A stretch of 64,000 nt of DNA from Escherichia phage I29. The notes beneath the pieces are model-generated. The model saw only the letters and a program-made list of their open reading frames with translations, made no database searches and was not told the DNA's origin. The stretch lies in sequence record ON286975, one strand, 5' to 3'. This document shows positions 1 to 64,000 of this stretch, piece after piece. The translations under genes and the position numbers were made by a program. How positions within the stretch are numbered: position 1 is the first letter of the stretch; every line of letters begins with the position of its first letter.

Positions 1-103
1 CCGTAGGTCAATGGATGAGTATAATTTTTGACTGTTTGTATATGAAGCGAACATTCAATGATCAAACAAAACTTGTTAACGTTCTTAGAAATGTTGGAGC
101 AAT

Positions 104-439
104 TTGATGACTAAAAATTCTGTAGATAATGCAATTATGGAAGCTGTTTTTGAGGATGATCATACAACAGGGACCATTAAAACAAAAAATACATTTATTG
201 TTGCCACAGGTATGTGGCGGTTGTATGAAGATGACACTATTTCATACATCCTGTACACGGATGATTACGCAGATGACCGTGTATGGTCTGCTGTTTTAAA
301 AGAGGATTGTGAGCTGATTGAGGGCGAGCGGTTATGCATGTTCACCAGTGTGGAAACAGATGTTAAGCTTTGCTCTCTCGTCCTGTTCAAAGATAAGGCT
401 TATGCTCCTGATGAAGGAGAGGAGGATGAGGAAGCATGA
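104..439 (+). CDS. hypothetical protein
   Basis: 111-aa ORF at head of + strand cluster; stop overlaps next ORF start (ATGA). Confidence 0.4.
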   Translation: MMTKNSVDNAIMEAVFEDDHTTGTIKTKNTFIVATGMWRLYEDDTISYILYTDDYADDRVWSAVLKEDCELIEGERLCMFTSVETDVKLCSLVLFKDKAYAPDEGEEDEEA

Positions 440-1065
440 GAGAGCGTCTATTATCCATAGACCAGTCGTTGACACACACAGCTTGCGTTGTATGGGACGA
501 TGGAAAGCCTGTTCACAAGGTTGTGTTACGAACTCAAAGCTCATCTGCAAAAGAGAAGAAACCAGGGACGGTTTCTTTTGCAACAGCTGCTGAGCGTATT
601 GACTGGATCTGCAAACAGGTCAGATATTATATCCACACGCACCACGTTGACACCGTGGTTATGGAAGGGCTTTCCTTTGGATCACGCGGGGATGCCACAC
701 GTGAACTGGCTGGGTTGTTTTACGGTCTCGAAGTTATGCTTTGGGATGCTTTAGCTGATTGTGAAAATGACGGCCTGTTTAAGGTTCACACAGTGACACC
801 AACAACTGCCAAAAAGTTTGCTCGTAGTCATCTTCCTGAGGAACTTGCTTTTGAGGAGAAGAAAAAGCTTGACAAAAGGACAGGTAAAGAGCATACTGTG
901 AAGAAACCTGTTACGATGGATAAAAAGTTGATGGTTAAGGCCTGCGAAGTATCTGAACCTGGGTTCCTAGATGGGATCAATTTGGTACAAGGTAAGGCCG
1001 ATCTTGCAGATGCTTATTGGATAGGCAGGGCGCATCTGGAGGGATTATCGCAAAGCGTAAAATAA
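436..1065 (+). CDS. RuvC-like (RNase H-fold) resolvase, tentative
   Basis: N-terminal LSIDQSLTHTACVV resembles RuvC/YqgF first strand with catalytic Asp; VMEGLSF acidic motif; weak similarity only. Confidence 0.35.
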   Translation: MRERLLSIDQSLTHTACVVWDDGKPVHKVVLRTQSSSAKEKKPGTVSFATAAERIDWICKQVRYYIHTHHVDTVVMEGLSFGSRGDATRELAGLFYGLEVMLWDALADCENDGLFKVHTVTPTTAKKFARSHLPEELAFEEKKKLDKRTGKEHTVKKPVTMDKKLMVKACEVSEPGFLDGINLVQGKADLADAYWIGRAHLEGLSQSVK

Positions 1066-1622
1066 GAAAGAAAGCTGTCAAAGCTCCCGTTCATAACGGG
1101 TGGTTAAAAGATTCTAAGGACATAGCCAACTTTCGAAAAGAATTGTCAGAGGAGCAGGATGGTCTTGATCCAATCTTGTGCGAGCCACTTCGTAAGCCTT
1201 GTTTAGATCATGATCATCTGACTGGTCGTTGCAGGGGTGTTTTGTCTCAATGCACTAATACCTTTGAGGGGTATGTGCTTAAATACTGGATGAAATACTG
1301 TAACGAGTATACAGATTGCAGTTTATCAGAGGCGTTGCGCCGGATGGCTGACTATTTGGAGAAAGACTACAGCGACTTCCCGCTCCACAAAAACTACAGA
1401 GATGATATGACAAAGTTCTTGAGGAGATGCTCTAAAGCTACGATCATTGCACGAGCAGAATCAGATCTCAATCTTGTCATTAATCCGGAGTGCACCAAGC
1501 ATGAGGCTATTGAGTTCTACATGCAGGAGTTTATAAAGAAAACTGAGGAGAGAGATTTCTATGGGGATGAAAAAGGTATTCAATCCTTGCGACTCAGTCC
1601 TGATCAGGATGAAATACCGTAA
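1017..1622 (+). CDS. recombination endonuclease VII-like (T4 gp49 family)
   Basis: CLDHDHLTGRCRGVLSQCTNTFEG matches endo VII core (HLDHDH..G..RGLLCNLCN..EG); true start uncertain, overlaps upstream ORF. Confidence 0.6.
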   Translation: MDRQGASGGIIAKRKIRKKAVKAPVHNGWLKDSKDIANFRKELSEEQDGLDPILCEPLRKPCLDHDHLTGRCRGVLSQCTNTFEGYVLKYWMKYCNEYTDCSLSEALRRMADYLEKDYSDFPLHKNYRDDMTKFLRRCSKATIIARAESDLNLVINPECTKHEAIEFYMQEFIKKTEERDFYGDEKGIQSLRLSPDQDEIP

Positions 1623-1782
1623 CTGGAAAGGTGTTGTTGCAGATCGCTGCGTTACTGAGCCTAATTTATGGTTTGGCTCTACAGAGTATCATAAAGAAGA
1701 GCAGTGGTTGATGCGTGCCTTCGATGTAGACAAGGGCGAATATCGTGACTTCGCTTTAAAAGACATTCTTCAGTTTTACTAA
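1609..1782 (+). CDS. hypothetical protein
   Basis: 57-aa ORF from ATG 1609 (MKYRNWKG...), overlaps endo VII 3' end; weak RBS. Confidence 0.25.
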   Translation: MKYRNWKGVVADRCVTEPNLWFGSTEYHKEEQWLMRAFDVDKGEYRDFALKDILQFY

Positions 1783-1794
1783 GGAATCTTAACG

Positions 1795-2778
1795 ATGATG
1801 ACAAAGTTAACTCTTGAGCAAATTTTAACACTAAAGCAACAGGGATACACTAATAGACAAATTGCTCGTGAATTTTTAGGCCGTGAGTCACGTGAGAGCT
1901 GGATCCGACTACAGCTTAAACGTGCACAAGAGAATATGTCAGAGATTGTAGGAGAAGCAACGGAGCGCTTCCTTGAAGAGCACAAAGGCGCTAAAGTTTG
2001 GGTGTATGATACAGAGACATCCCCAACAAACGGCTGGTTCTTTGGGCACTATAAGACCAACATTCAAACCTGTGGTATTGAAGTTATGCCTTATATGCTA
2101 ACTTTCGCAGGTAAGTGGTTAGACAGCCCTAGTGTGGTTGACTGCGCTCTTCCCGATTACAAAATGTGGGATGAGGATATTCACAATGATCTCGAATTGA
2201 TTCAGGATTTGTGGTATTATCTGGATAAATGCGATGTCGCAGTAGCCCACAATTCAGGTTTTGACTGCGGGTGGGCCAACCAACGATTTGCATTTCACGG
2301 GTTGCCTCCAACAAGCCCCTACAAAGAGGTTGACACCCTTAAAATGATCAAGAAGGCATTCCGTTTGAATGCAAACACTTTGGAGTATGCATGCAAATAC
2401 TTCCAACTGGCCAGACAGAAACTGATTGATCACACATTTGAAATGTGGATCAAGTGTGTCCATGGCGATCTTGAGGCATTTAAACAGATGCGGGAGTATA
2501 ATGTTGGTGATATCCTGTCTCTGGAAGGACTGTATTTGCTGGCTCGCCCGTTTGCTAAGCAGCACCCAAACATGTCATTGTACTACCAGGACGAGGAGCC
2601 AAAGGTTCGTTGCCCACGCTGTGGTGGAGAACACCTTCACGAGGAAGAAGCTTTGGCATATACTCAGCTGAGTGCATTTAAAACATACCGCTGCGAAGGT
2701 TGTGGATCTGTTGTTCGTGACCGTAACAACATCCGTACCAGAGAAGAAATGAAAAACACCCTGATTCAGATAATCTAA
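1795..2778 (+). CDS. DnaQ-like DEDDh 3'-5' exonuclease with N-terminal HTH and C-terminal zinc ribbon
   Basis: Exo I YDTET, Exo III AHNSGFD (Hx4D); N-terminal NRQIAREF HTH-like; CPRCGG...CEGCG. Confidence 0.6.
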   Translation: MMTKLTLEQILTLKQQGYTNRQIAREFLGRESRESWIRLQLKRAQENMSEIVGEATERFLEEHKGAKVWVYDTETSPTNGWFFGHYKTNIQTCGIEVMPYMLTFAGKWLDSPSVVDCALPDYKMWDEDIHNDLELIQDLWYYLDKCDVAVAHNSGFDCGWANQRFAFHGLPPTSPYKEVDTLKMIKKAFRLNANTLEYACKYFQLARQKLIDHTFEMWIKCVHGDLEAFKQMREYNVGDILSLEGLYLLARPFAKQHPNMSLYYQDEEPKVRCPRCGGEHLHEEEALAYTQLSAFKTYRCEGCGSVVRDRNNIRTREEMKNTLIQII

Positions 2779-2786
2779 CAATTATA

Positions 2787-2808
2787 GGGAGGCTTGCGCC
2801 TCCCTTTT
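2787..2808 (+). terminator. intrinsic terminator hairpin
   Basis: gggaggc-ttgc-gcctccc followed by TTTT. Confidence 0.5.
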
Positions 2809-2823
2809 CCTTTTGGAGGCACT

Positions 2824-3642
2824 TTGAGCAAGAAAGAGTCCAACGACAAATATTACACAAACCCTGAGTATGCAGAATATCTTGTTGGTAAAGTAAAAGA
2901 TAAGTATGGAAATTGTGCATACGTTGAGCCTTCTGCTGGAAGAGGTTCTTTTTCAAAACTATTTTCAGAGATACTGTCGTACGATTTAGTACCAGATCCT
3001 GAATTTGAAGGGCCAACACCGTGCATTCAGGCAAACTTCTTGGAGGTGCACCCCAAGGCAGATGTCTTCATAGGTAACCCACCATTTGGCAAGAATTCAT
3101 CTTTAGCTTGCAAATTCTTCAACCATTGTGCATCATTGCTAGAGCTTGGAGGGGCCATAGCCTTCATCTTGCCACGGACATTTGAAAAAATATTTTTTGC
3201 AAACAAATTGGACATGTCGATGCACCTTGTCTACAGCGAAAGGTGCCCTAAGAATTCGTTTTTACTTAATGGCAAACCTTATGACGTGCCGTGTGTTTTC
3301 CAAATTTGGGAGAAAAAGGCGTGTAATAGGGATCCTGTAGAGATTGGAGAGAATAAGTTATTTTCTTTTAGCACTCCAGATGACTACGACTTCTGTGTAA
3401 GACGTGTTGGGTATAATGCTGGAAAAGTATTGGGGGATGATGACCCAAAATCTGAAGAATCGACATATTTCATAAAATCTTTAGTTGACGGTGTTGACAG
3501 AGTGTTTTCTGAATGCTATTCTTCTTTTCAAGAAGAAGCAGGTAAGACTGCCGGAATGAAGAGTATAGGCAAGAAAGAACTACAATACATTTTGGAGACC
3601 AGGTATGATCAAAAGCATAGACTTGACCAAAGAACTCACTGA
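2824..3642 (+). CDS. DNA N6-adenine methyltransferase
   Basis: Motif I EPSAGRGSF, motif IV NPPFG, YYT N-terminal motif; start placed at in-frame TTG after terminator hairpin and GGAGG (track ORF begins 2794). Confidence 0.65.
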   Translation: MSKKESNDKYYTNPEYAEYLVGKVKDKYGNCAYVEPSAGRGSFSKLFSEILSYDLVPDPEFEGPTPCIQANFLEVHPKADVFIGNPPFGKNSSLACKFFNHCASLLELGGAIAFILPRTFEKIFFANKLDMSMHLVYSERCPKNSFLLNGKPYDVPCVFQIWEKKACNRDPVEIGENKLFSFSTPDDYDFCVRRVGYNAGKVLGDDDPKSEESTYFIKSLVDGVDRVFSECYSSFQEEAGKTAGMKSIGKKELQYILETRYDQKHRLDQRTH

Positions 3643-4063
3643 TGCGAAAGCTTTTGGTGAGACAGCGGTACAAAGGGGGCAGGCAATGGGACTGGCACTA
3701 CCTTTCGTCTTAAAAGAGCACTTTACAGATTTTCAACTTATCAAGGGCGATAAGGGAATGCTTATCCTGGAGCATAAGTTGAGTAAGAAACGCTATAAAG
3801 TTGTTTTTAATTCTAAAGCTCCAACAAAACTGGGATTCAGAACTTACAATCTTAACCCATCCTACACTAAGGGTGTTGGAAGGGTAGAACAACAGCATTT
3901 CAGTGCCAGAGCTTCTTTAGCCCCTTTGATGCTAAATTTCTCAGGGGTGGCTTTAGGATACCTTGATAAGAAAAGAGTTCTTCATGTCCGTTTCACAGAC
4001 TTTGTAACGCTTTTAGCTAACAACGAGGTTGATGAAAAGGGACGTGTAAAAACAAACTTCTAA
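3605..4063 (+). CDS. hypothetical protein
   Basis: 152-aa ORF on cluster strand, overlaps methyltransferase 3' end. Confidence 0.4.
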   Translation: MIKSIDLTKELTDAKAFGETAVQRGQAMGLALPFVLKEHFTDFQLIKGDKGMLILEHKLSKKRYKVVFNSKAPTKLGFRTYNLNPSYTKGVGRVEQQHFSARASLAPLMLNFSGVALGYLDKKRVLHVRFTDFVTLLANNEVDEKGRVKTNF

Positions 4064-4090
4064 TAACGCATAATATGATTGGAGACCACA

Positions 4091-4282
4091 ATGACACTAA
4101 AGTTAACAATTCCAGACAGCTTTTCAGAAAACTTTATCCCAGAAATGATGAGTAAGATGCGATCATTGCTTGATCAGATTGAGGAGGCTGTTTGGGAAGA
4201 CGATGCTGTAGTGGCTAACGAGCTGGTAGATAAGTGTAAAAGTATTATTGATGCAGTTGAAGAATACCACGGAGGTTTTTGA
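4091..4282 (+). CDS. hypothetical protein
   Basis: ATG 4091 preceded by GGAG; stop overlaps next start (ATGA). Confidence 0.4.
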   Translation: MTLKLTIPDSFSENFIPEMMSKMRSLLDQIEEAVWEDDAVVANELVDKCKSIIDAVEEYHGGF

Positions 4283-4896
4283 TGGATATTATTGTTCTTA
4301 ACGCCCCACCCAGCAGTGGTAAGGATCACATTGCAGATCTCTTGTTGGAAGCTATTCCTAACTCACACCACCGTGAGGTTAAGGAGATGCTCTTCAGTGT
4401 GGCAATTAAGGCAGCTGGTGTAACTCCTCAACTCTGGAATGCCCTTTATGACCGCCACTACAAAGAAGAGCCTTGCCCTTTCTTAATGATAGACGGCAAG
4501 CATGTTTCTCCGCGAGAATGGATGATCCATTGTAGTGAAAATCTGATTAAACCTATCTTTGGTGAAGATGCTTTCGGTAAAGCCGCAGTCACATCTTTGA
4601 AGAAAGATTTCCCTGAAGGTAAAGGGGTTATTGTTTACTCCGATGGGGGATTCAAAGAGGAGCTGGCATGCCTTAGTGAGTACGCATACAGTACAGGTGG
4701 AGATCTGTTGTTGTTCCGTATTCACCGTGTAGGATATGACTGGGGAAATGATTCCAGAACCTACCTAAGTCTGGAAAAGAACGGAATAAAAGGGGTTGAG
4801 TTTGATGTTGTAAACCCTGAAGGTGCACCTTGGGAGTGTGCATCGGAGATTGTGTGCAAGTATATTGATGCTAAAGAGGCCCAAGAAGAATGTTAA
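4279..4896 (+). CDS. deoxynucleoside monophosphate kinase-like P-loop protein
   Basis: N-terminal P-loop-like NAPPSSGKD HIADLL, resembling phage dNMP kinases. Confidence 0.5.
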   Translation: MMDIIVLNAPPSSGKDHIADLLLEAIPNSHHREVKEMLFSVAIKAAGVTPQLWNALYDRHYKEEPCPFLMIDGKHVSPREWMIHCSENLIKPIFGEDAFGKAAVTSLKKDFPEGKGVIVYSDGGFKEELACLSEYAYSTGGDLLLFRIHRVGYDWGNDSRTYLSLEKNGIKGVEFDVVNPEGAPWECASEIVCKYIDAKEAQEEC

Positions 4897-5483
4897 TCGG
4901 AATTGATGTAGATCTGACACTGGTAGATTCAGGAACAGCATGGTGGGAGTGGTTGGAGCGTTTGTATGGTCCAGCCAGTAAGACAGTCGCTAAACCTTCT
5001 AATGGGTTAATGTATTACGATCTGTCAAAGTATTGGCCTGATCGCCCCAAAGAAAACATCATAGGGCCTTTTGATTTCTGGAGTGACCCGTTCCTTTACG
5101 ACTTTCTTAAGCCTGAAGAGGGGGCTATTGAGGTTATGAAAGATTTGGTGGCTCGTGGTCACAAGCTTGCGTTTATCTCGGTATGCAAGAAAGGTCACCT
5201 TGCATCTAAATCAAGGTTCTTAAAGCGTTGGACCAGTGATTTTATGGATCTGGACGATCACACCCAGGGCCACGGATTCTACGCCACACATTTCAAAGGG
5301 AATGTGGCTGTAGATGTTATAATTGACGACAGGCATGAATACCTGAACCAATTCGCTTCACGACCTGAAGTTATTAAAATCCTAAAAGATACGCCTTATG
5401 AGCAATTCGAGGAGTTAAAGGTCAGTATTGACTATACCGCCAATAGCTGGTATAAAATAGGAAAGTTTTTAGAAGGTATTTGA
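4890..5483 (+). CDS. HAD-superfamily phosphatase (putative 5'-deoxynucleotidase)
   Basis: HAD motif I IGIDVDLTLVDS (DxDxT) and VIIDDR motif; adjacent to nucleotide-metabolism genes. Confidence 0.5.
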   Translation: MLIGIDVDLTLVDSGTAWWEWLERLYGPASKTVAKPSNGLMYYDLSKYWPDRPKENIIGPFDFWSDPFLYDFLKPEEGAIEVMKDLVARGHKLAFISVCKKGHLASKSRFLKRWTSDFMDLDDHTQGHGFYATHFKGNVAVDVIIDDRHEYLNQFASRPEVIKILKDTPYEQFEELKVSIDYTANSWYKIGKFLEGI

Positions 5484-5484
5484 A

Positions 5485-5685
5485 ATGGGCAGATGTTCTA
5501 AAGGTGGCGATCCTGTAGTCAGATACGGAGACTGGCTAGAGGTATATAATCTGGAGGGAAAGCTAGTGTATGCTTCCAGGATCACCCAGGATATGTGCTC
5601 TGATATGTTTAACAGGTACCTTGCATTTAAGGCCAACATAAACCCAGACGAAATTTCCAAAATTAAAACAAGGAGAGCTAAATAA
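5485..5685 (+). CDS. hypothetical protein
   Basis: 66-aa ORF with GAAGG RBS; stop overlaps thyX start. Confidence 0.4.
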   Translation: MGRCSKGGDPVVRYGDWLEVYNLEGKLVYASRITQDMCSDMFNRYLAFKANINPDEISKIKTRRAK

Positions 5686-6668
5686 TGCTAAAACTGTGCA
5701 CTGCAAAGATTATTGCTGACAGCATTTCCGAGAAAGGTAAGCGTATAACCACTTTTGAGCTAGAGTATCCTAGAATCATTCACTCTGAACTCATGACACA
5801 CCGAGTTTTCAGCAGAAACGCCATGTCCTCTCGTGCAGTACCTGTTAACAAAATGCTGCAGCAGGTTGTGGAAAATCCTGCAATGCCAGTTCGTTTTGGT
5901 GTAAACCAGCGAGGTATGGAGGATGGTGGCGATCACGATCAGAAGATCCGTGTAGAGTATACTGATCTTGAGTTCTCTCCTGAAGAGTTCTGGAAAGAAG
6001 CTGCCAAAAATGCAGCCTGGCATGCAGAGAAGTTCGCACTTGCTGGTTACCATAAGCAAGTATGTAACCGCTTAGTGGAGCCTTTTCAGCGCATGAAAAC
6101 AGTTGTAACAAGCACCGAGTGGAATAATTTTTTCCACCTCCGTTGCTGGCACGATGCGGATCCTACGATTCAGATGTTGGCTAATTGTATGTGGGAGGCT
6201 CTTGGGAATAGCACTCCTGAAATCCTTAAACCGGGTCAATGGCACACCCCATATGTAGAGCACGTTTATTTGGACGGAGAGTTTAACTACGCTGTGCGTG
6301 ACACAGAAGGAAAGCTCTGCATTCTCGATACTAAAGAAGCTCTGTCTATCAGTGCTAGTTGCTGTGCACAAGTATCTTATCGAAATATTGACAGCACGTT
6401 TGAAAAGGCAGACAGTGTGGCTAAAAAATTGATTGGTGGGGATCGTATTCATGCAAGCCCTTACGAGCACCAGGCAACACCTATGGATCACGATAACGCA
6501 ATGGAACGTTTAAACTACTACCTGTCTTCATGTGAAATCACACAAGACATCAGTACTTGGCAGGAAGGTGTAACCCATCAAGACCGTGATGGTAAATTCT
6601 GGTCTGCCAACTTTTGTGGGTGGGTTCAGCACAGACAACTGCTTAATAACCACTTCGTGAAAGGTTAA
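5685..6668 (+). CDS. thyX: flavin-dependent thymidylate synthase ThyX
   Basis: ThyX signature region LMTHRVFSRNAMSSRAV (RHR-x7-S-like); AGGAGAG RBS. Confidence 0.7.
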   Translation: MLKLCTAKIIADSISEKGKRITTFELEYPRIIHSELMTHRVFSRNAMSSRAVPVNKMLQQVVENPAMPVRFGVNQRGMEDGGDHDQKIRVEYTDLEFSPEEFWKEAAKNAAWHAEKFALAGYHKQVCNRLVEPFQRMKTVVTSTEWNNFFHLRCWHDADPTIQMLANCMWEALGNSTPEILKPGQWHTPYVEHVYLDGEFNYAVRDTEGKLCILDTKEALSISASCCAQVSYRNIDSTFEKADSVAKKLIGGDRIHASPYEHQATPMDHDNAMERLNYYLSSCEITQDISTWQEGVTHQDRDGKFWSANFCGWVQHRQLLNNHFVKG

Positions 6669-6697
6669 TCCTATCACAGCGATAGGTAACTTTTGTG

Positions 6698-6726
6698 TTG
6701 ACTAATAGTATCAGATAATCTATAAT
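6698..6726 (+). promoter_or_regulatory. sigma70-type promoter
   Basis: TTGACT-17-TATAAT upstream of ORF 6767. Confidence 0.55.
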
Positions 6727-6766
6727 AATGGCTCACTTTGTTAGTGAGCCAGAAATGGAGACAGAT

Positions 6767-7228
6767 ATGAGTAATGTTATGATTCCTAAAAAGACATTTA
6801 TTTCAGTTACTTTGGATTTCCTATCTACCGTTCCCGGGTTTAACGTTCGCACACGAAACGGTCTCCGAGCTGCACTCTTTGCCGTAGGGTTCGATTTAAA
6901 AAGTATTGATGTTCTTCGTGGAAAAAACGTTCGATGCAAAAATAAGCCAACACATTATCGAAAGGCAGATGTATTTGCTGGTGTCATGCGTGCAGACTTT
7001 AGATATCCGCAAATGTATAACGGTGTAGATATTTTAGATGTAGATAAAGCACCCGGTGAGGCAATGCTTGTTCAAGATCTTCCGTATGATATCCCTGTAG
7101 AGGATCGTGTTAATGTAAGAAAGTATACAAAACAATCTGAAAAGGCTGAAGATATTCATATTGTTGATGAACCTTTCAATTTTGAAGATCTGCATCGCCT
7201 GGAAAAATTATTCGGTATTGAAAGCTAA
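6767..7228 (+). CDS. hypothetical protein (possible HhH-like DNA-binding motif)
   Basis: ATG 6767 after GGAGACAG; FNVRTRNGLRAALFAVGFDL resembles helix-hairpin-helix; weak. Confidence 0.45.
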   Translation: MSNVMIPKKTFISVTLDFLSTVPGFNVRTRNGLRAALFAVGFDLKSIDVLRGKNVRCKNKPTHYRKADVFAGVMRADFRYPQMYNGVDILDVDKAPGEAMLVQDLPYDIPVEDRVNVRKYTKQSEKAEDIHIVDEPFNFEDLHRLEKLFGIES

Positions 7229-7238
7229 GGTGGTGAAG

Positions 7239-7469
7239 ATGAGTCATAACTCCAAGTGGAAGGATCTTGGTTTTGCAAGCCGGGCAGAGTATGTTGGTTG
7301 GCTTTGGTTCAATGGCCTGACAAACGATATTAAAATGTATGATGATGTCTATTATGACGAGTATACAGGTAAAATTATAAATATCTCTGTAGAAGAGGAT
7401 ACTTTTATCCAGCAAGATACTGATACCTGCCTTGATAAATACGTTAGTGAAGTGGAGGAAGCAAATTGA
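7239..7469 (+). CDS. hypothetical protein
   Basis: ATG 7239 after AAGGTGG RBS; overlaps nrdA start. Confidence 0.45.
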   Translation: MSHNSKWKDLGFASRAEYVGWLWFNGLTNDIKMYDDVYYDEYTGKIINISVEEDTFIQQDTDTCLDKYVSEVEEAN

Positions 7470-9781
7470 TCACCAAGGTAATTAAAAGCAACGGATGTGA
7501 AGTGGCATTCGATCCAGAACGTTTAAATAAGGCAGCTATTTTCGGTGACGACGGTAACGGCAATTGGTCACACATTGCACTGGATGCATACAAACGACTG
7601 TATGATGGATGTACAACCAAAGAAGTTAACCAAGCTATCATAGACTCCTGTGTTAGCCGTAAAGACGAAGCACATTCCCGTATGGCTGGTCGTGTTCTTA
7701 TTGGTCAGATTTATAAAGAGGCTTTTGGAGGGTTTACAAAGATCCCTTCCTTACCATCATTTTACAATACCATGGTTGAGAAAGGGTATTGGGAGGATAT
7801 GGGCTATAGCTTTACCGAGCTAAACACTTTAGACGCTGTTATTGACCACAGTAAAGATCTCGGTTATGGCTATGCAGTCCTTAAACAGTTTCGCGACAAA
7901 TACGGGATCAAGGATACTCTTAAAGACACCCTGTTTGAATCTCCCCAGATGATGTTTATGGGGATAGCAATGGCTGTCATGAAGAATATGCCGAAAGAAC
8001 GTCGTATCAACGATGTTGTAAAATTGTACACTTATCTGTCCGACTTAAAGATCAATGCCCCGACACCGTACTTAAACGGGCTGCGCACAGGTAAGACAGG
8101 GTATGCATCTTGTTGTGTAATAAAAGCTGACGATACAGCAAAATCTATTGGTGTGGCACGTGAAGTTGCGTACACAATGACGGTTAACCAAGCAGGTATC
8201 GGCTACTATTTATCATCAAGATCTGCAGGCGATGGTGTTCGTGGTAACACTATTAAACATATGGGTAAGATTCCATATTATCGAGGTATTGATGCTGGGG
8301 TTAAGGAGAACAGACAACAATCACGTGGCGGTTCTGCAACAGTATCATTCCTTGCACTGGACCCGCAGATTGATGAGCTAATCCGTTTGAGAAACCCTAT
8401 GACTGTTGCTTCAAAAAGAATCAACACCATGGACTACTCCATCGGTATTAATAGGTCGTTTATCAACCGTGTGGCTAAGAATTTGGATTGGATGCTTGTT
8501 TCTTATAAGCACGCGCCTCAACTGCATGAGGGTATCTTCACCATGTCTATGGAGGAGTTTGATGCAGAGGTTGATCGTATCGCTAAAGATGACAGTATTC
8601 CTAAAACATGGATCCGAGCTAGAGATCTTGCTGTTGAGCTGATCACGCAGCGTACCGAGGTGGGAAGACTGTACGTATACTGGACAGATGAGATGAATAG
8701 ACATACACCTTTTAAAGATGTGATCTATTCAAGTAACCTGTGTGCAGAAATAGCTCTCCCGACAAAAGGCTATTCAGATATGCGTAATATCTTCAAGCAC
8801 GATGTTGATGATGGCGAAGTTGCATTGTGCTTCCTGTCATCTCTTGTAGCTGGAAGGGTTACCCCAGAGGAGTATGAGGATGTTGCATACTACACGGTGC
8901 TTATGATTGACAATGTTATGGAAATCATGACATATCCGTATGAAAATATGGAAAGCACAGTTAAAAAACGCAGATCCATCGGGGTTGGCCTTACCAATGT
9001 TGCACATTTTATTGCCAGCCACAAGGTTACTTACGGATCTCCTGAAAGTAAACAGCTCGTTCACGATCTTGCAGAACTTCACAGCTACAGCTTGCATAAG
9101 GCAAGTTTACGGTTGGCAAAAGAGCGTGGTGTCTGCGAGTGGATGCATAAAACAAAATATCCAGAAGGTTGGTTACCAATCGACACCTACAACAAAGAGG
9201 TCGATAGCGTGGTGAAAGATCCTTCTCTTAAACAGGATTGGGAAGGGTTACGTAAAGAAATCATTGAAAATGGTGGGCTACGTAATAGCGTTCTTGAAGC
9301 ATATATGCCTAATGAAAGCTCTTCGCTGGCAACAAACACCACTAACGGGGTTTATCCTGTCCGTGAGCACATTATCTTTAAAAAGTCGCCACAAGGGCAG
9401 GTGCTGTTTATCGTTCCTGACTATGATGAGTTGAAAGAGTATTACACCTCGGCTTGGGACGTTGATACTAACGACATGATCGATATGTATGCTGTAATTC
9501 AAAAATTCACAGGTCAGGCAATCAGCGCGGATTTATACATAGACTACACCAAGTTGAAAGATGGTAAAATTTCAATGAAGGAGCAGTTAGGGTACCTTAT
9601 CCGTGCCACTAAATTCGGGATGAAGACATGGTATTATTTAAACTCTAGGGTTGGTGCTGGTGACTCCTTGGCAGAGGAACTTCATGCCAAGAAACAGGCT
9701 GAAGATGAAACCAGAAAGAACTATCCTTTGATTGCAGATAGTTCAGTTGAAGATCCGTATTGCGAAAGCTGTGCACTATAA
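7466..9781 (+). CDS. nrdA: ribonucleoside-diphosphate reductase alpha subunit (class I)
   Basis: 771 aa; N-terminal ATP-cone; class I active-site NLCAEIALPT; TTG start after GGAGGA. Confidence 0.9.
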   Translation: MITKVIKSNGCEVAFDPERLNKAAIFGDDGNGNWSHIALDAYKRLYDGCTTKEVNQAIIDSCVSRKDEAHSRMAGRVLIGQIYKEAFGGFTKIPSLPSFYNTMVEKGYWEDMGYSFTELNTLDAVIDHSKDLGYGYAVLKQFRDKYGIKDTLKDTLFESPQMMFMGIAMAVMKNMPKERRINDVVKLYTYLSDLKINAPTPYLNGLRTGKTGYASCCVIKADDTAKSIGVAREVAYTMTVNQAGIGYYLSSRSAGDGVRGNTIKHMGKIPYYRGIDAGVKENRQQSRGGSATVSFLALDPQIDELIRLRNPMTVASKRINTMDYSIGINRSFINRVAKNLDWMLVSYKHAPQLHEGIFTMSMEEFDAEVDRIAKDDSIPKTWIRARDLAVELITQRTEVGRLYVYWTDEMNRHTPFKDVIYSSNLCAEIALPTKGYSDMRNIFKHDVDDGEVALCFLSSLVAGRVTPEEYEDVAYYTVLMIDNVMEIMTYPYENMESTVKKRRSIGVGLTNVAHFIASHKVTYGSPESKQLVHDLAELHSYSLHKASLRLAKERGVCEWMHKTKYPEGWLPIDTYNKEVDSVVKDPSLKQDWEGLRKEIIENGGLRNSVLEAYMPNESSSLATNTTNGVYPVREHIIFKKSPQGQVLFIVPDYDELKEYYTSAWDVDTNDMIDMYAVIQKFTGQAISADLYIDYTKLKDGKISMKEQLGYLIRATKFGMKTWYYLNSRVGAGDSLAEELHAKKQAEDETRKNYPLIADSSVEDPYCESCAL

Positions 9782-9788
9782 TTTTAAA

Positions 9789-9808
9789 GGGGCTTCGGCC
9801 CCATTTTA
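9789..9808 (+). terminator. hairpin with UUCG loop after nrdA
   Basis: ggggc-ttcg-gcccc followed by ATTTT. Confidence 0.45.
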
Positions 9809-9819
9809 GAGGTAGAATA

Positions 9820-10908
9820 ATGGCTGTATTTAATGCTGAGAACACCGCTCATAAAACTGGTGACTATCCGCTGTTTCTGGGACAGCAAATGGGTATGTAC
9901 GACTCTATCAACAAAAAATATCCACAACTGTTTGAACTATACAAAAAACAAAAAGAGCAAGATTGGGCAGAGGATGAAGTGGATTTGTCGCAATCTATTT
10001 CAGATTTTGTAACATGCTCAAAGTCAACTTATGACGTGATGGTACAGACCTTGATGTGGCAATGGGAGGCTGATAGCGTTGCGGCAAGATCGATCATCTG
10101 CCTCTTTTCACCATTCATCACTAATAGTGAGCTTTTCACTCTATTGATGAAACAGTCAGAGATTGAAGTTCTTCACGCACTAACTTACTCAGAGATTGTT
10201 AGACAATGCCTCCCCAATGCCCGTGAGATTATAGAAGAGATTCAGGAAAACCAAAACGTTCTGAGCAGATCCGGCGTTATTGTCAAATACATGCAAGAGC
10301 TTGAGGTTATTGGTGCAAAATACCGCCTGGATCCTTCTAGTGTTGAAGAAGATATTGTGCGGAAATGCATTCTTAGAGCGCTTTTTGCACTTTTAGCCCT
10401 GGAAAGTATTGAGTTTATTGCAAGTTTTGCATGCACTTTCGCAGTAGCTGAACAGGGTATTTTTGTTCAGGTGGCGCAGCTTGTTCAAAAAATCATGCTT
10501 GACGAAATGCTACATTCGAAAGGTGATTTTGCCATCATTGATATCTTGCTTAACGATCCCGCATGGGAGAAAAGCTTCCTGGAGATAAAAGGGGAGTTAA
10601 AAGAGATTCTTGATGAAGTACGAACCAAAGAGTACGGTTGGAGTGACTATATTTTCAGCGAAGGAAGAGCGATTATAGGTCTTAACTCACCGTTGCTTAA
10701 AGAATGGGTTGACTATAACTGCTCACCGATTTATGATTACTACGACATCGACAAAGACTTTGTGCCGCCAACAAAGGACCCGCTACCGTTTATGCAGGTG
10801 TGGATGAAACCTTCATTGCAACAGACGGCGAACCAAGAAATGTCGAACACTGACTACCGCGTCAACACAACTGTTAACGACGCTGAAGAAGAAATTTGGG
10901 AGTTTTAA
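9820..10908 (+). CDS. nrdB: ribonucleoside-diphosphate reductase beta subunit
   Basis: ATG 9820 after hairpin and GAGGTAGAAT; ferritin-like ExxH (DEMLHSKGDF); directly follows nrdA. Confidence 0.8.
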   Translation: MAVFNAENTAHKTGDYPLFLGQQMGMYDSINKKYPQLFELYKKQKEQDWAEDEVDLSQSISDFVTCSKSTYDVMVQTLMWQWEADSVAARSIICLFSPFITNSELFTLLMKQSEIEVLHALTYSEIVRQCLPNAREIIEEIQENQNVLSRSGVIVKYMQELEVIGAKYRLDPSSVEEDIVRKCILRALFALLALESIEFIASFACTFAVAEQGIFVQVAQLVQKIMLDEMLHSKGDFAIIDILLNDPAWEKSFLEIKGELKEILDEVRTKEYGWSDYIFSEGRAIIGLNSPLLKEWVDYNCSPIYDYYDIDKDFVPPTKDPLPFMQVWMKPSLQQTANQEMSNTDYRVNTTVNDAEEEIWEF

Positions 10909-10911
10909 TAT

Positions 10912-11190
10912 ATGAGCTGCGAAAAATCTTTTTTCATCATCATTTACGGTAAGGATAACTGCCCACATTGTGTCAGAGCAAAAGAATTTGCAATCAGCAA
11001 AGGTCTGCCTTTTGTATATAAGACACTTGGCGAGGGCTACACAAAAGAAGAGCTTATTGAGAAGTGTAGTCCAATCGTCCCCCGAACGTTGCCGCAGATC
11101 TTCTTAGAAAGCGATCTTGACAGTATCCATATAGGCGGTGCCGACGATTTCATCTCTTTTGTTAAGAATGGTTTTGGAGAGAAAAAGTGA
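10912..11190 (+). CDS. glutaredoxin/NrdH-like redoxin
   Basis: CPHC thioredoxin-fold active site near N-terminus; 92 aa; between nrdB and nrdD. Confidence 0.75.
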   Translation: MSCEKSFFIIIYGKDNCPHCVRAKEFAISKGLPFVYKTLGEGYTKEELIEKCSPIVPRTLPQIFLESDLDSIHIGGADDFISFVKNGFGEKK

Positions 11191-13325
11191 AAGTTGTAAA
11201 ACGGGACGGTAGAGAAGAGTTCTATAACGGAATTAAGGTGATCAAGGCGGCAGAGTCCGCCTTACTTGAGTCTGGACATACTGAAGAAGAAGCTTACCGG
11301 ATCGCTTGTGCGGTTAATGAAGTTGTTGCTAACAATCTGCCAACCGACCAGTGCACGATCTCTGTAAAAAATATCCATATCCTTGTTGAAGATGCTCTTA
11401 TGGATATGGGTTTAAAATGTGCAGCCAGAGAATACATCCAGTATAGACAGACAAGAGATAATAACAGAGAGGCAGGTGGAAAACTGCTTGCAGATATTAG
11501 TGGCTTCTTGGATCGAACTTGTGATGAATTTACAAAAGAAAACGCAAATAAGCCCACTAATCATGTACACACTCATCGTGACCTGCTTGCAGGCATCCTT
11601 AGCAAACACCTTGCATCAACACAGATCCTGCCAGACCGTGTCTCCGAAGAGCACAATAAAGGCTTCATCCATGTGCATGATCTTGACTACTTGATCAGTC
11701 CGTTAACAAACTGTTGTTTGGTAAATTATCCAGATATGCTGGAAAACGGATTCAACATTGGTAACGCCCATGTCAGTAAGCCGAAGTCAATAGGGGTTGC
11801 AACAACAATCCTTAGCCAAATCTCCAGTGCGGTAGCTAGTGCTCAATATGGTGGTCAGACTATGAGCCATATTGATCATTATCTGGCACAGTATGCTGAA
11901 GCGACCTATGAGAAGAACCTTAAATTTTGCCAGGAACATTGGTTGCCAGATGCTGAGACCGTTGCAATGCAAATGACAGATAAAGACGTGTTTGACAGCA
12001 TGCAGACTTTGCTCTATCAAATCAATACGTTAACCTCTGTCAACGGGCAAACTCCATTCATCACATTAAGTTTAGGACTGGATACCTCGGTCTTTGGTAG
12101 AATGATTACCAAAAATTACTTGAAAGTCCACAAAATGGGTCTTGGTGAAGAACGGATCACACCTGTGTTCCCTAAAGTGCTGTTCTTCCTAGAAGAGGGT
12201 GTCAACATGAGCCCTAGAGATCCTAACTATGATTTGAAACGATTAGCTCTGGAATGCTGTGCAGAACGTATCTATCCTGACTTCGTATCTGTACCACTAA
12301 ATAGAAAAGTGACAGGCTCGACAGATGGCAAAGTAACGAGCATGGGTTGCCGGAGTTTTCTTAGCAAATACAATGACTTGGAAACAGGCGAGGAGAAATA
12401 CCTTGGCAGATTTAACTTAGGCGTTGTTAGCCTTAACCTGCCAATGATTGCGGCAAAAGCTAAGACGGAAGGTGTTGATTTCTTTGCAGTTCTTGACGAA
12501 TACTTAGATCTTGCATACGAGGCTCACCTTGTAAGGGTTAACCGTCTAAAAGGAACAAAGGCAGGGCAGAACCCCATCATGTGGTGTGAAGGCGCTCTTG
12601 CTCGCCTGGATCCTGAAGAAAGTATTGATAAACTCTTCTATGACGGGTACGCTTCCATCAGCATTGGGTACATTGGTGTGTATGAAACCTGTCAGATTTT
12701 GGGCAGAGAAGGTGACAAGGCTTTAGCTCTTGGAATCCTTCAGCACATGAGAGATGCTTGTGAGCGATACAAGAAGGAAAGTAGACTAGCATTTAGCTTG
12801 TACGGCACTCCTTCTGAGAGTCTATGCTATAAAGCTGCAACCTGTCTGGATCGTGAATATCCAGAAGTGTTAAAGCACGAGCATGAATATCTCACCAACA
12901 GTTTCCATCAGCCAGTATGGATCAATAGCTCTCCTTTTGATAAGTGGGAGTATGAGGAAGGTTTTGCTATGATCTCCTCCGGTGGCAACATCGGATACGT
13001 AGAGACACCTAACCTGAAAAACAACCTTGATGCTTTAGAGGCTCTTGTTGACTTCGGGTATAAACACATTATGTATTTTGGTATTAACCAACCTGTGGAT
13101 AAATGTCTCAAGTGTGGTTTCTCTGGTGAGTTCAGTGCAACAGCTAAAGGGTTCTGCTGCCCTGCGTGCGGATGCCACGATGAACAATATATCTCAGTGA
13201 TCCGAAGAGTGTCTGGCTATCTCTCCAGCCCGAACAGTAGGCCGTATAACACAGGTAAACAAGCAGAGGTTATCGAACGTGTTAAACATGTTGGGAATGT
13301 AGACTGTTGTCCGTTGAGTAAATAA
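11187..13325 (+). CDS. nrdD: anaerobic ribonucleoside-triphosphate reductase
   Basis: GTG start after GGAGAG; N-terminal ATP-cone (MKVVKRDGREEFY); C-terminal glycyl-radical RVSGYL and CxxC...CxxC. Confidence 0.9.
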   Translation: MKVVKRDGREEFYNGIKVIKAAESALLESGHTEEEAYRIACAVNEVVANNLPTDQCTISVKNIHILVEDALMDMGLKCAAREYIQYRQTRDNNREAGGKLLADISGFLDRTCDEFTKENANKPTNHVHTHRDLLAGILSKHLASTQILPDRVSEEHNKGFIHVHDLDYLISPLTNCCLVNYPDMLENGFNIGNAHVSKPKSIGVATTILSQISSAVASAQYGGQTMSHIDHYLAQYAEATYEKNLKFCQEHWLPDAETVAMQMTDKDVFDSMQTLLYQINTLTSVNGQTPFITLSLGLDTSVFGRMITKNYLKVHKMGLGEERITPVFPKVLFFLEEGVNMSPRDPNYDLKRLALECCAERIYPDFVSVPLNRKVTGSTDGKVTSMGCRSFLSKYNDLETGEEKYLGRFNLGVVSLNLPMIAAKAKTEGVDFFAVLDEYLDLAYEAHLVRVNRLKGTKAGQNPIMWCEGALARLDPEESIDKLFYDGYASISIGYIGVYETCQILGREGDKALALGILQHMRDACERYKKESRLAFSLYGTPSESLCYKAATCLDREYPEVLKHEHEYLTNSFHQPVWINSSPFDKWEYEEGFAMISSGGNIGYVETPNLKNNLDALEALVDFGYKHIMYFGINQPVDKCLKCGFSGEFSATAKGFCCPACGCHDEQYISVIRRVSGYLSSPNSRPYNTGKQAEVIERVKHVGNVDCCPLSK

Positions 13326-13336
13326 GGAAAGAGGTG

Positions 13337-13369
13337 GAGAGCAAGGATGCTCTCATTTTTTTTTTTTTT
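13337..13369 (+). terminator. strong intrinsic terminator after nrdD
   Basis: gagagc-aaggat-gctctc hairpin followed by a 14-T run. Confidence 0.7.
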
Positions 13370-13376
13370 GTTTTTA

Positions 13377-13405
13377 TTGACTTCTATTCCTCTTTTCTAT
13401 AGTAT
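13377..13405 (+). promoter_or_regulatory. sigma70-type promoter
   Basis: TTGACT-17-TAGTAT upstream of ORF 13444. Confidence 0.5.
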
Positions 13406-13443
13406 GCAATATAAAGTGAATAGCGGAAGGGTCTGGTCTGGTA

Positions 13444-14376
13444 ATGAGAAGACTAACAACCGAAGAGTTTATAGAAAAAGCTCAGACTATACATGGTGAC
13501 AAATATGATTACTTCAAAGTGGAGTATAAAAACAACAAGACACCTGTGTGTATAATTTGTCCTGAGCACGGTGAGTTCTGGCAAACCCCTGTGGCACATG
13601 CTTTCAAGAATCATGGTTGTCCAAGGTGTGGTGGGTCAGCGAAAAAGAACACTGAAGAGTTCATAAAAGAGGCTATGGCTGTTCATGGGGACAAGTACGA
13701 TTACTCATTAGTCAAATATGCGAACATGAGAACGCCTGTAAAAATTGTTTGCCCTGAACACGGTGTGTTTGAACAATACCCTGAAAACCACTTATACCAA
13801 AGAAACGGCTGCCCAGAGTGCTATGACTTAAGACGTGGGCAAAGTCAAGCGTTAACCCATAAGGAGCATGCTGCAATTATCCACAAAGCCAACCCAGACA
13901 TAGAAATATTAGAGAAAATTGCCAATGATAACACAAAAGTGCAATGTAGGTGCAAAATTTGTGGGTATAAGTGGTCTGCTAAACCTAATAACCTAAAAAG
14001 TGGTCGTGGCTGCTGTAAATGCGCACAAAATGGATTCTTATCTCATGAGTACGGTAAACTCTACATTATGGTTGATGACTTAGAAGTGCCAACACTTATG
14101 AAAATCGGTGTATGCGTTAAAATGCACAGGAGGAAAAATGAGGTGCTTAACAGTGCTCGTAAATCTGGCGCAGGTGTCCACACTCTTCACGTAGTAAAAA
14201 CATGGAGCGGATCAACTCAAAACATGGTAGATTTAGAAAAATCTGTGCATAAGGCCTTGAGCAAGTATAAAATAAACTTTCCTGTAAAATTTGACGGTAG
14301 CACTGAGTTTTTCTACTACAGGCCTGAAGTGTTTGACACGGTAGAAGAGGTATACAAGAAGATTTGTGGTAAATGA
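13444..14376 (+). CDS. free-standing homing endonuclease-like protein (tandem zinc-ribbon repeats, GIY-YIG-like C-terminus, tentative)
   Basis: Three repeats of HGDKYDY...CPEHGxFxQxP..H...GCPxCGG; C-terminal KLYIMVDD...LMKIGV...RR..E resembles GIY-YIG; inserted between nrdD and nrdG with own promoter and terminator. Confidence 0.45.
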   Translation: MRRLTTEEFIEKAQTIHGDKYDYFKVEYKNNKTPVCIICPEHGEFWQTPVAHAFKNHGCPRCGGSAKKNTEEFIKEAMAVHGDKYDYSLVKYANMRTPVKIVCPEHGVFEQYPENHLYQRNGCPECYDLRRGQSQALTHKEHAAIIHKANPDIEILEKIANDNTKVQCRCKICGYKWSAKPNNLKSGRGCCKCAQNGFLSHEYGKLYIMVDDLEVPTLMKIGVCVKMHRRKNEVLNSARKSGAGVHTLHVVKTWSGSTQNMVDLEKSVHKALSKYKINFPVKFDGSTEFFYYRPEVFDTVEEVYKKICGK

Positions 14377-14428
14377 TTGTAGAAAGATATGCATATCTTA
14401 AACATGCTATTAACTAAGGAGGTGCAGT

Positions 14429-14545
14429 ATGTCATCAGGTATTTATAAAATTTGCAAGTGCGGCTGTAGTTGCAATCTTCGTTGGTGCAAGGCACTAGAC
14501 GATTTTATTTGGCATTGCCCTAAATGTGATGCGGAGTATCTATGA
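14429..14545 (+). CDS. small Cys-rich (zinc-ribbon-like) protein, 38 aa
   Basis: MSSGIYKICKCGCSCNLRWCKALDDFIWHCPKCDAEYL; AAGGAGG RBS; stop overlaps nrdG ATG (ATGA coupling); below track length cutoff. Confidence 0.5.
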   Translation: MSSGIYKICKCGCSCNLRWCKALDDFIWHCPKCDAEYL

Positions 14546-15015
14546 ACATTGTCGGATACACAGAAATATCTTACACCGAAGGGCCAGGTATTAGAACTGC
14601 CTTGTGGGTATCTGGGTGCCCACACGCTTGCCCTGGTTGCTTTAATCAGGCATTTTGGTCAAAAGATAAGGGGAGGGAGTTCACTGAAGAAGACTTGCAA
14701 AAAATCTTGTCAGATTTAGATAACCCGTCTGTGTGCGGTATCTCTCTGCTGGGTGGAGAACCCTTAGCATACTATAATGAGCCAGATATTATTAGCCTGA
14801 TGGAGAAAATTAAGGAAAAATTTGGTGACAAGAAAACTATTCTTGTATATACTGGGTTCACATTTGACCATATCTCTAGTGATGTTCTTAAACTGGCTGA
14901 TATCATCATTGACGGTAAGTATGTAAAAGATTTACCAACCAAGAAACCGTTCCGAGGCAGTGATAACCAAAGAATGTTTAAAAAAGTATCAGGCGGTTGG
15001 GTTCAGGTAGACTAG
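14542..15015 (+). CDS. nrdG: anaerobic ribonucleotide reductase activating protein (radical SAM)
   Basis: CPHACPGC (CxxxCxxC) radical-SAM motif; 157 aa; follows nrdD. Confidence 0.85.
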   Translation: MNIVGYTEISYTEGPGIRTALWVSGCPHACPGCFNQAFWSKDKGREFTEEDLQKILSDLDNPSVCGISLLGGEPLAYYNEPDIISLMEKIKEKFGDKKTILVYTGFTFDHISSDVLKLADIIIDGKYVKDLPTKKPFRGSDNQRMFKKVSGGWVQVD

Positions 15016-15018
15016 TTG

Positions 15019-15048
15019 TTGACAAAGCTTTGTTTAGATAGGTATAAT
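15019..15048 (+). promoter_or_regulatory. sigma70-type promoter
   Basis: TTGACA-18-TATAAT. Confidence 0.6.
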
Positions 15049-15079
15049 TATCGTAAAATGAAAGTAGAGGAGGTGCCAA

Positions 15080-15193
15080 ATGGCTAAAAAAGCCTTGAAG
15101 AAGGCGTACAAGAAAGAGATTGCGCTTGAGCTTAAGAAAAAACACAAGCGTGAAAAGAAACATCATGGAGATGAAGAGGGGGTGCAACAGTGA
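15080..15193 (+). CDS. small lysine-rich protein, 37 aa
   Basis: MAKKALKKAYKKEIALELKKKHKREKKHHGDEEGVQQ; GAGGAGG RBS; stop overlaps next start. Confidence 0.4.
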   Translation: MAKKALKKAYKKEIALELKKKHKREKKHHGDEEGVQQ

Positions 15194-15540
15194 CACAAGA
15201 ACGTATCGATTTGGCTAATAAGTTTGTAGATCTCATTTTGCCACGGTTAGTTACTCAACATGCAGATGCTATTTCTACTAATCTTGATGGCTTACGCCTA
15301 ATGCTGAATCGCACAGATGACCCTCGTATTCGGGCTGATTTAGAAGCCTCTGCCAACAAACTGGAAAAGTTCTTGCAAGTAGACACGCAAGAAGCCTTGC
15401 ACAAGATTATGGTGGAAGGTTTCTCTAAAGAATTTACCATTAAAGAGCTTAAGGAGCTGATCCACCAAGAAGAGATGAATATCCGAGTTCAGGCTGTTGC
15501 AAGCAGCATGGAAGCGGCTATTGAAAAACTGTTGCAGTAA
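15190..15540 (+). CDS. hypothetical protein
   Basis: 116-aa ORF, GTG start coupled to upstream small ORF. Confidence 0.45.
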   Translation: MTQERIDLANKFVDLILPRLVTQHADAISTNLDGLRLMLNRTDDPRIRADLEASANKLEKFLQVDTQEALHKIMVEGFSKEFTIKELKELIHQEEMNIRVQAVASSMEAAIEKLLQ

Positions 15541-15578
15541 AAGTACTTGGCACATCTCAATCTGAAAGGAGTCCCAAC

Positions 15579-16367
15579 ATGGGTCGAGCTAAAGAAACAA
15601 AACGCATGCGTGATGAAGCTAGAGAGGCTCGCAAATCTGATCGCTTGCGTAAGGCTGCTGAGAAATTTGCTGACGAAAGAGAGCACACCGCTCCAGCTCT
15701 CCGACCAATGAATAAGAAGCAGCAAAAGTATCTTGATTATCTAGGGTCACGTAAGATTATTATTGTAAACGGTGTGTTTGGATCCGGTAAGACATTTATG
15801 GCATCTGCATATGCAGGTGATCTTCTGCGTAAGAACGAGATTGATAAGATCATTGTTGCACGTCCTTACGTCCAGACAGGAAAGACTTCAGGATTTAAAC
15901 CCGGAAATGCAATTCAGAAACTGTGGCCCTATCTTCGAAGCATGATGGACACGATTTGTCGTCGTGTTGGCAAAGGTGCTTTTGCCGCAATGCTGGGAGA
16001 CGGTCAGAACAGTCGTATCGAGATTTGTGAGGTTGAAAGCATTCGTGGTCGTAGTTTCGATGAGCGATGCTTTGTCCTGATTGACGAGGCACAGCAAACT
16101 AACCCTGAAGAAATGTTGTCAATTATCACAAGGATCTCTGATCAAGCCACCCTTGTAATTATGGGTGATAATAGCCAACGTGACATCCCTGGTAAATCTG
16201 GCCTTGCGTGGGTGACGGATTTCTTTACTCGTCATCCAGATCCTGAGGTTGGAATGATCAGCTTTGATAGTCCAGACGATGTCGTTCGTTCCGGGTTGGG
16301 CCGTCAGATCGCACTCAATCTTATTGAGGATCGTGCAAATCATATTTGGACCCCTGTTTCCGAGTAA
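15579..16367 (+). CDS. phoH: PhoH-like ATPase
   Basis: Walker A GVFGSGKTF; PhoH-like IIVARPYVQTGK; AAAGGAG RBS. Confidence 0.8.
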   Translation: MGRAKETKRMRDEAREARKSDRLRKAAEKFADEREHTAPALRPMNKKQQKYLDYLGSRKIIIVNGVFGSGKTFMASAYAGDLLRKNEIDKIIVARPYVQTGKTSGFKPGNAIQKLWPYLRSMMDTICRRVGKGAFAAMLGDGQNSRIEICEVESIRGRSFDERCFVLIDEAQQTNPEEMLSIITRISDQATLVIMGDNSQRDIPGKSGLAWVTDFFTRHPDPEVGMISFDSPDDVVRSGLGRQIALNLIEDRANHIWTPVSE

Positions 16368-16372
16368 TACAG

Positions 16373-16393
16373 AAGGGTGGTTATTCCACCCTT
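16373..16393 (+). terminator. hairpin after phoH
   Basis: aagggtgg-ttatt-ccaccctt; no strong T-run. Confidence 0.35.
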
Positions 16394-16411
16394 AAATATC
16401 TAAAACAGTTG

Positions 16412-16440
16412 TTGACAAATAGGTAAGCTTTAGATATTAT
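16412..16440 (+). promoter_or_regulatory. sigma70-type promoter
   Basis: TTGACA-17-TATTAT. Confidence 0.55.
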
Positions 16441-16468
16441 TATCGGACAAAACAGAGAGAAGGACAGT

Positions 16469-16780
16469 ATGGCTACAATACAAGAGAAACTGAATAAAAT
16501 ATACTGCCTGTTTGTCTATAACGGCGAGACAATTTTGGCAAATAAAGGATCCAAGAATGTGTGGACCAAGGACAGCGGTGGTAATATAATTAACTTAGCG
16601 TTGCTACGTGAGCGCCGACACAGATTCTTTATCGAGTCTCGAATTATTGAAAGCAGCACTTGCTACAGAACAGGCGATAAAGTAATTGTTGACAATGATA
16701 CGTGGTATGTGGTAGATTGGCAATCATTGAGTTGTGATGCTTCTGACAATCGTAAGTACTCCATAGTGATTGCTAAATAA
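16469..16780 (+). CDS. hypothetical protein
   Basis: 103-aa ORF downstream of promoter. Confidence 0.5.
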   Translation: MATIQEKLNKIYCLFVYNGETILANKGSKNVWTKDSGGNIINLALLRERRHRFFIESRIIESSTCYRTGDKVIVDNDTWYVVDWQSLSCDASDNRKYSIVIAK

Positions 16781-16840
16781 AGGTAAATGTGAATCAGGTT
16801 TAAATAAATAGCTTTCAACTTCCAATATTAAGGATTTCTC

Positions 16841-17890
16841 ATGAATTTAACACCTCGCAGCACCATGGTACACGGCATGAAAGAAAAACAGAACGGTTTC
16901 GAACCTATGAGTAATAAAATGTTTGGTATGCCGGGCGGTATCATGGAAACATACAGCTACCCAACACCTGTTGTTGACCACGTTCTTTATATCGACGATT
17001 TGGAGGACCTGCAGGATCATATGTCTCGTCTGCAGACGATCCGTATGGCTCAGCCGGAAGAAAGCATTCGTGTGATCATCAATAGCCCTGGTGGTTGCGT
17101 GCACATTGCAATGGCTTATCTGCAGGCATTCCGCGAGTCTCAGGCAAGCGTTGTTGCACATGCTGAAGGGATGTGCTGCTCTGCTGGAACAATCTTATGG
17201 CTTGGTTGCAAAGAACGTACTGTGGCTCCGGACACAGAATTTATGTTCCACTACTATCAAGGTGGCACTTATGGTAACGGTGTTAACATGAATACTCAGG
17301 TCAGCTACTGGAAAAAACGTTTTGAACACCTGATCGAAAAATACTACGGTGGGGTGCTGACAGAAGATGAGATCGCATCCATCACAGCTGGTGGCGAAGT
17401 GTGGTTGGACGGAGAAGAGTTGGCAGCACGCACTGGAGCTATTATTCTGGATGAAGGCAACATACAACGCATCCAGAACGGACAAAAACCGAAAAAGCTT
17501 CTGGCAAAAGGTGATGAAGAAGGCGTGTTAGGTGAAGCAGGTCTTCCGGAGATTCATCAGTGCACATCTTTAGATGAGTTAGTTCATGCTGTTGAATCTG
17601 CAAAAGCGGGTGGTTCGAAAGGTGATGTTCACACTGTGTTCCTGAATCTGCAGATGGAAAGTGGCGAGACCGTCCGAATTGCCCTGGGTGAGATTACTTC
17701 AGAAGATCTGCAGAGATTCTCTGTCGTTGAACTTCAGGATATTCTGTCTCAATTGAAGACTACTCTGAACGGCGGTGAAGAGGTTAAGGTGAAAGATAAG
17801 ACTCGCAAGCGTCTTGTGGACAATATTATTAAAACAGCAAAAGAGCTCAATGAAAAAATCCTGGGTGCAGGAATTGTCGAAGAAGCTTAA
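16841..17890 (+). CDS. ClpP-like serine peptidase (S14 family) with C-terminal extension
   Basis: IINSPGGCVHIAMAYLQAF ~ ClpP YINSPGG; GMCCSAGT (Ser nucleophile); MFHYYQGG (His); AAGGA RBS. Confidence 0.6.
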   Translation: MNLTPRSTMVHGMKEKQNGFEPMSNKMFGMPGGIMETYSYPTPVVDHVLYIDDLEDLQDHMSRLQTIRMAQPEESIRVIINSPGGCVHIAMAYLQAFRESQASVVAHAEGMCCSAGTILWLGCKERTVAPDTEFMFHYYQGGTYGNGVNMNTQVSYWKKRFEHLIEKYYGGVLTEDEIASITAGGEVWLDGEELAARTGAIILDEGNIQRIQNGQKPKKLLAKGDEEGVLGEAGLPEIHQCTSLDELVHAVESAKAGGSKGDVHTVFLNLQMESGETVRIALGEITSEDLQRFSVVELQDILSQLKTTLNGGEEVKVKDKTRKRLVDNIIKTAKELNEKILGAGIVEEA

Positions 17891-17903
17891 ACATTAATTC
17901 TAA

Positions 17904-17925
17904 AGCCCTCTTCGGAGGGCTTTTA
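17904..17925 (+). terminator. intrinsic terminator
   Basis: agccctc-ttcg-gagggct followed by TTTT. Confidence 0.65.
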
Positions 17926-17941
17926 TGATCTGGAGATTTGC

Positions 17942-18475
17942 ATGACTTGTGCTAGAAAACCTGATGAACAACGTAACGCCTACGATGAGTATGTGACACC
18001 GGAGTGGTGTGCAGAAGGGCTGTATGACCTTATTCCGTTCCCAGAAGACTGGACCTACTTAGAGCCTTGCAGGAATAGTGCCTCAGGTGTGTTCTACTCC
18101 CGTATGCCGTTAGGATCTGCATGGGGAGAAATCCAAGAAGGTGTTGACTATCTGAATACAGAATACAACCATGTTGACTGTATTATCACCAACCCGCCGT
18201 ACAGCCTGGCTCGTGAGTTTGTGGACAAGGCGTTGAAAGATGCCGACGTAGTTATTATGCTTTTGCGTCTTAATTTTCTGGAAAGCAAGGCCAGATTTGA
18301 ATGGTGGCTTGATAATGCACCTACCACTGTGATCACAATATCTAAGCGTCCGTCATTCCAATCTAATGGTAGAACGGATGGGCAGGCATATGCATATTTT
18401 GTGTGGGATAAGAAAAACCGTTTAGACTTGCCGCCATTTATGTGGTTGGCACCCCCAGAGGTAGACCTGAAATGA
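17942..18475 (+). CDS. small phage Dam-like DNA N6-adenine methyltransferase
   Basis: DCIITNPPYS (motif IV NPPY) and YVTPEW; 177 aa. Confidence 0.6.
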   Translation: MTCARKPDEQRNAYDEYVTPEWCAEGLYDLIPFPEDWTYLEPCRNSASGVFYSRMPLGSAWGEIQEGVDYLNTEYNHVDCIITNPPYSLAREFVDKALKDADVVIMLLRLNFLESKARFEWWLDNAPTTVITISKRPSFQSNGRTDGQAYAYFVWDKKNRLDLPPFMWLAPPEVDLK

Positions 18476-18756
18476 AAATGAGTGCTAAGGACAAATTACA
18501 CCAGTTAGCGCTAAAACGTCCTGTAACGCTCCCTGACGAGCTTAACTCCATTTATGATGCGATTGTAGGGGAGATACAAAATAAAGCGTTAGCAGGCTTT
18601 CTGGGATGCGGATTTTCGATAAATCTACCGTCGCATCTCTCAGATTACTTCCCGCACATTGTTGGAGATTTAAGGGCAGGAGGTTTGCAGGTAGATGTTG
18701 TCGGCATCTCTCCAGAGAAAAATAACACGGTTGCCTACTTGACAGTAACCTGGTAG
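18472..18756 (+). CDS. hypothetical protein
   Basis: ATG overlaps upstream stop (ATGA); GAGGT RBS. Confidence 0.45.
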   Translation: MKMSAKDKLHQLALKRPVTLPDELNSIYDAIVGEIQNKALAGFLGCGFSINLPSHLSDYFPHIVGDLRAGGLQVDVVGISPEKNNTVAYLTVTW

Positions 18757-18790
18757 TTGTGTATTGTTGTTCTCAACAAGGGGGTCATTT

Positions 18791-19030
18791 ATGTACAAGT
18801 CATTCTCAATTTACTCAAGACAGGCGAAACACTACACAGAGATCCTGATTACTCAGAAAAAATCTGTAGAAGGTGAGTGGGAATATCACCATAAAATGTT
18901 GCGTCCAGATTGGGTTTTTGATAGACTTATTGCCATGATCCCTCTTGGGGAAGTATACCCTCTGACAGCCCATCGCGATGCTTGGGATTTAATTGATTAC
19001 ATAGATTCATTTAAGGAGCCTAGATTATGA
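18791..19030 (+). CDS. hypothetical protein
   Basis: ATG 18791 after AAGGGGG RBS. Confidence 0.45.
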   Translation: MYKSFSIYSRQAKHYTEILITQKKSVEGEWEYHHKMLRPDWVFDRLIAMIPLGEVYPLTAHRDAWDLIDYIDSFKEPRL

Positions 19031-19428
19031 AGATTGAGATTACTAAAGAAGGTAAGAAAGTGTCCGGCAACTATGCAACAGTAATTCGGGATTTAATGTT
19101 TGAAGCCACCAAGATAGGTACATCTAAAGTTGGTCAAACTGTTAGTGTGAAAAGTAATATCGCCACAGGAGAGAAGGTATTCATTGTGGTCAAAGGGCAG
19201 GATCCTGTGGAAGGAACAGTGGGCCGAGGAGGTTACCTGTGCATTTCTGAAGAGCCTCGTATGCTAGTGGCTGACTCCGCTACTATAGGTGGGAAACGTG
19301 TGTGCGAGGCGGATGAGGTAATGATTATCCAGCCTGTTGACCCAGATGATCCAGCAACTTGGGTGGTAGGAAATGAAATCTTCTCTTTAGAAGAGTTATC
19401 CTTCCCAGCCCCGCGCTCTGTTCAGTAA
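19027..19428 (+). CDS. hypothetical protein
   Basis: 133 aa; ATGA overlap with upstream. Confidence 0.5.
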   Translation: MKIEITKEGKKVSGNYATVIRDLMFEATKIGTSKVGQTVSVKSNIATGEKVFIVVKGQDPVEGTVGRGGYLCISEEPRMLVADSATIGGKRVCEADEVMIIQPVDPDDPATWVVGNEIFSLEELSFPAPRSVQ

Positions 19429-19467
19429 TAATTTATCTTACCAGGGACGGTAGAAGCAGGAGGTAGC

Positions 19468-19701
19468 ATGAAAGTTAAATTTCTTACAGATTTAGGGTAC
19501 CCTTCCTTGGTTGACTGTGTTGGTAAAATTGTGGAAGCAAAACGGCTATCTGCAAACGAGAATGTTGTCCTGGTTAAAGGGAAGGATTTACTAGCTGCAG
19601 GTGCAGAGTCTGGCAGGATCTCTCCTGATTATATGTATTACCTATCTTTAAGTAATCTGCCAGAGCGAGGCGGTAAAGGCCTTGAAGTTGTGGAGGAGTG
19701 A
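19468..19701 (+). CDS. small acidic protein, MKVK-family paralogue
   Basis: MKVKFLTD... VLVKGKDLLAAGA... C-terminal LEVVEE; GGAGG RBS. Confidence 0.5.
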   Translation: MKVKFLTDLGYPSLVDCVGKIVEAKRLSANENVVLVKGKDLLAAGAESGRISPDYMYYLSLSNLPERGGKGLEVVEE

Positions 19702-19706
19702 CAGGT

Positions 19707-20231
19707 ATGCTTCTGATTAACTGGGAAGACCTCTATGGGGACAAAGACCCTGTTGCGTTTGTTGATCGTAGGTGGAGATACACTGAAGAACAACTGGCGG
19801 CAAAAAATTTAACTGCAAAACGCAGAAAGATCATCCAGTGCAAGTACAAATACGCACAGTTTGCTGCAAAAGTGTCTCCACAAATCGAGAGCTTTGTGCT
19901 TAAATTGTATGACGAGTACCTCAAATTCAAATTGGATTTTGTACAGGTGTACCGTGCACAGGTACGACCAGATACCAACATATGTAGATGGAAGGTTGTT
20001 TGTGACGGTAAAGATTTGCCGCTCAGCTTGACAATTGAGTGGCGTTATGGGTATCATGAGTGTGGTCTGTATGATATTTGGGATGTCATTGTAGATCCTG
20101 CTAAGCATCTGAACACAGAGGAGCTGGAATATATCAATAAGGTTATTCTCGATATGTTTTTCAGCTACACCCATGAAAACTCTGAGAAAGAACGGGATAA
20201 TTTTCTTGACACCCTCAGCTGCCATTTGTAG
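19707..20231 (+). CDS. hypothetical protein
   Basis: ATG 19707 after GAGGAG; 175 aa. Confidence 0.5.
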   Translation: MLLINWEDLYGDKDPVAFVDRRWRYTEEQLAAKNLTAKRRKIIQCKYKYAQFAAKVSPQIESFVLKLYDEYLKFKLDFVQVYRAQVRPDTNICRWKVVCDGKDLPLSLTIEWRYGYHECGLYDIWDVIVDPAKHLNTEELEYINKVILDMFFSYTHENSEKERDNFLDTLSCHL

Positions 20232-20261
20232 TATACAATTTAACCTACAAAGGGAGGACCA

Positions 20262-20498
20262 ATGAGTATAAATGTTGTGCTAATAGGTTACCTGGTAATG
20301 TCCGTTATAACAGCGGTATTCTTGACAGGTGTATGCATCGTGTCCAGACGAAGGGTGAAGTTTGATGATTTTATCACCATCATCACTGCTGCACCTTTTT
20401 GGCCTGTTGTTATCTTCATCGTGATAATGTGCCTGGTTGATTACTACAAGAATATCCGTAAGGAGAAAAAGGAGGGTAGGGATGGAGACCGCACCTAA
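20262..20498 (+). CDS. small membrane protein
   Basis: Two hydrophobic segments, basic C-terminus; GGGAGG RBS. Confidence 0.5.
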   Translation: MSINVVLIGYLVMSVITAVFLTGVCIVSRRRVKFDDFITIITAAPFWPVVIFIVIMCLVDYYKNIRKEKKEGRDGDRT

Positions 20499-20634
20499 AA
20501 CTGTTTATACTGTTCTTAAAGAGATTGCGTTCTACGCAGATCTTAGTCAGGCACCTTTATGGGAAAAGAACATGTATTTAAAATGGTGCGTTAATTTAGG
20601 GAGACCTTCCAGTGTTTCAAGCCATGTTTATTGA
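20482..20634 (+). CDS. hypothetical protein
   Basis: ATG 20482 (METAPKTVY) after AAGGAGGG; overlaps upstream 3' end. Confidence 0.3.
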   Translation: METAPKTVYTVLKEIAFYADLSQAPLWEKNMYLKWCVNLGRPSSVSSHVY

Positions 20635-20717
20635 GATGCTATCTGGGGTATTGTTACTGGTAGCCATCTTAGGTGGTGCAGTTCTGATGTATAACTATCT
20701 TGAAAAAGGAGACAGTA

Positions 20718-20903
20718 ATGGCAAAAAATAAATCTTTAGAGCAGGCTGAAAACCTTCTCCACGAGCTGGTAAAGGAGTGGAAAGTCGAATACTCAGATTT
20801 TAATGCACGAGAGGGTGAAGATTATTGGCCTACGGAGCGCTCCGAGGGTGAATGGTATCAAGATTTTATAGAGTGGTTATATCAGACGTGCGATGAGGGG
20901 TGA
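20718..20903 (+). CDS. hypothetical protein
   Basis: ATG 20718 after AAAGGAG. Confidence 0.45.
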   Translation: MAKNKSLEQAENLLHELVKEWKVEYSDFNAREGEDYWPTERSEGEWYQDFIEWLYQTCDEG

Positions 20904-20905
20904 CG

Positions 20906-21370
20906 ATGTTTGTTAAATATGTAAAAACGTGCCTCAACAGCCTTGGCAGAGAGCATTGGTACACCTTGCTTGAAAAAGGAGAAATTTTAACAAAATCTGG
21001 AAAGATAACTTTGATACCTCTTGATAGTAAAGGTAAAGACCCGTCACGACTTGTTATAGATGATTACGTTACAGGTGTGACGTTCGAGGTCTCTGTGGAG
21101 AGGTTAATACGCAGAGCTGGCGGCCCTTATGACCGAAGAGAGTATGTTTTCGATTCCGTTACAGAGATGGGGGAGCATCCGTCTTTAATGTTCAGGATGG
21201 TAATCAGAGATATGAGGTCATCTATAGATAGGATCGTAAAGGACATTAAGGAACCTTTTAGAGTAAAAGTTAAGAAGTTTTTCGATTCTAAGATTAACAT
21301 ACTCGCCGTTGCACTAGGTGTAGTTCAACTTCTGTTAATTTTGCACTATTTTGAACTGTTGTTTAAGTAG
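20906..21370 (+). CDS. hypothetical protein with C-terminal transmembrane helix
   Basis: ATG 20906 after GAGGGG; C-terminal ILAVALGVVQLLLILHYF. Confidence 0.5.
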   Translation: MFVKYVKTCLNSLGREHWYTLLEKGEILTKSGKITLIPLDSKGKDPSRLVIDDYVTGVTFEVSVERLIRRAGGPYDRREYVFDSVTEMGEHPSLMFRMVIRDMRSSIDRIVKDIKEPFRVKVKKFFDSKINILAVALGVVQLLLILHYFELLFK

Positions 21371-21430
21371 TGTGCAACAAGGCACAAAGGATGTGCCATA
21401 ATTAAACAAATTAAGAAAGAGGTAGAGAGA

Positions 21431-21778
21431 ATGTCAAAGATTAAATCGATATTAATGTGGGTAGCTGTTGTGGCTTTTGTAGGATACTGGACTTGGGAAA
21501 CTGAATTAAAAGATATCGGATATACCAGTCTTGAGAGCAAGGCGTGCATTGGCATAACCGATGCATTCAGGCAAAATGCTATGGATCACGAATGTGTCGA
21601 TGCAGATATAGATGAGAAACTGTCTAAGGACAAGGATTTTTACCATGGTCATGCCTTGCTTGATAGTGGTGACACTGTAGAATTCTGGTCGTGGTTCCGT
21701 GAAGATGGAACAATAAAGACAGCAGTAAAGATTTCCAACAAAGAGTTAATGCTGTTGCAGCAGAAGGAGGTGCAATGA
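21431..21778 (+). CDS. membrane-anchored hypothetical protein
   Basis: N-terminal hydrophobic helix; GAGG RBS. Confidence 0.5.
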   Translation: MSKIKSILMWVAVVAFVGYWTWETELKDIGYTSLESKACIGITDAFRQNAMDHECVDADIDEKLSKDKDFYHGHALLDSGDTVEFWSWFREDGTIKTAVKISNKELMLLQQKEVQ

Positions 21779-22062
21779 TTTGGATATCCTACACTGATGG
21801 CACCATGCTGTATACTGCAGGTACCAGATATGAAGTTCAGGAGAACGATAAAAAATTTATCGTAAAAACATTTGACAAGGACGACAACCTTTTGCTAGAA
21901 TTGACTTACAAAGTTGGAGAGGTATCCAATATCCAGTTGGATTGTGGTCATAAAGATAATCCACTCAAAAAACCTGGAGTAGGTAAGGCTTCAGAAGAAC
22001 GTCTGTCTCGTATTGCAGAAAGCGTTTCTCCCCAAAAATCTAAGAAGAGGACTAGAAAATGA
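21775..22062 (+). CDS. hypothetical protein
   Basis: ATGA coupling with upstream ORF. Confidence 0.5.
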   Translation: MIWISYTDGTMLYTAGTRYEVQENDKKFIVKTFDKDDNLLLELTYKVGEVSNIQLDCGHKDNPLKKPGVGKASEERLSRIAESVSPQKSKKRTRK

Positions 22063-22253
22063 AAAACTTACGTTTTAACACTTATTACTACAACACATTG
22101 AATGATTTGTATTATATTGTTCGAAGTAAAAGTCCTGAAACAGTCCTATTCTGCCGCGAACCTTTCAAAGGGGAGGAAGTAGAGTCTGAGATGAATGTTA
22201 GCCAGATCACCTCTTTGTTGCTCTCAGGCGCAATGGAAGAAGCAATATTCTAA
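22059..22253 (+). CDS. hypothetical protein
   Basis: ATGA coupling; 64 aa. Confidence 0.45.
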   Translation: MKNLRFNTYYYNTLNDLYYIVRSKSPETVLFCREPFKGEEVESEMNVSQITSLLLSGAMEEAIF

Positions 22254-22271
22254 ACCAGGCGGGAGGGTTTT

Positions 22272-22457
22272 ATGAAGCACTATTGCCTGTCTGGTAGAAT
22301 GGGTGCAGATTGTGATTGGGTTTTCTTAAAACTTGTCAGCATTCGAGAGTTCATCCCAGAGGAAGAGCAAGAAAGCGAGCTGATGTCATGGATCAACCAT
22401 TACGGTAACACTTTTCGGCATGTTAAGGTGGAAGAGTTGCCAAGCGAGGCTGATTGA
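22272..22457 (+). CDS. hypothetical protein
   Basis: 61-aa ORF with GGAGGG RBS. Confidence 0.45.
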   Translation: MKHYCLSGRMGADCDWVFLKLVSIREFIPEEEQESELMSWINHYGNTFRHVKVEELPSEAD

Positions 22458-22459
22458 CT

Positions 22460-22549
22460 ATGATTGCATCAATATTAACGTTTATGGGTGGCGTGGCATT
22501 CGGATTCATTGTTTGCCTGTTTATAGTGATTATGTCTATGCGAGGCTGA
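22460..22549 (+). CDS. small hydrophobic peptide, 29 aa
   Basis: MIASILTFMGGVAFGFIVCLFIVIMSMRG; fills the gap between flanking genes. Confidence 0.35.
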   Translation: MIASILTFMGGVAFGFIVCLFIVIMSMRG

Positions 22550-22552
22550 ATT

Positions 22553-22849
22553 ATGAAACTTTTTGAGTGGTTTAAAAAGTTTAAATATAAAGCTGTAGCC
22601 ATCGTGCCGTGGTCCATTCAGTGGGTTGATGAAGGTGGTCTACCAATACCTGGTGACAAAGATACTGGGTACTGGATTATGATGGAGAACGGGTTTGGAA
22701 AGCGAAAGTATACGTGCACAAACTCTACTCGATCTGCACTTAATAGAGTGCCTGGTTACAAACTTATGGTTGTGTGGAAAATGTCAGGTGTGCCTCCAGC
22801 TAATGCTCAATTTCTTACTGACAATCCGACCACGGTGGAGGGAGATTGA
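22553..22849 (+). CDS. hypothetical protein
   Basis: 98 aa on cluster strand. Confidence 0.5.
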   Translation: MKLFEWFKKFKYKAVAIVPWSIQWVDEGGLPIPGDKDTGYWIMMENGFGKRKYTCTNSTRSALNRVPGYKLMVVWKMSGVPPANAQFLTDNPTTVEGD

Positions 22850-22851
22850 TA

Positions 22852-23133
22852 ATGAAAAAGATTAACAGTGGTGAAGTTGAGTTTAAACTTGTCGGGAAAG
22901 GCACTTACTGGGAAGTTCGTCAAAAGGTATATTTGTTCGGTCTTATTCCCTATTGGTCTAAATTCTACTGGGGAGCTAACGAGTGGGGAAGATACGCCAC
23001 CAAATCAATGGCACTTATTGGTATAGCAGAGTACATTGCAGCCAGAGATAGGGTTGGAGACACTTATTACTATACTGCGGACGATATTCGTAACAGTGTT
23101 TACGTCCCACAACCACCTGATGGAGACCGTTGA
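22852..23133 (+). CDS. hypothetical protein
   Basis: ATG 22852 after GGAGGGAG. Confidence 0.5.
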   Translation: MKKINSGEVEFKLVGKGTYWEVRQKVYLFGLIPYWSKFYWGANEWGRYATKSMALIGIAEYIAARDRVGDTYYYTADDIRNSVYVPQPPDGDR

Positions 23134-23357
23134 TGAAAGTTAAAGTTTTAGATTCAAGCTTCTATATTGGTCAGGAGCCTTTAGTAGGGAAATTGTTTAC
23201 TGCTGTCCCTAACGAAGATTACCCTGACCTTTTAAAAATAAAAGGGGCAGATCTTATTGCCGCTGGTGCATCTCAGGAATGCTTTGACAGTCAGTGGACC
23301 TACAACTTTGCCCTAGGTGAGGATGTAGAGGTAGTGGAGGACGATCATGAAGGTTAA
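23133..23357 (+). CDS. small acidic protein, MKVK-family paralogue
   Basis: MKVKVLDS... KIKGADLIAAGA... DVEVVEDD; coupled to upstream stop. Confidence 0.5.
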   Translation: MKVKVLDSSFYIGQEPLVGKLFTAVPNEDYPDLLKIKGADLIAAGASQECFDSQWTYNFALGEDVEVVEDDHEG

Positions 23358-23601
23358 AATTCTTGATTCTAACGTCTACTTGGGACAATCCTTCCTGAAT
23401 GGAAAGGTCGTTCCTGCGGTATACTTTGAAGGGTTGCCGTGGGATGATCCTGTGCGGCAACATCACAGTTATGTAGGCCACAACGTGGTGTTTATCTTGG
23501 GATCAGACCTGATCACCGCTGGTGCACCTGAATATTATTTCGGGGAAGAGTCCTACTATGCCTTTGGGGTAGGGTCAGATGCAGATATTGTAGAGCTGTG
23601 A
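23347..23601 (+). CDS. small acidic protein, MKVK-family paralogue
   Basis: MKVKILDSNVYLGQ... ILGSDLITAGA... DADIVEL. Confidence 0.5.
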   Translation: MKVKILDSNVYLGQSFLNGKVVPAVYFEGLPWDDPVRQHHSYVGHNVVFILGSDLITAGAPEYYFGEESYYAFGVGSDADIVEL

Positions 23602-23613
23602 TGGGTAACCGTT

Positions 23614-24012
23614 GTGAAAAATAAACTGTTTAAAGTTACAATGAAAATTCGCGGGGCTTGGAGCGTAAAGCAAGGGCGTATTCCAGAATTTGAGAAGGAC
23701 TTCTACGTAGTCTCCACCTCGGAGGAGGCTGCATGCTGGCAGGCTGGCTATGCCTATGCAAGAACCTGGTACGAAGGATACCAGACTGGGGGCTATGACG
23801 GAGAAATTATCAGCAAGGGTGTAGAAGAAATTAATGTGTTGACAAGTGAAAAAGTTTTTGTTATAGTGCATCCAGATTCCAGAGTGAAGCATTACTGGAA
23901 TTCCAGAACAAAAACTTGGACACCGTTTGCAGATTCTGCTACACCACTTTTAAACCAGAAAGCTCTTGATTCTGTCCCAAGCTATGGGGTTGTTGAAGAA
24001 AAGCTAAACTGA
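23614..24012 (+). CDS. hypothetical protein (paralogue of 25819-26214)
   Basis: VIVHPDSRVKHYWNSRTKTWTPF resembles FVMRHPHSNIAYYWDVLNNEWTP. Confidence 0.45.
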   Translation: MKNKLFKVTMKIRGAWSVKQGRIPEFEKDFYVVSTSEEAACWQAGYAYARTWYEGYQTGGYDGEIISKGVEEINVLTSEKVFVIVHPDSRVKHYWNSRTKTWTPFADSATPLLNQKALDSVPSYGVVEEKLN

Positions 24013-24029
24013 AACAGTGAGGTGCCACT

Positions 24030-24320
24030 ATGATGGATTTAGTTCTGAATATTGATAACGCAGGAGAGGTTAAAGACGATGGTGTAACAAGCATGGACCA
24101 GCCATGCCCTGCCAAGATTGACTCAAAATGGACCTATAAGTTTGACGGAGAGATCTTTGCAAATGATGAAAAGGTTGTAGATGCTGCAGCCATTTTGAAC
24201 GCTCTAGGGTACGACCCTGTAAATTCTTTGATCAAGGATCCTGTTGAGTTTGCAGAGTATGTTCGAAAAATGGCAGATCTTGCTGTAGATATTTTAAATA
24301 CTATCGACAACAATCTGTAA
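24030..24320 (+). CDS. acidic hypothetical protein
   Basis: GAGGTG RBS; 96 aa. Confidence 0.5.
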   Translation: MMDLVLNIDNAGEVKDDGVTSMDQPCPAKIDSKWTYKFDGEIFANDEKVVDAAAILNALGYDPVNSLIKDPVEFAEYVRKMADLAVDILNTIDNNL

Positions 24321-24326
24321 AAACTG

Positions 24327-24355
24327 TTGACACAACGCTTCAGATTTAGTATCAT
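24327..24355 (+). promoter_or_regulatory. sigma70-type promoter upstream of HPF homologue
   Basis: TTGACA-17-TATCAT. Confidence 0.5.
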
Positions 24356-24402
24356 TGTTTTCAAAGAGGGTTTGGTTCCCTCTTCTTTAAAAGGAACACG
24401 TT

Positions 24403-24720
24403 ATGCAAATTGAAATCACTGGCAACGTAGAAATCACTGAAGGTATGGTGTCTTTCATTTCCCACAAAATGTCTAAGCTGGAGCGTTTGCACCCCTCTGC
24501 CAACTATGCACGTGTGAGTGTAAAAGTTGAAAATGATCACCAGGAAGTTATGGCGTTCATTTTTGACAATTCTGGAAAAGAAGTTATTGCCAAAGCTAAA
24601 GGCAGTGATGCTTACGAGGCAACTGACCGTATGGTAGATGTTGCAGCACGTCAGCTGGCTAAATGTGGTGGAAAGAAAGGTAAGGGGAAAGGCAAAGTAA
24701 AGATTGACTTTGGAGAATGA
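24403..24720 (+). CDS. hpf: ribosome hibernation promoting factor / RaiA (S30AE) homologue
   Basis: MQIEITGNVEITEGM...KLERL...AKGSDAYEATDRMVDVAARQLAK aligns with E. coli HPF MQLNITGNNVEITEA...KLEQ...AEGQDMYAAIDGLIDKLARQLTK; Lys-rich tail. Confidence 0.8.
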   Translation: MQIEITGNVEITEGMVSFISHKMSKLERLHPSANYARVSVKVENDHQEVMAFIFDNSGKEVIAKAKGSDAYEATDRMVDVAARQLAKCGGKKGKGKGKVKIDFGE

Positions 24721-24729
24721 GGTGCTACA

Positions 24730-24831
24730 ATGGGTGTGATTAAGAAATTAGTCCCAAATGTAGAGATTGCATGCTTTGAAATTATGTTTGCAATCGCAGT
24801 TGTAGTTAATGTGTTAGGTTACGGCTATTAA
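24730..24831 (+). CDS. small hydrophobic peptide, 33 aa
   Basis: MGVIKKLVPNVEIACFEIMFAIAVVVNVLGYGY; GAGGTG RBS just after HPF stop. Confidence 0.4.
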   Translation: MGVIKKLVPNVEIACFEIMFAIAVVVNVLGYGY

Positions 24832-24857
24832 TATCAAATAATTGAGGAGACCTCTAA

Positions 24858-25127
24858 ATGAAAATTAAATTATTCAAAACTGAGCTGGCAGACAAAAACT
24901 GTGGACTGGTTGAAGGCATGATTGTCGAAGCACAACCAGTTGACTATATGAAGGTGGTTCGTGATGCCCTGGGTGAAGGTTTTGATCTGATGGAGCCAGC
25001 TCTGCGCGAAGATGTTATCGAGATGGCTAAAAAGCACACACCTGAAGGTTTGGTGGTGTTTGTTGCACCGGGTAACGGAGAAGAGTTGATTGTAACTCCT
25101 GATGTGTATGAGATTGTAGAGGAATAA
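24858..25127 (+). CDS. small acidic protein, MKVK-family paralogue
   Basis: MKIKLFKTEL... C-terminal VYEIVEE; GGAGA RBS. Confidence 0.5.
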   Translation: MKIKLFKTELADKNCGLVEGMIVEAQPVDYMKVVRDALGEGFDLMEPALREDVIEMAKKHTPEGLVVFVAPGNGEELIVTPDVYEIVEE

Positions 25128-25218
25128 TCCTGCTTGGATTAGCATACTTCCTCGATAAGGAAGATTTGTAATTATTTGTGGGAAAGGAATCCCAATCTCT
25201 TACCAGAGGTGATACTAT

Positions 25219-25482
25219 ATGATTGTTTATTTTAAAACTTCAGGTGGATACCCTGATTCTCAAAGCTTGATCGGAAAAACGTGCACAGCATACTCACCTC
25301 TTGATGAGGAGGTAAGCGATATTCTACGAAATATGTATCGGATTGATCCCCAAGAAGCTTTTGATCAAAACCTTGTATTTGTCAAGGGCTCAGACATGAA
25401 GTCTTTGGGAGCATTCCCTGAAGCAGATGATGATGCCGTTTATTCGTTCATGACCCCTTTTGAAGCTATGGTTGTTGGGTGA
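25219..25482 (+). CDS. small acidic protein, MKVK-family paralogue
   Basis: LVFVKGSDMKSLGAFPE core shared with family. Confidence 0.5.
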   Translation: MIVYFKTSGGYPDSQSLIGKTCTAYSPLDEEVSDILRNMYRIDPQEAFDQNLVFVKGSDMKSLGAFPEADDDAVYSFMTPFEAMVVG

Positions 25483-25486
25483 TAAT

Positions 25487-25819
25487 ATGAAAGTACGCTT
25501 TATTGGTGAAACAATTCCTGTGCATCTCCGGTCGCCTGAAGATTCTGCGGATCTTGCATCTCAGAAGGCGAGAGGTTATGATAAGAAAGTAATCTCAACC
25601 GATGTAGAACTTGAGGCTACTAGTCTACCTGACCCTGCTGCATTCTTCAATCATTATGGATACTATTTCAGCAATCTGATGAATATCGGTGAGCTTGTGT
25701 TTATTAGTGGTGGAGAGATTGTTAGCAAGCTTGGCGGCGATCCAGATGTCTTTCATGAAACCTGTCCTTTTGCATTTGTGGTAGGTTCAGATGTGGAAGT
25801 TATTGAGGAGGTGCGGTAA
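25487..25819 (+). CDS. small acidic protein, MKVK-family paralogue
   Basis: MKVRFIGE... LVFISGGEIVSKLGGDPD... DVEVIEEVR. Confidence 0.5.
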   Translation: MKVRFIGETIPVHLRSPEDSADLASQKARGYDKKVISTDVELEATSLPDPAAFFNHYGYYFSNLMNIGELVFISGGEIVSKLGGDPDVFHETCPFAFVVGSDVEVIEEVR

Positions 25820-26214
25820 TGGTAAGCCTATACCGTGTTGAGTATAGCTCAGATACTGTATACAACGTAAGAAGCAAAGATCGCAGCGACAGAGTGCAAG
25901 AAATGTATGTTCTTGCCGACAGTCCGTTATCTGCAGCGTTCAAGGCAGGGGCTCTTGCATCTCGTTGGAAATTTGAAGGCGGATCTTTCTATGAAGAAAC
26001 CCTTGAAGATTCTGTTGTTATTTCTTCTGTAGAGGTTTCAGACGACTACGAAGGGAAAAAGTTCGTAATGCGGCACCCACACAGCAACATTGCGTACTAC
26101 TGGGATGTTCTGAACAACGAGTGGACCCCAGATCTTCAGAAGGCTACTGTGCTAACACCGTTTTTGGCAGATAAGTTCCCACCAGAAGGTAATTTATCCG
26201 CACTGTTTCAGTAA
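25819..26214 (+). CDS. hypothetical protein (paralogue of 23614-24012)
   Basis: Shared YYW...WTP motif; ATG overlaps upstream stop. Confidence 0.5.
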   Translation: MVSLYRVEYSSDTVYNVRSKDRSDRVQEMYVLADSPLSAAFKAGALASRWKFEGGSFYEETLEDSVVISSVEVSDDYEGKKFVMRHPHSNIAYYWDVLNNEWTPDLQKATVLTPFLADKFPPEGNLSALFQ

Positions 26215-26232
26215 TTTTCTTGCACACAGGTG

Positions 26233-26261
26233 TTGACAACGCCAACCCTGTGTGAAATAAT
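26233..26261 (+). promoter_or_regulatory. sigma70-type promoter (extended -10)
   Basis: TTGACA-17-AATAAT with upstream TG. Confidence 0.4.
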
Positions 26262-26293
26262 ACCTTCATCTTAACAAGACAGGAGACCGATTG

Positions 26294-26551
26294 ATGAAGA
26301 TTAAATTGAAAAACCTTGAAACGGCAGAGATTCAGGACGGTGTTGATTTCCGTTCTAAAGATGGTGACATCTTAGAGGTAAATATTCCAACCTACGAGCT
26401 GATTAAAGGTTTTGGCAACGTTCCGGAAGAGGATATTACAGAAATTCTTATGATGTTGATTCTTGACGGAACTGTGTTTGTAGGTGAAGGTGAGAACGCT
26501 ATTGCAATCCCAGGCCATTTTTATGAAGTAGTTGACGAAGAGGTGCTGTAA
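26294..26551 (+). CDS. small acidic protein, MKVK-family paralogue
   Basis: MKIKLKNLE... C-terminal FYEVVDEEVL; AGGAGA RBS. Confidence 0.5.
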   Translation: MKIKLKNLETAEIQDGVDFRSKDGDILEVNIPTYELIKGFGNVPEEDITEILMMLILDGTVFVGEGENAIAIPGHFYEVVDEEVL

Positions 26552-26902
26552 ATGAAAGTAGAAATTACCGGTTTTGATGTGAATGTGGTTCCGGAAGATA
26601 TTTTAGCTAAACTTCCAGAAGGTTTTGGTAACGGCGTTGTGGTGGATGCTGTTCCTCCTACCAAAGACATTCTGCTGCAGTATGGTGTAGCAGAGGAAGA
26701 TGTCGATAAAGTTCTTACAATGATGGCAATCGATCGTGTTGTCGTTGTTAAAGGTCTCGATAATTTTGAGAGTGATCCCCTGATTATTCGTGGAGATGAC
26801 TACAAAATCATCGATAATGAAGGCCAAGAGTTCTATGAACCTTGTGCAGAAGATATTCTTAACTTATTACTGGAAGCAGGTACCGAAGAGGAGGACGAAT
26901 AA
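26552..26902 (+). CDS. small acidic protein, MKVK-family paralogue
   Basis: MKVEITGFD... VVVVKGLDNF...; acidic tail. Confidence 0.5.
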   Translation: MKVEITGFDVNVVPEDILAKLPEGFGNGVVVDAVPPTKDILLQYGVAEEDVDKVLTMMAIDRVVVVKGLDNFESDPLIIRGDDYKIIDNEGQEFYEPCAEDILNLLLEAGTEEEDE

Positions 26903-27231
26903 TGAAGATTGACCCGTTACTGAAGGCTCGTGCAGAAAAAGCGTACACCATTAAGCTGACCAACCTGGTTCCTACTTGTCATCCAGATGTAGGTTGGCCT
27001 GAAGGTCTGGTAGAGGGGACTGTAACAGCTGCATACCTCCCTAACATCAAATACCTTATGGAAATCTTGGAGCTGGATGAGGAAACGGCAGAAGAGTTAC
27101 AGTTGGACATGAAACAAAGTGGGACTCTGGTTATTCACGGGTGGTATAATACTAAAGACGCAGAAGACCCTCTTGTAACTTCTAATCTGGCATATGAAAT
27201 CTTAGGACCTTTGAACCTGGGGGAAGACTAA
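26902..27231 (+). CDS. small acidic protein
   Basis: ATGA coupling; 109 aa. Confidence 0.5.
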   Translation: MKIDPLLKARAEKAYTIKLTNLVPTCHPDVGWPEGLVEGTVTAAYLPNIKYLMEILELDEETAEELQLDMKQSGTLVIHGWYNTKDAEDPLVTSNLAYEILGPLNLGED

Positions 27232-27524
27232 TGAAAGATCTGGTTAAGATTAAGATTAAGATTAAAGATACCAACGGCGAACTCAGCCATTTTGGAATTA
27301 ATGATGGTGACGAGCTGATCGCACACCTTCCTACCAAGGAAGTTGTAAGCAAGGCGGTTGCCGGAGAAGAAGATGCAATGCAGGCTGCAGGTGTGGATGA
27401 AAACTATGTAGCCATGTGCATGTGCCGAGATCAGGTTGTTCTGTATAAAGCGTATCGACCAAACGGAGCCACGGAGTGGCTTGTATTCCGACCAGAAGGA
27501 TATGAAATCTTAGAGGCACTATGA
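27231..27524 (+). CDS. small acidic protein
   Basis: ATGA coupling; MKDLVKIKIKIKD...; C-terminal YEILEAL. Confidence 0.5.
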   Translation: MKDLVKIKIKIKDTNGELSHFGINDGDELIAHLPTKEVVSKAVAGEEDAMQAAGVDENYVAMCMCRDQVVLYKAYRPNGATEWLVFRPEGYEILEAL

Positions 27525-27613
27525 TAAATCTTGCCAAGGTTGCAACGGCACTATTAATTATTTGCTGGTCAGTAACCTTAACACTGTGTCTTGTATTTCA
27601 GTAAGGTGCTTGT

Positions 27614-27877
27614 ATGAACATCCTGATGTGGGTTATAGCAGTGGCGTTTGTTGCATGTTTTTGCTGCTGGGTTGCGGTGAGGATTTCTGTAGCTACCCTT
27701 CGGAAGTTGGGGTTCTCAGAATGGGATATTAATATCCTTTCTTTTCGCAATGAAACAATCTCAGCCGCCCTGCTTTGTAAGAAATTTAAGTGGGAACCTT
27801 GTGAGGTCATGAGCTATCTAAGAACAGGCGATATCCCTGAAAGATTTAAAAAAGTTCTTGACGGCAAGGATAAATAA
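27614..27877 (+). CDS. membrane-anchored hypothetical protein
   Basis: N-terminal hydrophobic helix MNILMWVIAVAFVACFCCWVAV. Confidence 0.45.
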   Translation: MNILMWVIAVAFVACFCCWVAVRISVATLRKLGFSEWDINILSFRNETISAALLCKKFKWEPCEVMSYLRTGDIPERFKKVLDGKDK

Positions 27878-28032
27878 CAGTATAGTGACTAACAAGAGGT
27901 GAGGGGTGACTGATTTTACTGAAGCTTTAATGATGGCCTTGTCTGTTTTAGCGCTATCGGTGTGTTTTGGGGCGTTATTCACATCTCTGGTTAAAGTTTT
28001 ACATACAGTATTATTACCCAAGGAGCGCAGTA

Positions 28033-28284
28033 ATGACGAAGATTGACTTGAATGCTGGTGATCATGTTGTTGTCAAATGCATTGGAGATTATCTTGGATT
28101 CACAATCGGCAATACTTATGAGGCGGTAGTGGCGAAGGTTTATCATGATAAAGTCCTCAGTCTTGTATTTGACTGCGATGATGATGGGGATGACCGATAC
28201 GTCTGTGAGGTGCTGGCACGAGACGATAGTGAAGACCAGAAATTCCTGGTTATTGAACTGAACGGTATTTTTGTAGAACGTTAA
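28033..28284 (+). CDS. hypothetical protein
   Basis: ATG 28033 after AAGGAG; acidic. Confidence 0.45.
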   Translation: MTKIDLNAGDHVVVKCIGDYLGFTIGNTYEAVVAKVYHDKVLSLVFDCDDDGDDRYVCEVLARDDSEDQKFLVIELNGIFVER

Positions 28285-28312
28285 TTTAAAACAACATAAG
28301 GAGACTCTTACT

Positions 28313-28618
28313 ATGGCTAAATCTAAAGTTGAACTGTTCACCTCTCTTCCTTCTGACACTGCAGAACGTGATCGCCTTCGCAAAACAATCGAAGAACTGG
28401 TGGAACTCCAGCTTCAGATTAAAGACCTGAAAGATGCCATCAAGGATATCATTCTCGTTGAGAAGCAGGATCATCTGTATTCTCCTAAATTCATCAAATC
28501 TCTGGTGGCTACAGAGTTCGATATTCGCTATGAGGCTGAAAAACGTCGCGCTAAAATCGAAGAAGAGGTTGAGCACATGTCTGAGGCAGACATTCTGTTC
28601 AAACGCTCTGTAGAATAA
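28313..28618 (+). CDS. coiled-coil hypothetical protein
   Basis: AAGGAGA RBS; heptad-rich sequence; followed by terminator. Confidence 0.5.
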   Translation: MAKSKVELFTSLPSDTAERDRLRKTIEELVELQLQIKDLKDAIKDIILVEKQDHLYSPKFIKSLVATEFDIRYEAEKRRAKIEEEVEHMSEADILFKRSVE

Positions 28619-28626
28619 TGACAAAG

Positions 28627-28650
28627 AGAGGGGCTTGGGCCCCTCTTTTT
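28627..28650 (+). terminator. intrinsic terminator
   Basis: gaggggc-ttgg-gcccctc followed by TTTTT. Confidence 0.65.
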
Positions 28651-28673
28651 ACTATCTATGAAGGAGATTTGAG

Positions 28674-29000
28674 ATGGGTATACCGATCACTGTAAAAGAA
28701 TTGAATGAGCGTGATGCAGGCGGTCTATGGCCTGCACGAAAAATACGCTGCGTCCGTATGAAAGAGAATCTTGAACATCTTGATCAACAGATCAAGGTAG
28801 GTGATATTTTTGAGGTCTTCTATTCCAATCGTCGCAACTGGGAAACCATTCAGCCTTCTGGTTTTGTTCTTGCCAAACTTGACACCGGAGAAGTGATTAT
28901 CCCTGGGTTAGATATTGTCTTCGAAATTATCCAGGAGTGGGATCCGGATAAGATTAGATACGAAGAGTTATTCGGTAAAGGTATTATCAAACCTGTGTGA
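28674..29000 (+). CDS. hypothetical protein
   Basis: AAGGAGA RBS; 108 aa. Confidence 0.5.
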   Translation: MGIPITVKELNERDAGGLWPARKIRCVRMKENLEHLDQQIKVGDIFEVFYSNRRNWETIQPSGFVLAKLDTGEVIIPGLDIVFEIIQEWDPDKIRYEELFGKGIIKPV

Positions 29001-29008
29001 GGTGGATT

Positions 29009-29308
29009 ATGTCTACAAAGGCGGCTAAATACTCTTACATGCCATCAACCTCTGCAGAGGTAGACTTTAGTTTCGATGTGTTTCCACTGTTTGAGGTGGT
29101 TCTGGCATACCCAACAATACTATCTACTCCTGAATCACTTGTGCCTGTTAAGTTGCAGAACGCTATGCATTCTATGCACTACAACAATAAATGTAGGCAC
29201 AGATGGTGTCAGGACGAGGAAAAAGATTTGGATAGTTTGAGAGATTTTGACAGTCACCTTTTGACACCTTTCAGCTACTCCAACCTTGATAAGCCCTCAT
29301 GGGTATAG
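29009..29308 (+). CDS. hypothetical protein
   Basis: ATG 29009 after GAGGTGG. Confidence 0.45.
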   Translation: MSTKAAKYSYMPSTSAEVDFSFDVFPLFEVVLAYPTILSTPESLVPVKLQNAMHSMHYNNKCRHRWCQDEEKDLDSLRDFDSHLLTPFSYSNLDKPSWV

Positions 29309-29332
29309 CAAAATATCAAATTTAAGACACCT

Positions 29333-29359
29333 AGGACGCTCTGTGGCGTCCTTTTCTTT
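29333..29359 (+). terminator. intrinsic terminator
   Basis: aggacgc-tctgtg-gcgtcct followed by T-run. Confidence 0.6.
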
Positions 29360-29521
29360 ATCTGGTGCACGATTGCATACCTTGGACAGATAATCTCATT
29401 ACAGAGCGTTTAAGAGCTTCCTACAAACAAATCTCTCTTTCGAGCGTAGCGAGAACGCACGTCCGTTTTGACCCAAATCACCATACGCTCGGATTTTAAC
29501 CAAACCCTCGCGGCGTTTCTG

Positions 29522-29550
29522 TTGACACATTACCGATCCAGTGATAGTAT
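29522..29550 (+). promoter_or_regulatory. sigma70-type promoter (extended -10)
   Basis: TTGACA-17-TAGTAT with TG at -15/-14. Confidence 0.55.
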
Positions 29551-29582
29551 CCACACATAGTTTGTAGAATATGGAGTACACA

Positions 29583-29672
29583 ATGAGAACATTGTCCGAA
29601 GTTTTAGTGGTGATCCTGATGATCATTACGTCCATAGCGGCTGTTGCCGGAATACTCACGGGTGGAACATGA
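29583..29672 (+). CDS. small hydrophobic peptide, 29 aa
   Basis: MRTLSEVLVVILMIITSIAAVAGILTGGT; GGAG RBS; stop overlaps next ATG. Confidence 0.4.
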   Translation: MRTLSEVLVVILMIITSIAAVAGILTGGT

Positions 29673-29881
29673 TAAACACACATGCATCTGAAGAGACATC
29701 CAAAGGAGTGACTATATGTCCCTTGGCTGAGCCAGTGAAAGAGGAAAACTTAGATTCTGAAGATTCTCCATCTTCGCTCCAGGTAGATCCTGAGGCTGAT
29801 GACCTAACGTGGGAAGACATCGTAGACATCTGGTTCTCCATTATGCCTGAGCACGAAGAGTTCAGAGGTGGTAGACTATGA
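29669..29881 (+). CDS. acidic hypothetical protein
   Basis: 70 aa; coupled to upstream peptide ORF. Confidence 0.45.
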   Translation: MINTHASEETSKGVTICPLAEPVKEENLDSEDSPSSLQVDPEADDLTWEDIVDIWFSIMPEHEEFRGGRL

Positions 29882-30001
29882 AGCACCGAGCCCACACAGG
29901 TTCCTCATGCTAAAGCATGGCCTGAAGAGGCAAACGTGCATAATTCCTGTGCATTGTGACGTATAAAACCCGTTCACACTCTCATTTCCAGAGGAGATTT
30001 T

Positions 30002-30217
30002 ATGAAGATAGAAATATTTGGTGGAGCTGACAACACTCGTGGCCTGATTTACCTGGAATTCGATGAATCATACCTGCCAGAGGTGTTAAATATAGACTCT
30101 GTTGCTGAGGCTTTGGGAGTAAACCCTAAAGAACTCCACTCTTGTGCTGAGATCGATGGTTGGGAAGAGACCATGAACATTGATTTCAGTGAAGTAGAGG
30201 ATGAACCGCTGGACTGA
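30002..30217 (+). CDS. small acidic protein
   Basis: MKIEIFGG...; GGAG RBS; last gene of + cluster. Confidence 0.45.
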   Translation: MKIEIFGGADNTRGLIYLEFDESYLPEVLNIDSVAEALGVNPKELHSCAEIDGWEETMNIDFSEVEDEPLD

Positions 30218-30344
30218 CACACAATTAGCTGCCCGACTAAAGGGCTGGAAGCACCTATAACACATCTTTCAACTAAATTTCCTACCACCACAATCACTTA
30301 CCTCCCACACATGACTGTTTGCTTGTTTAGTGAGCAGTCATGCC

Positions 30345-30372
30345 TTGACATTCTTGCCTATCCTGATAAAAT
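30345..30372 (+). promoter_or_regulatory. sigma70-type promoter reading into the non-coding repeat region
   Basis: TTGACA-16-TAAAAT with upstream TG; no convincing ORF downstream. Confidence 0.45.
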
Positions 30373-30850
30373 TAAGTTCTTCTCTTTTCTTTTACCGAGT
30401 AATTCGGGTTTTCTGTTCTCTTCGGTTTGAAGGGGTATGGAGATACACCTGAGTGAACAGGGTGAACAACCGAACATTTGGCTATGGCATTAGCATGGCG
30501 AAGCGGACGGGTGACGAAAGAGGGGCCGGAGGACACCAGTCACTGCCATATGATATATGGGTGATAACCTGAAGAGTCTGAATAAGTGTTTAAGTACCAG
30601 TCAGAGGAAAAGGTGAATGGTAGCCGAAGGGGGAGGGGGGTTTCTTGTATCTTTAATTTGTATATTATGTATACACTCGTAAACCAATCTCATCTGAATC
30701 TGTTTACCACACAAAGTAGATAGGGACAAATATCACCTATTAAACTTGAATTATTTATAGAAAATACCACAACACCACTTAAGTCTTTGATTTTACACAC
30801 AAATTCTACAGATATTCAACCTCCATATTTAACATACTTGTAACATATTC

Positions 30851-31990
30851 CATACTCTACCTGTCTGATCAATTTCCCCAACCACATCCTCCATATTTTC
30901 CCTGTCTGTACTACCCCTGCCCCGCCGTGAGTCCCGTCATATCTGGCTTTCCAGCAAATATCACACCCACAAATATCATTGCCTGAAGAGGGTTTCATCT
31001 CATAATATATGCCTTACCTGAAGAGCGCTTCATACACCACGTAATTTTTTTTTTAATTGACCCCCTCCCCGCCGCTGGAGAGGTTGGCTTTTCCCACACA
31101 GACCTGAAGAGTCAGCCAGAAATATCTGAACAGGCCCAATTCTACCACGATTTTGACCTGACCTACAGGAGTGCTGCCAGGCGGACGAAATGGGAATCAT
31201 TCTCATTCTTATAACAATTCTCAAATATCGAGGCAGTGAGGCAAATTAATAGGTGAGGCCGTTCACACAATGGCACAACATTTGCAACCTATCTTGTGGG
31301 AGTGAATGAGAATACCTATCATTGTGAGAATAGTTATCATTACGGGCAATTTAACATAATACCCATTATGCGCACCGCTGGTGATACATACAGGGAAAAT
31401 ATGGAGGATGTGGTTGGGGAAATTGATCAGACAGGTAGAGTATGCATACTCTACCTGTCTGATCAATTTCCCCAACCACATCCTCCATATTTTCCCTGTC
31501 TGTACTACCCCTGCCCCGCCGTGAGTCCCGTCATATCTGGCTTTCCAGCAAATATCACACCCACAAATATCATTGCCTGAAGAGGGTTTCATCTCATAAT
31601 ATATGCCTTACCTGAAGAGCGCTTCATACACCACGTAATTTTTTTTTTAATTGACCCCCTCCCCGCCGCTGGAGAGGTTGGCTTTTCCCACACAGACCTG
31701 AAGAGTCAGCCAGAAATATCTGAACAGGCCCAATTCTACCACGATTTTGACCTGACCTACAGGAGTGCTGCCAGGCGGACGAAATGGGAATCATTCTCAT
31801 TCTTATAACAATTCTCAAATATCGAGGCAGTGAGGCAAATTAATAGGTGAGGCCGTTCACACAATGGCACAACATTTGCAACCTATCTTGTGGGAGTGAA
31901 TGAGAATACCTATCATTGTGAGAATAGTTATCATTACGGGCAATTTAACATAATACCCATTATGCGCACCGCTGGTGATACATACAGGGA
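30851..31990. repeat. tandem direct repeat, 594-bp unit x 1.9 copies
   Basis: 30851-31444 is repeated at 31445-31990 with identical sequence where compared; unit contains three CCTGAAGAG motifs and a T10 run. Confidence 0.9.
31393..31496. repeat. perfect 104-bp palindrome at the tandem-repeat junction
   Basis: gggaaaatatggaggatgtggttggggaaattgatcagacaggtagagtatg is immediately followed by its exact reverse complement. Confidence 0.9.
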
Positions 31991-32272
31991 TTGATAACAT
32001 GAGTTACAGTTTACACACATAACAATTATATTTCTTACTATTTGTGTGGGATATAGTTAGCAACCAATAGATTAGATATTGACCTGTAGACTTCCAACCG
32101 TCTAGACGTCTAAACGCCCACACAACAAGGCTTATACATACACAACTGAATGTAAACAGGGCCGCAAAAATGCTACCATACCAGATTGTAAATTTTCATG
32201 CAGCACTTGACAAAGAGGAGAAAAACTTGTCTGACATAATGGTGACACTGAACATAATTGACATGCCTGACT

Positions 32273-32372
32273 GTTTACGCTATCACTATTCACTCCCTTT
32301 ACTGTTTACATTCTCAATAGTTTACATGTCTAATAGTTTACATAGCTAACTGTTCACGCATAGATTGTTTAC
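32273..32372. repeat. iteron-like array of GTTTAC(A) motifs
   Basis: Six (A/T)GTTTACA-like sites; the last five are spaced 15-17 bp apart (32304, 32320, 32337, 32352, 32367). Confidence 0.6.
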
Positions 32373-32385
32373 TCAAAAATGATAA

Positions 32386-32664
32386 GCCATGCCATTCGTT
32401 TGCATGATAAAGATTAGCAAGTTAATAATCTTTCGCTGGCTATGCCAGGTGACTAGGTCACCCCTTCGGGCGTTCCTATGACATAATATAAAAGCAGGGC
32501 AACTATTAGCAGATCTATAGTTGCCTTGCTTGTTATGTCATGATTAACTAAATACAAGGCAACTATGATCTGATTAATAGATTGCAGACAAACTATCACG
32601 GGGGTGATGGTTACTGCTTTTATATTATGTCGCGACTCCGTCGCGCCATGCCATTCGTTTGCAT
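32386..32664. repeat. symmetric element: paired 20-mers flanking inverted repeats
   Basis: gccatgccattcgtttgcat at 32386 and 32645; palindrome ggtgactaggtcacc; inverted 19-mers tgacataatataaaagcag / ctgcttttatattatgtc; GGCAACTAT x4 in both orientations. Confidence 0.6.
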
Positions 32665-33280
32665 AGTTGCCTTATTGTTACAGATAAAATAATTGTATTG
32701 TTAATTATTTCTTATCTTTCTCTTAGTCATCTAATGATTCCAGTCAGTATAGTAATGTACAGTAAACATTAGACGACTAAAGATTTCTCTGTTTATGATA
32801 ACTCACCGTGATAATTTCAGACTGTTTACGAAAAATGTTGACACCTAAGCTGATTTATGCTATGCAGTTTACACGAATAATTATTTTATGCAGGTATTGA
32901 CTATTCCGTTATTCTATGGTTGGAATAAATACTTAGTAGGCTATAGAATGGCGAGCGTACGTAAATTCTGAGATCTGGCGGCTATAGTTATACTCGATTT
33001 TTCACGTAGAACACGCTTTTGTGGTTATGTAAGTGTATGACTTATAAAGATTTTTAGTTGTTGACAAGATACTGAAGATGTGCATCAGGTTAAATTTTAT
33101 GCAATAGCTGCATTACGTGCAATTTTGGAAGGAAAAACGTGTAAAAATGGCCCTGCTACCACACAATGAAAGATTATGCAATAGCTATTTTACATGTATA
33201 TTTGTACAGTGTGTGGGATTGATGGCTAGTCAATTATTCCACTTGCCAGGTAGGGCCGTTTATGGTAGGAGAAGAGCAGA

Positions 33281-33308
33281 CAAAAAGAAAGGGGCCTTTA
33301 AGCCCCTT
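33281..33308. terminator. bidirectional terminator-like hairpin
   Basis: ggggc-ctttaa-gcccc flanked by an A-run upstream and T-rich downstream; just 3' of minus gene 33327-33746. Confidence 0.5.
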
Positions 33309-33326
33309 GATAATTCAGTTAAGAAA

Positions 33327-33746
33327 TTATAATGATTCGTATATTTCAAAAATCCGATTTGCCAGGTCGTTACGGTAGCGGAATTTTTCCTCACGTTTGA
33401 TCATCAGATCTTTAAAGCCATATTCTTTAAGCACTTCATTAACTTTATGGCGGCACACCTTCATATTATCTTGAGCGTCACCAATAAACTTGTTGCTGTG
33501 GTGCATTGCTTTAATTTCTTCTTCCAGGACCAGGGCAACTACCCGGACCGGATCAAGCTGGTAGGCGGTAACATCGATGCGGCATTGTAGACGGCTTTTA
33601 ACGTCTGCCACCGGATATACTGCAACCTCTTCCCCGTCAACATTGACAATAACTAGTTTACCATCGATTTCGAATCCTTTCGCCGCCGGACCGTGACAAA
33701 AAGCGTTATCAAAGCTATATGCCGGATTATTAGATTTAATGTTCAT
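33327..33746 (-). CDS. hypothetical protein
   Basis: 139 aa; first gene of - strand cluster. Confidence 0.5.
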   Translation of the reverse strand: MNIKSNNPAYSFDNAFCHGPAAKGFEIDGKLVIVNVDGEEVAVYPVADVKSRLQCRIDVTAYQLDPVRVVALVLEEEIKAMHHSNKFIGDAQDNMKVCRHKVNEVLKEYGFKDLMIKREEKFRYRNDLANRIFEIYESL

Positions 33747-33890
33747 GGTGTTTTTACCTCTTAGTTAATTTTCTTACAACTTCCCTTCAAAAAAGAATAT
33801 AGCAAAACTGCCGATCCCTGTCAACCAAGGATGGCATAATTTTTATGTGATCAAGGGGCTTTATTGCCCCTGACCATGTAACTTGTTGTA

Positions 33891-34154
33891 TTATTTGTTA
33901 TTCATCCAGTTTTCCCAAGCTGCCTGATAATCTGCCTCACTGCGGCGGATCTCTTCTTGCTCTTCAAGCCGGATCTCTTCTTCCAGGTACCCCAAGATAT
34001 CGGCTTTTTTGGTCTGGCGTAACATCCAATCATCTTTTTTGCGAGTGAAGATCTTATAAGCTTTCTCGCAAACCTCTTTTTTGCTACCTTTCTGGACTTC
34101 AAGAACACGATAAGCCATATATTGAACTAATTTGAGCTGATCAAGACGTTTCAT
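33891..34154 (-). CDS. hypothetical protein
   Basis: 87 aa, charged/coiled-coil-like. Confidence 0.5.
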   Translation of the reverse strand: MKRLDQLKLVQYMAYRVLEVQKGSKKEVCEKAYKIFTRKKDDWMLRQTKKADILGYLEEEIRLEEQEEIRRSEADYQAAWENWMNNK

Positions 34155-34216
34155 GATGTTTTTCCTCTTTATGTGGTTTTTGTTTAGTGGGCCTTTTGGC
34201 CCGTGTCATTATCTTA

Positions 34217-34489
34217 TTACTTACGGCGGCAGAATTCAAGCGTTTTTAATTGATAATCTTCCTCAGCCTGGAGTACAACCGCCTCGATCATTTCGTTGGC
34301 ATTGTTGAAGCCATATCCTTTAGCGAATTCATCCGCACCACCTTCGTGATCATGTTCTGCGTTCATCGCTTCCACAAAATGGAATTCAAGATTATTGAGG
34401 TAGGGGCTTGATGTTCCGTCCTCTTTTTCAATGAGATCCCAAATAGCATTAAAACGTGATTCGACTTCTTGGTTAATCCAACTTGACAC
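34217..34489 (-). CDS. acidic hypothetical protein
   Basis: GTG start after AGAGGAAAAC; 90 aa. Confidence 0.5.
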   Translation of the reverse strand: MSSWINQEVESRFNAIWDLIEKEDGTSSPYLNNLEFHFVEAMNAEHDHEGGADEFAKGYGFNNANEMIEAVVLQAEEDYQLKTLEFCRRK

Positions 34490-34703
34490 GGCGTTTTCCT
34501 CTCTTCTGGTTGTGTGGGCACTTTTGCCCTTTCAAGATAAATGTTACCTCACCCCATGGCAGATGTCAACGGTTTTTATAGTTCTTATATGACAGGCAGG
34601 CCCGGTGATTGTCTCCCCCTGTTCCCAAGTGCCGCCCGTTTAATAAGAATAGCAAAAGGGGCCGAACAAGTCAACCCCAAAATCAGTACCAAAACACTTT
34701 TAT

Positions 34704-35015
34704 TTATACGGTCCGATCATTGGCCTTTGTCCAGGACCTGGCGATCCGTTTCCCGGTCACCTGGAACGGAGGCTGCATTGTGTGTAATGAGTCCAGCGTA
34801 AGGGAGGACCGTTTACGGCGTATCTTCAGGATCGCTAACGTATTGTCCATCTCACGGCCAGGTCCTGGGCGGTATGGTGTGCCTCCAGCGTTAAGGTTGA
34901 TGATCTCATGTATTGAGATCCGGCGTTGTTTTGCTTCCGCATCTTTGAAGATAGCCAGCGGAGGCGCTATGCGTTGCCGATACCAATCTAAAACGGTTGG
35001 CGTAATAGCGATCAT
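34704..35015 (-). CDS. hypothetical protein
   Basis: 103 aa; ATGA coupling with upstream minus ORF. Confidence 0.4.
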   Translation of the reverse strand: MIAITPTVLDWYRQRIAPPLAIFKDAEAKQRRISIHEIINLNAGGTPYRPGPGREMDNTLAILKIRRKRSSLTLDSLHTMQPPFQVTGKRIARSWTKANDRTV

Positions 35016-35203
35016 ATTTTACCCCCTATGTAGTCCGGTCGGTTTTTCTCTGTCATGCGCTTTAGCAATTCTTGAATAATCCCTATTGCGGTCAATGTCT
35101 CATCTTCACGCTTTGAGTCAACATAATCAGGATCGTTTATAACTTTTGTCTGATTATGATATCTCAATACCGCCAACACTTTTACAGCTTCATCAGTGGT
35201 CAT
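35012..35203 (-). CDS. hypothetical protein
   Basis: AGGTG RBS; 63 aa. Confidence 0.45.
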   Translation of the reverse strand: MTTDEAVKVLAVLRYHNQTKVINDPDYVDSKREDETLTAIGIIQELLKRMTEKNRPDYIGGKI

Positions 35204-35211
35204 TATCGCAC

Positions 35212-35346
35212 CTAAAACAGTAAGTTAATATATAACACCAGATCGCTGACCACTAGAACAGCACGGATCAGCACATACCTAACCATAAGGGGAAAGAGCG
35301 CCAATATTGCCACCACAATCCCAAAGGTGATGATTATCTTTCTCAT
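35212..35346 (-). CDS. small hydrophobic peptide, 44 aa
   Basis: MRKIIITFGIVVAILALFPLMVRYVLIRAVLVVSDLVLYINLLF; ATG 2 nt after upstream stop. Confidence 0.35.
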   Translation of the reverse strand: MRKIIITFGIVVAILALFPLMVRYVLIRAVLVVSDLVLYINLLF

Positions 35347-35348
35347 GG

Positions 35349-35633
35349 TTAACGGTTTACGTAAGCTTTACCGTTTACGGTGATGGGCAAATCTTCCAGG
35401 TCTGGATCTTCCTTAAGGTCGCGAGCAAGCTCACCGCACCGGACACCCTCGAATCCGTAGTACTCTGTTGTGCCGTCCTTAAAAGTTTTAGCGGCAAGGC
35501 ATAAGCGATAAGTAACCCCGATTCGATTGACGGCATGAATATCCGTTAGATTAACCTCTTTTGCCAGCTCTTTAGCCATTACAGGCGCATTAAGTCCAAC
35601 AACCAGGGCAACCACTGCGATCATCTTTTTCAT
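35349..35633 (-). CDS. secreted (signal-peptide) small protein
   Basis: N-terminal MKKMIAVVALVVGLNAPVMA|KE signal peptide, no lipobox; 94 aa. Confidence 0.5.
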   Translation of the reverse strand: MKKMIAVVALVVGLNAPVMAKELAKEVNLTDIHAVNRIGVTYRLCLAAKTFKDGTTEYYGFEGVRCGELARDLKEDPDLEDLPITVNGKAYVNR

Positions 35634-35724
35634 TGTGTCTATCCTCTTTCTGCTACGTTTAAGGCGGCGGTAACCGTCTGTTTATGCCTTGTTGGTTAAT
35701 TTTCGGGTATCGGTATAAATTAAA

Positions 35725-35940
35725 CTATGCTGTACGCTCAACTATAACAACGGTTTGAGGGATCTCACCTTCCACCACTATCAAGGCTTTTTTCTGCGTG
35801 ATGGATATCTTTACCCGTTGCAGCGTGGCGGTGAAGTCTTTCATTTCGTCACGTGGTGTTTTAGTGCAATACCAGATCTCAGGCTTGCCGATCTGCAAGT
35901 TGCGTAAAAATTCTGTTTTGCCTGTTTTGTTAGTGATCAT
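35725..35940 (-). CDS. hypothetical protein
   Basis: 71 aa on cluster strand. Confidence 0.45.
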   Translation of the reverse strand: MITNKTGKTEFLRNLQIGKPEIWYCTKTPRDEMKDFTATLQRVKISITQKKALIVVEGEIPQTVVIVERTA

Positions 35941-35949
35941 TTGCCAACC

Positions 35950-36054
35950 TCACCCGATACCGTTGGAAGATAAGATCACATTAGCCATGGTTGCAATCAG
36001 GCCAATACCCAGGGCAATAACCAGGATCACCGCATCAATTAATTTCTGTTTCAT
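35950..36054 (-). CDS. small hydrophobic peptide, 34 aa
   Basis: MKQKLIDAVILVIALGIGLIATMANVILSSNGIG; AGAGGAAAAC RBS. Confidence 0.35.
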   Translation of the reverse strand: MKQKLIDAVILVIALGIGLIATMANVILSSNGIG

Positions 36055-36144
36055 TTTGTTTTCCTCTTCTTGTTCCAGGTGGCGGACCATTCCACCGCCT
36101 TATGTATTATGCTTTGTAAGATGGTTGTTTGTTTTCAAACTATT

Positions 36145-36324
36145 TTAACGATAATCATCGTACGCTTTATTAACCTGGCGAATATAACATTCAAAAGCCA
36201 GATCAATAGATTTATATTCACGGATATACTCACCATAGGAAACCACATACATTTCTATAGCTTCCTCATATGCGAGGAGAATAGAATCCAAGCCTACGAT
36301 CTCAGTCTTTGCAATAATAGCCAT
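36145..36324 (-). CDS. hypothetical protein, 59 aa
   Basis: ATG 36324 after AAGAGGATAAAAATC; below track cutoff. Confidence 0.4.
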   Translation of the reverse strand: MAIIAKTEIVGLDSILLAYEEAIEMYVVSYGEYIREYKSIDLAFECYIRQVNKAYDDYR

Positions 36325-36395
36325 GATTTTTATCCTCTTTGTGGTTGGTGGGGCTTGCCCCTTTGATTTATATACTACAGTCTTATATGGTCATG

Positions 36396-36629
36396 TCAAC
36401 TATTTTCAAAAAATTTTTCTGCTGTGATATTTTTCCCGGTAGGATTGGCTACTTTTAAAATTCTATCATGCACCGGACGCCCGAAAGAATAAGATCCGTA
36501 TACAGTAAACCAATAATCGCCGTCAGGTTGTACTATTACCGCCGCATATGGTACGCCTTTTTCGTTTTTGCTGACAAAATAGATCACATTGCCATTAATA
36601 GCCTCAGCGCGTTTAATTTGTTCCATCAT
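36396..36629 (-). CDS. hypothetical protein
   Basis: 77 aa; AGAGAGG RBS. Confidence 0.5.
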   Translation of the reverse strand: MMEQIKRAEAINGNVIYFVSKNEKGVPYAAVIVQPDGDYWFTVYGSYSFGRPVHDRILKVANPTGKNITAEKFFENS

Positions 36630-36683
36630 GATGATTTACCTCTCTTTATTTTCATAATTGGGGCCTTTTCGGCCCCGCCAGGT

Positions 36684-36968
36684 TTATTTATTGATAGCGT
36701 GCAGCGGGAAAGGTACGCCAGGTTGATAGATAACTTTTACAACCTCATCAGGGCAAAAGAAATTGCAGAATTCACCCTGATAAGCCTCATCCTCTTTTAA
36801 TTCTTCATCAACATACTGGAAAAAGTAGTCAATGCTTGGATAATCCTGACCGGGATTATATTCAACCATGGTTAATAACAATTCTTGATCATTCCGTACG
36901 ATATGCATACCAGCTTTTAAGTATTTGGCTTCCATTTCTACTACATCGCCAACGGTAACAATAGCCAT
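36684..36968 (-). CDS. acidic hypothetical protein
   Basis: 94 aa; AGGAG RBS. Confidence 0.5.
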   Translation of the reverse strand: MAIVTVGDVVEMEAKYLKAGMHIVRNDQELLLTMVEYNPGQDYPSIDYFFQYVDEELKEDEAYQGEFCNFFCPDEVVKVIYQPGVPFPLHAINK

Positions 36969-37173
36969 GGTTTTAACTCCTATCTATCCGGTTAATGATT
37001 GGAGGCCTCACCGCCCCCGACACCCTTTATTATCCATATTGTAGGACTTGATGCAAGTACTTCTTTAAAAATTTTTTAAGCGCCTTGGGGGCCGCTGTAA
37101 CGCCAAAATAATAAAGGCTATGCAACCGCATAGCCTTTATGTGATTATATCGCTGCAGGCCCTGCCAGGGGCC

Positions 37174-37524
37174 TTATTTTGCATTCTTTCCTATATTGCC
37201 GCTACGGTACCAGCGTTTACGGTGAAAATGGTAATAATCACCATCGGCATTAAACATCAGATGATTTTCAATAACCAGCTTACGAAGGTGGGCCGGATCT
37301 TGTTCCATTCTTGCCAGATTCTGGCGGCTGTTACGTAAGCGGATAAATTCCATATTCAGGCCGTTGATTGCAGCATGGATGTCAAAGTAACCACCTTTGA
37401 GACGTTCACGCATGGCGTTAAGCTCAACACAATATACAGATTTCTCACAAATCAAGGTATTAGCCAGGGCGCGGACCTGGGCAAGGGGGTTAAGCTCATT
37501 AAGGTAATATAGTTTTACTTTCAT
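37174..37524 (-). CDS. hypothetical protein
   Basis: 116 aa, basic. Confidence 0.5.
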   Translation of the reverse strand: MKVKLYYLNELNPLAQVRALANTLICEKSVYCVELNAMRERLKGGYFDIHAAINGLNMEFIRLRNSRQNLARMEQDPAHLRKLVIENHLMFNADGDYYHFHRKRWYRSGNIGKNAK

Positions 37525-37541
37525 AAAATCACCTGCTGAAA

Positions 37542-37841
37542 TTAGTTTGAGAAAACATCGTTCACAATAGCGATCACAATGCCGCCCACCTTGTCACGGT
37601 CAACAATGCACAAATCACCATAGATCATGTGGTAGTCTGGATGATCTTTGACGGAATAGTCGATAAGTGTTTTCTTGTCATCCAGCTTACTAACTTCCAT
37701 TCTCATAACGATATGAGAATCATCAAAGGCATTATTCCGAAAAGTCATAACCTGACCGCCAGGGCACCCGGTGATTTCCACCTCCACGCCGTCTACGATC
37801 TGACCATCAAAGAAATAAAGATTATTAGCCTGGATAAACAT
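37542..37841 (-). CDS. hypothetical protein
   Basis: Start placed at second ATG (37841) 8 nt after AAAGGAG; track ORF begins GTG 37862. Confidence 0.5.
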   Translation of the reverse strand: MFIQANNLYFFDGQIVDGVEVEITGCPGGQVMTFRNNAFDDSHIVMRMEVSKLDDKKTLIDYSVKDHPDYHMIYGDLCIVDRDKVGGIVIAIVNDVFSN

Positions 37842-37885
37842 GATCATTACTCCTTTTTGCACTGATTATTTTAACAGGGTTTAAA

Positions 37886-37929
37886 TTTACTTTATTGATG
37901 GCCCTGGAGTCAAGGCCATCTAAAAATAA
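37886..37929 (-). repeat. 45-bp promoter/stem-loop repeat element, copy 1 (PeSL-like)
   Basis: On minus strand: TTATTTTTA-GATGGCC-TTGACTCCAG-GGCCATC-AATAAAGTAAAC; hairpin with TTGACT in the loop, TAAATT -10 about 18 bp downstream. Confidence 0.6.
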
Positions 37930-37932
37930 ATT

Positions 37933-38133
37933 TTACAGGCCTACAATCTCTTTAATTCGTTTTACTGCTGCCTCAGCGCCTTGAGGGTAAAAATTATGGT
38001 AACCAATCACGCGAGTGATACTAATCGCCGTTTGATGATCTTCATAATCACCTTTAAAGATTTCTTGACCGTCAATCAGCACGGCAATTTTTTCTTCTTT
38101 TTTGAAGTTAATAACGCGGATATTGTTGCTCAT
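37933..38133 (-). CDS. hypothetical protein
   Basis: 66 aa; AAAGGAGAAAC RBS. Confidence 0.45.
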   Translation of the reverse strand: MSNNIRVINFKKEEKIAVLIDGQEIFKGDYEDHQTAISITRVIGYHNFYPQGAEAAVKRIKEIVGL

Positions 38134-38221
38134 TTTGTTTCTCCTTTTGGAACTTTGTCTATGCGGTGGGGAGTGTCTCCCCGTTGATTGATATTATCCA
38201 TATTCTGGATCGGATTGCAAC

Positions 38222-38259
38222 ACTCAGGGAGAAAAAATTTGAAAAGTTAGGCCCCAGGG
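38222..38259 (-). terminator. intrinsic terminator (minus strand)
   Basis: ggcccc-agggatc-ggggcc hairpin followed on the minus strand by a T-rich tract. Confidence 0.5.
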
Positions 38260-38611
38260 ATCGGGGCCGTTATCAGTTACTTACAGCGATAAAATACATC
38301 CCTACGCCTAACAATATTTCAAGGGCGATGATCTCAAGCCATACCATAACACGGCGCGCCTTATCGGTGCGGGGCTTATCCTTGGGTGTCATCGTCTCCC
38401 CCTTTCCTCCTGTTAGCAGTGACGTGGTTTGCAATGGCCCCCAGGAGTATTATCACCACGCACATTACAAGAAAAATTATCTCTGTCGTTGTTCGATCCA
38501 TTGTTATAAAATTCCTTAAGATCAGGCCTGAAAATAAAGCTTTCGTTATTGAATCCATCCCGCCAGGCGGCTGGCTTCAAATCTTCACTAAAGGGGTTAA
38601 TTAACGTGGCA

Positions 38612-38983
38612 TTATTTAAACGGCTGGTCCACATATTTTCTATTCCTCTCAAATAGGCGATCCGCCTCAGTTAAACAAATCTCATGGGCGTGATCTCTGG
38701 TTTTAGCTTCATCGAAAACCTGTTGTGCAAGGCTGCAACGTAGGGAGACTGGAAGATCGCTGTAGTAGGCGTTGACAAATGTTTGAGCGTCGTACAGGTC
38801 TGAAAATACTTTACCCTTTCTATTATTCCCCTTGTCAACAATTGCAAGGATAACCAATACAATAGTTGCAACCACTCCCAGGAAAATAGATATAACAAAC
38901 CATAGAAAAGCGGATCTACCCATCTTGCCAGCGATCCAGGCGTTGAACAAGGCAACTACTACAGCCAAAATAATAAATTCCAT
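38612..38983 (-). CDS. membrane protein (two predicted TM helices)
   Basis: Start at MEFIILAVVVALFNAWIAG after AAAGAGG; second hydrophobic segment FLWFVISIFLGVVATIVLVILAIV. Confidence 0.5.
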   Translation of the reverse strand: MEFIILAVVVALFNAWIAGKMGRSAFLWFVISIFLGVVATIVLVILAIVDKGNNRKGKVFSDLYDAQTFVNAYYSDLPVSLRCSLAQQVFDEAKTRDHAHEICLTEADRLFERNRKYVDQPFK

Positions 38984-39008
38984 TCTATGTACCTCTTTTG
39001 CAGTTCTG

Positions 39009-39038
39009 TTTAACAATAAGGCGGCAAATATGCCGCCT
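39009..39038 (-). terminator. intrinsic terminator (minus strand)
   Basis: ggcggca-aata-tgccgcc hairpin followed on the minus strand by TTATTGTT. Confidence 0.55.
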
Positions 39039-39047
39039 GTTACCTGA

Positions 39048-39428
39048 TTAAAAATTATCGCCGTAAATCTTTCCGCTTTCTGCCCACACCACCACGCGGG
39101 GCATGTTATCCCATACGTCTTGTTTTAGATTTAACGCGTGCAATTCTTCTGTGGTGCTCATACCAGGCACGGGCTGATTGTATACTGCAAAACGACCACC
39201 TGCATAATCATAAGCTAAAGTCAAATCGCACTGAATCATTTTCTTGATCATGGCGTTAAGCATAGCGTTAGCCGCGTACTGGTCACGTTTTAAAGGCAAC
39301 TCTTTGATTAGTTTGCGATAGTTTTCGATATGGTCGCACACTGTTTCACGTGGAAGATCTTTCATATCTTCACGGAATGTAACCAGGTTAAACATAACGG
39401 TGTCAATAGCTTTAGTAGTGTTTTTCAT
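39048..39428 (-). CDS. hypothetical protein
   Basis: 126 aa; AGAGGAAAAC RBS. Confidence 0.5.
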   Translation of the reverse strand: MKNTTKAIDTVMFNLVTFREDMKDLPRETVCDHIENYRKLIKELPLKRDQYAANAMLNAMIKKMIQCDLTLAYDYAGGRFAVYNQPVPGMSTTEELHALNLKQDVWDNMPRVVVWAESGKIYGDNF

Positions 39429-39519
39429 GATGTTTTCCTCTTTGTTTTGTGTGGGGGCAAGTCATCTCGCCCCCTTAAGTTTTAATATAGCAGGTTTTTA
39501 GATTATTGCAACACTTTAT

Positions 39520-40143
39520 TTATGAAAAACTCATCTCTCCATATTCATCCACATCAAACCGCCAATCATTGGCTTCAATAAGGCCGATCAAGTTTTCGGT
39601 AGTAAACTGTTCAAGATAGGCCTCCTCCAGGTCTACATAAACCTTGCGGGATAGCTCCCGTACCGTCTCGGTGATCAGCTCTTCCAGATCTTCCACTTTA
39701 TTTTCTTGTTTTGCGGTCAGATCTAGCCAGGTAGTATCAATATATCCGCTTACAGTGTTTTCATGGCTGTAATGGCTGTACTTGTCGCGTTCAACACTGG
39801 CTGATAGTTCGCCATCGTGCATTGTGCCGAACAAGTGACGAATTGATCGGAACTTGGTCAGGGCCTTGACTTTACGCAAGAATTTCTCTAAGTCTACATT
39901 TTCAGCACTAATTGACGCGCCATCGCCTTGACACCAAAAGCCGGACCAATGTACATCGGTATCTTCAAGGCCGTACTCTGGAAAAACTTGTTCTTTATAA
40001 TATTCAATTACACTTTCTGCGAAAAAATCCTCTCCGCTGTGTTCTTCTCTTTCGCGGACCATTTCAATAGCTTTTTCTTTTTGTTCGTCGGTCAGCACGT
40101 CGAAAGATAAATTGCAACCTGTGGTAATGTTAACGGTAGTCAT
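39520..40143 (-). CDS. acidic hypothetical protein
   Basis: 207 aa; contains HWSGFWCQGDGASI; no confident family assignment. Confidence 0.5.
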   Translation of the reverse strand: MTTVNITTGCNLSFDVLTDEQKEKAIEMVREREEHSGEDFFAESVIEYYKEQVFPEYGLEDTDVHWSGFWCQGDGASISAENVDLEKFLRKVKALTKFRSIRHLFGTMHDGELSASVERDKYSHYSHENTVSGYIDTTWLDLTAKQENKVEDLEELITETVRELSRKVYVDLEEAYLEQFTTENLIGLIEANDWRFDVDEYGEMSFS

Positions 40144-40199
40144 GATATTTTCTCCTATTTTCTTTGTTAGTGGCGGGAAGTTTTCTCGCCTGTGTGTTT

Positions 40200-40228
40200 A
40201 AGTATACTTATTGAGGCTTACTTGTCAA
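40200..40228 (-). promoter_or_regulatory. sigma70-type promoter (minus strand)
   Basis: Minus strand TTGACA-17-ATACTT, followed by 5'-UTR hairpin ggcgagaaaacttcccgcc. Confidence 0.5.
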
Positions 40229-40478
40229 CACTATTTTTTAAATTATTGTGGCGTAAAATGTTTAGAATCTCTTCAACGTCATCAACACGGCGGCAATTTT
40301 TAAACGCTACCAATTGCCCCATGATTTTAATCACTGGGCGGCCTTGCCAGTGCCCCTGGAGAAAGCGCGCCTTGACTTTATCGGTGGAACTATCACGCCA
40401 CCAAATGGCCTTGTTGTTGCAGTAGTAAAAATTATTCAGGACAACATCAACTTTATCAAAATTTTTTAATTTACGCAT
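40218..40478 (-). CDS. hypothetical protein
   Basis: 86 aa; AAAGGAGTAAAC RBS. Confidence 0.45.
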   Translation of the reverse strand: MRKLKNFDKVDVVLNNFYYCNNKAIWWRDSSTDKVKARFLQGHWQGRPVIKIMGQLVAFKNCRRVDDVEEILNILRHNNLKNSVDK

Positions 40479-40510
40479 GGCGTTTACTCCTTTCTCTCTT
40501 TGATGTGGTT

Positions 40511-40538
40511 AGTATAGCTAACCTGTTTAAGATGTCAA
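40511..40538 (-). promoter_or_regulatory. sigma70-type promoter (minus strand)
   Basis: Minus strand TTGACA-16-TATACT upstream of gene 40218-40478. Confidence 0.55.
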
Positions 40539-40685
40539 GCTTTAAATAAAATCACTGTCAATGATATTTTTAACGCCATAAAACGGCCCTAAGCGATGTT
40601 TTCAGGTTAAAGGGGGGCGATTGCATAGGTGGGGCCTTTTTGGCGCTTACAGGGCCAACCAGGGGCGCTATTCGTAGGATAGAAA

Positions 40686-40711
40686 TAAAAAGCCCCGCAC
40701 AATGGCGGGGC
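40686..40711 (-). terminator. intrinsic terminator (minus strand)
   Basis: gccccgc-acaatg-gcggggc followed on the minus strand by TTTTTA. Confidence 0.6.
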
Positions 40712-40719
40712 GTTGGTTG

Positions 40720-40917
40720 TTATTTGTCTTTATGGCGGTATCGTTCTGCCTGTCGTTCACGTTCCAAAAGTAGGCCAGGCAATTTACGATCATAATGATT
40801 CCGCCAGATCTTCCCAAATCTTTTTGGCTTATTCAGTTTATTGTTGCGCTGGCGACGTTCCGGCAACTCTTCGGAATCATGAGGGCGCTTTACAATTTTT
40901 TCGAAATTAATTTTCAT
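40720..40917 (-). CDS. small basic protein
   Basis: Start MKINFEKIV after AAGGGGGG; Arg/Lys-rich. Confidence 0.45.
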   Translation of the reverse strand: MKINFEKIVKRPHDSEELPERRQRNNKLNKPKRFGKIWRNHYDRKLPGLLLERERQAERYRHKDK

Positions 40918-41278
40918 AACTTCCCCCCTTACTGATCTCAATATTTGCCTGAATCGCCCGGATACGCCGTTTTATAACCTCCTGATCCTTGCAATCATAT
41001 CCCCAAAAGTCTACGATTTTTGCGCCTCCAGCCTTTAGGCGGTATAGTGTTTCTTGCATCTTGTAGGCCGGGATCGGTCGCGGTGTTACCTGGTCGCCCT
41101 TCTCATTCTTGTACTTGATAATGTAGTCTTCATTGTCGTTGAATACCCAAAATGGGTATTCTGTGAGCGCGTTGCTCTCTTTTTCGTTTTTAGATTGGAT
41201 CTTGTTTACAATTAAAGCCGTAGCAATAGCGCCAATAATAAAACTTGCCCCACTGATCATGTTACTTTCTCCTTTCAT
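40907..41278 (-). CDS. membrane-anchored hypothetical protein
   Basis: N-terminal hydrophobic helix ISGASFIIGAIATALIV; 123 aa. Confidence 0.45.
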   Translation of the reverse strand: MKGESNMISGASFIIGAIATALIVNKIQSKNEKESNALTEYPFWVFNDNEDYIIKYKNEKGDQVTPRPIPAYKMQETLYRLKAGGAKIVDFWGYDCKDQEVIKRRIRAIQANIEISKGGSYEN

Positions 41279-41336
41279 TGTATTGATAAACTATCTTTAT
41301 AGATGGCCCTGCTACCAGGACCACCGAAAAAACAGT

Positions 41337-41582
41337 TTATTTGACGATACCGACAAAACAGATCCCGCCTTCCCCTATATAGGCAATATCGGTAATTTTA
41401 TAATTTGTCAAGATCCGCGTGTTCAGCTCATTAATAAAATCTGTCATCGCGTTGGTGTAGTTGTCTTCCGTGTCTAAGGCATAATCCCAGGTGTAAACCT
41501 TTTTACGTCCGAAGCCTTTTACCATGATACGGGCGCTTTTGGTGTTGGTAGGGGCATAATATTTGGTGATTAGTGCTGCCAT
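41337..41582 (-). CDS. hypothetical protein
   Basis: 81 aa; AGGAG RBS; downstream of 45-bp element copy 2. Confidence 0.45.
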   Translation of the reverse strand: MAALITKYYAPTNTKSARIMVKGFGRKKVYTWDYALDTEDNYTNAMTDFINELNTRILTNYKITDIAYIGEGGICFVGIVK

Positions 41583-41625
41583 GGTTTTAACTCCTATGCA
41601 TTAGTTCAGTGTTAACAGTATAAAG

Positions 41626-41669
41626 TTTACTTTATTGATGGCCCTGGAGTCAAGGCCATCTAAAAATAA
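41626..41669 (-). repeat. 45-bp promoter/stem-loop repeat element, copy 2
   Basis: Near-identical to 37886-37929; -10 TAAACT. Confidence 0.6.
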
Positions 41670-41671
41670 TC

Positions 41672-42022
41672 TTACTCGTTTTCTTCCAGCTCCGCAAGCT
41701 CTTCTTTTGCTTCTTCCAACTCTGTCTGTAATTCCTGGTATTCTTCATCGTCCTCAATATCCAGGCTGTCGATGTAGTCGCTAAATCCGCAGCGGTAAGC
41801 GATAGGATCTAGCTCTTTGAGGATACGCGACGGAAGAAAAGAAATGTTTCCGATCATAATTTCGCCGTAGATCTCGTCTAACCATTCATCATAGTTTTCG
41901 TCGTACTTGTCCTCGTCGATTTCAAAGTTATCGATCTTGTCTTCAAGTTCTGCAATCTGTTTTTTCAGGGCGGCGATCTGCAGGGCTTTTTCTTCGGCGG
42001 TCATAGTGATGGAAGTATTCAT
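41672..42022 (-). CDS. highly acidic coiled-coil protein
   Basis: 116 aa, about one-third Asp/Glu (EDKIDNFEIDEDKYDENYDEWLDEIY...EDDEEYQELQTELEEAKEE). Confidence 0.5.
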   Translation of the reverse strand: MNTSITMTAEEKALQIAALKKQIAELEDKIDNFEIDEDKYDENYDEWLDEIYGEIMIGNISFLPSRILKELDPIAYRCGFSDYIDSLDIEDDEEYQELQTELEEAKEELAELEENE

Positions 42023-42074
42023 AATGTTTTCTCCTTTTGGTGTTCTGGGAAGTTTTCCCGTTTATGTGCTTAGT

Positions 42075-42102
42075 ATTATACTGATTTAAGTTAGCTTGTC
42101 AA
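42075..42102 (-). promoter_or_regulatory. sigma70-type promoter (minus strand)
   Basis: Minus strand TTGACA-16-TATAAT, then 5'-UTR hairpin gggaaaacttccc. Confidence 0.55.
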
Positions 42103-42222
42103 TTAAAAGTTTAAGAAAAATTTTGCGAAATCATTGGCGCTACTCATCAACATTTGCGCCAGGATGTAACCAATGATGCAAACGATAATAGTTACCTTTG
42201 TGTGCTGGCGTGTAGTGCTCAT
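42103..42222 (-). CDS. small hydrophobic peptide, 39 aa
   Basis: MSTTRQHTKVTIIVCIIGYILAQMLMSSANDFAKFFLNF; GGAGG RBS; downstream of 45-bp element copy 3. Confidence 0.4.
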   Translation of the reverse strand: MSTTRQHTKVTIIVCIIGYILAQMLMSSANDFAKFFLNF

Positions 42223-42251
42223 CTTCAAGCCTCCTTTTTAACTGGGATTAG

Positions 42252-42295
42252 TTTACTTTACTGATGGCCCTGGAGTCAAGGCCATCTAAAAATAA
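42252..42295 (-). repeat. 45-bp promoter/stem-loop repeat element, copy 3
   Basis: GATGGCC-TTGACTCCAG-GGCCATC with -10 TAAACT; one substitution vs other copies. Confidence 0.6.
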
Positions 42296-42297
42296 AC

Positions 42298-42693
42298 TCA
42301 ATAAGTTTTTAGTACTTTCCCGTCCAATCTGTCAAGCTGGATCTCGATAGCTGCAGAAAACCTATTGTAAACCACATCGCCCAAGGAGTCCAGCCAATCT
42401 ATGACGTTATACACCTGCTCTTTATTCTTGCAAGTCCGGATCCGTTTCATTACGTAAGACGGATCAATATTAGCGCTCTCGTTGTTGTGGTCATGCTCCT
42501 GGCCTGCTGCATTAGTTATAGATTTTACAACCACCTGAAAAGGCTTTAAGGTGCCTTTTGCGTTCATCTCACGCGCTTTTGCGGCGCGGTTGTTATATGT
42601 TACACAACGGCGGCAAATGTTGACCAAATGCATGTCAATAATTTTTTCATCGTTTGCCAGTTCGTTCATGATGCGGCGTACGTTCTTATTCAT
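42298..42693 (-). CDS. hypothetical protein
   Basis: 131 aa; AAGGAAAAAGATC RBS. Confidence 0.5.
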   Translation of the reverse strand: MNKNVRRIMNELANDEKIIDMHLVNICRRCVTYNNRAAKAREMNAKGTLKPFQVVVKSITNAAGQEHDHNNESANIDPSYVMKRIRTCKNKEQVYNVIDWLDSLGDVVYNRFSAAIEIQLDRLDGKVLKTY

Positions 42694-42712
42694 GATCTTT
42701 TTCCTTTGTGTT

Positions 42713-42731
42713 GGCGGGAAACATTCCCGCC
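42713..42731 (-). promoter_or_regulatory. conserved 5'-UTR stem-loop
   Basis: ggcgggaa-acat-tcccgcc directly after predicted TSS; similar hairpins at about 40170, 42040 and 39450. Confidence 0.4.
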
Positions 42732-42741
42732 TTTTGTGATT

Positions 42742-42769
42742 AGTTTACTTGAATTTTGCAGCGTGTCAA
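42742..42769 (-). promoter_or_regulatory. sigma70-type promoter (minus strand)
   Basis: Minus strand TTGACA-16-TAAACT. Confidence 0.5.
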
Positions 42770-42775
42770 CAATTT

Positions 42776-43174
42776 TTATTCGTGGGCGCATGTTACAATG
42801 TGCTTTTTATAGCCCAGGTGGTTAGCAAGTGCCGACAAAAACTCTTCTTCATAGATCCAGCCGTTGGCAGTGATCCCCATAGCATTTAATGCGCTCTCAA
42901 GTGCTGCATTAGCTTTATCGTAACCGTGACCGCTCGCCTTCCCGCCAGTATAACCGTACTTATTGTTCTTGTTGTCGTGAATCCAAAAAACGCAGTATTG
43001 AGTGTTCCCGCTGGCGGCGGCATAATACCGGATCTCAGCTACTTCGTGCAAATTATTGTCATCGTCCAGGCCCACCAGATTATAAGCCTTGTAAAATCCA
43101 CGATCCCGGCGGCAGTTCTTGACATCAGAAAAAGAAAAGTCCGCATTATCAAAATTAAAGGTAGTGGTTTTCAT
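42776..43174 (-). CDS. hypothetical protein
   Basis: 132 aa; contains GYTGGKASGHGYDKANAALESALNAMG. Confidence 0.5.
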   Translation of the reverse strand: MKTTTFNFDNADFSFSDVKNCRRDRGFYKAYNLVGLDDDNNLHEVAEIRYYAAASGNTQYCVFWIHDNKNNKYGYTGGKASGHGYDKANAALESALNAMGITANGWIYEEEFLSALANHLGYKKHIVTCAHE

Positions 43175-43238
43175 GATTTTATCCTCTTAGTGTCTTTTGT
43201 GCTTTTAGTGTATTTGGTGTCAGACTATATGTCAATAC

Positions 43239-43436
43239 TTATTTTTTATTAAACCAGTGGTTGATCTGGCCTTTTGTCAGGGCGCAACGATTAAGCTGTT
43301 GCCGGGTATAGCTCTGACCGCGACGGAATTTATAAAGGCCTTGCCCGTTGTTGATGGTTACGTCCACCTGGCAAACCATTTGATCGGTGACGGCCTGGTA
43401 AGTGTTGCGACGTACTTTAATTCCGTAGGCGTTCAT
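43239..43436 (-). CDS. small basic protein
   Basis: 65 aa; AGAGGATAAAAAATC RBS. Confidence 0.45.
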   Translation of the reverse strand: MNAYGIKVRRNTYQAVTDQMVCQVDVTINNGQGLYKFRRGQSYTRQQLNRCALTKGQINHWFNKK

Positions 43437-43805
43437 GATTTTTTATCCTCTCTGTTAATTAGTGTGGTGTTGTTCACCTTGCGAGGATAAGAATAACAGA
43501 ACTCTCCGAGCTGTCAACCATTAGTTAGAATTATTTTTTGGGAAGAATTCTCCAGCCGCCGCCCCTGCCAGGTTAACCATCATTTTTCGTACTCTTCTTT
43601 ATGTTCCAACGCTCCCGCCATAGCCTTTTCAACCAGGGTGATAACTTCAGCGGCGTTGATCGCTACATTTTCCAGGGGATTATATTACTTTTCATTTTTG
43701 TACCTCCTCTTCAATTGTTACCTGCCCTGTAGCATAGGCCTGCCAGGCTGGCCCCGCCAGGTTGCAACGGTTAGCGCATCAGGTTAGAAAAATTTTTTGA
43801 AAAGT

Positions 43806-43834
43806 GTTGACAGCGGCCCCGCCAGGTGGCACAA
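43806..43834 (+). promoter_or_regulatory. sigma70-type promoter (plus strand, inside minus-strand region)
   Basis: TTGACA-17-CACAAT; overlaps GCCCCGCCAGGT motif. Confidence 0.4.
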
Positions 43835-43841
43835 TATACCT

Positions 43842-43935
43842 ATCGAAAGGACGGCAGGCACCGGTGACGGGGGAGACAACCACCGGGGATGGGCGCTGCA
43901 TAAAATGAGAACGGTTATCATTATCATTTAAAAAT
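43842..43935 (+). ncRNA. candidate small RNA unit 1
   Basis: Hairpin ccggtg-(acgggggagacaac)-caccgg; about 75% nucleotide identity to unit 2; contains an 8-codon Ile-rich mini-ORF (MRTVIIII, 43904-43930). Confidence 0.3.
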
Positions 43936-43949
43936 TTATGCAAAAAATC

Positions 43950-43980
43950 CTTGCTTTCTTTGTCCTGTGTGATACTATAA
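43950..43980 (+). promoter_or_regulatory. sigma70-type promoter (plus strand)
   Basis: TATAAT -10 at 43975-43980; weak -35 TTGCTT. Confidence 0.4.
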
Positions 43981-43986
43981 TAACAA

Positions 43987-44072
43987 GCCGGGGCAACAGG
44001 GGCCGGGAGACAATCACCGGGGGTGCCCGTTATTCTGCAAACGAGAATGATTATCATTCAAAATTCTAAATG
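43987..44072 (+). ncRNA. candidate small RNA unit 2
   Basis: Paralogue of unit 1: shared GGGAGACAA(C/T)CACCGGGG and GAGAA(C/T)G(G/A)TTATCATT; mini-ORF MIIIQNSK at 44046-44072. Confidence 0.3.
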
Positions 44073-44169
44073 AGAACTCCTCGCATTTAATAAATTTAAT
44101 TAGCGTGCTAATTACCCTCCGTAACAATTTCCTATAAAACAGTATCCCATAAAATATTCCCATATAGAA

Positions 44170-44350
44170 ATTTTAAAAATCCATTTCTGAAAACGAAAAA
44201 TCGATTTCGTTCCCAAAAATTTCAGGTCGAGCTCCGGAACGATTTCCAGAAAATCCGATTCAGAAAACGAAAAACAGATCGAGTACTGAGAAATTTATCG
44301 AGAAAAATTTTCAGAAAATTCAATCTTTGAAACGAAAAACAGATCGAGTA
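44170..44350. repeat. degenerate tandem repeats (about 3 copies, 65-75 bp period)
   Basis: Cores GAAAACGAAAAA(T/C)(C/A)GAT... at 44188, 44262, 44328; copy 1 carries inverted repeat AACGAAA/TTTCGTT. Confidence 0.6.
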
Positions 44351-44596
44351 CCCGGAAAGCTGTACCGCAACCTCAAGATAGTGGTTAGACTATTACCATA
44401 AAAAGTCAAGGGTAAGTGGAGGAAGTTCTAGTAGAAGGATGTGAGCATGTGCGGGAAATCTGTAGTGGTGGTCTGGAATATGGTGCAAACGATAGGATGA
44501 GCGATTCAGCTTGTCGCGCCTACTCTGAAAAATCCATTTTAGTTTTCGATCCATTTTCTGATTTTCTAAGAATTTTAAAATATCTGGTCCGGTGAA

Positions 44597-44631
44597 ATAT
44601 CAAAAGGAGGAAATCCATTTTAGAAATCCTC
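44597..44631 (-). terminator. intrinsic terminator (minus strand)
   Basis: ggagga-(15 nt)-tcctcc followed on the minus strand by TTTTGATATTT; 3' of gene 44664-44996. Confidence 0.55.
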
Positions 44632-44663
44632 CTGATCTCTAGCAACCTGATAACTTAAAAATA

Positions 44664-44996
44664 TCAGGTGCCCAGTTTGTTCTTTCCTTTATACAACCGT
44701 AAGGGTATAGTTTTTGTAACAGTCCATCTCCCCAGCCCTTCCCAGTTCCAGTTGTAGGCATGGTACCCGGTTACGCATGCACTGCTAGAGTGGTCATAGG
44801 CATAAGAGAACGCTATACGCACCAAATGGAACCAGTCTTTCCACGGTTGTGGTCCGTAAGCTTTTCTCCAACACCGACACAAACTAAATGTCTCAAGAAT
44901 AGGTAGGATAACAAATCCATACACCGCCACCAGAATAGCCAGCGCAATGATTGTCAGGAATACATACCCTGCAGTTGAAACGATGATCTCTGTCAT
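44664..44996 (-). CDS. membrane protein
   Basis: N-terminal hydrophobic region EIIVSTAGYVFLTIIALAILVAVYGFVILPIL. Confidence 0.5.
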   Translation of the reverse strand: MTEIIVSTAGYVFLTIIALAILVAVYGFVILPILETFSLCRCWRKAYGPQPWKDWFHLVRIAFSYAYDHSSSACVTGYHAYNWNWEGLGRWTVTKTIPLRLYKGKNKLGT

Positions 44997-45196
44997 TTGT
45001 CGTCCCCTTTCTTACGGATATAGATGTGAGAGCCTGCCTGTATATAAATTTCTCGACCATCTTCTGCAAAGATATGAAATACACGATCACCTTCATACTC
45101 GATACGTGATATCTTCATAATGGTCTTTCCACCTGGGATGCGGATCTCGTCCCCCACAGCGATGTTCCATGCAGATTTAAGCTTAAACATCTGCAC
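44993..45196 (-). CDS. hypothetical protein
   Basis: 67 aa; ATGA coupling. Confidence 0.45.
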   Translation of the reverse strand: MQMFKLKSAWNIAVGDEIRIPGGKTIMKISRIEYEGDRVFHIFAEDGREIYIQAGSHIYIRKKGDDK

Positions 45197-45428
45197 CCTC
45201 CTTTGGGAGCTCTAACTCTGGCATAGCCATATACGCCACAACAGGGTTGTAATCAAAGTAGAAATGACCGTTAATTATCCCAGTTTTGTGAGCATAGTCA
45301 CCAGATCCTGCAAGAACAACCTCGCAAACTCCGAAATCCACCTTGCCATTCTCATCTGCCATGGCTACAATATACTTTCCTAGAGGCATGTTTTTAACGC
45401 CGTCTACAAATGTCCACCCTTTGTTCAT
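45183..45428 (-). CDS. hypothetical protein
   Basis: 81 aa; AGGAG RBS. Confidence 0.45.
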   Translation of the reverse strand: MNKGWTFVDGVKNMPLGKYIVAMADENGKVDFGVCEVVLAGSGDYAHKTGIINGHFYFDYNPVVAYMAMPELELPKEGADV

Positions 45429-45448
45429 ACTTTATCTCCTGCATTCTC

Positions 45449-45781
45449 TTAAGGTAACCAGTAAACAATCTCGCCTTTCAGCTTCATGTCGTTTCCAACA
45501 TAAATTTGCCAGCCATCCATCTTAGCAGCTGCAGGCCCAAAGTCATCCGCACCCCTTACCTCTTTCCAGGTCCCGTAGTCAGGTTGCCAGATGTAAAATC
45601 CACCTTCTTTGTCCCATGCTCCATACACTACGTTTAACAAGTTTCCCATTGCAACAATAGTGGGCCGTGGGAACAATGCATCTACAGATGCGCCACAATA
45701 TTTGGTATCTTTTAAATTGCACTCCCAAAAGATGTCTGCCAGTGTGGCGGCGATAGCTTTACGTCTTTCTAATGTTACCAT
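45449..45781 (-). CDS. hypothetical protein
   Basis: 110 aa on cluster strand. Confidence 0.5.
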   Translation of the reverse strand: MVTLERRKAIAATLADIFWECNLKDTKYCGASVDALFPRPTIVAMGNLLNVVYGAWDKEGGFYIWQPDYGTWKEVRGADDFGPAAAKMDGWQIYVGNDMKLKGEIVYWLP

Positions 45782-45788
45782 ATCATAC

Positions 45789-45980
45789 TCACTTGTTGTT
45801 AATAAGTTCTAAAACTTTCTGTCTTACCTTATCAATATCTGTTGATTCAAAAACTGTACGATATCCCCAACTTTGCCCATAAGAATGGCTGCAATCACCA
45901 TAACACCATTGCTCAATTTGATAGTATTCAAGGAACGGGTGCTGTCTAACTATGATACCGTCCCGGTTAAAAATTACCAT
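45789..45980 (-). CDS. hypothetical protein
   Basis: 63 aa downstream of minus promoter 46012-46039. Confidence 0.45.
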   Translation of the reverse strand: MVIFNRDGIIVRQHPFLEYYQIEQWCYGDCSHSYGQSWGYRTVFESTDIDKVRQKVLELINNK

Positions 45981-46011
45981 AATACATCACTCTCTGTTAG
46001 TTTATGCGTAT

Positions 46012-46039
46012 ATTATACACTGCAGTTTTCAGATGTCAA
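46012..46039 (-). promoter_or_regulatory. sigma70-type promoter (minus strand)
   Basis: Minus strand TTGACA-16-TATAAT. Confidence 0.55.
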
Positions 46040-46043
46040 CCTC

Positions 46044-46238
46044 TTACAGATTGCTCCAGTACAATCGGCATTTACATTTTGGGCAATGAGGTTCTTTTAT
46101 GTAATAACCGTCAGTCTTTGGAACACTTTTTGGTGCAGTTTTAAGATTGTACCTGGTAAAACATCGGAAGCAGGTTACCTCTCCCACCTGTTGATCGTTG
46201 ATCCACTCACCAGAGTAAAGTTCTTTCTTGTTTCTCAT
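46044..46238 (-). CDS. small zinc-ribbon-like protein
   Basis: CFRCF...CPKCKC Cys pairs; start placed at internal MRNKKE after GGGAGAG. Confidence 0.4.
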   Translation of the reverse strand: MRNKKELYSGEWINDQQVGEVTCFRCFTRYNLKTAPKSVPKTDGYYIKEPHCPKCKCRLYWSNL

Positions 46239-46489
46239 AATTCTCTCCCAAATCCTCTGCAATCTTATACCAAAATCTCCAGCCAGAAAGCACACGGGAA
46301 CACTTTGAGGATTGAATCTTTACTTGGCTCGGAAGTTCTTTTTCCGTATGGTAGGTAGAAATACCCTCCTGCAGATTCGAATATAGCTCCTTCGGTTGTA
46401 TCTACCACAGCAAGAATTAAGATTTTAGTCTCCACAGTGCTCTCCTCTCTTAGTTGTCGTGGAAACTATATCACCTCAGAAGATGGTCG

Positions 46490-46948
46490 TCAACACTTTT
46501 TGTACTCCACCACGACAATATCTATGTCGAAAGTGGCAAGGTTAATAACGTCCTCTACGTGTTCCCACTTCAAACCGCCTATGCCGCACCCGATCTTAGG
46601 TATGTAGAATGGTAAAGTCGATCCGCTGAATACTTCATTGACTAGCTCAAAGCCTTTCAGGATTGAGAAATACTCAGCATTAGGTCCTGGGTAGAACTGG
46701 GTATATAGATTGATTCCGTAGACAATACCTATCGGAGATAAGTGCTCCCATCGGGAGAACGCACCCAGTTTACTTAGGCAACCGTATCTAGTCTCTTTGT
46801 CGGCTGACAGTGCTTGAGGAAACTCACGGGCAATCTGTTTTGCTATACCCTTGCCCATTGTGTGGAAGCAGTTACAACCGTGGATCAGGTGACCAGCACC
46901 GCTCTTAAAAAGGGAGATTAAATCTCCCTCTACAGTATCAATAATCAC
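46490..46948 (-). CDS. TARG1/OARD1-like macrodomain protein (DarG-type ADP-ribosyl hydrolase fold)
   Basis: GDLISLFKSGAGHLIHGCNCFHTMGKGIAKQIAREF and PKIGCGIGGLKWEHVEDVI match TARG1 GDLF..HCIS.DCRMGAGIA / PRIGCGLDRLQWENV; GTG start coupled to upstream stop. Confidence 0.7.
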   Translation of the reverse strand: MIIDTVEGDLISLFKSGAGHLIHGCNCFHTMGKGIAKQIAREFPQALSADKETRYGCLSKLGAFSRWEHLSPIGIVYGINLYTQFYPGPNAEYFSILKGFELVNEVFSGSTLPFYIPKIGCGIGGLKWEHVEDVINLATFDIDIVVVEYKKC

Positions 46949-47363
46949 GGTAAGCCAGCTCCTCTTCCGCAATTTCAAAAAACTCAGTCCAGCACTGTGG
47001 CATATTGGAGTTACCGAAGTGGCTTTCATAGTAAAGGTTCTTACCGCTAGGAAGGTAGAAATCTGTTACCTCATAAAATCCACAATCGTCGCACTCACCT
47101 TCTTCAAACTTGGCCTTAACCTTAATACCGAGGAAGGTGAAAAGTTTATGGACATCTTCAGTTTCGAACTCCCAGGGAATGTTGTTTTCCGCATCGGTGT
47201 AGAACTGGATCAGCAGACCATTGTCCAGTTTACCAAAATACTCTGTGAAGTAACTTCCTTCCCAGAAATCTTTATGACAAATAATATCCATGCGTTTGCC
47301 CATAATAATGGTGTGAGCGTTTTGGGCATCGTCACGAATCAGTTTTGGCATTTCATAGATCAT
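46938..47363 (-). CDS. hypothetical protein
   Basis: 141 aa; AGGAGAAC RBS. Confidence 0.5.
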   Translation of the reverse strand: MIYEMPKLIRDDAQNAHTIIMGKRMDIICHKDFWEGSYFTEYFGKLDNGLLIQFYTDAENNIPWEFETEDVHKLFTFLGIKVKAKFEEGECDDCGFYEVTDFYLPSGKNLYYESHFGNSNMPQCWTEFFEIAEEELAYRDY

Positions 47364-47431
47364 CTTAGTTCTCCTGGTTCAACAGGTGGTGGCGCTACAG
47401 GAAGATCATAAAACATAGCTATCACAGTCTC

Positions 47432-47629
47432 TTACACAGGAATTGCTTCAAACAGGCCGTTATCTATACCGTCCTTCAGATAGAGATTATATTCTATGTC
47501 GGTATCTGTGTAAAGGGCAGCATCCAGCATTCTATCTGTGAGTCCATCCATTGGGTGGAGAAACCACCACCCACGCCAGTCAAAGTAACAGCCTGGTGCA
47601 TCTTCTCTTACACGGATTCGATAAATCAT
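47432..47629 (-). CDS. hypothetical protein
   Basis: 65 aa; AGGAGG RBS. Confidence 0.45.
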   Translation of the reverse strand: MIYRIRVREDAPGCYFDWRGWWFLHPMDGLTDRMLDAALYTDTDIEYNLYLKDGIDNGLFEAIPV

Positions 47630-47725
47630 GGGCAGTGGCCTCCTGTTAGTTATACATCCCAGTTTTCTTCGTTCATCACGTCCTCCCGTTCTATGAAGTT
47701 ATAATTGCACACCTTTCAATCTGTG

Positions 47726-48142
47726 TCAACAGAAAACTTCAACAAATTCTTCCACAGTTTTAATGTCGTGGGAAAAAGGTTTACGGCTATAACGGGCAAT
47801 AGCACTATCAACCACCGCCCGGTACTCCAAATCTTCAGAATATTTCATGAAGCATTGTAGCGTCTCTGGACAGATAGCTAAATAGCTCCACCACCCCTCT
47901 TCAGATTGGTAGTCGAATCCCATACTCTCCAACCATGAAGCATATACGCCTGCACCCTCAAGCCAGTGAGTATTTTCATCCAGAAACTTGTTAATAGACA
48001 TGTGAGCTTCTAAGCATTTATCCAGCTCCTTTCCGTTAACCAGCCACGCACTGACCGTGGCGCATCCAAGGTCTACAGATTGAGTTGACAGGTTGTATTG
48101 GTCATAGTTCTCAGGCTTAACAATGATATCTTCTAATGTCAT
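47726..48142 (-). CDS. hypothetical protein
   Basis: 138 aa; AGGAGA RBS. Confidence 0.5.
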   Translation of the reverse strand: MTLEDIIVKPENYDQYNLSTQSVDLGCATVSAWLVNGKELDKCLEAHMSINKFLDENTHWLEGAGVYASWLESMGFDYQSEEGWWSYLAICPETLQCFMKYSEDLEYRAVVDSAIARYSRKPFSHDIKTVEEFVEVFC

Positions 48143-48161
48143 TTTTCAGATCTCCTTATAC

Positions 48162-48189
48162 AAAAATGCCCCACCCTTTCGGGCAGGGC
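48162..48189 (-). terminator. intrinsic terminator with GAAA loop (minus strand)
   Basis: gccctgccc-gaaa-gggtggggc then TTTTT on minus strand; same 22-mer recurs at 59796-59817. Confidence 0.6.
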
Positions 48190-48204
48190 TATGTCAGTTA
48201 GGTG

Positions 48205-48828
48205 CTAAAAGTATTCATAGAGGTATCCATCGGGAGCTGGAATTTTTTCATGAATGTAGTAATCAACACATATTCCGGTTTCTCTTCTACAAGAATTGTG
48301 GGATACCCATTCTTTAAGAACGTTGCCATTCATGTCCAGCCTCCTTACATTTTTACACCGTCTACCGCTGGTGCTTCTATGCAACAGAATATCCTCCGTC
48401 TGCTTGTCTTTATTTTCTCCCCAGGTCGTTAAACGGATATTATCAAAAGAGTACCCTTTGAAATCATCTATCCTATCACAAGAAGGCTTTTTCCTTTTGT
48501 CGTATCCGCTGGCTACCCACTGATCATACAACTCTTTGTAACCGTTCAGGTATAGCCACTCCTTAAACTCCTTTTTGGTGTAAGTAGGAGGCGGGTGACC
48601 TCTCTTCTTACTGTTGCACTTTTGAGTCTTGTACAACACGCGGATAACACCTTTTTCTGAAGAGTCGTGGGAAAATTGGTCAGCCTCCCTGCTGGCCTTC
48701 TTACAACACTCTTTGCACTTATTAAGATGACCGTCAGACATCTTTGGGTGTTTGTAGAACTCGGAGAGGTTTTTCACCTCTCCGCACTTGATGCACCTCT
48801 TACAATGCGTGGATTCTACTTTTGCCAT
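48205..48828 (-). CDS. putative HNH-like homing endonuclease (degenerate), Cys-rich N-terminus
   Basis: N-terminal [10 protein letters not shown]...[11 protein letters not shown] zinc-finger-like; C-terminal [15 protein letters not shown] resembles HNH NLxLVT..EN; start at MAKVESTHC overlapping SSB-like 3' end. Confidence 0.35.
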
Positions 48829-50071
48829 ATTGCAAACCCACCGGAGCGAAAGGTATGTCATCACAGAAGTCATACTGTGCTGGATTCTGATCCATTGGGT
48901 CATCTTCCTCATCATTTACAGGAGGAGCGTCTACAGTGTTTTGCTGTGGAGCTGCTTCCTGTTTGGCAGCCTGGGGTTCTTGATAGTCAGTTGACCCAGC
49001 ACCGTTCTTGATCCAATCGTACAACGGCTCAGCCAGATTAGTCAAGACATCTTTTGCTTCTGCAGTAATTGCCGCTGCAAAATCATCAACTTTCGTTTTC
49101 TTGTCAATACGGCGACAAGCGTTCAACACCGCATTGCCGACACTGGCACCTACTTCATCTTCAGTTCGGTTGGTGGCTTGAGCATACTCTTTCTTAAGCT
49201 CAATGGTGACTACGTGCAGTGTTTTAGCCACGCCTAGTGGGTCGTCCACCTTAAACCCGCGATCCAGGATGATCTGCAACGCATTGATGCTATGTCCCGT
49301 CTCCACACCGATAGGGTCGTAAGAGGATTTACGCTTGCCACCAGAGCCTTGAGTGCCGTTCTCTGCCTTAGGAGGATAGGCCTTGAAACCACTGATAATG
49401 TTTCCGGTGTCTTTGTCAACAATGGCTGCAACACGACCACCTACCACCAGGTCTTTAAGCTGCTCATCAGTGACAACCATAGCACCTTCGCCAATCTTGT
49501 GGTCATTAACAGTAACCACGTTGCCAACAATCTGAGTCACATCACCATAGATGCGTAAAACGTCTTGATTGGCATTCTGCTGAGGTTTCTGCTTCTGGCC
49601 TTGTGATTGTGCACCTTGTTGCTGTTTTTGCTGCTGAGTCGCTGCTGGAGCCTCTCCTGCACCCAGCTTAACCATCTTAGCCAGTGAGCCTTTGTAATAG
49701 GTCTTACCGTTATGCTCGTTTGCCTTCAAAGGGATATTTACGATCCATCCTGGCGTTACGGTTTCCCACTTGTCATCAATCTTAACAGAGACAGAGTCTT
49801 GATGACCCGGTTTAAGCAGTTTATCACCCATGCTGATCCAGACTTCTTCACCACCTTGAAGCAGGTTATCAGAGGAATCCAGTTCAGAAATCAGTAAAGA
49901 GATGGTGTGGCTGGATTCAATTTTCTTACCTTGCCACACAGTGGTTTTAATACCTGTTGTAGGATCAGCACCTTTGATAGGCTTGATGCTGACACGTTTA
50001 ATCATGCCGTGAGCCAGTAAAACAGTTTCACGCGGATTCATCGGGTTAGCGAATTGTTGAATAACGCTCAT
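48800..50071 (-). CDS. SSB-like protein (OB-fold N-terminus, Gln-rich linker, acidic DDIPF tail)
   Basis: Acidic tail ...[22 protein letters not shown] resembles SSB C-terminal DDDIPF but is followed by 15 more residues overlapping the HNH-like gene. Confidence 0.5.
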
Positions 50072-50436
50072 TATTTGTCTCCTTGTTCTTCGTTAGTGTT
50101 TGCCGTGTGTGCAAACCCTGCTTGAATTAATTTGTCCTGAACTTGAGCCAACAGCCCCATTGCAAAACTTGTGGTCCCAGAGAGGGCCATCAGCATATCT
50201 CGTTGTTGAGCTACCCAACCTAAGGCATAGTCCAAACGACGATATTTTTCTTCTTCACGCAGAGCTTGAAATAATTGTTCAGCCTCTGGTTGTTGTGTGA
50301 GCTCCTGAAGTCTTCCCATGAAAGAAGAAAGCACTAGCAGAAGAGACACTTGATCTTTACTTAACCCTAAGAAAAATTCTTGAGGTTGTTCTTGCTCGTT
50401 CATCGCAACCGACGCTTGATCGTTCATTTGTTCCAT
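50071..50436 (-). CDS. hypothetical protein
   Basis: 121 aa; ATGA coupling to SSB-like gene. Confidence 0.5.
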   Translation of the reverse strand: MEQMNDQASVAMNEQEQPQEFFLGLSKDQVSLLLVLSSFMGRLQELTQQPEAEQLFQALREEEKYRRLDYALGWVAQQRDMLMALSGTTSFAMGLLAQVQDKLIQAGFAHTANTNEEQGDK

Positions 50437-50519
50437 TATGGAATCTCCGATTTTATTTGAACAACATAGAAGGAGACACTATTTTAGCATCCCCTTCTGC
50501 AAATTACAATAGGTATTTG

Positions 50520-50765
50520 TTAGCCAATCACTTCGAAAGTTCCCCAATTCCCGTCCAGCAGGCAGGTGATCGGATCCCCATCGTCGTCAAAGATTTCAAA
50601 GTTTTCAGCATCCAGGATGTGGCCCTCGAACACAATACTTTCGTCGCCACCACCAGAAATAACAGCGTATTCCTTACCTTGAGTCAAGTTTTGACACCCT
50701 TTGCCACCAAAACCTACTTCCACACAACGTACTTTCTGTCCTGCGCGAGCAACTACTTCAGCCAT
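50520..50765 (-). CDS. hypothetical protein
   Basis: 81 aa; AGGAGACC RBS. Confidence 0.45.
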   Translation of the reverse strand: MAEVVARAGQKVRCVEVGFGGKGCQNLTQGKEYAVISGGGDESIVFEGHILDAENFEIFDDDGDPITCLLDGNWGTFEVIG

Positions 50766-50782
50766 CTTAAGGTCTCCTGATA

Positions 50783-51103
50783 TTAATCGTCAAGTTCAAA
50801 ATAGATTTTAACAGCTTCATCAAAGATTGGAATCCCGATGTTGTTGATAAGCTGCCAAACTACCATATCTTTACCTGGGTCTGGGAGAATGTCAACCTTT
50901 CTCCATGCGCTGTATATCCAGTTCGGACCACCTTCTGCACTAACTGGCAGATTTTCACCAGCCTCCTGCAGATACTTATACAGCAAAAGATACTCTGGAT
51001 ACTCTAGAACACTGTCCTCTGTAGTATATAGCAGTTCACGGTATACTTTTAAGAACCCTGCTGGGGTAATGTTTTCAGTCTTCATTTGCCGCTTCTCCTG
51101 CAT
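50783..51103 (-). CDS. hypothetical protein
   Basis: 106 aa; AGGAGAAGCGGC RBS. Confidence 0.45.
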   Translation of the reverse strand: MQEKRQMKTENITPAGFLKVYRELLYTTEDSVLEYPEYLLLYKYLQEAGENLPVSAEGGPNWIYSAWRKVDILPDPGKDMVVWQLINNIGIPIFDEAVKIYFELDD

Positions 51104-51467
51104 TCATCAGGTCTGCCATAGCGTCACCCACGAAGAGAACAACCACATCGTTGACAGCGTCAGCATCATCTTTGTTGACGTTGCTGAATTTAGGACACAC
51201 AGCAATGATCATATAGACACCGTTACCCACCTGAACTGTCTGTGTGGTGCACATCATGGCTGTATTTGTGCCTTCTTTGAAGGCGAAGCCTTGAAGACGC
51301 TCCTCTAAAGTGTTACCGGTAGATTTCAGAAGCGCCAGCTCGTCCAAGGCATAGATGATATCTCCTGAAGTTAGTGTTGCCTTGCCATCAGACACCATAA
51401 TCACTCCATCAGCACCGTCAAGCTTAGAGGCTTCAAAGATATCAATATCCCAAATATTTTTCATCAC
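51075..51467 (-). CDS. hypothetical protein
   Basis: 130 aa; coupled to upstream gene. Confidence 0.5.
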   Translation of the reverse strand: MMKNIWDIDIFEASKLDGADGVIMVSDGKATLTSGDIIYALDELALLKSTGNTLEERLQGFAFKEGTNTAMMCTTQTVQVGNGVYMIIAVCPKFSNVNKDDADAVNDVVVLFVGDAMADLMNAGEAANED

Positions 51468-51796
51468 GCTTCCTCGTCGTCTAAGTAATCATCAAGAGAG
51501 GTGAAGATTTCACCGAAGTATTCTAAGATTTCTAGCTCACGTGTGGTGCAGAAAACACAGTCACCGTTGTCATCCTCGATAACGGCCTTTTTACCCAGCA
51601 CATCTACTTCAAGTTTATCGTTCAACAGGACAGCTCCTGTGTAAACTTTGTCGGCTGTACAGTCCCGAAAAGCAGAATCCTTCTCCAGATAGTCTGGCTT
51701 AACCTTGGCTTTAATTCGTTGATATTGTTTAGTCATTGCTGTGGTCCCCTTTCGTTTTGATAGGGCCATTATATTAGGCCCCATCACTGTTGTCAA
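51464..51796 (-). CDS. hypothetical protein (paralogue of 51800-52054)
   Basis: Shared AFRDCT/AFKDCT motif and CxxC pairs. Confidence 0.45.
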   Translation of the reverse strand: MTTVMGPNIMALSKRKGTTAMTKQYQRIKAKVKPDYLEKDSAFRDCTADKVYTGAVLLNDKLEVDVLGKKAVIEDDNGDCVFCTTRELEILEYFGEIFTSLDDYLDDEEA

Positions 51797-51799
51797 GTA

Positions 51800-52054
51800 T
51801 TAATGTTCAGGTTTTACAAAAACTACTTCGTTAACAGTGCACCAGACAGAATCTCCTTCGTCATCTTTAAAGGTAAGGCACTGGGCTGAGTTTTCCAGCT
51901 CATCAATCTCTTCTTGTGATAAAGGAGCCCCTTCTTCCAAAAGGGCTTTTACTAAAGGGTTCTCACAAAACTCTGCTTCATAAATAGCACCAAGCGTGCA
52001 ATCTTTAAAAGCTCGGTCATTTGCAACGCATGCTGGTTTCAACATGATTTTCAT
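51800..52054 (-). CDS. hypothetical protein (paralogue of 51464-51796)
   Basis: 84 aa; GAGGAGACTGC RBS. Confidence 0.45.
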   Translation of the reverse strand: MKIMLKPACVANDRAFKDCTLGAIYEAEFCENPLVKALLEEGAPLSQEEIDELENSAQCLTFKDDEGDSVWCTVNEVVFVKPEH

Positions 52055-52130
52055 TTTAGCAGTCTCCTCAATTATTTAAAAATCAACTCTCTGTTTGTGT
52101 GAAGCATCTTATATCTAATCTTACTTCTTG

Positions 52131-52502
52131 TCAATGACTATTTTCAATCAGCCACACAGGGTCGAGGTAAATTTGTTGGCGTGTTGCCCAATGACAAACT
52201 TCATTGTACGTCTGAACCTCTTTGTCTGTCAATTCACGAATAGGCTCATCTATACCCTCATTTTTGTGGTAATCCCAGTCGGCATCGATTTCCCACAGCC
52301 ATGACTTGTTGTCACCACGCTTACGCACACAGAAGTCACCAGGACGGCCTGCCAGTGCATTTAAGAACTCGTTCTCTGCTCGCTCCTGAAGAATGCTAAG
52401 GAGCAAAACGTTGGAGCATGACCGTAAAATATGCTTCAGCTCGCAGTCATCAATCTCAACTTCAATACGTTGTTTGACTGTGTGGGTACCTTTTACTAAC
52501 AT
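52131..52502 (-). CDS. hypothetical protein
   Basis: Start MLVKGTHTV after AGAGGAGG. Confidence 0.5.
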   Translation of the reverse strand: MLVKGTHTVKQRIEVEIDDCELKHILRSCSNVLLLSILQERAENEFLNALAGRPGDFCVRKRGDNKSWLWEIDADWDYHKNEGIDEPIRELTDKEVQTYNEVCHWATRQQIYLDPVWLIENSH

Positions 52503-52512
52503 TCTACCTCCT

Positions 52513-52707
52513 CTATACAAACTCTGCAAGTGTTGTGTTGTTCACTGCACCGCAGTAAATGGAGTATCCCAGCCCATTAGGGTGCAGAAACCACGGCGTG
52601 CCGAAATTATCTTTCACGTAGACATCGCCGTTGCTTGTAAAGGGCCAATATTCTTCACCAAGGGTGAAATACCTACTCATACCCTCAGCCAGATACTTTA
52701 CTTTCAT
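52513..52707 (-). CDS. hypothetical protein (WF-family paralogue)
   Basis: GTPWFLHPNGLGYSIY resembles neighbours 52704-52931 and 52928-53212. Confidence 0.45.
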   Translation of the reverse strand: MKVKYLAEGMSRYFTLGEEYWPFTSNGDVYVKDNFGTPWFLHPNGLGYSIYCGAVNNTTLAEFV

Positions 52708-52931
52708 AGGTCCTCTTCAACAGCTACAAACTTGGCAAGCAGGGTGGTTCCGTAGATATGATACTCACCGTTTGCCAGATGGGAGATAAACCAGGCAATC
52801 CCTTCCTCGTCTTTAATCATCTTGTTTGCACGAGCTTTATCGTAATAAACCTCGTAGGTCTTTCCTTCTTTAAAGAATGACAGGTCTGTCATCTTTTCTT
52901 CTACAAAGGTAGCTTTAACCAAAGTCGTCAT
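52704..52931 (-). CDS. hypothetical protein (WF-family paralogue)
   Basis: EGIAWFISHLANGEYHIYG; ATGA coupling. Confidence 0.45.
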   Translation of the reverse strand: MTTLVKATFVEEKMTDLSFFKEGKTYEVYYDKARANKMIKDEEGIAWFISHLANGEYHIYGTTLLAKFVAVEEDL

Positions 52932-53212
52932 TGATCAGTCTCCTTCTTGTTAAGTCTGAATACTGCAATAATAGCATTCCCAAGGTGCAGTGTCAAATCA
53001 TTTCCAAGATACCACAGCATTCCACGGTCATCTTTGATGAAAGGGTGACAATCTGGTGCCTTCCAGACATTGTACACTTTCCCAACCTGAAAGAAATCAG
53101 GCCCTGTTGGGATTTTAGTGCCTGGCCACACTTGAGATACCTGAACACACTCCACCTGCATAATAACAGGGATAGTCATGGATGTAAATGTTTTTGTTGG
53201 TTCTACTACCAT
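52928..53212 (-). CDS. hypothetical protein (WF-family paralogue)
   Basis: Start MVVEPTK after AAAGAGGAG; RGMLWYLGNDLTLHLG. Confidence 0.45.
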   Translation of the reverse strand: MVVEPTKTFTSMTIPVIMQVECVQVSQVWPGTKIPTGPDFFQVGKVYNVWKAPDCHPFIKDDRGMLWYLGNDLTLHLGNAIIAVFRLNKKETDQ

Positions 53213-53261
53213 AAAAGTCTCCTCTTTGCTCAACAACACTTCCATGTGTTGATAGTTTACA

Positions 53262-53615
53262 TTAGTGACAATCACCCCAATTACGACCACACAGGTATTC
53301 ACCTGTGATCTGGAACGGGACGCCCATCATTTTAGAAGCTTGCCAGAAGCAATGCACCACCATTTCACCCACAGGGCTCCAGATAAGTTCAAGCTTTCCG
53401 TCATCGTTCAGGATAGGATCGTACACCGTGTTTCCGTCTCTGTCAACCACTTCGTTTCCGTCCTCATCCTTGCGTGCCTTTTTGTACTTATGACCGTCGA
53501 ACACATGAAGTTTGGCCTCCTGCTCTGCCTTAAATGCTTCCAGTTCTTCGATTGTGTCGAAGGTGTACACAGTCTTATACTTAGGCGTGTCAGGGACCTG
53601 AAGTTGGTACTCATC
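53262..53615 (-). CDS. DNA polymerase (family A), exon 2
   Basis: Begins DEYQLQV (motif C Asp/Glu) and ends ...GRNWGDCH, cf. Pol I ...GENWDQAH and T7 ...GPNWAICH; in frame with exon 1 after removal of 53616-54457. Confidence 0.75.
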   Translation of the reverse strand, partial: DEYQLQVPDTPKYKTVYTFDTIEELEAFKAEQEAKLHVFDGHKYKKARKDEDGNEVVDRDGNTVYDPILNDDGKLELIWSPVGEMVVHCFWQASKMMGVPFQITGEYLCGRNWGDCH

Positions 53616-54457
53616 CAATAGTTCAGGTAGGTCGTTAAGCTACCCCGCACCATTACGTGCACAGCCATACGGTTTCCTGTATGGATCGGACTATCTCATT
53701 ACCTTGTTACCAAGGCACCTCTCATTTCGACCGCACTTGCTGGCCTACTCTACTCGCTTCTTCACACCAAACTATGTTGGAGCTATGCTTTCGATAGTCT
53801 CTGAACGTTACTACCAGGTGTAGTTTTTAGAGATATGTTTCCACTGTCTTCTTTGCTTTATGGCTCTGACCGTCTCATAAGGATACCCAAGATCCCTAAT
53901 CTCGCATTGTCGTAGACCACTCTGCAACAGTTCGCAAATCTCCGTTACCTCATCCTCGGTCAGCACAGCGTTGGCATTATACTCACCGACTGGCCTTACT
54001 CTGAGTTCATTATCGTAGGCGTGTTTGATATTTCCACCAGGGGTAGTCCATTCCAGGTTCCAGTGTGCATTGTTGTACTTATTTCCATCCTTATGGTTCA
54101 CCCATGTGAGCTTTTCAGGATCAGGGTTCGGTACAAAGCATTCAGCAACCAAGTGGTGGACACCTTTTGTGCACTGCTTCCCCTCGATGAGCATGGTTAC
54201 GCAAAGGTAACCTCTACCATTATCAAAACAAAACATTGTTGTATGATCACGTTTCGATAAAGGTATTGTTCCATCATCAAACACGGTATACCCGTGATAA
54301 TCAGCTGATCTAGCCATTTTAACTACACCCCTTTAGTCTTCGCTGCGGATTAGCATATTGAGCTTTTACCATGTTCAGGTGTAAAAGTCAACTTAGCCTT
54401 CCCGTCAATTAAAGAGGTTTTCGACGTGCATCACTGCACGAAGCCACAATGTTATTT
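53616..54457 (-). mobile_element. group I intron (842 nt) with HNH homing endonuclease ORF
   Basis: Conserved P (aattgacgggaagg), Q (aatccgcagc), R (gttcagagacta), S (gagatagtcc) elements; IGS 5'-CAUUGUGG-3' pairs with exon 1 end CCAU (U-G at splice site) and exon 2 start GAUG; intron ends in G. Confidence 0.8.
53811..54317 (-). CDS. HNH homing endonuclease (I-HmuI-like), intron-encoded
   Basis: GVHHLVAECF...VNHKDGNKYNNAHWNLEWTT matches VHRLVA...DHKDGNKDNN..NLRWVT; C-terminal HTH-like LTEDEVTEICELLQSG...WKHI; closed by stem gtgtagtt/aactacac. Confidence 0.8.
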   Translation of the reverse strand: MARSADYHGYTVFDDGTIPLSKRDHTTMFCFDNGRGYLCVTMLIEGKQCTKGVHHLVAECFVPNPDPEKLTWVNHKDGNKYNNAHWNLEWTTPGGNIKHAYDNELRVRPVGEYNANAVLTEDEVTEICELLQSGLRQCEIRDLGYPYETVRAIKQRRQWKHISKNYTW

Positions 54458-56881
54458 ATGGTAATAGATAATACGACGAACACCTTCATCGTACCACCCA
54501 CGCTTCACCATTTGATGGTGCATGAGTATCCCAACTAAGTCACACAACGATGCGCCGCCATTTTGTTGGTATGCATTAAGTAAAGAGTGTTTAGATCGGG
54601 TCCAGATAGCATGACCATCAAAAGAGTAGATAAACTTCTTACCCGTTGCTTCCCAGAATTTCTCCAGATCTTCTTTACGCCCCTTAAGACCAGGGTTGGC
54701 ATCCCAGAGTGCATCGATTACCCTTTGTCCCAACTCTGGAGAGATGTCCAGCATATCTGCAACTTTATCTTTTTGTGCCCCATACATAACCCCATACGTG
54801 ATAGGTTTACCGTCGTTACGAGACACCTCTCTACCTGCTACTTTTGTATATGCCTCAGCATTGTTTTGGTGTGCGTCCCCGTTACTTACAACATCGTAAT
54901 ACAGGCCGTTGTCGAACTCAAAGGCACCCCAAGCCCCGATAAGCTGCTCTAAGTTGGACCCGTCAATACCGATCTCAAAGTATCCTGGAGGAACACCCCA
55001 CAGACTGCGCATCTCTTTACCCATAACCACTTTAGGAGATGGTTTAGGCATGTTTGCACAAATACTGTGTTTCTGTCGGGAAGTGTTTGTTAATCCAGAA
55101 CTTTTAGCAGGAAGCTTATGGTCAATCTTCAAACGTGGGTGATTAAGAAGACCAGTATCAACCTTATCCTCCTTGATTGGATCAAGGACCGATCTGCGGT
55201 TTCGCAATGATAACCACAAGACGATATCTTTAGCCATCTCTCCGTTCAATTTTTCAAGATTCGGGCATAGGTGTCCAAACGTATCTTTCAGTTGCGGAGA
55301 AGTAATAAGTGCCCTAGCTTTTCTACGTATTTTCCCGAATACTTCCTTTTTAATCCTTTCGGAGTTAGGAAAGCTTCGGAACTTGTGCACGGTTGTCTGA
55401 AACTTAGCATCAGTTTTGTTCCAGAAGTTGATAATCAGGTCACAATACTCTGACTCTAAAAGCTCGTCCATGTATGCATATACTCGTGCATCAACATCTG
55501 CATCAGGTAGAGCTTTCTTCTTGCTGTCTTTAGTTACATCCTTAGTTCTCCACATTGTCGGAAGCCAACCAGCACTGATCAGGTATCGCTTAATGTCGTC
55601 CTGATTGCTGATTTTCATAGGTATCTTGCAGTCCGGCATTCGCTTCTGCTGTAGATCACTTATTGCCTGATCCATCAGCTCTTTAGGTAAAGGTTGTGGT
55701 GTGGAAGTGCCCTTAATATAGCCTCTCAAGAAATCAGCCATCTTATCAGGGTCTTTGCAGCCCATCTCTTCACACCATTTTATCCCCATCTTGCTGACAT
55801 CTCCTGTGGAGGTAAATGCTCGCTTAGGCGGGGCTTTGAACTCCAAAGCACTCATGTCCACAGGATAGCCAAGCTTATCTTTTAACCATTTCCAACCATT
55901 GTTGGAGATTGTCCCATCTTGGTTAAACGGCTTTTCAGGGAACTTGGGCCGCTGAGACATTGACAGCTCTTTTAAAGGAAGTTGAGGTTCAACACGATCA
56001 GCGATTTCTTTCATCCACGCATCGCAACGGTCACGTAAAGCAATAGCTCCATCTATGTCGAAGTATACACCCTGACGGGCCTGCAGCTCCATCAGGAAGT
56101 GCTGCAGCATGCCTCGGCGTAATGCGTTCTTCCAGGTGATTTTCTTGAACCCTTTCGGCTTCTCTTTGGCTGGATCGTACATAAAGTTCTGCATGTCAGA
56201 TTTGCCGTAGAATACACCTTTTGATTCCGCTACCAGCTCTTTCCAGAGCAGCTCCTGGATGATAACGTCCTCGAATACACGATCCACATACTTCCACAAC
56301 GGAAGATCGCGCCAGTCATCAATTTGAACTTTCTGGTTACCAAGGGCGTAGCCCCATGCCATAAGGCCGTGAGGACCAACAGGCTGCATTTTCTTAGTAA
56401 CCGGGTTGAATACAGAGTCCGGACAACCTTTTGGTAAAGGGCGATCAGGCCACAAGATTCTGCTCATCGCCAACGTATCAAACAGGTTAACCTGGTGGTC
56501 GTTGATAGTCCCCATGCATTTAGGATCACGGAACATATCAAAATGAATACCGGATAATCTTTCCATCAGCATAAAGTCATAACTGTAGCAGTTATGGCAG
56601 TTCAAAGCTGTTGGTGACCAGTCGGAATTGCCTGTAAGCCAACCTTCCAACTCCGAAAAATCTGCTATGCGAACTTCAAAATCTTTATGAAGAGTTTTCT
56701 TTGCCAGAATAAAGTTCTTAGCCTTCTCTATATCCTCTTCGGAGTAGTGTGTGCGGTCATTTAGAGGAAGGAACAGCATAAAACGGTTCTTATTCAGCTC
56801 TTTAAACAGGCCGCAGTGATAATAAAGATCTGGATCTTCCAGCAAACCGGATGACTCAAAGTCGAACGACCACATGCTCAT
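54458..56881 (-). CDS. DNA polymerase (family A) with 3'-5' exonuclease, exon 1
   Basis: Exo I FDFESSG; motif A DGSNLEQLIGAW; motif B KPITYGVMYGAQ; ends ...GWYDEGVRRIIYYH just before motif C; AAGGAG RBS. Confidence 0.85.
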
Positions 56882-56939
56882 ATACAGTTCTCCTTAAAGG
56901 GGAGGCGGTTGTACTACCCCTCCCACTCTTTGTTAAACA

Positions 56940-59018
56940 TTAAAAAGGTGTTTCATCATCCTCAAAACCAGGGACCGGATCAGAGGATGGATCATCGTAT
57001 TGGAGGTCTTCCTGCGTGTCAATAGGCTTGACAGTGGGTGTTACAACCTTATCAGCCACAACCTTGCCCATAGGTGTTTCTACAACTGCATGCTCCTGAT
57101 CCTCAAACATAGCCTGAGGTCTCCAAACAACCTCCCCACCTTCTCCGTCTGTAAACATCTGCATTTCTTTGTCCCAGTACCAATTACTGGCATCATGGAA
57201 CTTACCTGTATGCGGATCCATAACTAAAGTGTCAGCAATACCTAAAGTTTTTGCTGGACGGTTTTTAAGACCTACCAGACGGACACGTCCACGAGAACGA
57301 TCCACCATTTCTTCGGCCTCGACACCTATGACTACCCAACTCAACTGTTCAAGCCCAGCCGATCCTCGCAAATTCTCTTTTCGCACAGGATACCAGAAAG
57401 GTAATGGGTTACCATCCTTGTCCTTAGGGGGCACAATCTCTGTACGTTTGAGGTGAGCGATCACCAAGATAAACACGTTAAACTGCTTACAAAACGCAGC
57501 CAGTTGGGTCATAGCCATGTCCAGTTCTTTTCGCTCATCCTTAACATTAAGCCCTGAAATTACCATGGACAGGTGATCCAGCACAATATAACGACAATGG
57601 TACAGGCAAACCATTTGCTTAAGCTTGGTAATCAACTCGTCCACTGGAATAGACCCGAAATGTTTGAACACTTTGATTTTTCCAGCTTTTGCCCATGATT
57701 GGTGAATCTCTGCGTGTTCTTGATCAGTTAAAAACTGGCTAGGATCTTCAACAAACTCTTTAACATCAAACCCTAACTGGTTTGCATACAAGGAGTTAAT
57801 TGCTTCCTCTGGGTCCTCCTCAAGATGAATCATGCATAGACGATCATCCTCTTCATAGTCATCGGCCTTCGGGCATGTCGGGTCCATTAGGTATCTTGCA
57901 ATACAGTGTTCCAGTTTTTTAGCCACGGTTGTTTTACCGCCGCCTGATGGACCTGTAAGCATTACAAGTGTCCCTTTGTGCAAGCCTTTTAGCATTTTTT
58001 GCAGTTTTGGGAACTCTGCACTGATATCTACCCCGTTGGAAGTCTTTTTCCGCAAAGACTCGATAGAGAAGTCTTCTAAATCCGACACAGCATCAGGCAC
58101 ATATTTAACAGGGTGCCGGAACATGTTGACAATATCTTCCAGCTTTTTAGCCTTCAGCATGTCTCGGATATCTTTTACACCGTCAGGGTCATTTACTTCA
58201 CCAGGGTATTCTACGTGGTAAACGTTATCAGCCATCAAAAATGCTGCGATATTGTGCGTGGCCTCAACACCTTTAATGACGTGTTTTTGCTTCTCTACCT
58301 CGTTAGCTGCATCGTTATCCATTGCCAGCACAACTGTTCCATAGCTACGGATAAACTTCTCATTGTTTGCAAAAGTATCTACTGCGTTTGCACATCCACA
58401 GTTAATTCCAACAAAAGGCAGGCAGGGTTTTCCTGCCAGATCACCACCGTTGATAACTGCGTCGATCCCGTCCTGGACCTCTTTAGCCCACTGCTTCACC
58501 TTTGCCGGGGCTTTAGCGTTGGTGAGAATCCCTTTTACTTGTATCTGATATGCAGCCTGCCATGCTGCAATAACATCACCTTCTCCCTCACAAACGTTAA
58601 TCTGCTTACGGTTGTTGGAAGATGCACACAGCTTTTGACCAAACATCTGGGAGTTGGCCTTTACGATGCCAACAACGGAGAAATGGCCCCTTTGCTCTTT
58701 AGGAATAGTCCAGTCACGCTTTTTGAAACCAGACAGATTTCCGTAGCGGTCGTAATATGGGAAATATGTTGCAGTGACTGTCACACCGTCTTCTTGGGAC
58801 AATGCTGATCGCACACCAAAATATTGTGCAGCCATCAGACCGATATTTTGTTGTGGGACAGGGACAATTTTAGTATTTTCTAAAACAGTCTCTACAGTTT
58901 CAACTTCTTTTTCATCACGATAGTCTCGTTTCACACTTCCCCCACTTTTATACTTAGTTGCTTTCGGGTTTGGCTCACCGAAACGGTTGTATGCAGATGC
59001 CATAAATTTACTTCCCAT
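56940..59018 (-). CDS. primase-helicase (TOPRIM primase + DnaB-like helicase)
   Basis: TOPRIM VCEGEGD...MDNDAANE; helicase Walker A GPSGGGKTT; AAGGAG RBS; no N-terminal zinc finger seen. Confidence 0.8.
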   Translation of the reverse strand: MGSKFMASAYNRFGEPNPKATKYKSGGSVKRDYRDEKEVETVETVLENTKIVPVPQQNIGLMAAQYFGVRSALSQEDGVTVTATYFPYYDRYGNLSGFKKRDWTIPKEQRGHFSVVGIVKANSQMFGQKLCASSNNRKQINVCEGEGDVIAAWQAAYQIQVKGILTNAKAPAKVKQWAKEVQDGIDAVINGGDLAGKPCLPFVGINCGCANAVDTFANNEKFIRSYGTVVLAMDNDAANEVEKQKHVIKGVEATHNIAAFLMADNVYHVEYPGEVNDPDGVKDIRDMLKAKKLEDIVNMFRHPVKYVPDAVSDLEDFSIESLRKKTSNGVDISAEFPKLQKMLKGLHKGTLVMLTGPSGGGKTTVAKKLEHCIARYLMDPTCPKADDYEEDDRLCMIHLEEDPEEAINSLYANQLGFDVKEFVEDPSQFLTDQEHAEIHQSWAKAGKIKVFKHFGSIPVDELITKLKQMVCLYHCRYIVLDHLSMVISGLNVKDERKELDMAMTQLAAFCKQFNVFILVIAHLKRTEIVPPKDKDGNPLPFWYPVRKENLRGSAGLEQLSWVVIGVEAEEMVDRSRGRVRLVGLKNRPAKTLGIADTLVMDPHTGKFHDASNWYWDKEMQMFTDGEGGEVVWRPQAMFEDQEHAVVETPMGKVVADKVVTPTVKPIDTQEDLQYDDPSSDPVPGFEDDETPF

Positions 59019-59772
59019 TAATTCTGCTCCTTACTACAGGCTCGTTTGCTAAGAATACGGCTTTTGCCCAGCCACGTGGTGTGAGGCTTCGGATCATCTT
59101 CGTTCTTGCACTCTTTCCACCCAGCTTGGCGTGTTGCATGGAATACCCGCTAACCGCGTCAACTATTTGCTGGACAGGTTTTGTGGCCGGGATTATAAAT
59201 CCATTACCTATCCAGCCGCAAGTTATTTTTGGATAGGCATCACGTGGAGCTATAAATTCAGGAAACCAGGGGTTTACATCATCCTCCGGTAAATACCCGC
59301 CATAGTCAGAAGGATGAAAACGGTAATCAGGTTTGCGCCACAGTGTGGACATAACACCAACAGGATTCTCTACATGCCACGGGCAATCGTAAATCTCTCC
59401 CAGCTCTTCCGCAACCCGAGCATCCTTTACAGCATTAATTTGGATCAAAGGATCCTTAGCCAGCTTTTTCTTAAAATGTGCAGCACCTGATACCGCTAAA
59501 TGCGTGCACGGAGGAAATGCAAGAACAAAGTCCGGAGCTGGGTACATGCAGAAAGTTTCCTGAGGGAACCATGGATCAATCCAATAATCTACATAGTGAA
59601 TATTTGGATGATCGGTGATCACCTCTGCATAACTGCCGTGGTCAGCACCTTCTGCGTTAAAGCACAGGCACAGATATCCAGCTTTTGCCCAGTCAATGAC
59701 TGCACCGCCAGATCCGTCAAATAGACTCCACACAACACCTTTGTGGTAGTGTTCTTTATAGATAAATTTCAA
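59008..59772 (-). CDS. DNA cytosine-C5 methyltransferase-like protein
   Basis: Motif I LFDGSGGA, catalytic PPC (PCT not PCQ), ENP motif HVENPVG; start placed at TTG 59772 after AGGAG, downstream of terminator. Confidence 0.55.
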   Translation of the reverse strand: MKFIYKEHYHKGVVWSLFDGSGGAVIDWAKAGYLCLCFNAEGADHGSYAEVITDHPNIHYVDYWIDPWFPQETFCMYPAPDFVLAFPPCTHLAVSGAAHFKKKLAKDPLIQINAVKDARVAEELGEIYDCPWHVENPVGVMSTLWRKPDYRFHPSDYGGYLPEDDVNPWFPEFIAPRDAYPKITCGWIGNGFIIPATKPVQQIVDAVSGYSMQHAKLGGKSARTKMIRSLTPRGWAKAVFLANEPVVRSRINGK

Positions 59773-59790
59773 TTTGCTGTCTCCTAATGC

Positions 59791-59817
59791 AAAAAGCCCC
59801 ACCCTTTCGGGCAGGGC
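59791..59817 (-). terminator. intrinsic terminator with GAAA loop (minus strand)
   Basis: gccctgccc-gaaa-gggtggggc then TTTTT; identical to 48168-48189. Confidence 0.6.
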
Positions 59818-59823
59818 CTAGTG

Positions 59824-60306
59824 TTAAACCCGGATACCTATTGTATACTCGGTGGATACCAATGTCAAATCTAAATTTAAAATTTCTTGCATCTCATAGT
59901 ATGCATCCAGGGTGAGATACATTTCCCCATCCTTTTCTACATACTTGTCAAGGTGTTTGAGGCACTTTGGATAACTATTAAGGGCAGCCTTTAGGCACTC
60001 AAACTCTGTGCTGTTGATGAATCCTTCCATCTTGGCTACCCGTTCTGGGGTAACGATAGCACTGTAGTGAGATTTAGCTTCCTGAATGCAATGGGTCCAA
60101 GCATCAACTTTCTCTTCGAAAAGTCCGAAGAACTTCTTTTTGGTGAGCTTCAGATTCTTTAAGTGCTTAAGCACTCGGTTGCCGATCACAGATACATCAC
60201 GAAACTTAAAGATCACTTTGTCAATATCCTCGCGGCCTATTTTTACAAAGCAAGCCTCGCACATTTCAGGAGAGGCATAACCTACTTTCCACATAAAATC
60301 TGACAT
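59824..60306 (-). CDS. hypothetical protein
   Basis: 160 aa; AAGGAGAGAG RBS. Confidence 0.5.
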   Translation of the reverse strand: MSDFMWKVGYASPEMCEACFVKIGREDIDKVIFKFRDVSVIGNRVLKHLKNLKLTKKKFFGLFEEKVDAWTHCIQEAKSHYSAIVTPERVAKMEGFINSTEFECLKAALNSYPKCLKHLDKYVEKDGEMYLTLDAYYEMQEILNLDLTLVSTEYTIGIRV

Positions 60307-60318
60307 AACACTCTCTCC

Positions 60319-60714
60319 TTATTCCTGAAAAGCAACGATATCATATGCACTTACCAATGATTCCGGTGAAGAATGACTCCAGTCCAGGTTATCAGAGTAT
60401 CCAGCGTACTGTGCGCCACTACGCAGTTTGTATTTTACCCACTTACCTGGTGCAGGGTTTTCACCACCTTCCCATACTTCCCAGCCTTCTGGCAGGCCGT
60501 CCTGAGCGTAGTCATCCACCTCACTAATGATCTTAGGGTTTGGCACCAAGATCCCCGCAGGCTCTTCCTTCCGGATAAGTGTCCACACAGCGTATGTGTC
60601 TGAGCAGGCGCATGATAGCAAAGTATATCCACTATTCAGAACTTCTGCAAGCTCTTTTTCAGCATCTTCCAATTTGGTTAAGTGGTATTGGATAATCTTC
60701 ACACCTGTAATCAT
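60319..60714 (-). CDS. hypothetical protein
   Basis: 131 aa; coupled to upstream gene. Confidence 0.5.
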   Translation of the reverse strand: MITGVKIIQYHLTKLEDAEKELAEVLNSGYTLLSCACSDTYAVWTLIRKEEPAGILVPNPKIISEVDDYAQDGLPEGWEVWEGGENPAPGKWVKYKLRSGAQYAGYSDNLDWSHSSPESLVSAYDIVAFQE

Positions 60715-61016
60715 CAGAAACCTCCCACTTCTTCAGCAAATGCAGCTGCTGTCGTCGCTGCATCCAGATAGGACTCTAGTTCACGGGCTGCACGTTTGTA
60801 AATTGAGTGGCGCATATCGTTTGGCAGTTGGTGGAAGTCCACCTCTTCACCGTTGTGGTAAACACGCACATCGGTAATTTGTCTAAACCCGTAATAGTCA
60901 ACATCAGAGTCACGGCACTCCGAGTCTGGCAACTGGACAACTGCCTGAGCTTCCACAGTAAACATATCGTCAAGTTCGAAATCGATTTCAAAAGTGTATG
61001 GTTTATAACGTTTCAT
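60714..61016 (-). CDS. acidic hypothetical protein
   Basis: 100 aa; AAGGAAG RBS. Confidence 0.45.
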   Translation of the reverse strand: MKRYKPYTFEIDFELDDMFTVEAQAVVQLPDSECRDSDVDYYGFRQITDVRVYHNGEEVDFHQLPNDMRHSIYKRAARELESYLDAATTAAAFAEEVGGF

Positions 61017-61076
61017 CGTTTAGTGCTTCCTTAGTTTTTGTGGGGAGGAGTGCCTCCCCTTTATACTCACATCTTA

Positions 61077-61418
61077 CTACTCAAGGTCTTCAGAGTCAAG
61101 CTCAAAAAGAATCAAACTGTGCATGCCTGCAGAGAGATCAACACACCCTGCAACAATAAGGGTTTGATAGTAAGGTTCAGCACCCTCAATGTCTTCGTTA
61201 AAATCCACAACAAGGTAGTCACCTTTGTTAAAGGTGTATTTGTCCGATGTAAACGCAAAACCTGCCCAGTCCCCTACTGCAGGATCTTTATCAGTCACCT
61301 TTGTTAGCAGTAGATCTTTTTCACGAGATCTTTTAGTAAAATCGTGAATCACAACATCCTTCTCTTCAGGAGTTGGATTGCCGCACACGTAGTTAACGAT
61401 ATTTCTCCACAAACTCAT
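61077..61418 (-). CDS. hypothetical protein
   Basis: 113 aa; ATGA coupling to helicase gene. Confidence 0.5.
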   Translation of the reverse strand: MSLWRNIVNYVCGNPTPEEKDVVIHDFTKRSREKDLLLTKVTDKDPAVGDWAGFAFTSDKYTFNKGDYLVVDFNEDIEGAEPYYQTLIVAGCVDLSAGMHSLILFELDSEDLE

Positions 61419-62785
61419 ACGTCACCCTCTTCTGCTCTGGTTTCAAAATCTTTCCTGACAATTTTGTCTAAGTCAGGGAATGTTGTATTGTAAAACTCTA
61501 CGACTCGCGGGTCAACAATAATGTCAACCTCTCTTAGTGGACGCAACAAGTTTATTCCTTGTATTGTCTTAACTCTACTCAAAGCGACATACGTCATCCC
61601 AGGAGAGAAAGCTCCGTTCTTTCCAAGGTCTAGGTTGTAACAATCTAGTGTAAGTCCTTGACTTTTATGAGATGTTACAGCGTACCCAGATTTCAGAGGA
61701 AGTTGCTTGTATGACCCAATCACTACCCTCTCTATAAACTTCTCCATCTTCCTTTCTGCAATGTTGTATCTCTGGGATGGCTTATACTCGTTATTCTCCC
61801 ACAACCTCTGCTCTATGTCAACCTGTGTTCCATCTTCAAGCTCTACCACCACCGCCTTGTTCTTAAATTTAACAATTGTAGCACGTGTTCCGTTAACATA
61901 ATAAGGTACTTTGTGCGTCGGGTCAACATCGTTGGCGGTTATCATAACTTTCATGCCAATTTTCAACTTCATCTCCTGCTCAACTGGCAGGGTGGAGGGA
62001 AACTTACCCTTCATTTCACCAGTGTATACCTTCTCTGGGGCGTTGATGGCATCATAGAACCTTCTGTTCACTTCCTCTGCTTGTTTGTTGGTGGCGCAAA
62101 TTGTGAGAGCGTCTGTTGGTACACCTCCTTTGTAACAGCGAGCATTAAGTTCTGCTACAACCTCTTTTATGCGACGACCCTCACGAACACAGTTGAGCAT
62201 TGTAGCAAATCGAATAGACTCCTGTCGGAACTGATCTATTAGGGCTATGTTGTGGAGGTCAAGCTCTTTCCAAGATTCGGTATAGCAACACAGGTCCGTA
62301 TGGTAGAAGTTGAAGTAGGCTTCCTTCTCCATAGAAGAGACAACAGGAGGTGCCTGGTAAAAATCGCCAAACAATATGACCTGTATGCCTCCGAAAGGTT
62401 TGTCATTTTTTCGAAGGAAGCGGAGTTTCCTATCCATCTCTATAAACTTATCAGCACGGATCATAGAGATTTCATCGATAATTAGGATGGTAAATGCCTT
62501 GCTTTTCAAAGGCTTTGCTGTTTTTGCCCTTATTGCGGTCCAGTCTGACTCCATGCTCACACCTGCTGCAAGATCGAAGGTTCGGTGTGCTGTTGCTCCA
62601 TTAACGTTTAAAGCGGCTACCCCTGTCGGGGCAACCGTTATGCAAGAGTCTCCATACATCGACTGGATCATGTTGATGAGATACGTCTTCCCACAACCTG
62701 CAGGTCCTGAAACGAAGACATTCTCACCGCTCATGATTGCAACGAGGGCAGCATCTGTGCCTACATCATACTGCCCTTTTTCCAT
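61415..62785 (-). CDS. Dda/Pif1-like SF1B DNA helicase
   Basis: Walker A GPAGCGKT, Walker B IIDEISM, GDFYQAPPV, VTSHKSQGLT. Confidence 0.8.
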   Translation of the reverse strand: MEKGQYDVGTDAALVAIMSGENVFVSGPAGCGKTYLINMIQSMYGDSCITVAPTGVAALNVNGATAHRTFDLAAGVSMESDWTAIRAKTAKPLKSKAFTILIIDEISMIRADKFIEMDRKLRFLRKNDKPFGGIQVILFGDFYQAPPVVSSMEKEAYFNFYHTDLCCYTESWKELDLHNIALIDQFRQESIRFATMLNCVREGRRIKEVVAELNARCYKGGVPTDALTICATNKQAEEVNRRFYDAINAPEKVYTGEMKGKFPSTLPVEQEMKLKIGMKVMITANDVDPTHKVPYYVNGTRATIVKFKNKAVVVELEDGTQVDIEQRLWENNEYKPSQRYNIAERKMEKFIERVVIGSYKQLPLKSGYAVTSHKSQGLTLDCYNLDLGKNGAFSPGMTYVALSRVKTIQGINLLRPLREVDIIVDPRVVEFYNTTFPDLDKIVRKDFETRAEEGDV

Positions 62786-63990
62786 TACGCCTCCTCGTAA
62801 AGAATGTCGATAGTGTTACCGTCACGATCAACTACATATTCAATAGGGTCTCCATCTTTGCGTGCTTCCGGAGCTACCACAATCTCATAGCGGCATGCAC
62901 GGCACTTGGCGCTATTGTGTTGGTATGGCACACTAACCACATCTGCAGGGTCAACCATGACAGTCATTACAGTGCCGTAGCTCTTTGCATACTCTTTGCT
63001 GGCGCAGTGTAAGCCATAGGAGCACGCAGCTTCCGGATCATCCTCTACAAAGTTACGAGGCATGGATACAAAAGCACCCTGGTATTGTGGAACTTTACCG
63101 CTGTGCCAATCCACCCACTTGCTTCCGTTAAACTGAACCCCTTTGTAGCAAATGATTCGACCATCTTCTGCAATCTGGATATCGTTGGCCTGCATAAAAT
63201 CGTAGAGCATGTTTACAGATTTTGCAGAAGGATTGCGTAGCAGGCGAACGAGGAATTTCACATAGCGGTCATCCAGCGTTCCGTCTGCATAATCTTTCTC
63301 AATTTTCTTTGCAATGGTGGATCGCATCTCTACACCGTAGTAGTAGAGCTTACCATCTTTCATGATCAGGTTGTCTGCAAGTGTGGTGAACTCATTCTTG
63401 CGTTCCAGCCAGACAAGGATTTCACCAATTGCCTCATCATATTCCTGAACAGAGATATGGTCGAAGACTTTCTGGTAAACTTCCTCACTTTCGCTGCGGC
63501 GAATTTCAAAAATGCCTTCGTTGCAGGTGATCTGGAGGAGTTCCCCACAAATAACTACCAAAGGCTCGATGCTTCGAGTCTGTTGCTGAGACACACTGCT
63601 CACCACCTCCAGCACCGGATCTTTGACTTCTACTAAAGGTTCTTCTGACTTGATTGCTACCCCAGTGAACCCCACACCGTGAACAACACACAGTGGGTAT
63701 ACCACGCCCCAACGTTTAACGGAACCTTCGCCTAAATCTAAGATCATAGCGTACTTACCGTTATCTTCCAGACCGTATCGAAATAAACGGGCCTCTTCGC
63801 GGGTTTCAAAATCCTCACGGGTGTAGCAGACGCTGTCACGGTCAGGATCGAACAACTCTGGGGCACCAACTGCCAGTGTCCAGGTTGTGTCGCCTTTCTC
63901 AATGGCACATGTGAAACCCTTCTTCTCAAGTTCTGCACGGCGGTCTCGTGCTTCTTTACGGGTTTTGAAATGTTCGTAGATGAAAATCAT
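62785..63990 (-). CDS. hypothetical protein with duplicated N-terminal motif
   Basis: 401 aa; N-terminal repeats F(K/E)TR(K/E)EAR...G(F/L); GGAGACC RBS at 63990; no family assigned. Confidence 0.5.
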   Translation of the reverse strand: MIFIYEHFKTRKEARDRRAELEKKGFTCAIEKGDTTWTLAVGAPELFDPDRDSVCYTREDFETREEARLFRYGLEDNGKYAMILDLGEGSVKRWGVVYPLCVVHGVGFTGVAIKSEEPLVEVKDPVLEVVSSVSQQQTRSIEPLVVICGELLQITCNEGIFEIRRSESEEVYQKVFDHISVQEYDEAIGEILVWLERKNEFTTLADNLIMKDGKLYYYGVEMRSTIAKKIEKDYADGTLDDRYVKFLVRLLRNPSAKSVNMLYDFMQANDIQIAEDGRIICYKGVQFNGSKWVDWHSGKVPQYQGAFVSMPRNFVEDDPEAACSYGLHCASKEYAKSYGTVMTVMVDPADVVSVPYQHNSAKCRACRYEIVVAPEARKDGDPIEYVVDRDGNTIDILYEEA

Positions 63991-64000
63991 CTTGGTCTCC

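Follow-up and report, generated by a model that had tools for sequence, protein, structure and literature searches.

Two families of paralogous small acidic proteins in a Vequintavirus, and a repeated gene cassette with a strain-specific requirement for one copy

The phage inhibitors Ocr, Arn, and Gp5.9, together with the acidic anti-CRISPRs, are small and strongly acidic proteins that are expressed early, are dispensable in the laboratory, and exert a host-specific effect. By analogy, the genes described here may be likened to these inhibitors, in that they encode small, acidic, lab-dispensable proteins with a host-specific effect and are predicted to be expressed early. A Pfam search gave no sequence relationship between our proteins and Ocr, Arn, Gp5.9, or the acidic anti-CRISPRs.

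A second point of comparison is offered by the accessory (“moron”) genes that lambdoid prophages carry in the slot between Q and lysis. A lone gene (P0031) of one of the families described below, family A, occupies exactly that slot in lambdoid E. coli prophages, between antiterminator Q and holin. Of 5,426 complete genomes, 13 carry it, and it is 46% identical to the gene at position 19468 of the window, by which we mean the whole 64,000-nt stretch of Escherichia phage I29 DNA (sequence record ON286975) that was analysed. Because this is a classic location for accessory genes, we counted it in favor of an accessory role for family A. The prophage setting differs from ours in that P0031 is a single gene with no array, and its neighbors resemble nothing in the window.

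Phages related to rV5 are coliphages with a broad host range that serve in therapy and biocontrol, and about one-third of their genome consists of unannotated small genes. The window derives from such a phage, a Vequintavirus. An earlier note, made from the letters alone, had listed about ten small ORFs as a tandem array of diverged paralogs with tight translational coupling. Every listed ORF exists where the note placed it, on the plus strand, in agreement with gene calls in related GenBank records, and the coupling is evident from most junctions, where the gap lies between −11 and +5 nt. The array genes are tightly packed and conserved, and lie in an arm that is transcribed by host RNA polymerase and adjoins the genome terminus. 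Early sigma-70-type promoters occur on the plus strand only. The genes, which are named below by their start positions, and the relevant promoters are as follows.

19468 to 19701, plus strand: family A, 77 aa, solitary copy; ortholog of rV5 gp122 and bas54_0166
23133 to 23357, plus strand: family A, 74 aa, cassette 1 gene 1; bas54_0159
23347 to 23601, plus strand: family A, 84 aa, cassette 1 gene 2, 11-nt overlap with 23133; bas54_0158
23614 to 24012, plus strand: family C, 132 aa from GTG, cassette 1 gene 3; bas54_0157
24704 to 24731, plus strand: sigma-70-like promoter preceding 24730/24858 and cassette 2; agrees with the consensus at 10 of 12 positions, extended −10 TG
24858 to 25127, plus strand: family B, 89 aa; bas54_0153
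25219 to 25482, plus strand: family A, 87 aa, helical insert, cassette 2 gene 1; bas54_0152 (100% identical)
25487 to 25819, plus strand: family A, 110 aa, N-terminal and central insertions, cassette 2 gene 2; bas54_0151
25819 to 26214, plus strand: family C, 131 aa, cassette 2 gene 3; bas54_0150
26233 to 26261, plus strand: sigma-70-like promoter ahead of the contiguous B genes; agrees with the consensus at 11 of 12 positions, with TG
26294 to 26551, plus strand: family B, 85 aa, start of the contiguous B block; bas54_0149
26552 to 26902, plus strand: family B, 116 aa, net charge −21, acidic C-terminal extension; bas54_0148
26902 to 27231, plus strand: family B, 109 aa; bas54_0147
27231 to 27524, plus strand: family B, 97 aa; bas54_0146

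Two features of this layout stand out. An A-A-C cassette is present twice, as 23133-23347-23614 and 25219-25487-25819, and four family B genes (26294, 26552, 26902, and 27231) form a contiguous block. The promoter in front of this block is P150 of the rV5 annotation, which locates both P144 and P150 in the array region, and a promoter is predicted in phage Gotham at the place equivalent to 24704 to 24731. Paralogs and duplications go unmentioned in the rV5 genome paper, and its supplements contain no match to the array gene names. A search of 18–34 kb for tRNAs and Rfam families returned neither, and an RNA explanation of the region was dropped on these grounds.

The earlier note had assigned the array to a single family with MKVK starts. 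Comparison with shuffled controls established genuine, above-chance paralogy, though within each of two sequence families, A and B, of five genes each, accompanied by family C. Among family A members, Smith-Waterman z-scores against 300 shuffles range from 3.2 to 26, with one pair at 0.9. Leave-one-out searches recovered members at E values of 2e-24 to 2e-6, compared with at least 0.19 for the best non-member. The solitary 19468 is well anchored (leave-one-out E 7e-21; phrog_5009 E 8e-36; blastp to 23133 E 1e-5), as are the more elaborate 25219 (HMM E 1e-6; leave-one-out E 1e-10) and 25487 (HMM E 4e-5; leave-one-out E 2e-6). The family A profile, MKVKxL..GY..vGKvv.A..[insert]..v.i.G.DLi.aGA...F....Y.F..G.E.EvvEE, is full-length in the five window genes, and a set of 1.84 billion representative proteins contains 44 clusters of the family (50% identity). 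A natural hybrid of 23133 and 23347 (P0009) exists, as do proteins in which two or three family A domains are fused (P0098, P0101, and P0126). By Rosetta-stone logic, such fusions support an interaction between family A proteins.

Family B is the more diverged collection, with z-scores of 1.3 to 7.7 against 300 shuffles. When each member in turn was sought among all window ORFs with a profile of the remaining four ortholog groups, it always appeared at rank 5 with an E value of 1e-7 to 4e-3, whereas the best non-member had an E value of at least 0.76. Individual values were 2e-3 for 24858 (iterative HMM E 4e-4), 4e-3 for 26902, and 5e-6 for 27231. The family forms 53 clusters (90% identity), and contigs of ~135 kb carry almost all of them. 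A natural chimera, P0088, joins a DUF7399 N-terminus to the C-terminal half of 26902; DUF7399, being only the N-terminal half of this chimera, was dropped as a lead to family B. The two family C proteins, already recognized as an interleaved pair, match each other with an E value of 1e-8 and a z-score of 15.2, and family C is rare, with only 6 clusters in 5.8 billion proteins. In the Bas54 annotation, 23614 is given as 123 aa from an ATG at 23641.

Other proposed members and relationships fared less well. The ORF at 30002, listed as a likely member, does not belong, with a best z-score of 3.4 and no HMM match to either family profile, and HMM and shuffle scores lend no support to 19027, 24030, 28033, or 28674. 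Duplication of a whole cassette with positional orthology (23133 with 25219, 23347 with 25487) is not favored by the z-scores. Of the motifs said to be shared, the MK(V/I)K N-terminal strand occurs in most members, but the “G.DL(I/L)AAGA” core is confined to family A. Likewise, the acidic character holds (pI 4.05–5.4), but it is also found in unrelated small proteins nearby. The terminal EE/GG codons also serve the following gene as its Shine-Dalgarno sequence (GAGGAG).

No known family had been recognized, and this remains so. Searches of Pfam, NCBIfam, and PDB sequences were blank. Even when E values up to 1 were allowed, Pfam offered no family for the A members or for most of those in B. 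The PHROGs that match are all of “unknown function.” The genes 19468, 23133, and 23347 match phrog_5009 at E values of 1e-32 to 1e-38, and other members are matched end to end by PHROGs 13920 and 13661 (family A), 11868, 12359, 12155, 12457, and 12794 (family B), and 7379 (family C). These groups contain the same proteins, but they are split by ortholog and record neither the paralogy nor a common fold.

Such a common fold is suggested by structure prediction, in which A and B are both modeled with good confidence as SH3-like five-stranded barrels. The family B model carries a helical insert at the position of the variable loop of family A. On the basis of these models, the proteins may be likened to SH3-like small beta-barrels such as SH3, KOW/Spt5, PsaE, and the retroviral integrase C-terminal domain, and no array protein scored above the gathering score of the Pfam SH3 and KOW families. 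Foldseek searches of viral models retrieved uncharacterized proteins only, including the Shigella phage CM1 ortholog of 25219, against which a family A model gave a TM score of 0.80. No enzyme-like family, motif, or conserved catalytic-type residues were found, and for this reason we read the array proteins as putative binding modules.

A further question is whether A and B are related at all. The z-scores between them do not exceed 3.0, no cross-match has an E value below 0.1, and hhalign with narrow profiles gives a probability of 2%. With a broadened A profile this rises to 25% (P 8e-4), the alignment being limited to 28 columns at the N-terminus. This is suggestive but insufficient for a merger by sequence. 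The two families may thus be unrelated, with a resemblance that reflects MK.K starts and acidic, ribosome-binding-site-bearing ends typical of small beta-rich phage proteins. The double use of C-terminal EE/GG codons as a downstream Shine-Dalgarno sequence fits this explanation, as does the commonness of SH3-like barrels among small phage proteins. We consider independent origins possible, if on the whole doubtful, and prefer to join A and B at the level of the predicted SH3-like fold only.

The diversity of the array does not reflect ongoing diversification, as “diversified” in the earlier description might imply. The members are syntenic and 93–99% identical across ~118 Vequintavirus genomes, with presence in about 115–117 of 118 records, and their dN/dS values of 0.03–0.16 indicate purifying selection on all of them, with no trace of diversifying selection. 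Among nine divergent genomes, the genes are intact in all nine except for 25219 (eight of nine) and 27231, which in the window is longer by one “KI” repeat than the 95-aa form, an in-frame indel relative to all nine. The natural phage EduardKellenberger is without cassette 1. Low dN/dS and near-universal presence give no hint of an arms race, which weighs against the counter-defence reading set out below.

Phenotypes could be mapped from published Tn-seq data (the HIDEN-SEQ preprint) for Bas54, a near-identical phage whose array orthologs are 97–100% identical to ours. On E. coli K-12, no array gene was classed as essential; nine are non-essential and three (bas54_0151 to bas54_0153) intermediate (doi 10.1101/2025.11.20.689424). 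On the uropathogenic clinical isolate CFE311, log2 fold changes were −7.16 for bas54_0152, −6.17 for bas54_0151, and −6.77 for bas54_0150, with zero reads left (doi 10.1101/2025.11.20.689424). These genes are cassette 2 (25219-25487-25819), and their depletion is as strong as that of the validated anti-DS-28 genes 0063 and 0140. The remaining nine of the twelve array genes have no phenotype on CFE311. Values of −2.14 (adjusted p 0) were reported for 23614 and of −2.78, not significant, for 24858 (doi 10.1101/2025.11.20.689424).

The cassette result comes from unreplicated supplementary data that its authors did not discuss, and CFE311 is the sole clinical strain with data, as the supplement sheet labelled CFE303 duplicates the CFE311 output. 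Insertions appear to lack polar effects at two junctions, with values of −0.32 for 0141 (directly upstream of 0140) and −0.30 for 0158 (upstream of 0157). Because the start codon of 25819 shares one base with the 25487 stop codon (TAATG, gap −1), insertions in 25487 could nevertheless be polar on 25819.

The only systems cloned from CFE311 are DS-28 and Gao_Tmn, and both were linked to genes outside the array (doi 10.1101/2025.11.20.689424). One validated anti-DS-28 gene, bas54_0140 (doi 10.1101/2025.11.20.689424), is the window gene at 29009–29308 (99% identical), 3 kb downstream from the array. It resembles the array genes in lying in the same arm, in being small and non-essential on K-12, and in showing depletion on CFE311 similar to that of the cassette. 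Unlike them, it has no A, B, or C similarity, belongs to PHROG 12072, and has itself been validated against a cloned system.

The proposal that such arrays serve host takeover or anti-defence thus gains indirect support from the depletion of the cassette on CFE311, the absence of K-12-essential members, and the proximity of bas54_0140, but nine members without a phenotype provide none. Since the cassette is required only on the clinical host, the array proteins are good, if still putative, candidates for counter-defence, and the array most likely consists of host-specific accessory binders, probably with this function.

A general role in takeover would instead have the proteins work early in infection, as small and acidic binding partners or decoys through which host RNA polymerase, ribosomes, or nucleoid proteins are modulated, with the strain effect a matter of physiology. 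We judge this unlikely. No gene is K-12-essential and the requirement is seen in one clinical strain only, a pI of about 4 makes nucleic-acid binding of the KOW type improbable, and no Pfam KOW or SH3 match was obtained.

Still harder to sustain is the idea that the phage needs the cassette on CFE311 for morphogenesis or for adsorption, with the cassette serving, for instance, to chaperone or regulate the alternative lateral tail fibres. The same CFE311 data do show the tail-fibre and baseplate genes bas54_0028–0031 turning essential and others dispensable, and rV5 ORF133 (window 20900–21370), encoded in the same arm, is abundant in virions. However, the array is apart from the structural module (bas54_0005–0041), in another transcription unit amid early-type promoters, and no array protein is among the virion proteins named in the rV5 paper from mass spectrometry. 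A family A homolog also occurs alone in lambdoid prophages with quite different tails. Finally, the idea that the genes are functionless leftover duplicates, or ORFan filler, is compatible with their dispensability on K-12 and the absence of cassette 1 from EduardKellenberger, but is essentially refuted by low dN/dS, nearly always intact copies in almost every record, and strong depletion on CFE311.

In the host-specific, counter-defence reading that we prefer, A and B are two old, tandemly expanded families of acidic single-domain proteins of ~75–115 residues, predicted to fold as SH3-like barrels, with C interleaved. They would bind host proteins as dispensable accessory factors, of consequence on particular hosts only, and most likely neutralize strain-specific anti-phage defences. 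Of this picture, paralogy, conservation, the absence of K-12-essential members, and the need for cassette 2 on one strain are shown, whereas the fold, protein binding, hetero-oligomers, and a defence system as the target are inferred. The 25219-25487-25819 cassette would most likely form one unit against a CFE311 factor, plausibly an A/A heterodimer acting with C, and the other paralogs may represent older specificities retained for other hosts. As a complete explanation, dispensable host-protein binders with the A-A-C cassette as one unit against a CFE311 factor seems to us about as likely to be right as wrong.

A bolder version is offered tentatively, as one that may well fail. Families A and B would constitute an unrecognized superfamily of stand-alone acidic SH3-like proteins that form hetero-oligomers, and A-A-C would be a three-part inhibitor of an undiscovered immune system present in CFE311 and missing from K-12. 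The ten-gene array would then make up a fixed set of inhibitors that differ in their host targets, and single members would have been traded to temperate lambdoid phages.

Twelve unannotated genes have now been ordered into two or three families, a fold has been predicted, an A-A-C cassette has been recognized twice, and cassette 2 has been tied to a strain-specific requirement that was left aside by the original authors. The question raised is what in E. coli CFE311 makes bas54_0150–0152 indispensable. If this factor is a defence system, then the cassette would represent a new inhibitor family and possibly reveal a new system, and the other nine paralogs would merit testing against defence libraries.

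The earlier note's tandem array of paralogous small acidic proteins with an MKVK start is real but in need of correction: it comprises two families plus a third, ORF 30002 lies outside, and the acidic tail is in part embedded ribosome-binding sites. All of the ORFs listed there (named by their start coordinates) exist and agree with the gene calls in phages Gotham, MaxBurger, and rV5. When all 342 window ORFs of at least 50 aa were compared by all-versus-all blastp and iterated HMM searches, paralogy held but a single family did not, because the genes separated into two groups, plus the interleaved pair.

Array genes in the window
19468, 23133, 23347, 25219, 25487; plus strand; family A (blastp and iterated HMM)
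24858, 26294, 26552, 26902, 27231; plus strand; family B (blastp and iterated HMM)
23614, 25819; plus strand; family C, the interleaved pair
24403-24720; plus strand; phage-encoded HPF/RaiA ribosome hibernation factor, mid-array (PF02482, E = 1.8e-12)

With 300 residue shuffles per pair, z was 3.2-26 within A (one pair, 0.9) and 1.3-7.7 within B, and it never exceeded 3.0 between A and B. Leave-one-out profiles, from which sequences >50% identical to the target were removed, ranked every member directly behind its four paralogs in both A (E = 2e-24 to 2e-6) and B (E = 1e-7 to 4e-3), with the best non-member at E of at least 0.19. ORF 30002, formerly a likely member, belongs to neither family, and the second pair that had been noticed clearly makes up a third family (E = 1e-8, z = 15.2). 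The central core proposed for all members is shared within A only, to which "G.DL..AGA" is specific. Profile-profile comparison of A with B gave 2% probability with Vequintavirus-only profiles, versus 25% (P = 8e-4), covering only the first two strands, once the A profile was broadened by remote homologs.

The plus-strand genes at ~18-30.2 kb form one arm that ends in a non-coding region, beyond which transcription switches strand. The tight coupling described earlier is borne out by gaps between genes of -11 to +5 nt. Two cassettes share the order A-A-C, namely 23133-23347-23614 (cassette 1) and 25219-25487-25819 (cassette 2), and the array promoters are early and sigma-70-like. The hibernation factor gene has its own strong sigma-70-like promoter (24327-24355), and its counterpart in phage Bas54 (MaxBurger, MZ501093) is non-essential (HIDEN-SEQ preprint, doi 10.1101/2025.11.20.689424). 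At junctions 19701, 23347, 25819, 26552, 26902, and 27231, the Glu/Gly codons that end the upstream gene (GAGGAG, GGAGG) are the Shine-Dalgarno sequence of the downstream gene, and unrelated neighboring proteins are as acidic as array members. The EE tail is therefore present as noted, but it is partly dual coding, and both it and acidity in general are weak family markers.

An exact 546-bp direct repeat (30851-31396 and 31445-31990, 48 nt apart) lies in the ~2.5-kb non-coding region between the divergent arms. The homologous Bas54 region (92,785-95,298) is a terminal-repeat region that short-read assembly placed mid-record (Aionostat preprint, doi 10.1101/2025.04.16.649189), and HIDEN-SEQ found no tolerated insertions there (doi 10.1101/2025.11.20.689424). 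The array thus lies 3-11 kb from a physical genome end. Other Vequintaviruses carry the segment at ~20900-22850, but Bas54 lacks it, its orthologs breaking off at window 20900 and resuming at 22852. For the first gene of this segment (20900-21370) annotations differ: some relatives call it an HNH homing endonuclease, whereas rV5 calls it a virion structural protein, and there it was abundant in virion mass spectrometry.

The earlier statement that no known family could be recognized stands, as searches of Pfam, NCBIfam, and PDB sequences gave no match and PHROGs spreads the proteins over at least eight groups, all of "unknown function." Every array gene is annotated as a "hypothetical protein" in the many Vequintavirus genomes (rV5-like E. 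coli myoviruses, among them HdK5, CM1, and CarlMeissner) that are 97-98% identical across the 8.6-kb stretch, and the paralogs go unmentioned in the rV5 genome paper. Among 5.8 billion clustered proteins, A, B, and C matched 37, 53, and 6 clusters, nearly all on ~135 kb contigs. Scanning 1.84 billion representatives exhaustively with an HMM extended family A to 44 clusters, none with a Pfam domain. These include ~35 remote proteins of 63-136 aa with the same end-to-end pattern, and three homologs (P0098, P0101, and P0126) are fusions of two or three A copies. Lambdoid E. coli prophages carry one homolog (P0031; 75 aa, 46% identity to 19468) in the interval from antiterminator Q to the holin (GCA_014904275.2, locus L004 6001-6228), and it is present in 13 of the 5,426 complete genomes of this species; its neighbors there resemble nothing in the window. 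A hand-written consensus found further tblastn matches in mEp515, mEp044, and Vibrio phage VnaP. Structural neighbors in BFVD (TM 0.7-0.87) are all uncharacterized small phage proteins.

The array is fully syntenic in nine divergent Vequintavirus genomes, in which dN/dS is 0.03-0.16 for every member and all genes are intact except 25219 (8/9) and 27231 (in-frame indel). Each array block recurs in 115-117 of the 118 records. The paralogs are therefore old, and selection maintains every one of them; they are not diversifying at present. The central part was found in only ~118 records even by sensitive blastn, all 93-99% identical. Among the matches to 19000-27600 are 18 GenBank entries titled "Campylobacter phage" (MG0656xx, host given as C. 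jejuni; 97-99% identical), which are probably mislabelled or contaminating coliphages. The window copy of 27231-27524 has one extra "KI" unit (MKDLVKIKIKIKDT...) relative to the common 95-aa form; the rV5 reference has two genes, gp148 and gp149, in its place, owing to a frameshift or sequencing error.

Rearrangements do occur. A 70-aa protein from metagenomic Vequintavirus contigs (P0009) consists of an N-terminal half from 23133 and a C-terminal half from 23347, fused at the DLIxAGA motif common to both, which shows recombination between adjacent paralogs (23133-23601), and P0088 is a chimera involving 26902. In phage EduardKellenberger (MZ501061; locus L013 6240-6725), a natural deletion starts within the glycosidase gene and extends as far as the 3' end of the gene orthologous to 23614. 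It removes cassette 1 and spares both cassette 2 and the B block (26294-26552-26902-27231).

Saturating transposon sequencing of Bas54, whose proteins bas54_0146-0159 and 0166 match the window genes at 97-100% identity (tblastn), bears on function (doi 10.1101/2025.11.20.689424). On K-12, 9 of 12 orthologs were non-essential, three (bas54_0151-0153) intermediate, and none essential. On the uropathogenic clinical isolate CFE311 versus K-12, log2FC was -7.16 for bas54_0152 (25219), -6.17 for bas54_0151 (25487), and -6.77 for bas54_0150 (25819), with zero reads remaining and adjusted p reported as 0. The change was -2.14 for bas54_0157 (23614; adjusted p 0) and -2.78, not significant, for bas54_0153 (24858); the remaining A and B genes were unchanged. 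For comparison, bas54_0063 and bas54_0140, validated by the authors as needed against the CFE311 defense system DS-28, gave -7.23 and -5.48. The bas54_0140 counterpart (29009-29308, 99% identical) belongs to phrog_12072, of unknown function, and has no Pfam match. Insertions in the genes directly ahead of bas54_0140 and 0157 were without effect, and the transposon therefore appears not to be polar in general, although translational coupling could still matter in cassette 2 given the one-base stop/start overlap of 25487 and 25819. The authors cloned only two CFE311 defense systems and do not discuss bas54_0150-0152. In Extended Data Table 8 (sheets Data S6/S7), "resampling_K-12_vs_CFE303" repeats the CFE311 command line and numbers. 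The supplement thus lacks the CFE303 result, and the strain comparison rests on CFE311.

We propose, with about as much confidence as doubt, that the array proteins are host-specific accessory binders, most probably counter-defense factors. The domains are small and non-enzymatic, with early sigma-70-like promoters; none is essential in the laboratory, yet one strain imposes a strong requirement for one of the cassettes; a validated anti-defense gene is nearby; and a family member occupies a prophage accessory-gene slot. Cassette 2 would most likely act as one unit, and homologs with several fused domains hint that A proteins may associate with each other. A general part in host takeover, also raised by the earlier note, seems rather unlikely, and a role tied to the tail-fiber switch seen on CFE311 very improbable. 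Neutral filler is ruled out by selection. These are undescribed families, a fresh example of the familiar phage accessory small-protein arrays, and they now gain a concrete experimental handle.

What the first reader, a model, noticed from the sequence alone, without database searches (positions are those of the whole stretch)
20624..42222. Many unannotated tiny hydrophobic peptide ORFs wedged between early genes
At least six ORFs of 29-44 codons encode single-helix hydrophobic peptides with plausible ribosome-binding sites and tight coupling to neighbours (22460-22549, 24730-24831, 29583-29672, 35212-35346, 35950-36054, 42103-42222; weaker 20624-20731). All fall below typical ORF-calling cutoffs. 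Small membrane peptides in phages can act in superinfection exclusion or host membrane modulation.
Basis: seen in the sequence. Interest (0 to 1): 0.4.

Follow-up and report, generated by a model that had tools for sequence, protein, structure and literature searches.

The report
Known tiny membrane-peptide genes of rV5-like phage
The seven tiny hydrophobic ORFs are real, conserved genes for single-helix membrane peptides in an rV5-like E. coli phage, but their orthologues are already annotated in related phages (five listed as membrane proteins in 2013), and their function remains unknown.

Summary
The window is an rV5-like Vequintavirus (~95% identical to rV5, Murica, rV5_ev158). All seven ORFs exist as described. 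Each has a 19-residue stretch with Kyte-Doolittle mean of at least 2.0, and most have a Shine-Dalgarno site and abut or overlap their neighbours. They are far above chance: 10 such ATG-ORFs in 19-44 kb against 0.6 +/- 0.8 in simulations. Reading frames and lengths are kept in 9-15 relatives, and pooled substitutions show purifying selection (omega-like 0.34, p ~ 1e-17). C24730 is the weakest case, with a nonsense codon in phage Mangalyan.

"Unannotated" is wrong. Six match full-length PHROG families, and five are listed as "membrane protein, 1 TMD" in the 2013 rV5 paper. D is annotated in Murica and B in the BASEL phages.

Three more were missed. I (27906-28046) and J (38273-38392, minus strand) are already annotated. 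H (27521-27604, 27 aa) is conserved in 117 records and annotated in none of 40 sampled.

B22460 is a 96-nt presence/absence cassette bounded by GCGAGGCTGA repeats. It is shared at 77-89% nucleotide identity with mEpimmI-type E. coli prophages, where it heads an array of about 10 tiny membrane-peptide ORFs.

Function is untested. They are most likely accessory inner-membrane micropeptides that modulate envelope proteins.

The parts
20612..20731 (+). A: 39-aa peptide from the GTG at 20612, or 35 aa from the ATG at 20624. One TM helix, predicted N-out/C-in with a basic C-tail. Orthologue of rV5 ORF131/gp126.
   Evidence: Matches phrog_15251 at E=1.5e-26. 18 synonymous against 5 non-synonymous variant codons, p=3e-8. 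rV5 Table S3 lists it as 'membrane protein, 1 TMD'.
22460..22549 (+). B: 29-aa TM peptide MIASILTFMGGVAFGFIVCLFIVIMSMRG. Forms a 96-nt presence/absence cassette.
   Evidence: Annotated only in BASEL phages and a few other records. No PHROG family. Homologues at 77-89% nucleotide identity in E. coli prophages. 12 synonymous against 12 non-synonymous, p=0.0055.
22444..22453 (+). Left copy of the direct repeat GCGAGGCTGA that bounds cassette B.
   Evidence: Phages that lack B (Murica, C9, A135, A147) keep a single copy of the repeat.
22540..22549 (+). Right copy of GCGAGGCTGA. It encodes the last codons and stop of B (M-R-G-stop) and supplies a GAGG Shine-Dalgarno motif for the next gene, which starts at 22553.
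   Evidence: The same junction, CGAGGCTGATTATG, recurs in the prophage array.
24730..24831 (+). C: 33-aa TM peptide, 9 nt downstream of the HPF/RaiA-like gene. Orthologue of rV5 ORF145/gp140. The weakest of the ten as evidence for a gene under constraint.
   Evidence: Matches phrog_15151 at E=3.7e-26. rV5 Table S3 lists 1 TMD. However, Mangalyan carries an internal stop and D# has ATG changed to ATA. 5 synonymous against 9 non-synonymous, p=0.19.
27521..27604 (+). ATGA overlap with the upstream stop. Its own stop, TAAGGTG, carries the SD for the next gene.
   Evidence: Conserved in 117 phage records, with no feature annotated under it in any of 40 sampled. The exact sequence is absent from the 15-billion-protein collection. 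No PHROG family. 6 synonymous against 5 non-synonymous, p=0.04.
27906..28046 (+). GTG start here, ATG in most relatives. Orthologue of rV5 ORF156/gp151.
   Evidence: Matches phrog_16755 at E=3.6e-36. 17 synonymous against 10 non-synonymous, p=1e-5. rV5 Table S3 lists 1 TMD.
29583..29672 (+). D: 29-aa TM peptide with a 4-nt overlap with the next gene (29669-29881). Orthologue of Murica gp132.
   Evidence: Matches phrog_34195 at E=2.8e-21. 10 synonymous against 3 non-synonymous, p=4e-4.
35212..35346 (-). E: 44-aa hydrophobic peptide that starts 2 nt after the upstream stop and has no SD. Orthologue of rV5 ORF170/gp165.
   Evidence: Matches phrog_16005. The 44-aa ORF is intact at 54-86% aa identity in Vequintavirus and also in Justusliebigvirus and Phapecoctavirus. 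Absent from Murica, A135 and A147.
35950..36054 (-). F: 34-aa TM peptide. rV5 annotates a 46-aa form starting at 36090. Orthologue of rV5 ORF173/gp168.
   Evidence: Matches phrog_14631. Two allelic N-termini share a conserved ATMANMILSS(N/H)GIG C-terminus. Also present in Justusliebigvirus PD06 and KKE7M.
38273..38392 (-). Orthologue of rV5 ORF181/gp176.
   Evidence: Matches phrog_13629 at E=7e-32. 8 synonymous against 7 non-synonymous, p=0.009. rV5 Table S3 lists 1 TMD.
42103..42222 (-). G: 39-aa TM peptide with an AGGAGG SD 7 nt upstream. Stands alone between neighbours. Orthologue of rV5 ORF193/gp188.
   Evidence: Matches phrog_16391 at E=6.7e-32. 16 synonymous against 20 non-synonymous, p=7e-4. 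The exact sequence is named 'putative membrane protein' in phage I29.
42075..42102 (-). Perfect consensus sigma-70 promoter-like site (TTGACA-16-TATAAT, 12 of 12) that starts 1 nt after the stop of G. Corresponds to rV5 P192.

Best explanation
The seven ORFs, plus three more of the same kind at 27521, 27906 and 38273, are genuine protein-coding genes of an rV5-like Vequintavirus. Each encodes a 27-46-residue peptide that is essentially one transmembrane helix with short flanks. They sit in the two convergent blocks of small accessory genes that carry host-type sigma-70 promoters. Most are translated by coupling to the gene before or after them. After synthesis they would insert into the E. coli inner membrane. 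The positive-inside rule predicts N-in for C, D, F, G, H and J, and N-out/C-in for A, B and I. The most likely role (inferred, not shown) is as non-essential accessory micropeptides. Like bacterial small membrane proteins, they would bind and modulate larger host or phage membrane proteins such as transporters, sensors, proteases, entry or exclusion machinery, or lysis timing factors. Dispensability fits the patchy distribution: B and E are absent from some relatives, and C is pseudogenised in one. What is shown: the ORFs exist, their number is far above chance, their frame, length and hydrophobicity are conserved, substitutions show purifying selection, and B has moved horizontally as a cassette. 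What is inferred: translation, membrane insertion, orientation, targets and early timing. The confidence of 0.55 is for the whole statement. Taken separately, I put about 0.9 on their being real coding genes for membrane peptides and about 0.35 on the modulator mechanism specifically.
For: ORFs and sequence context. Hydrophobic segments in the window and in every homologue. Enrichment against Markov simulations (10 observed, 0.61 expected). Frame and length conservation in 9-15 relatives, including loci at 74-85% nucleotide identity. Codon-level excess of synonymous change, with pooled 127 synonymous against 136 non-synonymous variant codons over 248 and 787 sites (omega-like 0.34, p=9e-18). 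E is intact at 44 aa in two genera of another subfamily, and F likewise in Justusliebigvirus. Eight of the ten match full-length PHROG families. Independent TMHMM/Phobius calls of one TMD for seven of them appear in the rV5 paper. Dispensability. A perfect sigma-70 promoter abuts G, and sigma-70 promoters are annotated through the region in rV5.
Against: No expression, proteomic or ribosome-profiling data were found for any of them. The rV5 mass spectrometry covered virion proteins only. There is no homology to any protein of known function. Most relatives are only about 5% diverged, so each ORF rests on few substitutions. Selection is not individually significant for C (p=0.19), E (0.10) or F (0.09) in the crude codon count. 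C carries a nonsense codon in Mangalyan and a lost ATG in D#. The synonymous-excess test treats variant codons as independent and ignores phylogeny.
Confidence: 0.55

Rival explanations
1. They are superinfection-exclusion or entry-blocking factors. Made early, they would sit in the inner membrane and stop DNA injection by a second phage, as T4 Imm does.
For: They are small inner-membrane proteins in a presumably early accessory region, with a patchy, dispensable distribution. B is shared with temperate prophages, where exclusion genes are common. The mEpimmI paper shows exclusion by a prophage lipoprotein, although that is a different gene.
Against: No sequence similarity to any known exclusion protein. 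Ten different peptides is more than exclusion alone would seem to need. In the prophage, the B homologue lies in the late region between the lysis genes and the terminase, not with the lysogeny-expressed genes.
Confidence: 0.15
2. They are membrane-damaging peptides (toxin-like, holin-like or antiholin-like) that depolarise the host membrane for shut-off or help set lysis timing.
For: Their size and hydrophobicity resemble type I toxins of 19-50 aa and single-TM lysis regulators (my own knowledge). A lies two genes downstream of the 78-aa, 2-TMD protein that the rV5 paper proposed as the holin. The prophage array that starts with the B homologue follows the holin-lysozyme-Rz cassette, separated from it by a single ORF of about 180 aa.
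Against: No match to Hok, Ldr, TisB, Ibs or holin families in Pfam, NCBIfam or PHROGs. The rV5 endolysin gene is about 22 kb from A. Nothing points to an antisense RNA partner, and Rfam finds nothing in 19-44 kb.
Confidence: 0.15
3. The act of translating these ORFs is what matters, not the peptide. They would be short coupling ORFs that deliver ribosomes to the downstream gene or adjust its expression.
For: Spacing is very tight: ATGA overlaps at D and H, and gaps of 2-9 nt at B, C, E and F. The last codons of B and H carry the SD for the next gene. The B cassette can be present or absent without disturbing the downstream start.
Against: Amino-acid sequences are under purifying selection, and hydrophobicity is preserved even at 53-64% identity. 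A pure coupling ORF would not need this. G is not coupled to either neighbour. Chance would not make every such ORF a TM helix.
Confidence: 0.08
4. They are chance ORFs in T-rich spacers and are not expressed.
For: They are very short. C has a nonsense allele. Several other small ORFs annotated in rV5, such as gp149, gp175, gp182 and gp183, look doubtful.
Against: Ten are observed against 0.6 expected. Nine of the ten lie on the coding strand in gaps. Substitutions show a frame-specific excess of synonymous change, and the other frames are full of stops. E and F are conserved across subfamilies.
Confidence: 0.03

Closest known systems
rV5 ORF131, 145, 156, 170, 173, 181 and 193 (gp126, 140, 151, 165, 168, 176, 188), listed as 'membrane protein, 1 TMD' by Kropinski et al. 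2013 (PMC3606486, Table S3). Also Murica gp132 and the BASEL phage annotations such as bas50_0160.
   Same: These are direct orthologues with 86-100% aa identity, the same length and the same position. PHROG families 15251, 15151, 16755, 34195, 16005, 14631, 13629 and 16391 match full-length.
   Different: Nothing material for nine of the ten. H (27521-27604) has no annotated counterpart in any sampled record. None of these orthologues has a studied function.
Bacterial small inner-membrane proteins of 50 aa or fewer, such as YohP, AcrZ, MgtS, MgrB, CydX and KdpF (my own knowledge; YohP insertion is described in PMC7549839).
   Same: The architecture is the same: one TM helix with a few flanking residues and no signal peptide. 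These proteins usually act by binding a larger membrane protein, which is the mechanism proposed here.
   Different: No sequence relationship, with no NCBIfam or Pfam hit. They are encoded by a virulent phage. Partners are unknown.
Phage inner-membrane exclusion and lysis-timing proteins, such as T4 Imm, Sp, RI and RIII and P22 SieA (my own knowledge).
   Same: They are phage-encoded accessory membrane proteins, dispensable in the laboratory.
   Different: Those proteins are larger (about 80-100 aa or more) and unrelated in sequence. No exclusion or lysis phenotype has been tested for the peptides here.
Type I toxins, such as TisB (29 aa), Ldr (35 aa), Ibs (19 aa) and Hok (50 aa) (my own knowledge).
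   Same: Similar size and a single hydrophobic helix.
   Different: No family match. No antisense RNA was found. They sit in polycistronic, translationally coupled contexts rather than in toxin/antitoxin loci.
The array of tiny hydrophobic ORFs in mEpimmI-group temperate coliphages and prophages (mEp021, mEp010, mEp013, MagusPhagus; E. coli PAR and M1/5).
   Same: Its first unit is a homologue of B (29 aa, 79-86% aa identity and 77-89% nucleotide identity) with the same CGAGGCTGA junctions.
   Different: There the unit is one of about 10 consecutive 20-47-aa ORFs between the lysis cassette and the small terminase gene. In the rV5-like phage it is a single unit inserted between two unrelated small genes. 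The array is not discussed in the mEpimmI paper.

Membership tests
PHROG families 15251 (A), 15151 (C), 34195 (D), 16005 (E), 14631 (F), 16391 (G), 16755 (I) and 13629 (J), all of unknown function | Significant, full-length match to the family HMM | tested here: met
   E-values from 1.8e-22 to 3.6e-36. The matches cover residues 1 to the end of both the peptide and the profile. The exception is A, which matches profile positions 5-39 because the profile uses the GTG start.
PHROG families (B and H) | Significant match to any family HMM | tested here: not met
   The best hit for B is phrog_6302 at E=0.0038 over 17 residues, which is a hydrophobic-composition match. H has no hit at E<=1.
Orthologues of the rV5 'membrane protein, 1 TMD' genes (Kropinski 2013) | Same genomic position, same length and high identity to rV5 gp126, 140, 151, 165, 168, 176 and 188 | tested here: met
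   tblastn of the rV5 products against the window gives 86-100% identity at syntenic coordinates.
Holins and antiholins | At least one TMD with a charged C-terminus, placement in a lysis cassette next to the endolysin or spanin genes, and a match to a holin family | tested here: not met
   No holin family hit in Pfam, PHROGs or NCBIfam. The rV5 endolysin gp89 lies about 22 kb from A. A is near the 2-TMD protein that the rV5 authors proposed as the holin, but that assignment is itself only predicted. Lysis function could not be tested here.
Type I toxin families (Hok/Gef, Ldr, TisB, Ibs, ShoB, DinQ) | Match to the toxin family model, plus an overlapping or adjacent antisense RNA antitoxin | tested here: not met
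   No Pfam or NCBIfam match at E<=1. No Rfam family in 19-44 kb at gathering score.
Characterised bacterial small membrane regulators (AcrZ, MgtS, MgrB, CydX, KdpF, YohP and others) | Match to the NCBIfam or Pfam model of the family | tested here: not met
   No hits for any of the ten peptides, apart from one noise hit for E (E=0.18).
DUF3096 (PF11295), the name UniRef gives to one homologue of E | Pfam match at or above the gathering score | tested here: not met
   The Pfam scan of E at E<=1 lists only LPAM_1 and DUF4083, both below their cutoffs, and not DUF3096. The UniRef label is seen.
Single-pass inner-membrane proteins (generic class) | One hydrophobic segment of about 19 residues or more, with mean Kyte-Doolittle hydropathy above 1.6 | tested here: met
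   KD19 is 2.06-2.95 in the window and at least 2.01 in every homologue. TMHMM and Phobius predicted 1 TMD for seven of them in rV5. Actual membrane insertion cannot be tested with these tools.

The most novel reading that the evidence does not exclude
B22460 may be a self-contained 96-nt 'micro-moron'. It is a 29-codon membrane-peptide gene whose last codons double as the SD for the next gene, bounded by 10-nt GCGAGGCTGA repeats. It has moved between virulent rV5-like myoviruses and temperate mEpimmI-group phages. In the temperate phages, related units form arrays of about 10 tiny TM-peptide genes between the lysis cassette and the terminase. Several array units start with M-[D/N]-x-[Y/I], which suggests they are paralogues. 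Neither the arrays nor most of their units appear to be described or annotated. On this reading, the ten peptides in the window belong to a wider mobile repertoire of plug-in membrane micropeptides, and the 27-aa ORF H is a conserved gene that no pipeline has ever called.
Probability: 0.4. Interest if true: 0.5.

Novelty: already known. Interest (0 to 1): 0.25.

Why it matters
As submitted, the finding adds little. Orthologues of all seven ORFs are already annotated in relatives of this phage. Five were predicted as single-TMD membrane proteins in the 2013 rV5 paper, and a sixth is labelled a putative membrane protein in phage I29. Three things have some value. First, there is now quantitative evidence that these micro-ORFs are under selection and are not annotation noise. 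This matters because about 10 of roughly 70 genes in this accessory region are single-helix membrane peptides of unknown function, in a phage genus widely used for biocontrol and therapy. Second, one conserved 27-codon gene lies below gene-caller cutoffs and is missing from every sampled record. Third, one peptide gene behaves as a tiny mobile cassette linked to undescribed arrays of membrane micropeptide genes in common E. coli prophages. Natural phages with and without the cassette, such as rV5 and Murica, offer a ready-made experiment.

Tried and rejected
- IMG/VR scans anchored on the HPF-like and 207-aa neighbour genes gave only 2 and 8 loci, and only 4 of these were close relatives. I therefore took relatives from GenBank phage records instead.
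Run on E, it returned only Vequintavirus proteins. The wider distribution of E came from blastn instead.
- Pfam, NCBIfam and PHROG scans found no functional family for any peptide.
- Rfam at gathering score found nothing in 19-44 kb. No tRNAs were found in the window.
- A concatenated query of the other nine ORFs against 5,426 complete E. coli genomes found nothing, so only B has prophage relatives.
- I checked whether A's neighbours form a lysis cassette (holin plus spanins). The 115-aa and 95-aa neighbours show no lipobox or spanin-like features, so I dropped this idea.
- Fremin et al. 2022 on phage small genes is not held in the library. The 2024 review of phage small proteins does not discuss transmembrane peptides.
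- No transcriptome or Ribo-seq study of a Vequintavirus was found.
- I did not attempt structure prediction, because a single helix would be uninformative.

Full report
**What the window is.** The 20-43 kb stretch is 94-96% identical over 97-100% of its length to Escherichia phages rV5_ev158, inoa, Murica, A51.2, FFH2 and rV5 (Vequintavirus, Vequintavirinae). Genes run on the + strand up to about 30.2 kb and on the - strand from about 33.3 kb, and GC skew changes sign at the junction. The rV5 genome paper describes this part of the genome as "88 mainly small ORFs", with an ORF-free stretch between the two blocks (PMC3606486).

**Checking the observation.**
- All seven ORFs are present as described, on the stated strands, each with an ATG and a stop.
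- Each has a 19-residue window with mean Kyte-Doolittle hydropathy of 2.06-2.95.
- B, C, D, F and G have GAGG, GGAG, AGGA or AGGAGG 6-10 nt upstream of the ATG.
- For A, the GGGAG motif is spaced for the GTG at 20612 (39 aa, the start used in rV5 and Murica) rather than for the ATG at 20624.
- E has no SD but starts 2 nt after the upstream stop.

**Chance expectation.** In 19-44 kb there are 82 ATG-ORFs of 25-50 aa across the six frames. Ten of them have a 17-residue hydropathy of at least 2.3. Nine of those ten lie on the coding strand in gaps between larger genes. One hundred first-order Markov simulations of the same region gave 0.61 +/- 0.82 such ORFs, with a maximum of 4. Conversely, every gap-filling coding-strand ORF that has both an ATG and a 4-nt SD match is hydrophobic.

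**Are they genes?** I collected the orthologous regions from about 20 related loci: rV5, Murica, A51.2, FV3, Mangalyan, six unannotated "Campylobacter phage" records that are actually Vequintaviruses, IMG/VR contigs, and Justusliebigvirus and Phapecoctavirus phages.
- **Frame and length.** For all seven, the reading frame, length and hydrophobic segment are kept in 9-15 relatives.
- **Most divergent pairs.** dN/dS in the called frame is 0.01-0.36, whereas the two other frames carry 0-5.7 stops on average and show no synonymous excess.
- **Variant codons against the consensus.** An excess of synonymous change is seen for A (18 syn / 5 nonsyn, p=3e-8), D (10/3, p=4e-4), G (16/20, p=7e-4) and B (12/12, p=0.0055).
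- **Weaker cases.** The excess is weaker for E (19/34, p=0.10), F (16/31, p=0.09) and C (5/9, p=0.19).
- **Pooled over ten ORFs.** The omega-like ratio is 0.34 with p=9e-18.
- **E and F.** Distant conservation makes up for their weak counts. E is an intact 44-aa ORF, always 2-3 nt after the upstream stop, in Justusliebigvirus and Phapecoctavirus (Stephanstirmvirinae) at about 76-79% nucleotide identity, with 11-13 synonymous against 16-18 non-synonymous codon differences. F exists as two alleles that share the C-terminus ATMANMILSS(N/H)GIG and is also present in Justusliebigvirus.
- **C.** This is the least secure. Mangalyan has an in-frame stop at codon 12 and D# has ATA in place of ATG, so it is at least dispensable.
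- **Caveat.** These counts ignore phylogeny, and most relatives are only about 5% diverged.

**"Unannotated" is not correct.**
- Six of the seven match full-length PHROG families of unknown function at E from 1.8e-22 to 6.7e-32.
- In the rV5 RefSeq record, A is gp126, C is gp140, E is gp165, F is gp168 (with a longer start) and G is gp188.
- Table S3 of Kropinski et al. 2013 lists exactly these (ORF131, 145, 170, 173, 193) as "membrane protein, 1 TMD", based on TMHMM and Phobius.
- D is Murica gp132.
- A51.2 labels the C, F and G orthologues "putative membrane protein".
- B is unannotated in most records but is called in the BASEL phages (bas48-58), PMBT16, MiataMamis and NHEP1.
- All seven are at least 90 nt long. 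By my own knowledge that is Prodigal's minimum gene length, which would explain why they do get called.

- I (27906-28046, 46 aa) is rV5 ORF156 and matches phrog_16755.
- J (38273-38392, minus strand, 39 aa, N-terminus with six K/R) is rV5 ORF181 and matches phrog_13629. Both I and J are conserved and under selection.
- H (27521-27604, 27 aa, MINLAKVATALLIICWSVTLTLCLVFQ) overlaps the upstream stop by ATGA and ends in TAAGGTG, which supplies the SD for the next gene.
- H is intact in all 16 relatives examined, down to 87% nucleotide identity, and is present in 117 phage records. No feature is annotated under it in any of the 40 records sampled (about a quarter of those records carry no annotation at all).
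- H's exact sequence is absent from the 15-billion-protein collection, and it has no PHROG family. At 84 nt, it is the one conserved ORF here that really falls below calling cutoffs.

**B22460 is a small mobile cassette.**
- B is present in 90 phage records but cleanly absent from Murica, C9, A135, A147 and an IMG/VR relative.
- The difference is exactly 96 nt, bounded by the direct repeat GCGAGGCTGA at 22444-22453 and 22540-22549. These are the only two CGAGGCTGA sites in the 64-kb window.
- Phages without B keep a single copy of the repeat.
- The right copy encodes M-R-G-stop and provides GAGG for the next gene.
- The same stretch, and only that stretch (window 22442-22555), matches 10 of 5,426 complete E. 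coli chromosomes at 77-89% identity.
- In those genomes it lies in prophages of the mEpimmI group (mEp021, mEp010, mEp013, mEp044, MagusPhagus). It sits after the holin-lysozyme-Rz cassette and a 180-aa ORF, and before the small terminase gene.
- There the B homologue is intact (MIASILTFIGGVALGFIICLFLVIMSMRG and MIASILTFVGGMAAGFILCLFLVVMSMRD) and is the first of about 10 consecutive ORFs of 20-47 aa. Each is a single hydrophobic helix. Neighbouring units are joined by CGAGGCTGATTATG-type junctions or by overlaps.
- Eight orthologous units compared between two prophages that differ by about 15-23% are all intact, with 41 synonymous against 45 non-synonymous codon differences.
- Array DNA is found in 35 of 5,426 genomes. 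RefSeq leaves most of it unannotated, and the units shorter than 29 aa are absent from the protein collection.
- The mEpimmI paper does not mention transmembrane or small ORFs.
- None of the other nine peptides has any E. coli genome match.

**How they most likely work.**
- No function is known, and no characterised family matches.
- The anatomy (one TM helix with short flanks and no signal peptide) is that of bacterial small membrane proteins. Known examples insert into the inner membrane and act by binding larger membrane proteins (my own knowledge; YohP insertion is described in PMC7549839).
- The distribution of K and R residues predicts N-in for C, D, F, G, H and J, and N-out/C-in for A, B and I. 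E is ambiguous.
- The region carries sigma-70-type promoters, including a perfect TTGACA-16-TATAAT site that starts 1 nt after the stop of G. Early expression by host RNA polymerase is therefore a reasonable inference, but it has not been shown.
- The patchy presence of B and E and the pseudogenised C point to accessory roles rather than core ones.
- I therefore favour accessory inner-membrane micropeptides that modulate host or phage envelope proteins. Superinfection exclusion and membrane-damage or lysis-timing roles are narrower rivals.
- A pure translational-coupling role is unlikely because the peptide sequence and hydrophobicity are themselves conserved.
- Chance ORFs are effectively excluded.

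**Verdict.** The residual interest lies in three places: the unannotated 27-codon gene H, the 96-nt cassette B, and the prophage arrays of membrane micropeptide genes that B is linked to.

Noticed in passing
L022 6015-6966 (E. coli PAR, NZ_CP012379.1 about 1452604-1453555) and L023 6015-6754 (E. coli M1/5): mEpimmI-type prophages carry an array of about 10 consecutive ORFs of 20-47 aa. Each is a single hydrophobic helix, and several begin M-[D/N]-x-[Y/I]. The array lies between the lysis cassette (plus a 180-aa ORF) and the small terminase gene. Its first unit is the homologue of B22460. It is mostly unannotated in RefSeq and is not mentioned in the mEpimmI paper. Eight units compared between the two prophages are all intact, with 41 synonymous against 45 non-synonymous codon differences.
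   Followed up: partly
window 27521-27604 (+): A conserved 27-codon TM-peptide ORF with an ATGA overlap upstream and the SD for the next gene in its stop region.
   Followed up: yes
window 30851-31990: An exact 546-nt self-match at an offset of 594 nt (30851-31396 equals 31445-31990). This is a tandem duplication of about 1.9 copies inside the roughly 3-kb ORF-free region between the convergent gene blocks, which corresponds to the 'non-coding' box at rV5 104013-106618. Short 16-18-nt tandem repeats also lie at 31307, 31901 and 32304. No Rfam family matches. A role such as a replication origin or regulatory region was not examined.
   Followed up: partly
window 42075-42102 (-): A perfect consensus sigma-70 promoter (TTGACA, 16 nt, TATAAT; 12 of 12) that starts 1 nt after the stop codon of G42103.
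   Followed up: partly
window 24730-24831; L021 (Mangalyan) and L013 (D#): The 33-aa peptide gene downstream of the HPF/RaiA-like gene has an in-frame stop at codon 12 in phage Mangalyan and ATA in place of ATG in 'Campylobacter phage D#'. This suggests the gene is being lost in some lineages.
   Followed up: yes
window 35212-36054 (-); L024, L025, L031-L034: The block that includes E and F is shared at about 76-90% nucleotide identity with Justusliebigvirus and Phapecoctavirus (Stephanstirmvirinae). This indicates exchange of accessory small-gene modules between the two myovirus subfamilies. E is unannotated in several of those records (KKP_3264, ukendt, phiWec179).
   Followed up: partly
GenBank MG0656xx records (L013-L018): About two dozen 'UNVERIFIED: Campylobacter phage' records are about 95% identical to this E. 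coli Vequintavirus region and are classified under Vequintavirus. The host labels look wrong, or the phages grew on contaminating E. coli.
   Followed up: no
window 27411-27485, 29341-29496, 34366-34521, 38111-38233, 40573-40793: Several small ORFs annotated in rV5 (gp149, gp156, gp163, gp175, gp182, gp183) map here. They have non-ATG starts, overlap other genes, or show poor conservation of the product (68-89% identity). They look like doubtful calls, in contrast to the hydrophobic peptides.
   Followed up: no
window 20262-20498 (+): A 78-aa protein with two hydrophobic segments and a K/R-rich C-terminus, orthologous to the rV5 ORF129 'putative holin'. It lies two genes upstream of peptide A and far from the endolysin. 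The neighbouring 115-aa and 95-aa proteins show no spanin-like lipobox.
   Followed up: partly

What the first reader, a model, noticed from the sequence alone, without database searches (positions are those of the whole stretch)
24403..24720. Phage-encoded ribosome hibernation factor (HPF/RaiA) homologue with its own promoter
The 105-aa product aligns along its length with bacterial HPF/YfiA (MQIEITGNVEITEGM... vs MQLNITGNNVEITEA...; ...AKGSDAYEATDRMVDVAARQLAK vs ...AEGQDMYAAIDGLIDKLARQLTK) and adds a Lys/Gly-rich tail. It sits behind a TTGACA-17-TATCAT promoter and is followed by a 33-aa hydrophobic peptide ORF. A phage copy could silence or protect host ribosomes during takeover.
Basis: partly seen in the sequence, partly recalled or inferred. 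Interest (0 to 1): 0.7.

Follow-up and report, generated by a model that had tools for sequence, protein, structure and literature searches.

The report
Known phage copy of ribosome-hibernation factor
This is the already annotated and published HPF (ribosome hibernation promoting factor) homologue of rV5-like E. coli phages: a real, strongly conserved gene whose role in infection is still unknown, because the one published ribosome-binding test could not have detected even the host's own HPF.

Summary
Window 24403-24720 (+) encodes a 105-aa protein that passes the curated cut-offs of Pfam PF02482 and TIGR00741. It is 43% identical to E. coli HPF and 25% to RaiA. The model has the HPF fold plus a disordered Lys/Gly tail. 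A TTGACA-17-TATCAT promoter lies upstream and a 33-aa hydrophobic ORF downstream.

It is not new. The window is an rV5-like Vequintavirus and the protein is identical to rV5 ORF144, annotated with promoter P144 since 2006. Mizuno et al. 2019 listed it as a viral HPF and expressed it in E. coli. They did not find it in purified ribosomes and saw no effect on 100S.

What I add:
- The gene descends from HPF, not RaiA.
- It is present in about 117 of 119 Vequintavirus records and in a diverged sister lineage (64% identity), but absent from other Vequintavirinae genera.
- The core is under strong purifying selection (dN/dS about 0.05).
- The published negative is uninformative. Ribosomes were washed in 500 mM NH4Cl, and host HPF and RMF, both present in the extract, were also absent from the ribosome samples.

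Function is unproven. The best guess is canonical, salt-labile binding to the 30S decoding channel.

The parts
24327..24355 (+). Sigma-70-type promoter, TTGACA-17-TATCAT (rV5 P144)
   Evidence: The consensus scan matches 11 of 12 positions. The rV5 record annotates it as P144. The -35 hexamer and its flank (AAACTGTTGACAC) are invariant in 8 loci, including the 64%-identity lineage. No transcription start site has been mapped.
24364..24384 (+). Stem-loop between promoter and start codon (AAGAGGG / CCCTCTT). Probably not significant.
   Evidence: The minimum free energy is -9.9 kcal/mol with z = -0.2 against shuffles. The stem is weakened in phage V18 and absent in the divergent lineage, where GAGGG serves directly as the ribosome-binding site. 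The terminator scan does not call it.
24391..24395 (+). Shine-Dalgarno-like AAGGA, 7 nt before the ATG
   Evidence: Read directly from the sequence. It is conserved in the six Vequintavirus loci aligned. Murica's record annotates a ribosome-binding site here.
24403..24720 (+). HPF-homologue gene (105 aa plus stop), equal to rV5 ORF144 / ABI79209
   Evidence: The protein is 100% identical to the rV5 protein.
24403..24666 (+). Core domain, residues 1-88, with beta-alpha-beta-beta-beta-alpha fold
   Evidence: The AlphaFold2 model has core pLDDT of about 90, with elements E2-7, H13-29, E33-42, E47-55, E60-67 and H70-89. Foldseek gives rmsd 1.0-1.1 A to V. cholerae HPF (4hei) and to E. coli HPF in the 100S ribosome (6h4n_x). 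dN/dS is 0.04-0.09.
24667..24717 (+). Basic, disordered C-terminal tail, residues 89-105 (GGKKGKGKGKVKIDFGE)
   Evidence: pLDDT is below 50 for residues 91-105 and net charge is +4. The tail is altered by frameshift or truncation in APCEc02 and Murica but stays basic. The divergent lineage has a different basic tail, SKSKGIDKRTAKWDY. In the two most divergent Vequintavirus loci the changes are mostly synonymous, though counts are small.
24704..24731 (+). Second promoter-like site, TTGACT-16-TACAAT with TG extension, overlapping the 3' end of the HPF gene
   Evidence: It matches 10 of 12 positions. The divergent lineage has a comparable TTTACA-17-TACACT in the same place, read from the sequence. 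Function is not tested.
24730..24831 (+). 33-aa ORF with a hydrophobic C-terminal half (rV5 ORF145, phrog_15151); a neighbour, not shown to be part of the system
   Evidence: It matches phrog_15151 at E 3.7e-26. It is present in 10 of 10 Vequintavirus loci with an almost invariant hydrophobic segment, and absent from the divergent HPF-bearing lineage. There are too few substitutions to test coding constraint.

Best explanation
This is the Vequintavirus (rV5-like) copy of a short, HPF-type ribosome hibernation factor. It was captured from a gammaproteobacterial hpf-like gene before the split of Vequintavirus and a sister lineage, and has been kept under strong purifying selection.

Shown: family membership, fold, descent from HPF rather than RaiA, conservation, and a conserved host-type promoter in the block of small early-type ORFs.

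Inferred: the gene is transcribed by unmodified host RNA polymerase early in infection. The protein binds vacant host 30S/70S ribosomes in the decoding channel between head and body, overlapping the mRNA and A/P-tRNA sites, as HPF and RaiA do. Binding is salt-labile. The effect is to park ribosomes and shield them, for example from RNases, while host mRNA disappears, and to compete with the host's own RaiA and HPF for the same site. The 17-residue basic tail would continue from helix alpha-2 toward the E-site and anti-SD region.

Confidence that it is a true HPF-family homologue is about 0.97. The 0.5 given below is for the ribosome-binding, parking and protection mechanism.
For: Family and fold:
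- Pfam and TIGR profiles match above their curated cut-offs.
- It aligns to solved E. coli HPF over residues 1-89.
- The modelled fold matches ribosome-bound HPF at rmsd about 1 A.

Descent: enterobacterial HPFs are 39-45% identical and RaiAs 22-28%. The NCBIfam HPF model scores 55.8 bits and the RaiA model 17.6.

Retained residues: K25, L26, E43, Y71, R83, L85 and K87 are kept in both phage lineages. K87 and Y71 correspond, by a constant offset of 6, to T. thermophilus HPF Arg93 (an h44 backbone contact) and Tyr77 (PMC6177447).

Selection and distribution:
- Core dN/dS is 0.04-0.09, tighter than the upstream ORF143 at 0.20-0.26.
- The gene is in 117 phage records, against 119 records matching a core gene at 90% identity or more.
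- The orthologue is kept at 64% identity in a syntenic position in a sister lineage.

Expression: the -35 element is conserved and the gene lies in the small-ORF unit, genes 82-163 (PMC3606486).

Precedent: host hibernation factors protect ribosomes from RNases (PMC7913689 abstract).

Weak hint of competition: host RaiA was detected in the washed ribosomes of the two other samples (1 and 6 spectra) but not in those from cells expressing the viral HPF, although RaiA was present in that extract.
Against: - Mizuno et al. 2019 did not find the protein in 70S/100S ribosomes and saw no change in 100S. I discount this, because ribosomes went through a 500 mM NH4Cl cushion, cells were taken at the end of exponential phase, and host HPF and RMF were likewise absent from all three ribosome samples although present in the extract.
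- Both phage lineages have replaced residues that are nearly invariant in cellular HPF and RaiA: R17 to V, D/E50 to M or S, and K80 to V or T. K80 is the counterpart of T. thermophilus Arg86, a reported h44 contact. This could mean weakened or altered binding.
- No expression timing data were found.
- A protein that blocks the decoding site would also block phage translation unless its level or affinity is tuned.
- The structure model used an alignment of HPF and RaiA sequences, so it is not independent of the homology.
Confidence: 0.5

Rival explanations
1. Anti-hibernation competitor. The protein binds the canonical site, but its purpose is to antagonise the host's hibernation. The HPF-derived core displaces RaiA and HPF. 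The long basic tail, like the RaiA tail or the long-HPF linker, occupies the anti-SD/RMF region and so prevents RMF-driven 100S formation. This would keep ribosomes as quickly reusable 70S in stationary-phase hosts or hosts made dormant by a defence system.
For: - The tail extends 10 residues beyond the end of E. coli HPF. By the offset of 6 it reaches T. thermophilus HPF-equivalent position 111. In that structure residues 104-112 overlap the SD/anti-SD duplex and lie close to the RMF site (PMC6177447).
- RaiA blocks RMF-mediated 100S assembly (PMC13152769; PMC7764885).
- Mizuno et al. proposed this kind of competition.
- RMF rises during DRT2-induced dormancy in phage-infected cells (PMC11100668).
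- RaiA was missing from ribosomes of cells expressing the viral HPF.
- Loss of the K80 contact would fit weaker, more reversible binding.
Against: - Expression of the viral HPF had no discernible effect on 100S, although few 100S particles existed at that growth stage.
- The tail is shortened or frameshifted in APCEc02 (101 aa) and Murica (99 aa), which were deposited as complete genomes of isolated phages, so the full tail seems dispensable, unless these are sequencing errors.
- The tail sequence differs in the sister lineage.
- The geometric argument is an extrapolation from another species' long HPF and was not modelled.
Confidence: 0.2
2. Neofunctionalised fold. The protein keeps the HPF scaffold but no longer acts on the ribosomal decoding site. 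It binds another RNA or protein target during takeover.
For: - It was not recovered with ribosomes.
- Both lineages share replacements at positions nearly invariant in cellular family members: R17, D/E50, S64, M70 and K80.
- The clade is isolated. Nothing outside it exceeds 45% identity among 1.84 billion representatives.
- It scores far below the NCBIfam equivalog cut-offs for HPF (55.8 against 125) and RaiA (17.6 against 158).
- A precedent exists for second functions of HPF: S. aureus HPF also binds YwlG (PMC9522360 abstract).
Against: - The negative binding result is uninformative.
- Most family-wide conserved residues are retained, including K87, R83, Y71 and K25.
- V or T at position 80 and non-basic residues at position 17 also occur in cellular members.
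- No alternative target is suggested by context or domains.
Confidence: 0.2
3. Dispensable passenger gene, or a sigma-54 regulator as the old name suggests.
For: The historical annotation is 'sigma 54 modulation factor'. The gene lies among many small ORFs of unknown function.
Against: - dN/dS of about 0.05 and near-universal retention across the genus and a sister lineage argue against a decaying passenger.
- From general knowledge, the sigma-54 name reflects only the position of hpf in the rpoN operon.
- The family members returned by the solved-structure searches are nearly all named ribosome-binding or hibernation factors, many solved on the ribosome.
Confidence: 0.05

Closest known systems
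E. coli / enterobacterial short HPF (YhbH; PDB 2rql, 6h4n chain x)
   Same: It has the same length class and the same beta-alpha-beta-beta-beta-alpha fold (rmsd 1.1 A). It is 39-45% identical over residues 1-89, the closest cellular group. K25, Y71, R83 and K87 are conserved. It is a single domain with no dimerisation domain.
   Different: - It carries a 10-residue longer, Lys/Gly-rich tail.
- R17, D50 and K80 are replaced.
- It is far below the NCBIfam HPF equivalog cut-off (55.8 against 125).
- It is encoded in a phage early-type region behind its own sigma-70 promoter, not in the rpoN operon.
- No 100S-promoting activity was seen on expression.
E. coli RaiA (YfiA, protein Y)
   Same: It belongs to the same family and has the same fold. 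It has a C-terminal extension beyond helix alpha-2 of roughly comparable reach, and RaiA's extension is what blocks RMF. RaiA shares the HPF binding site.
   Different: It is only 22-28% identical. The NCBIfam RaiA model scores 17.6 against a cut-off of 158. The RaiA tail is acidic at its end (net -4) whereas the phage tail is strongly basic (+4).
rV5 gp144 and the viral HPFs of Mizuno et al. 2019 (Nat Commun 10:752)
   Same: It is the same protein, 100% identical to ABI79209. That paper already reports the Pfam assignment, the placement among gammaproteobacterial sequences, and an expression test.
   Different: Nothing differs in the object itself. This work adds the HPF-versus-RaiA assignment, the residue and tail analysis, the sister-lineage orthologue, the dN/dS values, and the re-reading of their supplementary MS data.
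Other phage HPF homologues (phrog_8990; Cronobacter phage GAP32 AFC21633)
   Same: They share the Pfam family and are also carried by large myoviruses.
   Different: The relationship is distant: E 1.5e-6 to phrog_8990 against 7.5e-71 to its own phrog_12469. tblastn at E 1e-3 finds no phage outside Vequintavirus. Mizuno et al. place GAP32 elsewhere in the tree, which points to an independent acquisition.
Long HPF of Firmicutes, Thermus and others
   Same: The N-terminal domain is homologous, and a linker after alpha-2 runs toward the anti-SD region.
   Different: The phage protein has no C-terminal dimerisation domain. It ends after a 17-residue disordered tail.

Membership tests
HPF/RaiA (Ribosomal_S30AE, PF02482; TIGR00741) | Profile match above the curated family threshold | tested here: met
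   PF02482 scores 48.3 bits against 23.7, covering residues 3-88 and profile positions 1-83 of 88. TIGR00741 scores 45.9 against 40.9.
HPF/RaiA (Ribosomal_S30AE, PF02482; TIGR00741) | Beta-alpha-beta-beta-beta-alpha fold with two helices packed on a four-stranded sheet | tested here: met
   In the AlphaFold2 model the core pLDDT is about 90 and the elements come in the right order. The top 36 Foldseek PDB hits are all HPF, RaiA or pY chains, with the best rmsd 1.0-1.1 A. Caveat: the model was built on an alignment of family members.
HPF/RaiA (Ribosomal_S30AE, PF02482; TIGR00741) | Conserved basic and aromatic residues that contact 16S rRNA (alpha-1 Lys, alpha-2 Lys/Arg, core Tyr) | tested here: inconclusive
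   K25, Y71, R83 and K87 are retained. R17 is replaced by V, D/E50 by M or S, and K80 by V or T in both phage lineages. K80 and K87 correspond to T. thermophilus HPF Arg86 and Arg93, which contact h44. That mapping uses a constant offset of 6 and was not checked by an explicit alignment.
HPF/RaiA (Ribosomal_S30AE, PF02482; TIGR00741) | Binds the 30S decoding channel and inhibits translation | not testable with these tools
   The only published test was negative: salt-washed ribosomes from end-of-exponential cells. Host HPF and RMF were also lost in that preparation, so it does not decide the question.
Enterobacterial HPF equivalog (NF007780) | Score at or above the equivalog cut-off (orthologue-level similarity) | tested here: not met
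   It scores 55.8 bits against a cut-off of 125. This is the best-scoring specific model, but the protein is not an equivalog.
Enterobacterial HPF equivalog (NF007780) | Converts RMF-induced 90S to 100S (promotes dimers) | not testable with these tools
   Mizuno et al. saw no discernible effect on 100S on expression. Cells had few 100S particles at that stage.
Enterobacterial HPF equivalog (NF007780) | Gene in the rpoN operon | tested here: not met
   It lies in a phage block of small ORFs behind its own sigma-70-type promoter.
RaiA / YfiA equivalog (NF007654) | Score at or above the equivalog cut-off, and the RaiA-type tail ending in an acidic run | tested here: not met
   It scores 17.6 bits against a cut-off of 158 and is 22-28% identical to RaiAs. 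The tail is basic (+4) whereas RaiA's is -4.
Long HPF | C-terminal dimerisation domain | tested here: not met
   The protein is 105 aa and residues 91-105 are disordered.

The most novel reading that the evidence does not exclude
The phage protein is an evolved anti-hibernation tool. It is an HPF-derived core with weakened h44 contacts (K80 lost) and a basic tail long enough to reach the anti-SD/RMF pocket. It binds reversibly, evicts host RaiA and HPF, blocks RMF, and so prevents or reverses 100S and 70S hibernation. That would include dormancy triggered by ppGpp or by abortive-infection defences, and would keep ribosomes intact and immediately available for phage mRNAs. It would be the first viral antagonist of ribosome hibernation.
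Probability: 0.2. Interest if true: 0.65.

Novelty: already known. Interest (0 to 1): 0.3.

Why it matters
How lytic phages deal with the host's ribosome pool is poorly understood, especially in slow-growing or dormant gut bacteria. A virus-borne hibernation factor under strong selection in a very common group of E. coli phages is a natural entry point to that question. The gene itself is not news. The useful result here is that the single published negative experiment should not close the question, and that simple low-salt experiments with host factors as positive controls could settle it. If the protein protects ribosomes or counteracts hibernation, that bears on phage therapy against stationary-phase bacteria and on dormancy-based defences.

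Tried and rejected
- **5' stem-loop (24364-24384) as a regulatory or stabilising element.** It is no more stable than shuffled sequence (z -0.2), shows no compensatory changes, and is absent in the sister lineage.
- **33-aa ORF as a functional partner.** It is absent from the divergent lineage that keeps the HPF gene, and has too few substitutions to test coding constraint.
- **Downstream 89-aa ORF as a second 'sigma 54 modulation factor', as several records label it.** It has no Pfam hit and no similarity to HPF. This is an annotation slip that started with APCEc02 and was copied on.
- **Searches that gave little.**
  - The word-indexed protein search with the phage protein alone returned only phage copies.
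  - IMG/VR gave only 2 loci.
  - The exhaustive representative search gave 22 weak hits and no close cellular donor.
  - Rfam and tRNA scans of the window found nothing.
- **Literature that gave nothing on this gene.**
  - The LL12 Keio screen paper has no occurrence of the ribosome or hibernation terms I searched.
  - The 2025 preprint on hibernation-factor evolution does not mention phages.
  - The P. aeruginosa HPF paper has no occurrence of the mutagenesis terms I searched.
  - Polikanov et al. 2012 is not held in the library.
  - I found no transcriptome of a Vequintavirus infection.
- **Ungapped dN/dS for V18.** The value is an artefact of a one-codon insertion. The gapped value is 0.062.

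Full report
**1. What is there**

An AAGGA ribosome-binding site lies 7 nt upstream. A TTGACA-17-TATCAT promoter-like site lies at 24327-24355 in the 82-nt gap after the preceding ORF. A 33-codon ORF with a hydrophobic C-terminal half follows at 24730-24831.

**2. What it is**

The protein passes the curated thresholds of Pfam PF02482 (48.3 bits against 23.7) and TIGR00741 (45.9 against 40.9). It aligns to solved E. coli HPF over residues 1-89 (E 5e-12).

An AlphaFold2 model built on a 32-sequence alignment has a confident core (pLDDT about 90) with beta-alpha-beta-beta-beta-alpha topology and a disordered tail from residue 91. Its best structural matches are V. cholerae HPF and E. coli HPF in the 100S ribosome, at about 1 A rmsd. 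The first 36 PDB hits are all HPF, RaiA or pY chains. The model used family members as its alignment, so it corroborates the homology rather than testing it independently.

Within the family the protein sits on the HPF side:
- It is 43% identical to E. coli HPF and 25% to RaiA.
- Enterobacterial HPFs are 39-45% identical and RaiAs 22-28%.
- The NCBIfam HPF model scores 55.8 bits and the RaiA model 17.6. Both are well below their equivalog cut-offs.

HPF residues 1-89 agree with the PDB alignment, and both sequences sit among near-identical database proteins.

**3. It is already known**

The window is an rV5-like Vequintavirus, 99.6% identical to phage PDX and 98.7% to rV5. The protein is 100% identical to rV5 ORF144 (ABI79209). 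The 2006 record calls it 'sigma 54 modulation factor' and annotates the same promoter as P144. About 117 GenBank phage records carry it under HPF, RaiA or sigma-54-modulation names.

Mizuno et al. 2019 (PMC6375957) list it among virus-encoded ribosome-associated proteins. They place it among gammaproteobacterial sequences and suggest it might compete with cellular homologues to prevent ribosome dimers. They also tested it. With pBAD expression in E. coli it was detected in crude extract but not in purified 70S/100S ribosomes, and 100S formation did not change. Searches for later work on a viral HPF found nothing further.

**4. Re-reading the published negative result**

In that experiment cells were harvested at OD600 = 1, and ribosomes were pelleted through a cushion containing 500 mM NH4Cl.

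- The authors' Supplementary Data 5 (crude extract of cells expressing the viral HPF) contains host RMF, host HPF and host RaiA.
- Supplementary Data 4 (ribosomes from such cells, 71 proteins) contains none of them.
- Host HPF and RMF are also absent from the ribosome samples of the other two constructs.

So the procedure did not retain the host's own HPF and RMF, and it cannot show that the viral protein fails to bind. The Wada laboratory's protocols, which discovered these factors, detect them in crude ribosomes and keep a separate 1 M salt-washed preparation. It is my own background knowledge, not a tool result, that high-salt washes strip these factors.

One detail may be a lead. Host RaiA was found in the ribosomes of the bS21 sample (1 spectrum) and the bL12 sample (6 spectra), but not in those from cells expressing the viral HPF. 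This is a single unquantified comparison without an empty-vector control. Displacement of RaiA from the shared binding site is therefore only a hint.

**5. Evolution and distribution**

- tblastn finds the gene in 117 phage records, all Vequintavirus by name or by near-identity.
- A core-gene segment (ribonucleotide reductase) matches 119 records at 90% identity or more. It also matches 20 records at 60-80%, from Salmonella, Cronobacter and Enterobacter phages, none of which has the HPF gene at E 1e-3.
- A diverged orthologue (P0004, 64% identity, 103 aa) sits in the syntenic position in 125-137 kb contigs from metagenomes. These contigs share only patches of 81-88% nucleotide identity with Vequintavirus.
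- Outside this phage clade, nothing among 1.84 billion representative proteins exceeds 45% identity. The capture is therefore old, and no close donor is identifiable.
- Selection is strong. Core dN/dS is 0.04-0.09 against five to nine relatives, with up to 25 synonymous and 5 non-synonymous differences. That is tighter than the upstream ORF143 (0.20-0.26).

**6. Residues and tail**

The family-wide conserved K25, L26, E43, Y71, R83, L85 and K87 are kept in both phage lineages.

Both lineages replace positions that are nearly invariant in enterobacterial HPF and RaiA: R17 to V, D50 to M or S, S64 to K, M70 to A, and K80 to V or T. In a more diverse set, position 50 is almost always acidic, position 17 is usually basic, and position 80 is usually Lys, though V or T occurs in a few cellular members.

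In the T. thermophilus 100S structure, Arg86 and Arg93 on helix alpha-2 bind the h44 backbone and Tyr77 is the conserved core tyrosine (PMC6177447). With a constant offset of 6 these correspond to positions 80, 87 and 71 here. That mapping is my inference and was not checked by an explicit alignment. On that reading one reported h44 contact is lost and one is kept.

The tail (GGKKGKGKGKVKIDFGE, net +4) extends 10 residues beyond the end of E. coli HPF. By the same offset it reaches the equivalent of T. thermophilus residue 111. There, residues 104-112 overlap the SD/anti-SD duplex and lie near the RMF site.

The tail is not fixed in sequence. APCEc02 and Murica carry frameshifted or truncated versions, and the sister lineage has a different basic tail. 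In the two most divergent Vequintavirus loci the tail changes are mostly synonymous. Basic extensions after alpha-2 are common in the family.

**7. Surroundings**

- The -35 hexamer and its flank are invariant in all eight loci aligned, including the sister lineage.
- The gene lies in the long run of small same-strand ORFs that the rV5 paper groups as transcription unit 82-163. That paper reports host-type promoters spread across the genome. I infer early expression from this context. No timing data were found.
- The stem-loop between promoter and start codon is not significant and is lineage-specific.
- The 33-aa ORF is conserved within Vequintavirus but missing from the sister lineage.
- A second promoter-like site overlaps the 3' end of the gene.

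**8. Mechanism**

The best-supported reading (about 0.5) is that the protein still does what the family does. It would bind vacant ribosomes in the decoding channel, reversibly and in a salt-sensitive way. During takeover it would park and shield ribosomes, since host hibernation factors block RNase access (PMC7913689), and it would compete with host RaiA and HPF.

The rivals are:
- A more specific anti-hibernation role, in which the tail blocks RMF (0.2).
- Neofunctionalisation away from the ribosome (0.2).
- A passenger gene or sigma-54 role (0.05).

What is shown is family membership, fold, descent from HPF, conservation and the conserved promoter. Binding, timing and benefit to the phage are inferred.

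**9. Verdict**

This is a correct observation of a real and biologically interesting gene, but one that is already annotated, published and partly tested. Interest is modest (0.3). The open functional question, and the weakness of the only negative experiment, are the points worth passing on.

Noticed in passing
window 30800-33400 (about rV5 104013-106618): The stretch that the rV5 paper calls ORF-free holds a 100% identical direct repeat of at least 300 nt (30851-31150 and 31445-31744, spacing 594). It also has 65-nt inverted arms at 95% complementarity (30851-30915 / 31380-31444 / 31445-31509) and a cluster of shorter direct and inverted repeats at 32.0-33.4 kb. GC skew changes sign near 29 kb. 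It may be an origin-like or regulatory repeat region.
   Followed up: partly
window 19468-19701, 23130-23357, 23347-23601; and 23614-24012, 25819-26214: Two groups of paralogous small ORFs flank the HPF gene (blastp E 5e-6 to 2e-13, and 7e-9), which suggests local duplication in this block. By eye, several other neighbours share acidic C-terminal endings (…YEIVEE, …YEVVDEE, …VEVIEE), but they fall below the blastp threshold.
   Followed up: partly
GenBank records OR062525, OR062530, MT884009, MT884011; APCEc02 KR698074 and descendants: There are annotation errors. In four records the HPF gene is labelled 'ATP-dependent protease La Type I'. In APCEc02 the unrelated downstream 89-aa ORF (window 24858-25127) is labelled 'sigma 54 modulation factor', and this label has been copied into ECP32, nomo and others. 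That ORF has no Pfam hit and no similarity to HPF.
   Followed up: yes
phage records MG0656xx (hits H7-H10, H14, H15 and others): Eighteen records named 'Campylobacter phage', with host Campylobacter jejuni, are about 98% identical to E. coli rV5-like phages across this region. The host assignment looks doubtful, for example through contamination or mislabelling.
   Followed up: no
protein P0006 (representative library): A 1160-aa protein matches residues 35-81 of the phage HPF in 8 separate stretches (E 2.9e-9). It may be a protein built from repeated HPF-like beta-sheet units.
   Followed up: no
L002 4313-4395 (divergent lineage, downstream of its HPF gene): In place of the 33-aa ORF there is a short intergenic stretch with an 8-bp perfect palindrome (TCTGTAGT-AC-ACTACAGA) inside a TTTACA-17-TACACT promoter-like site.
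   Followed up: no
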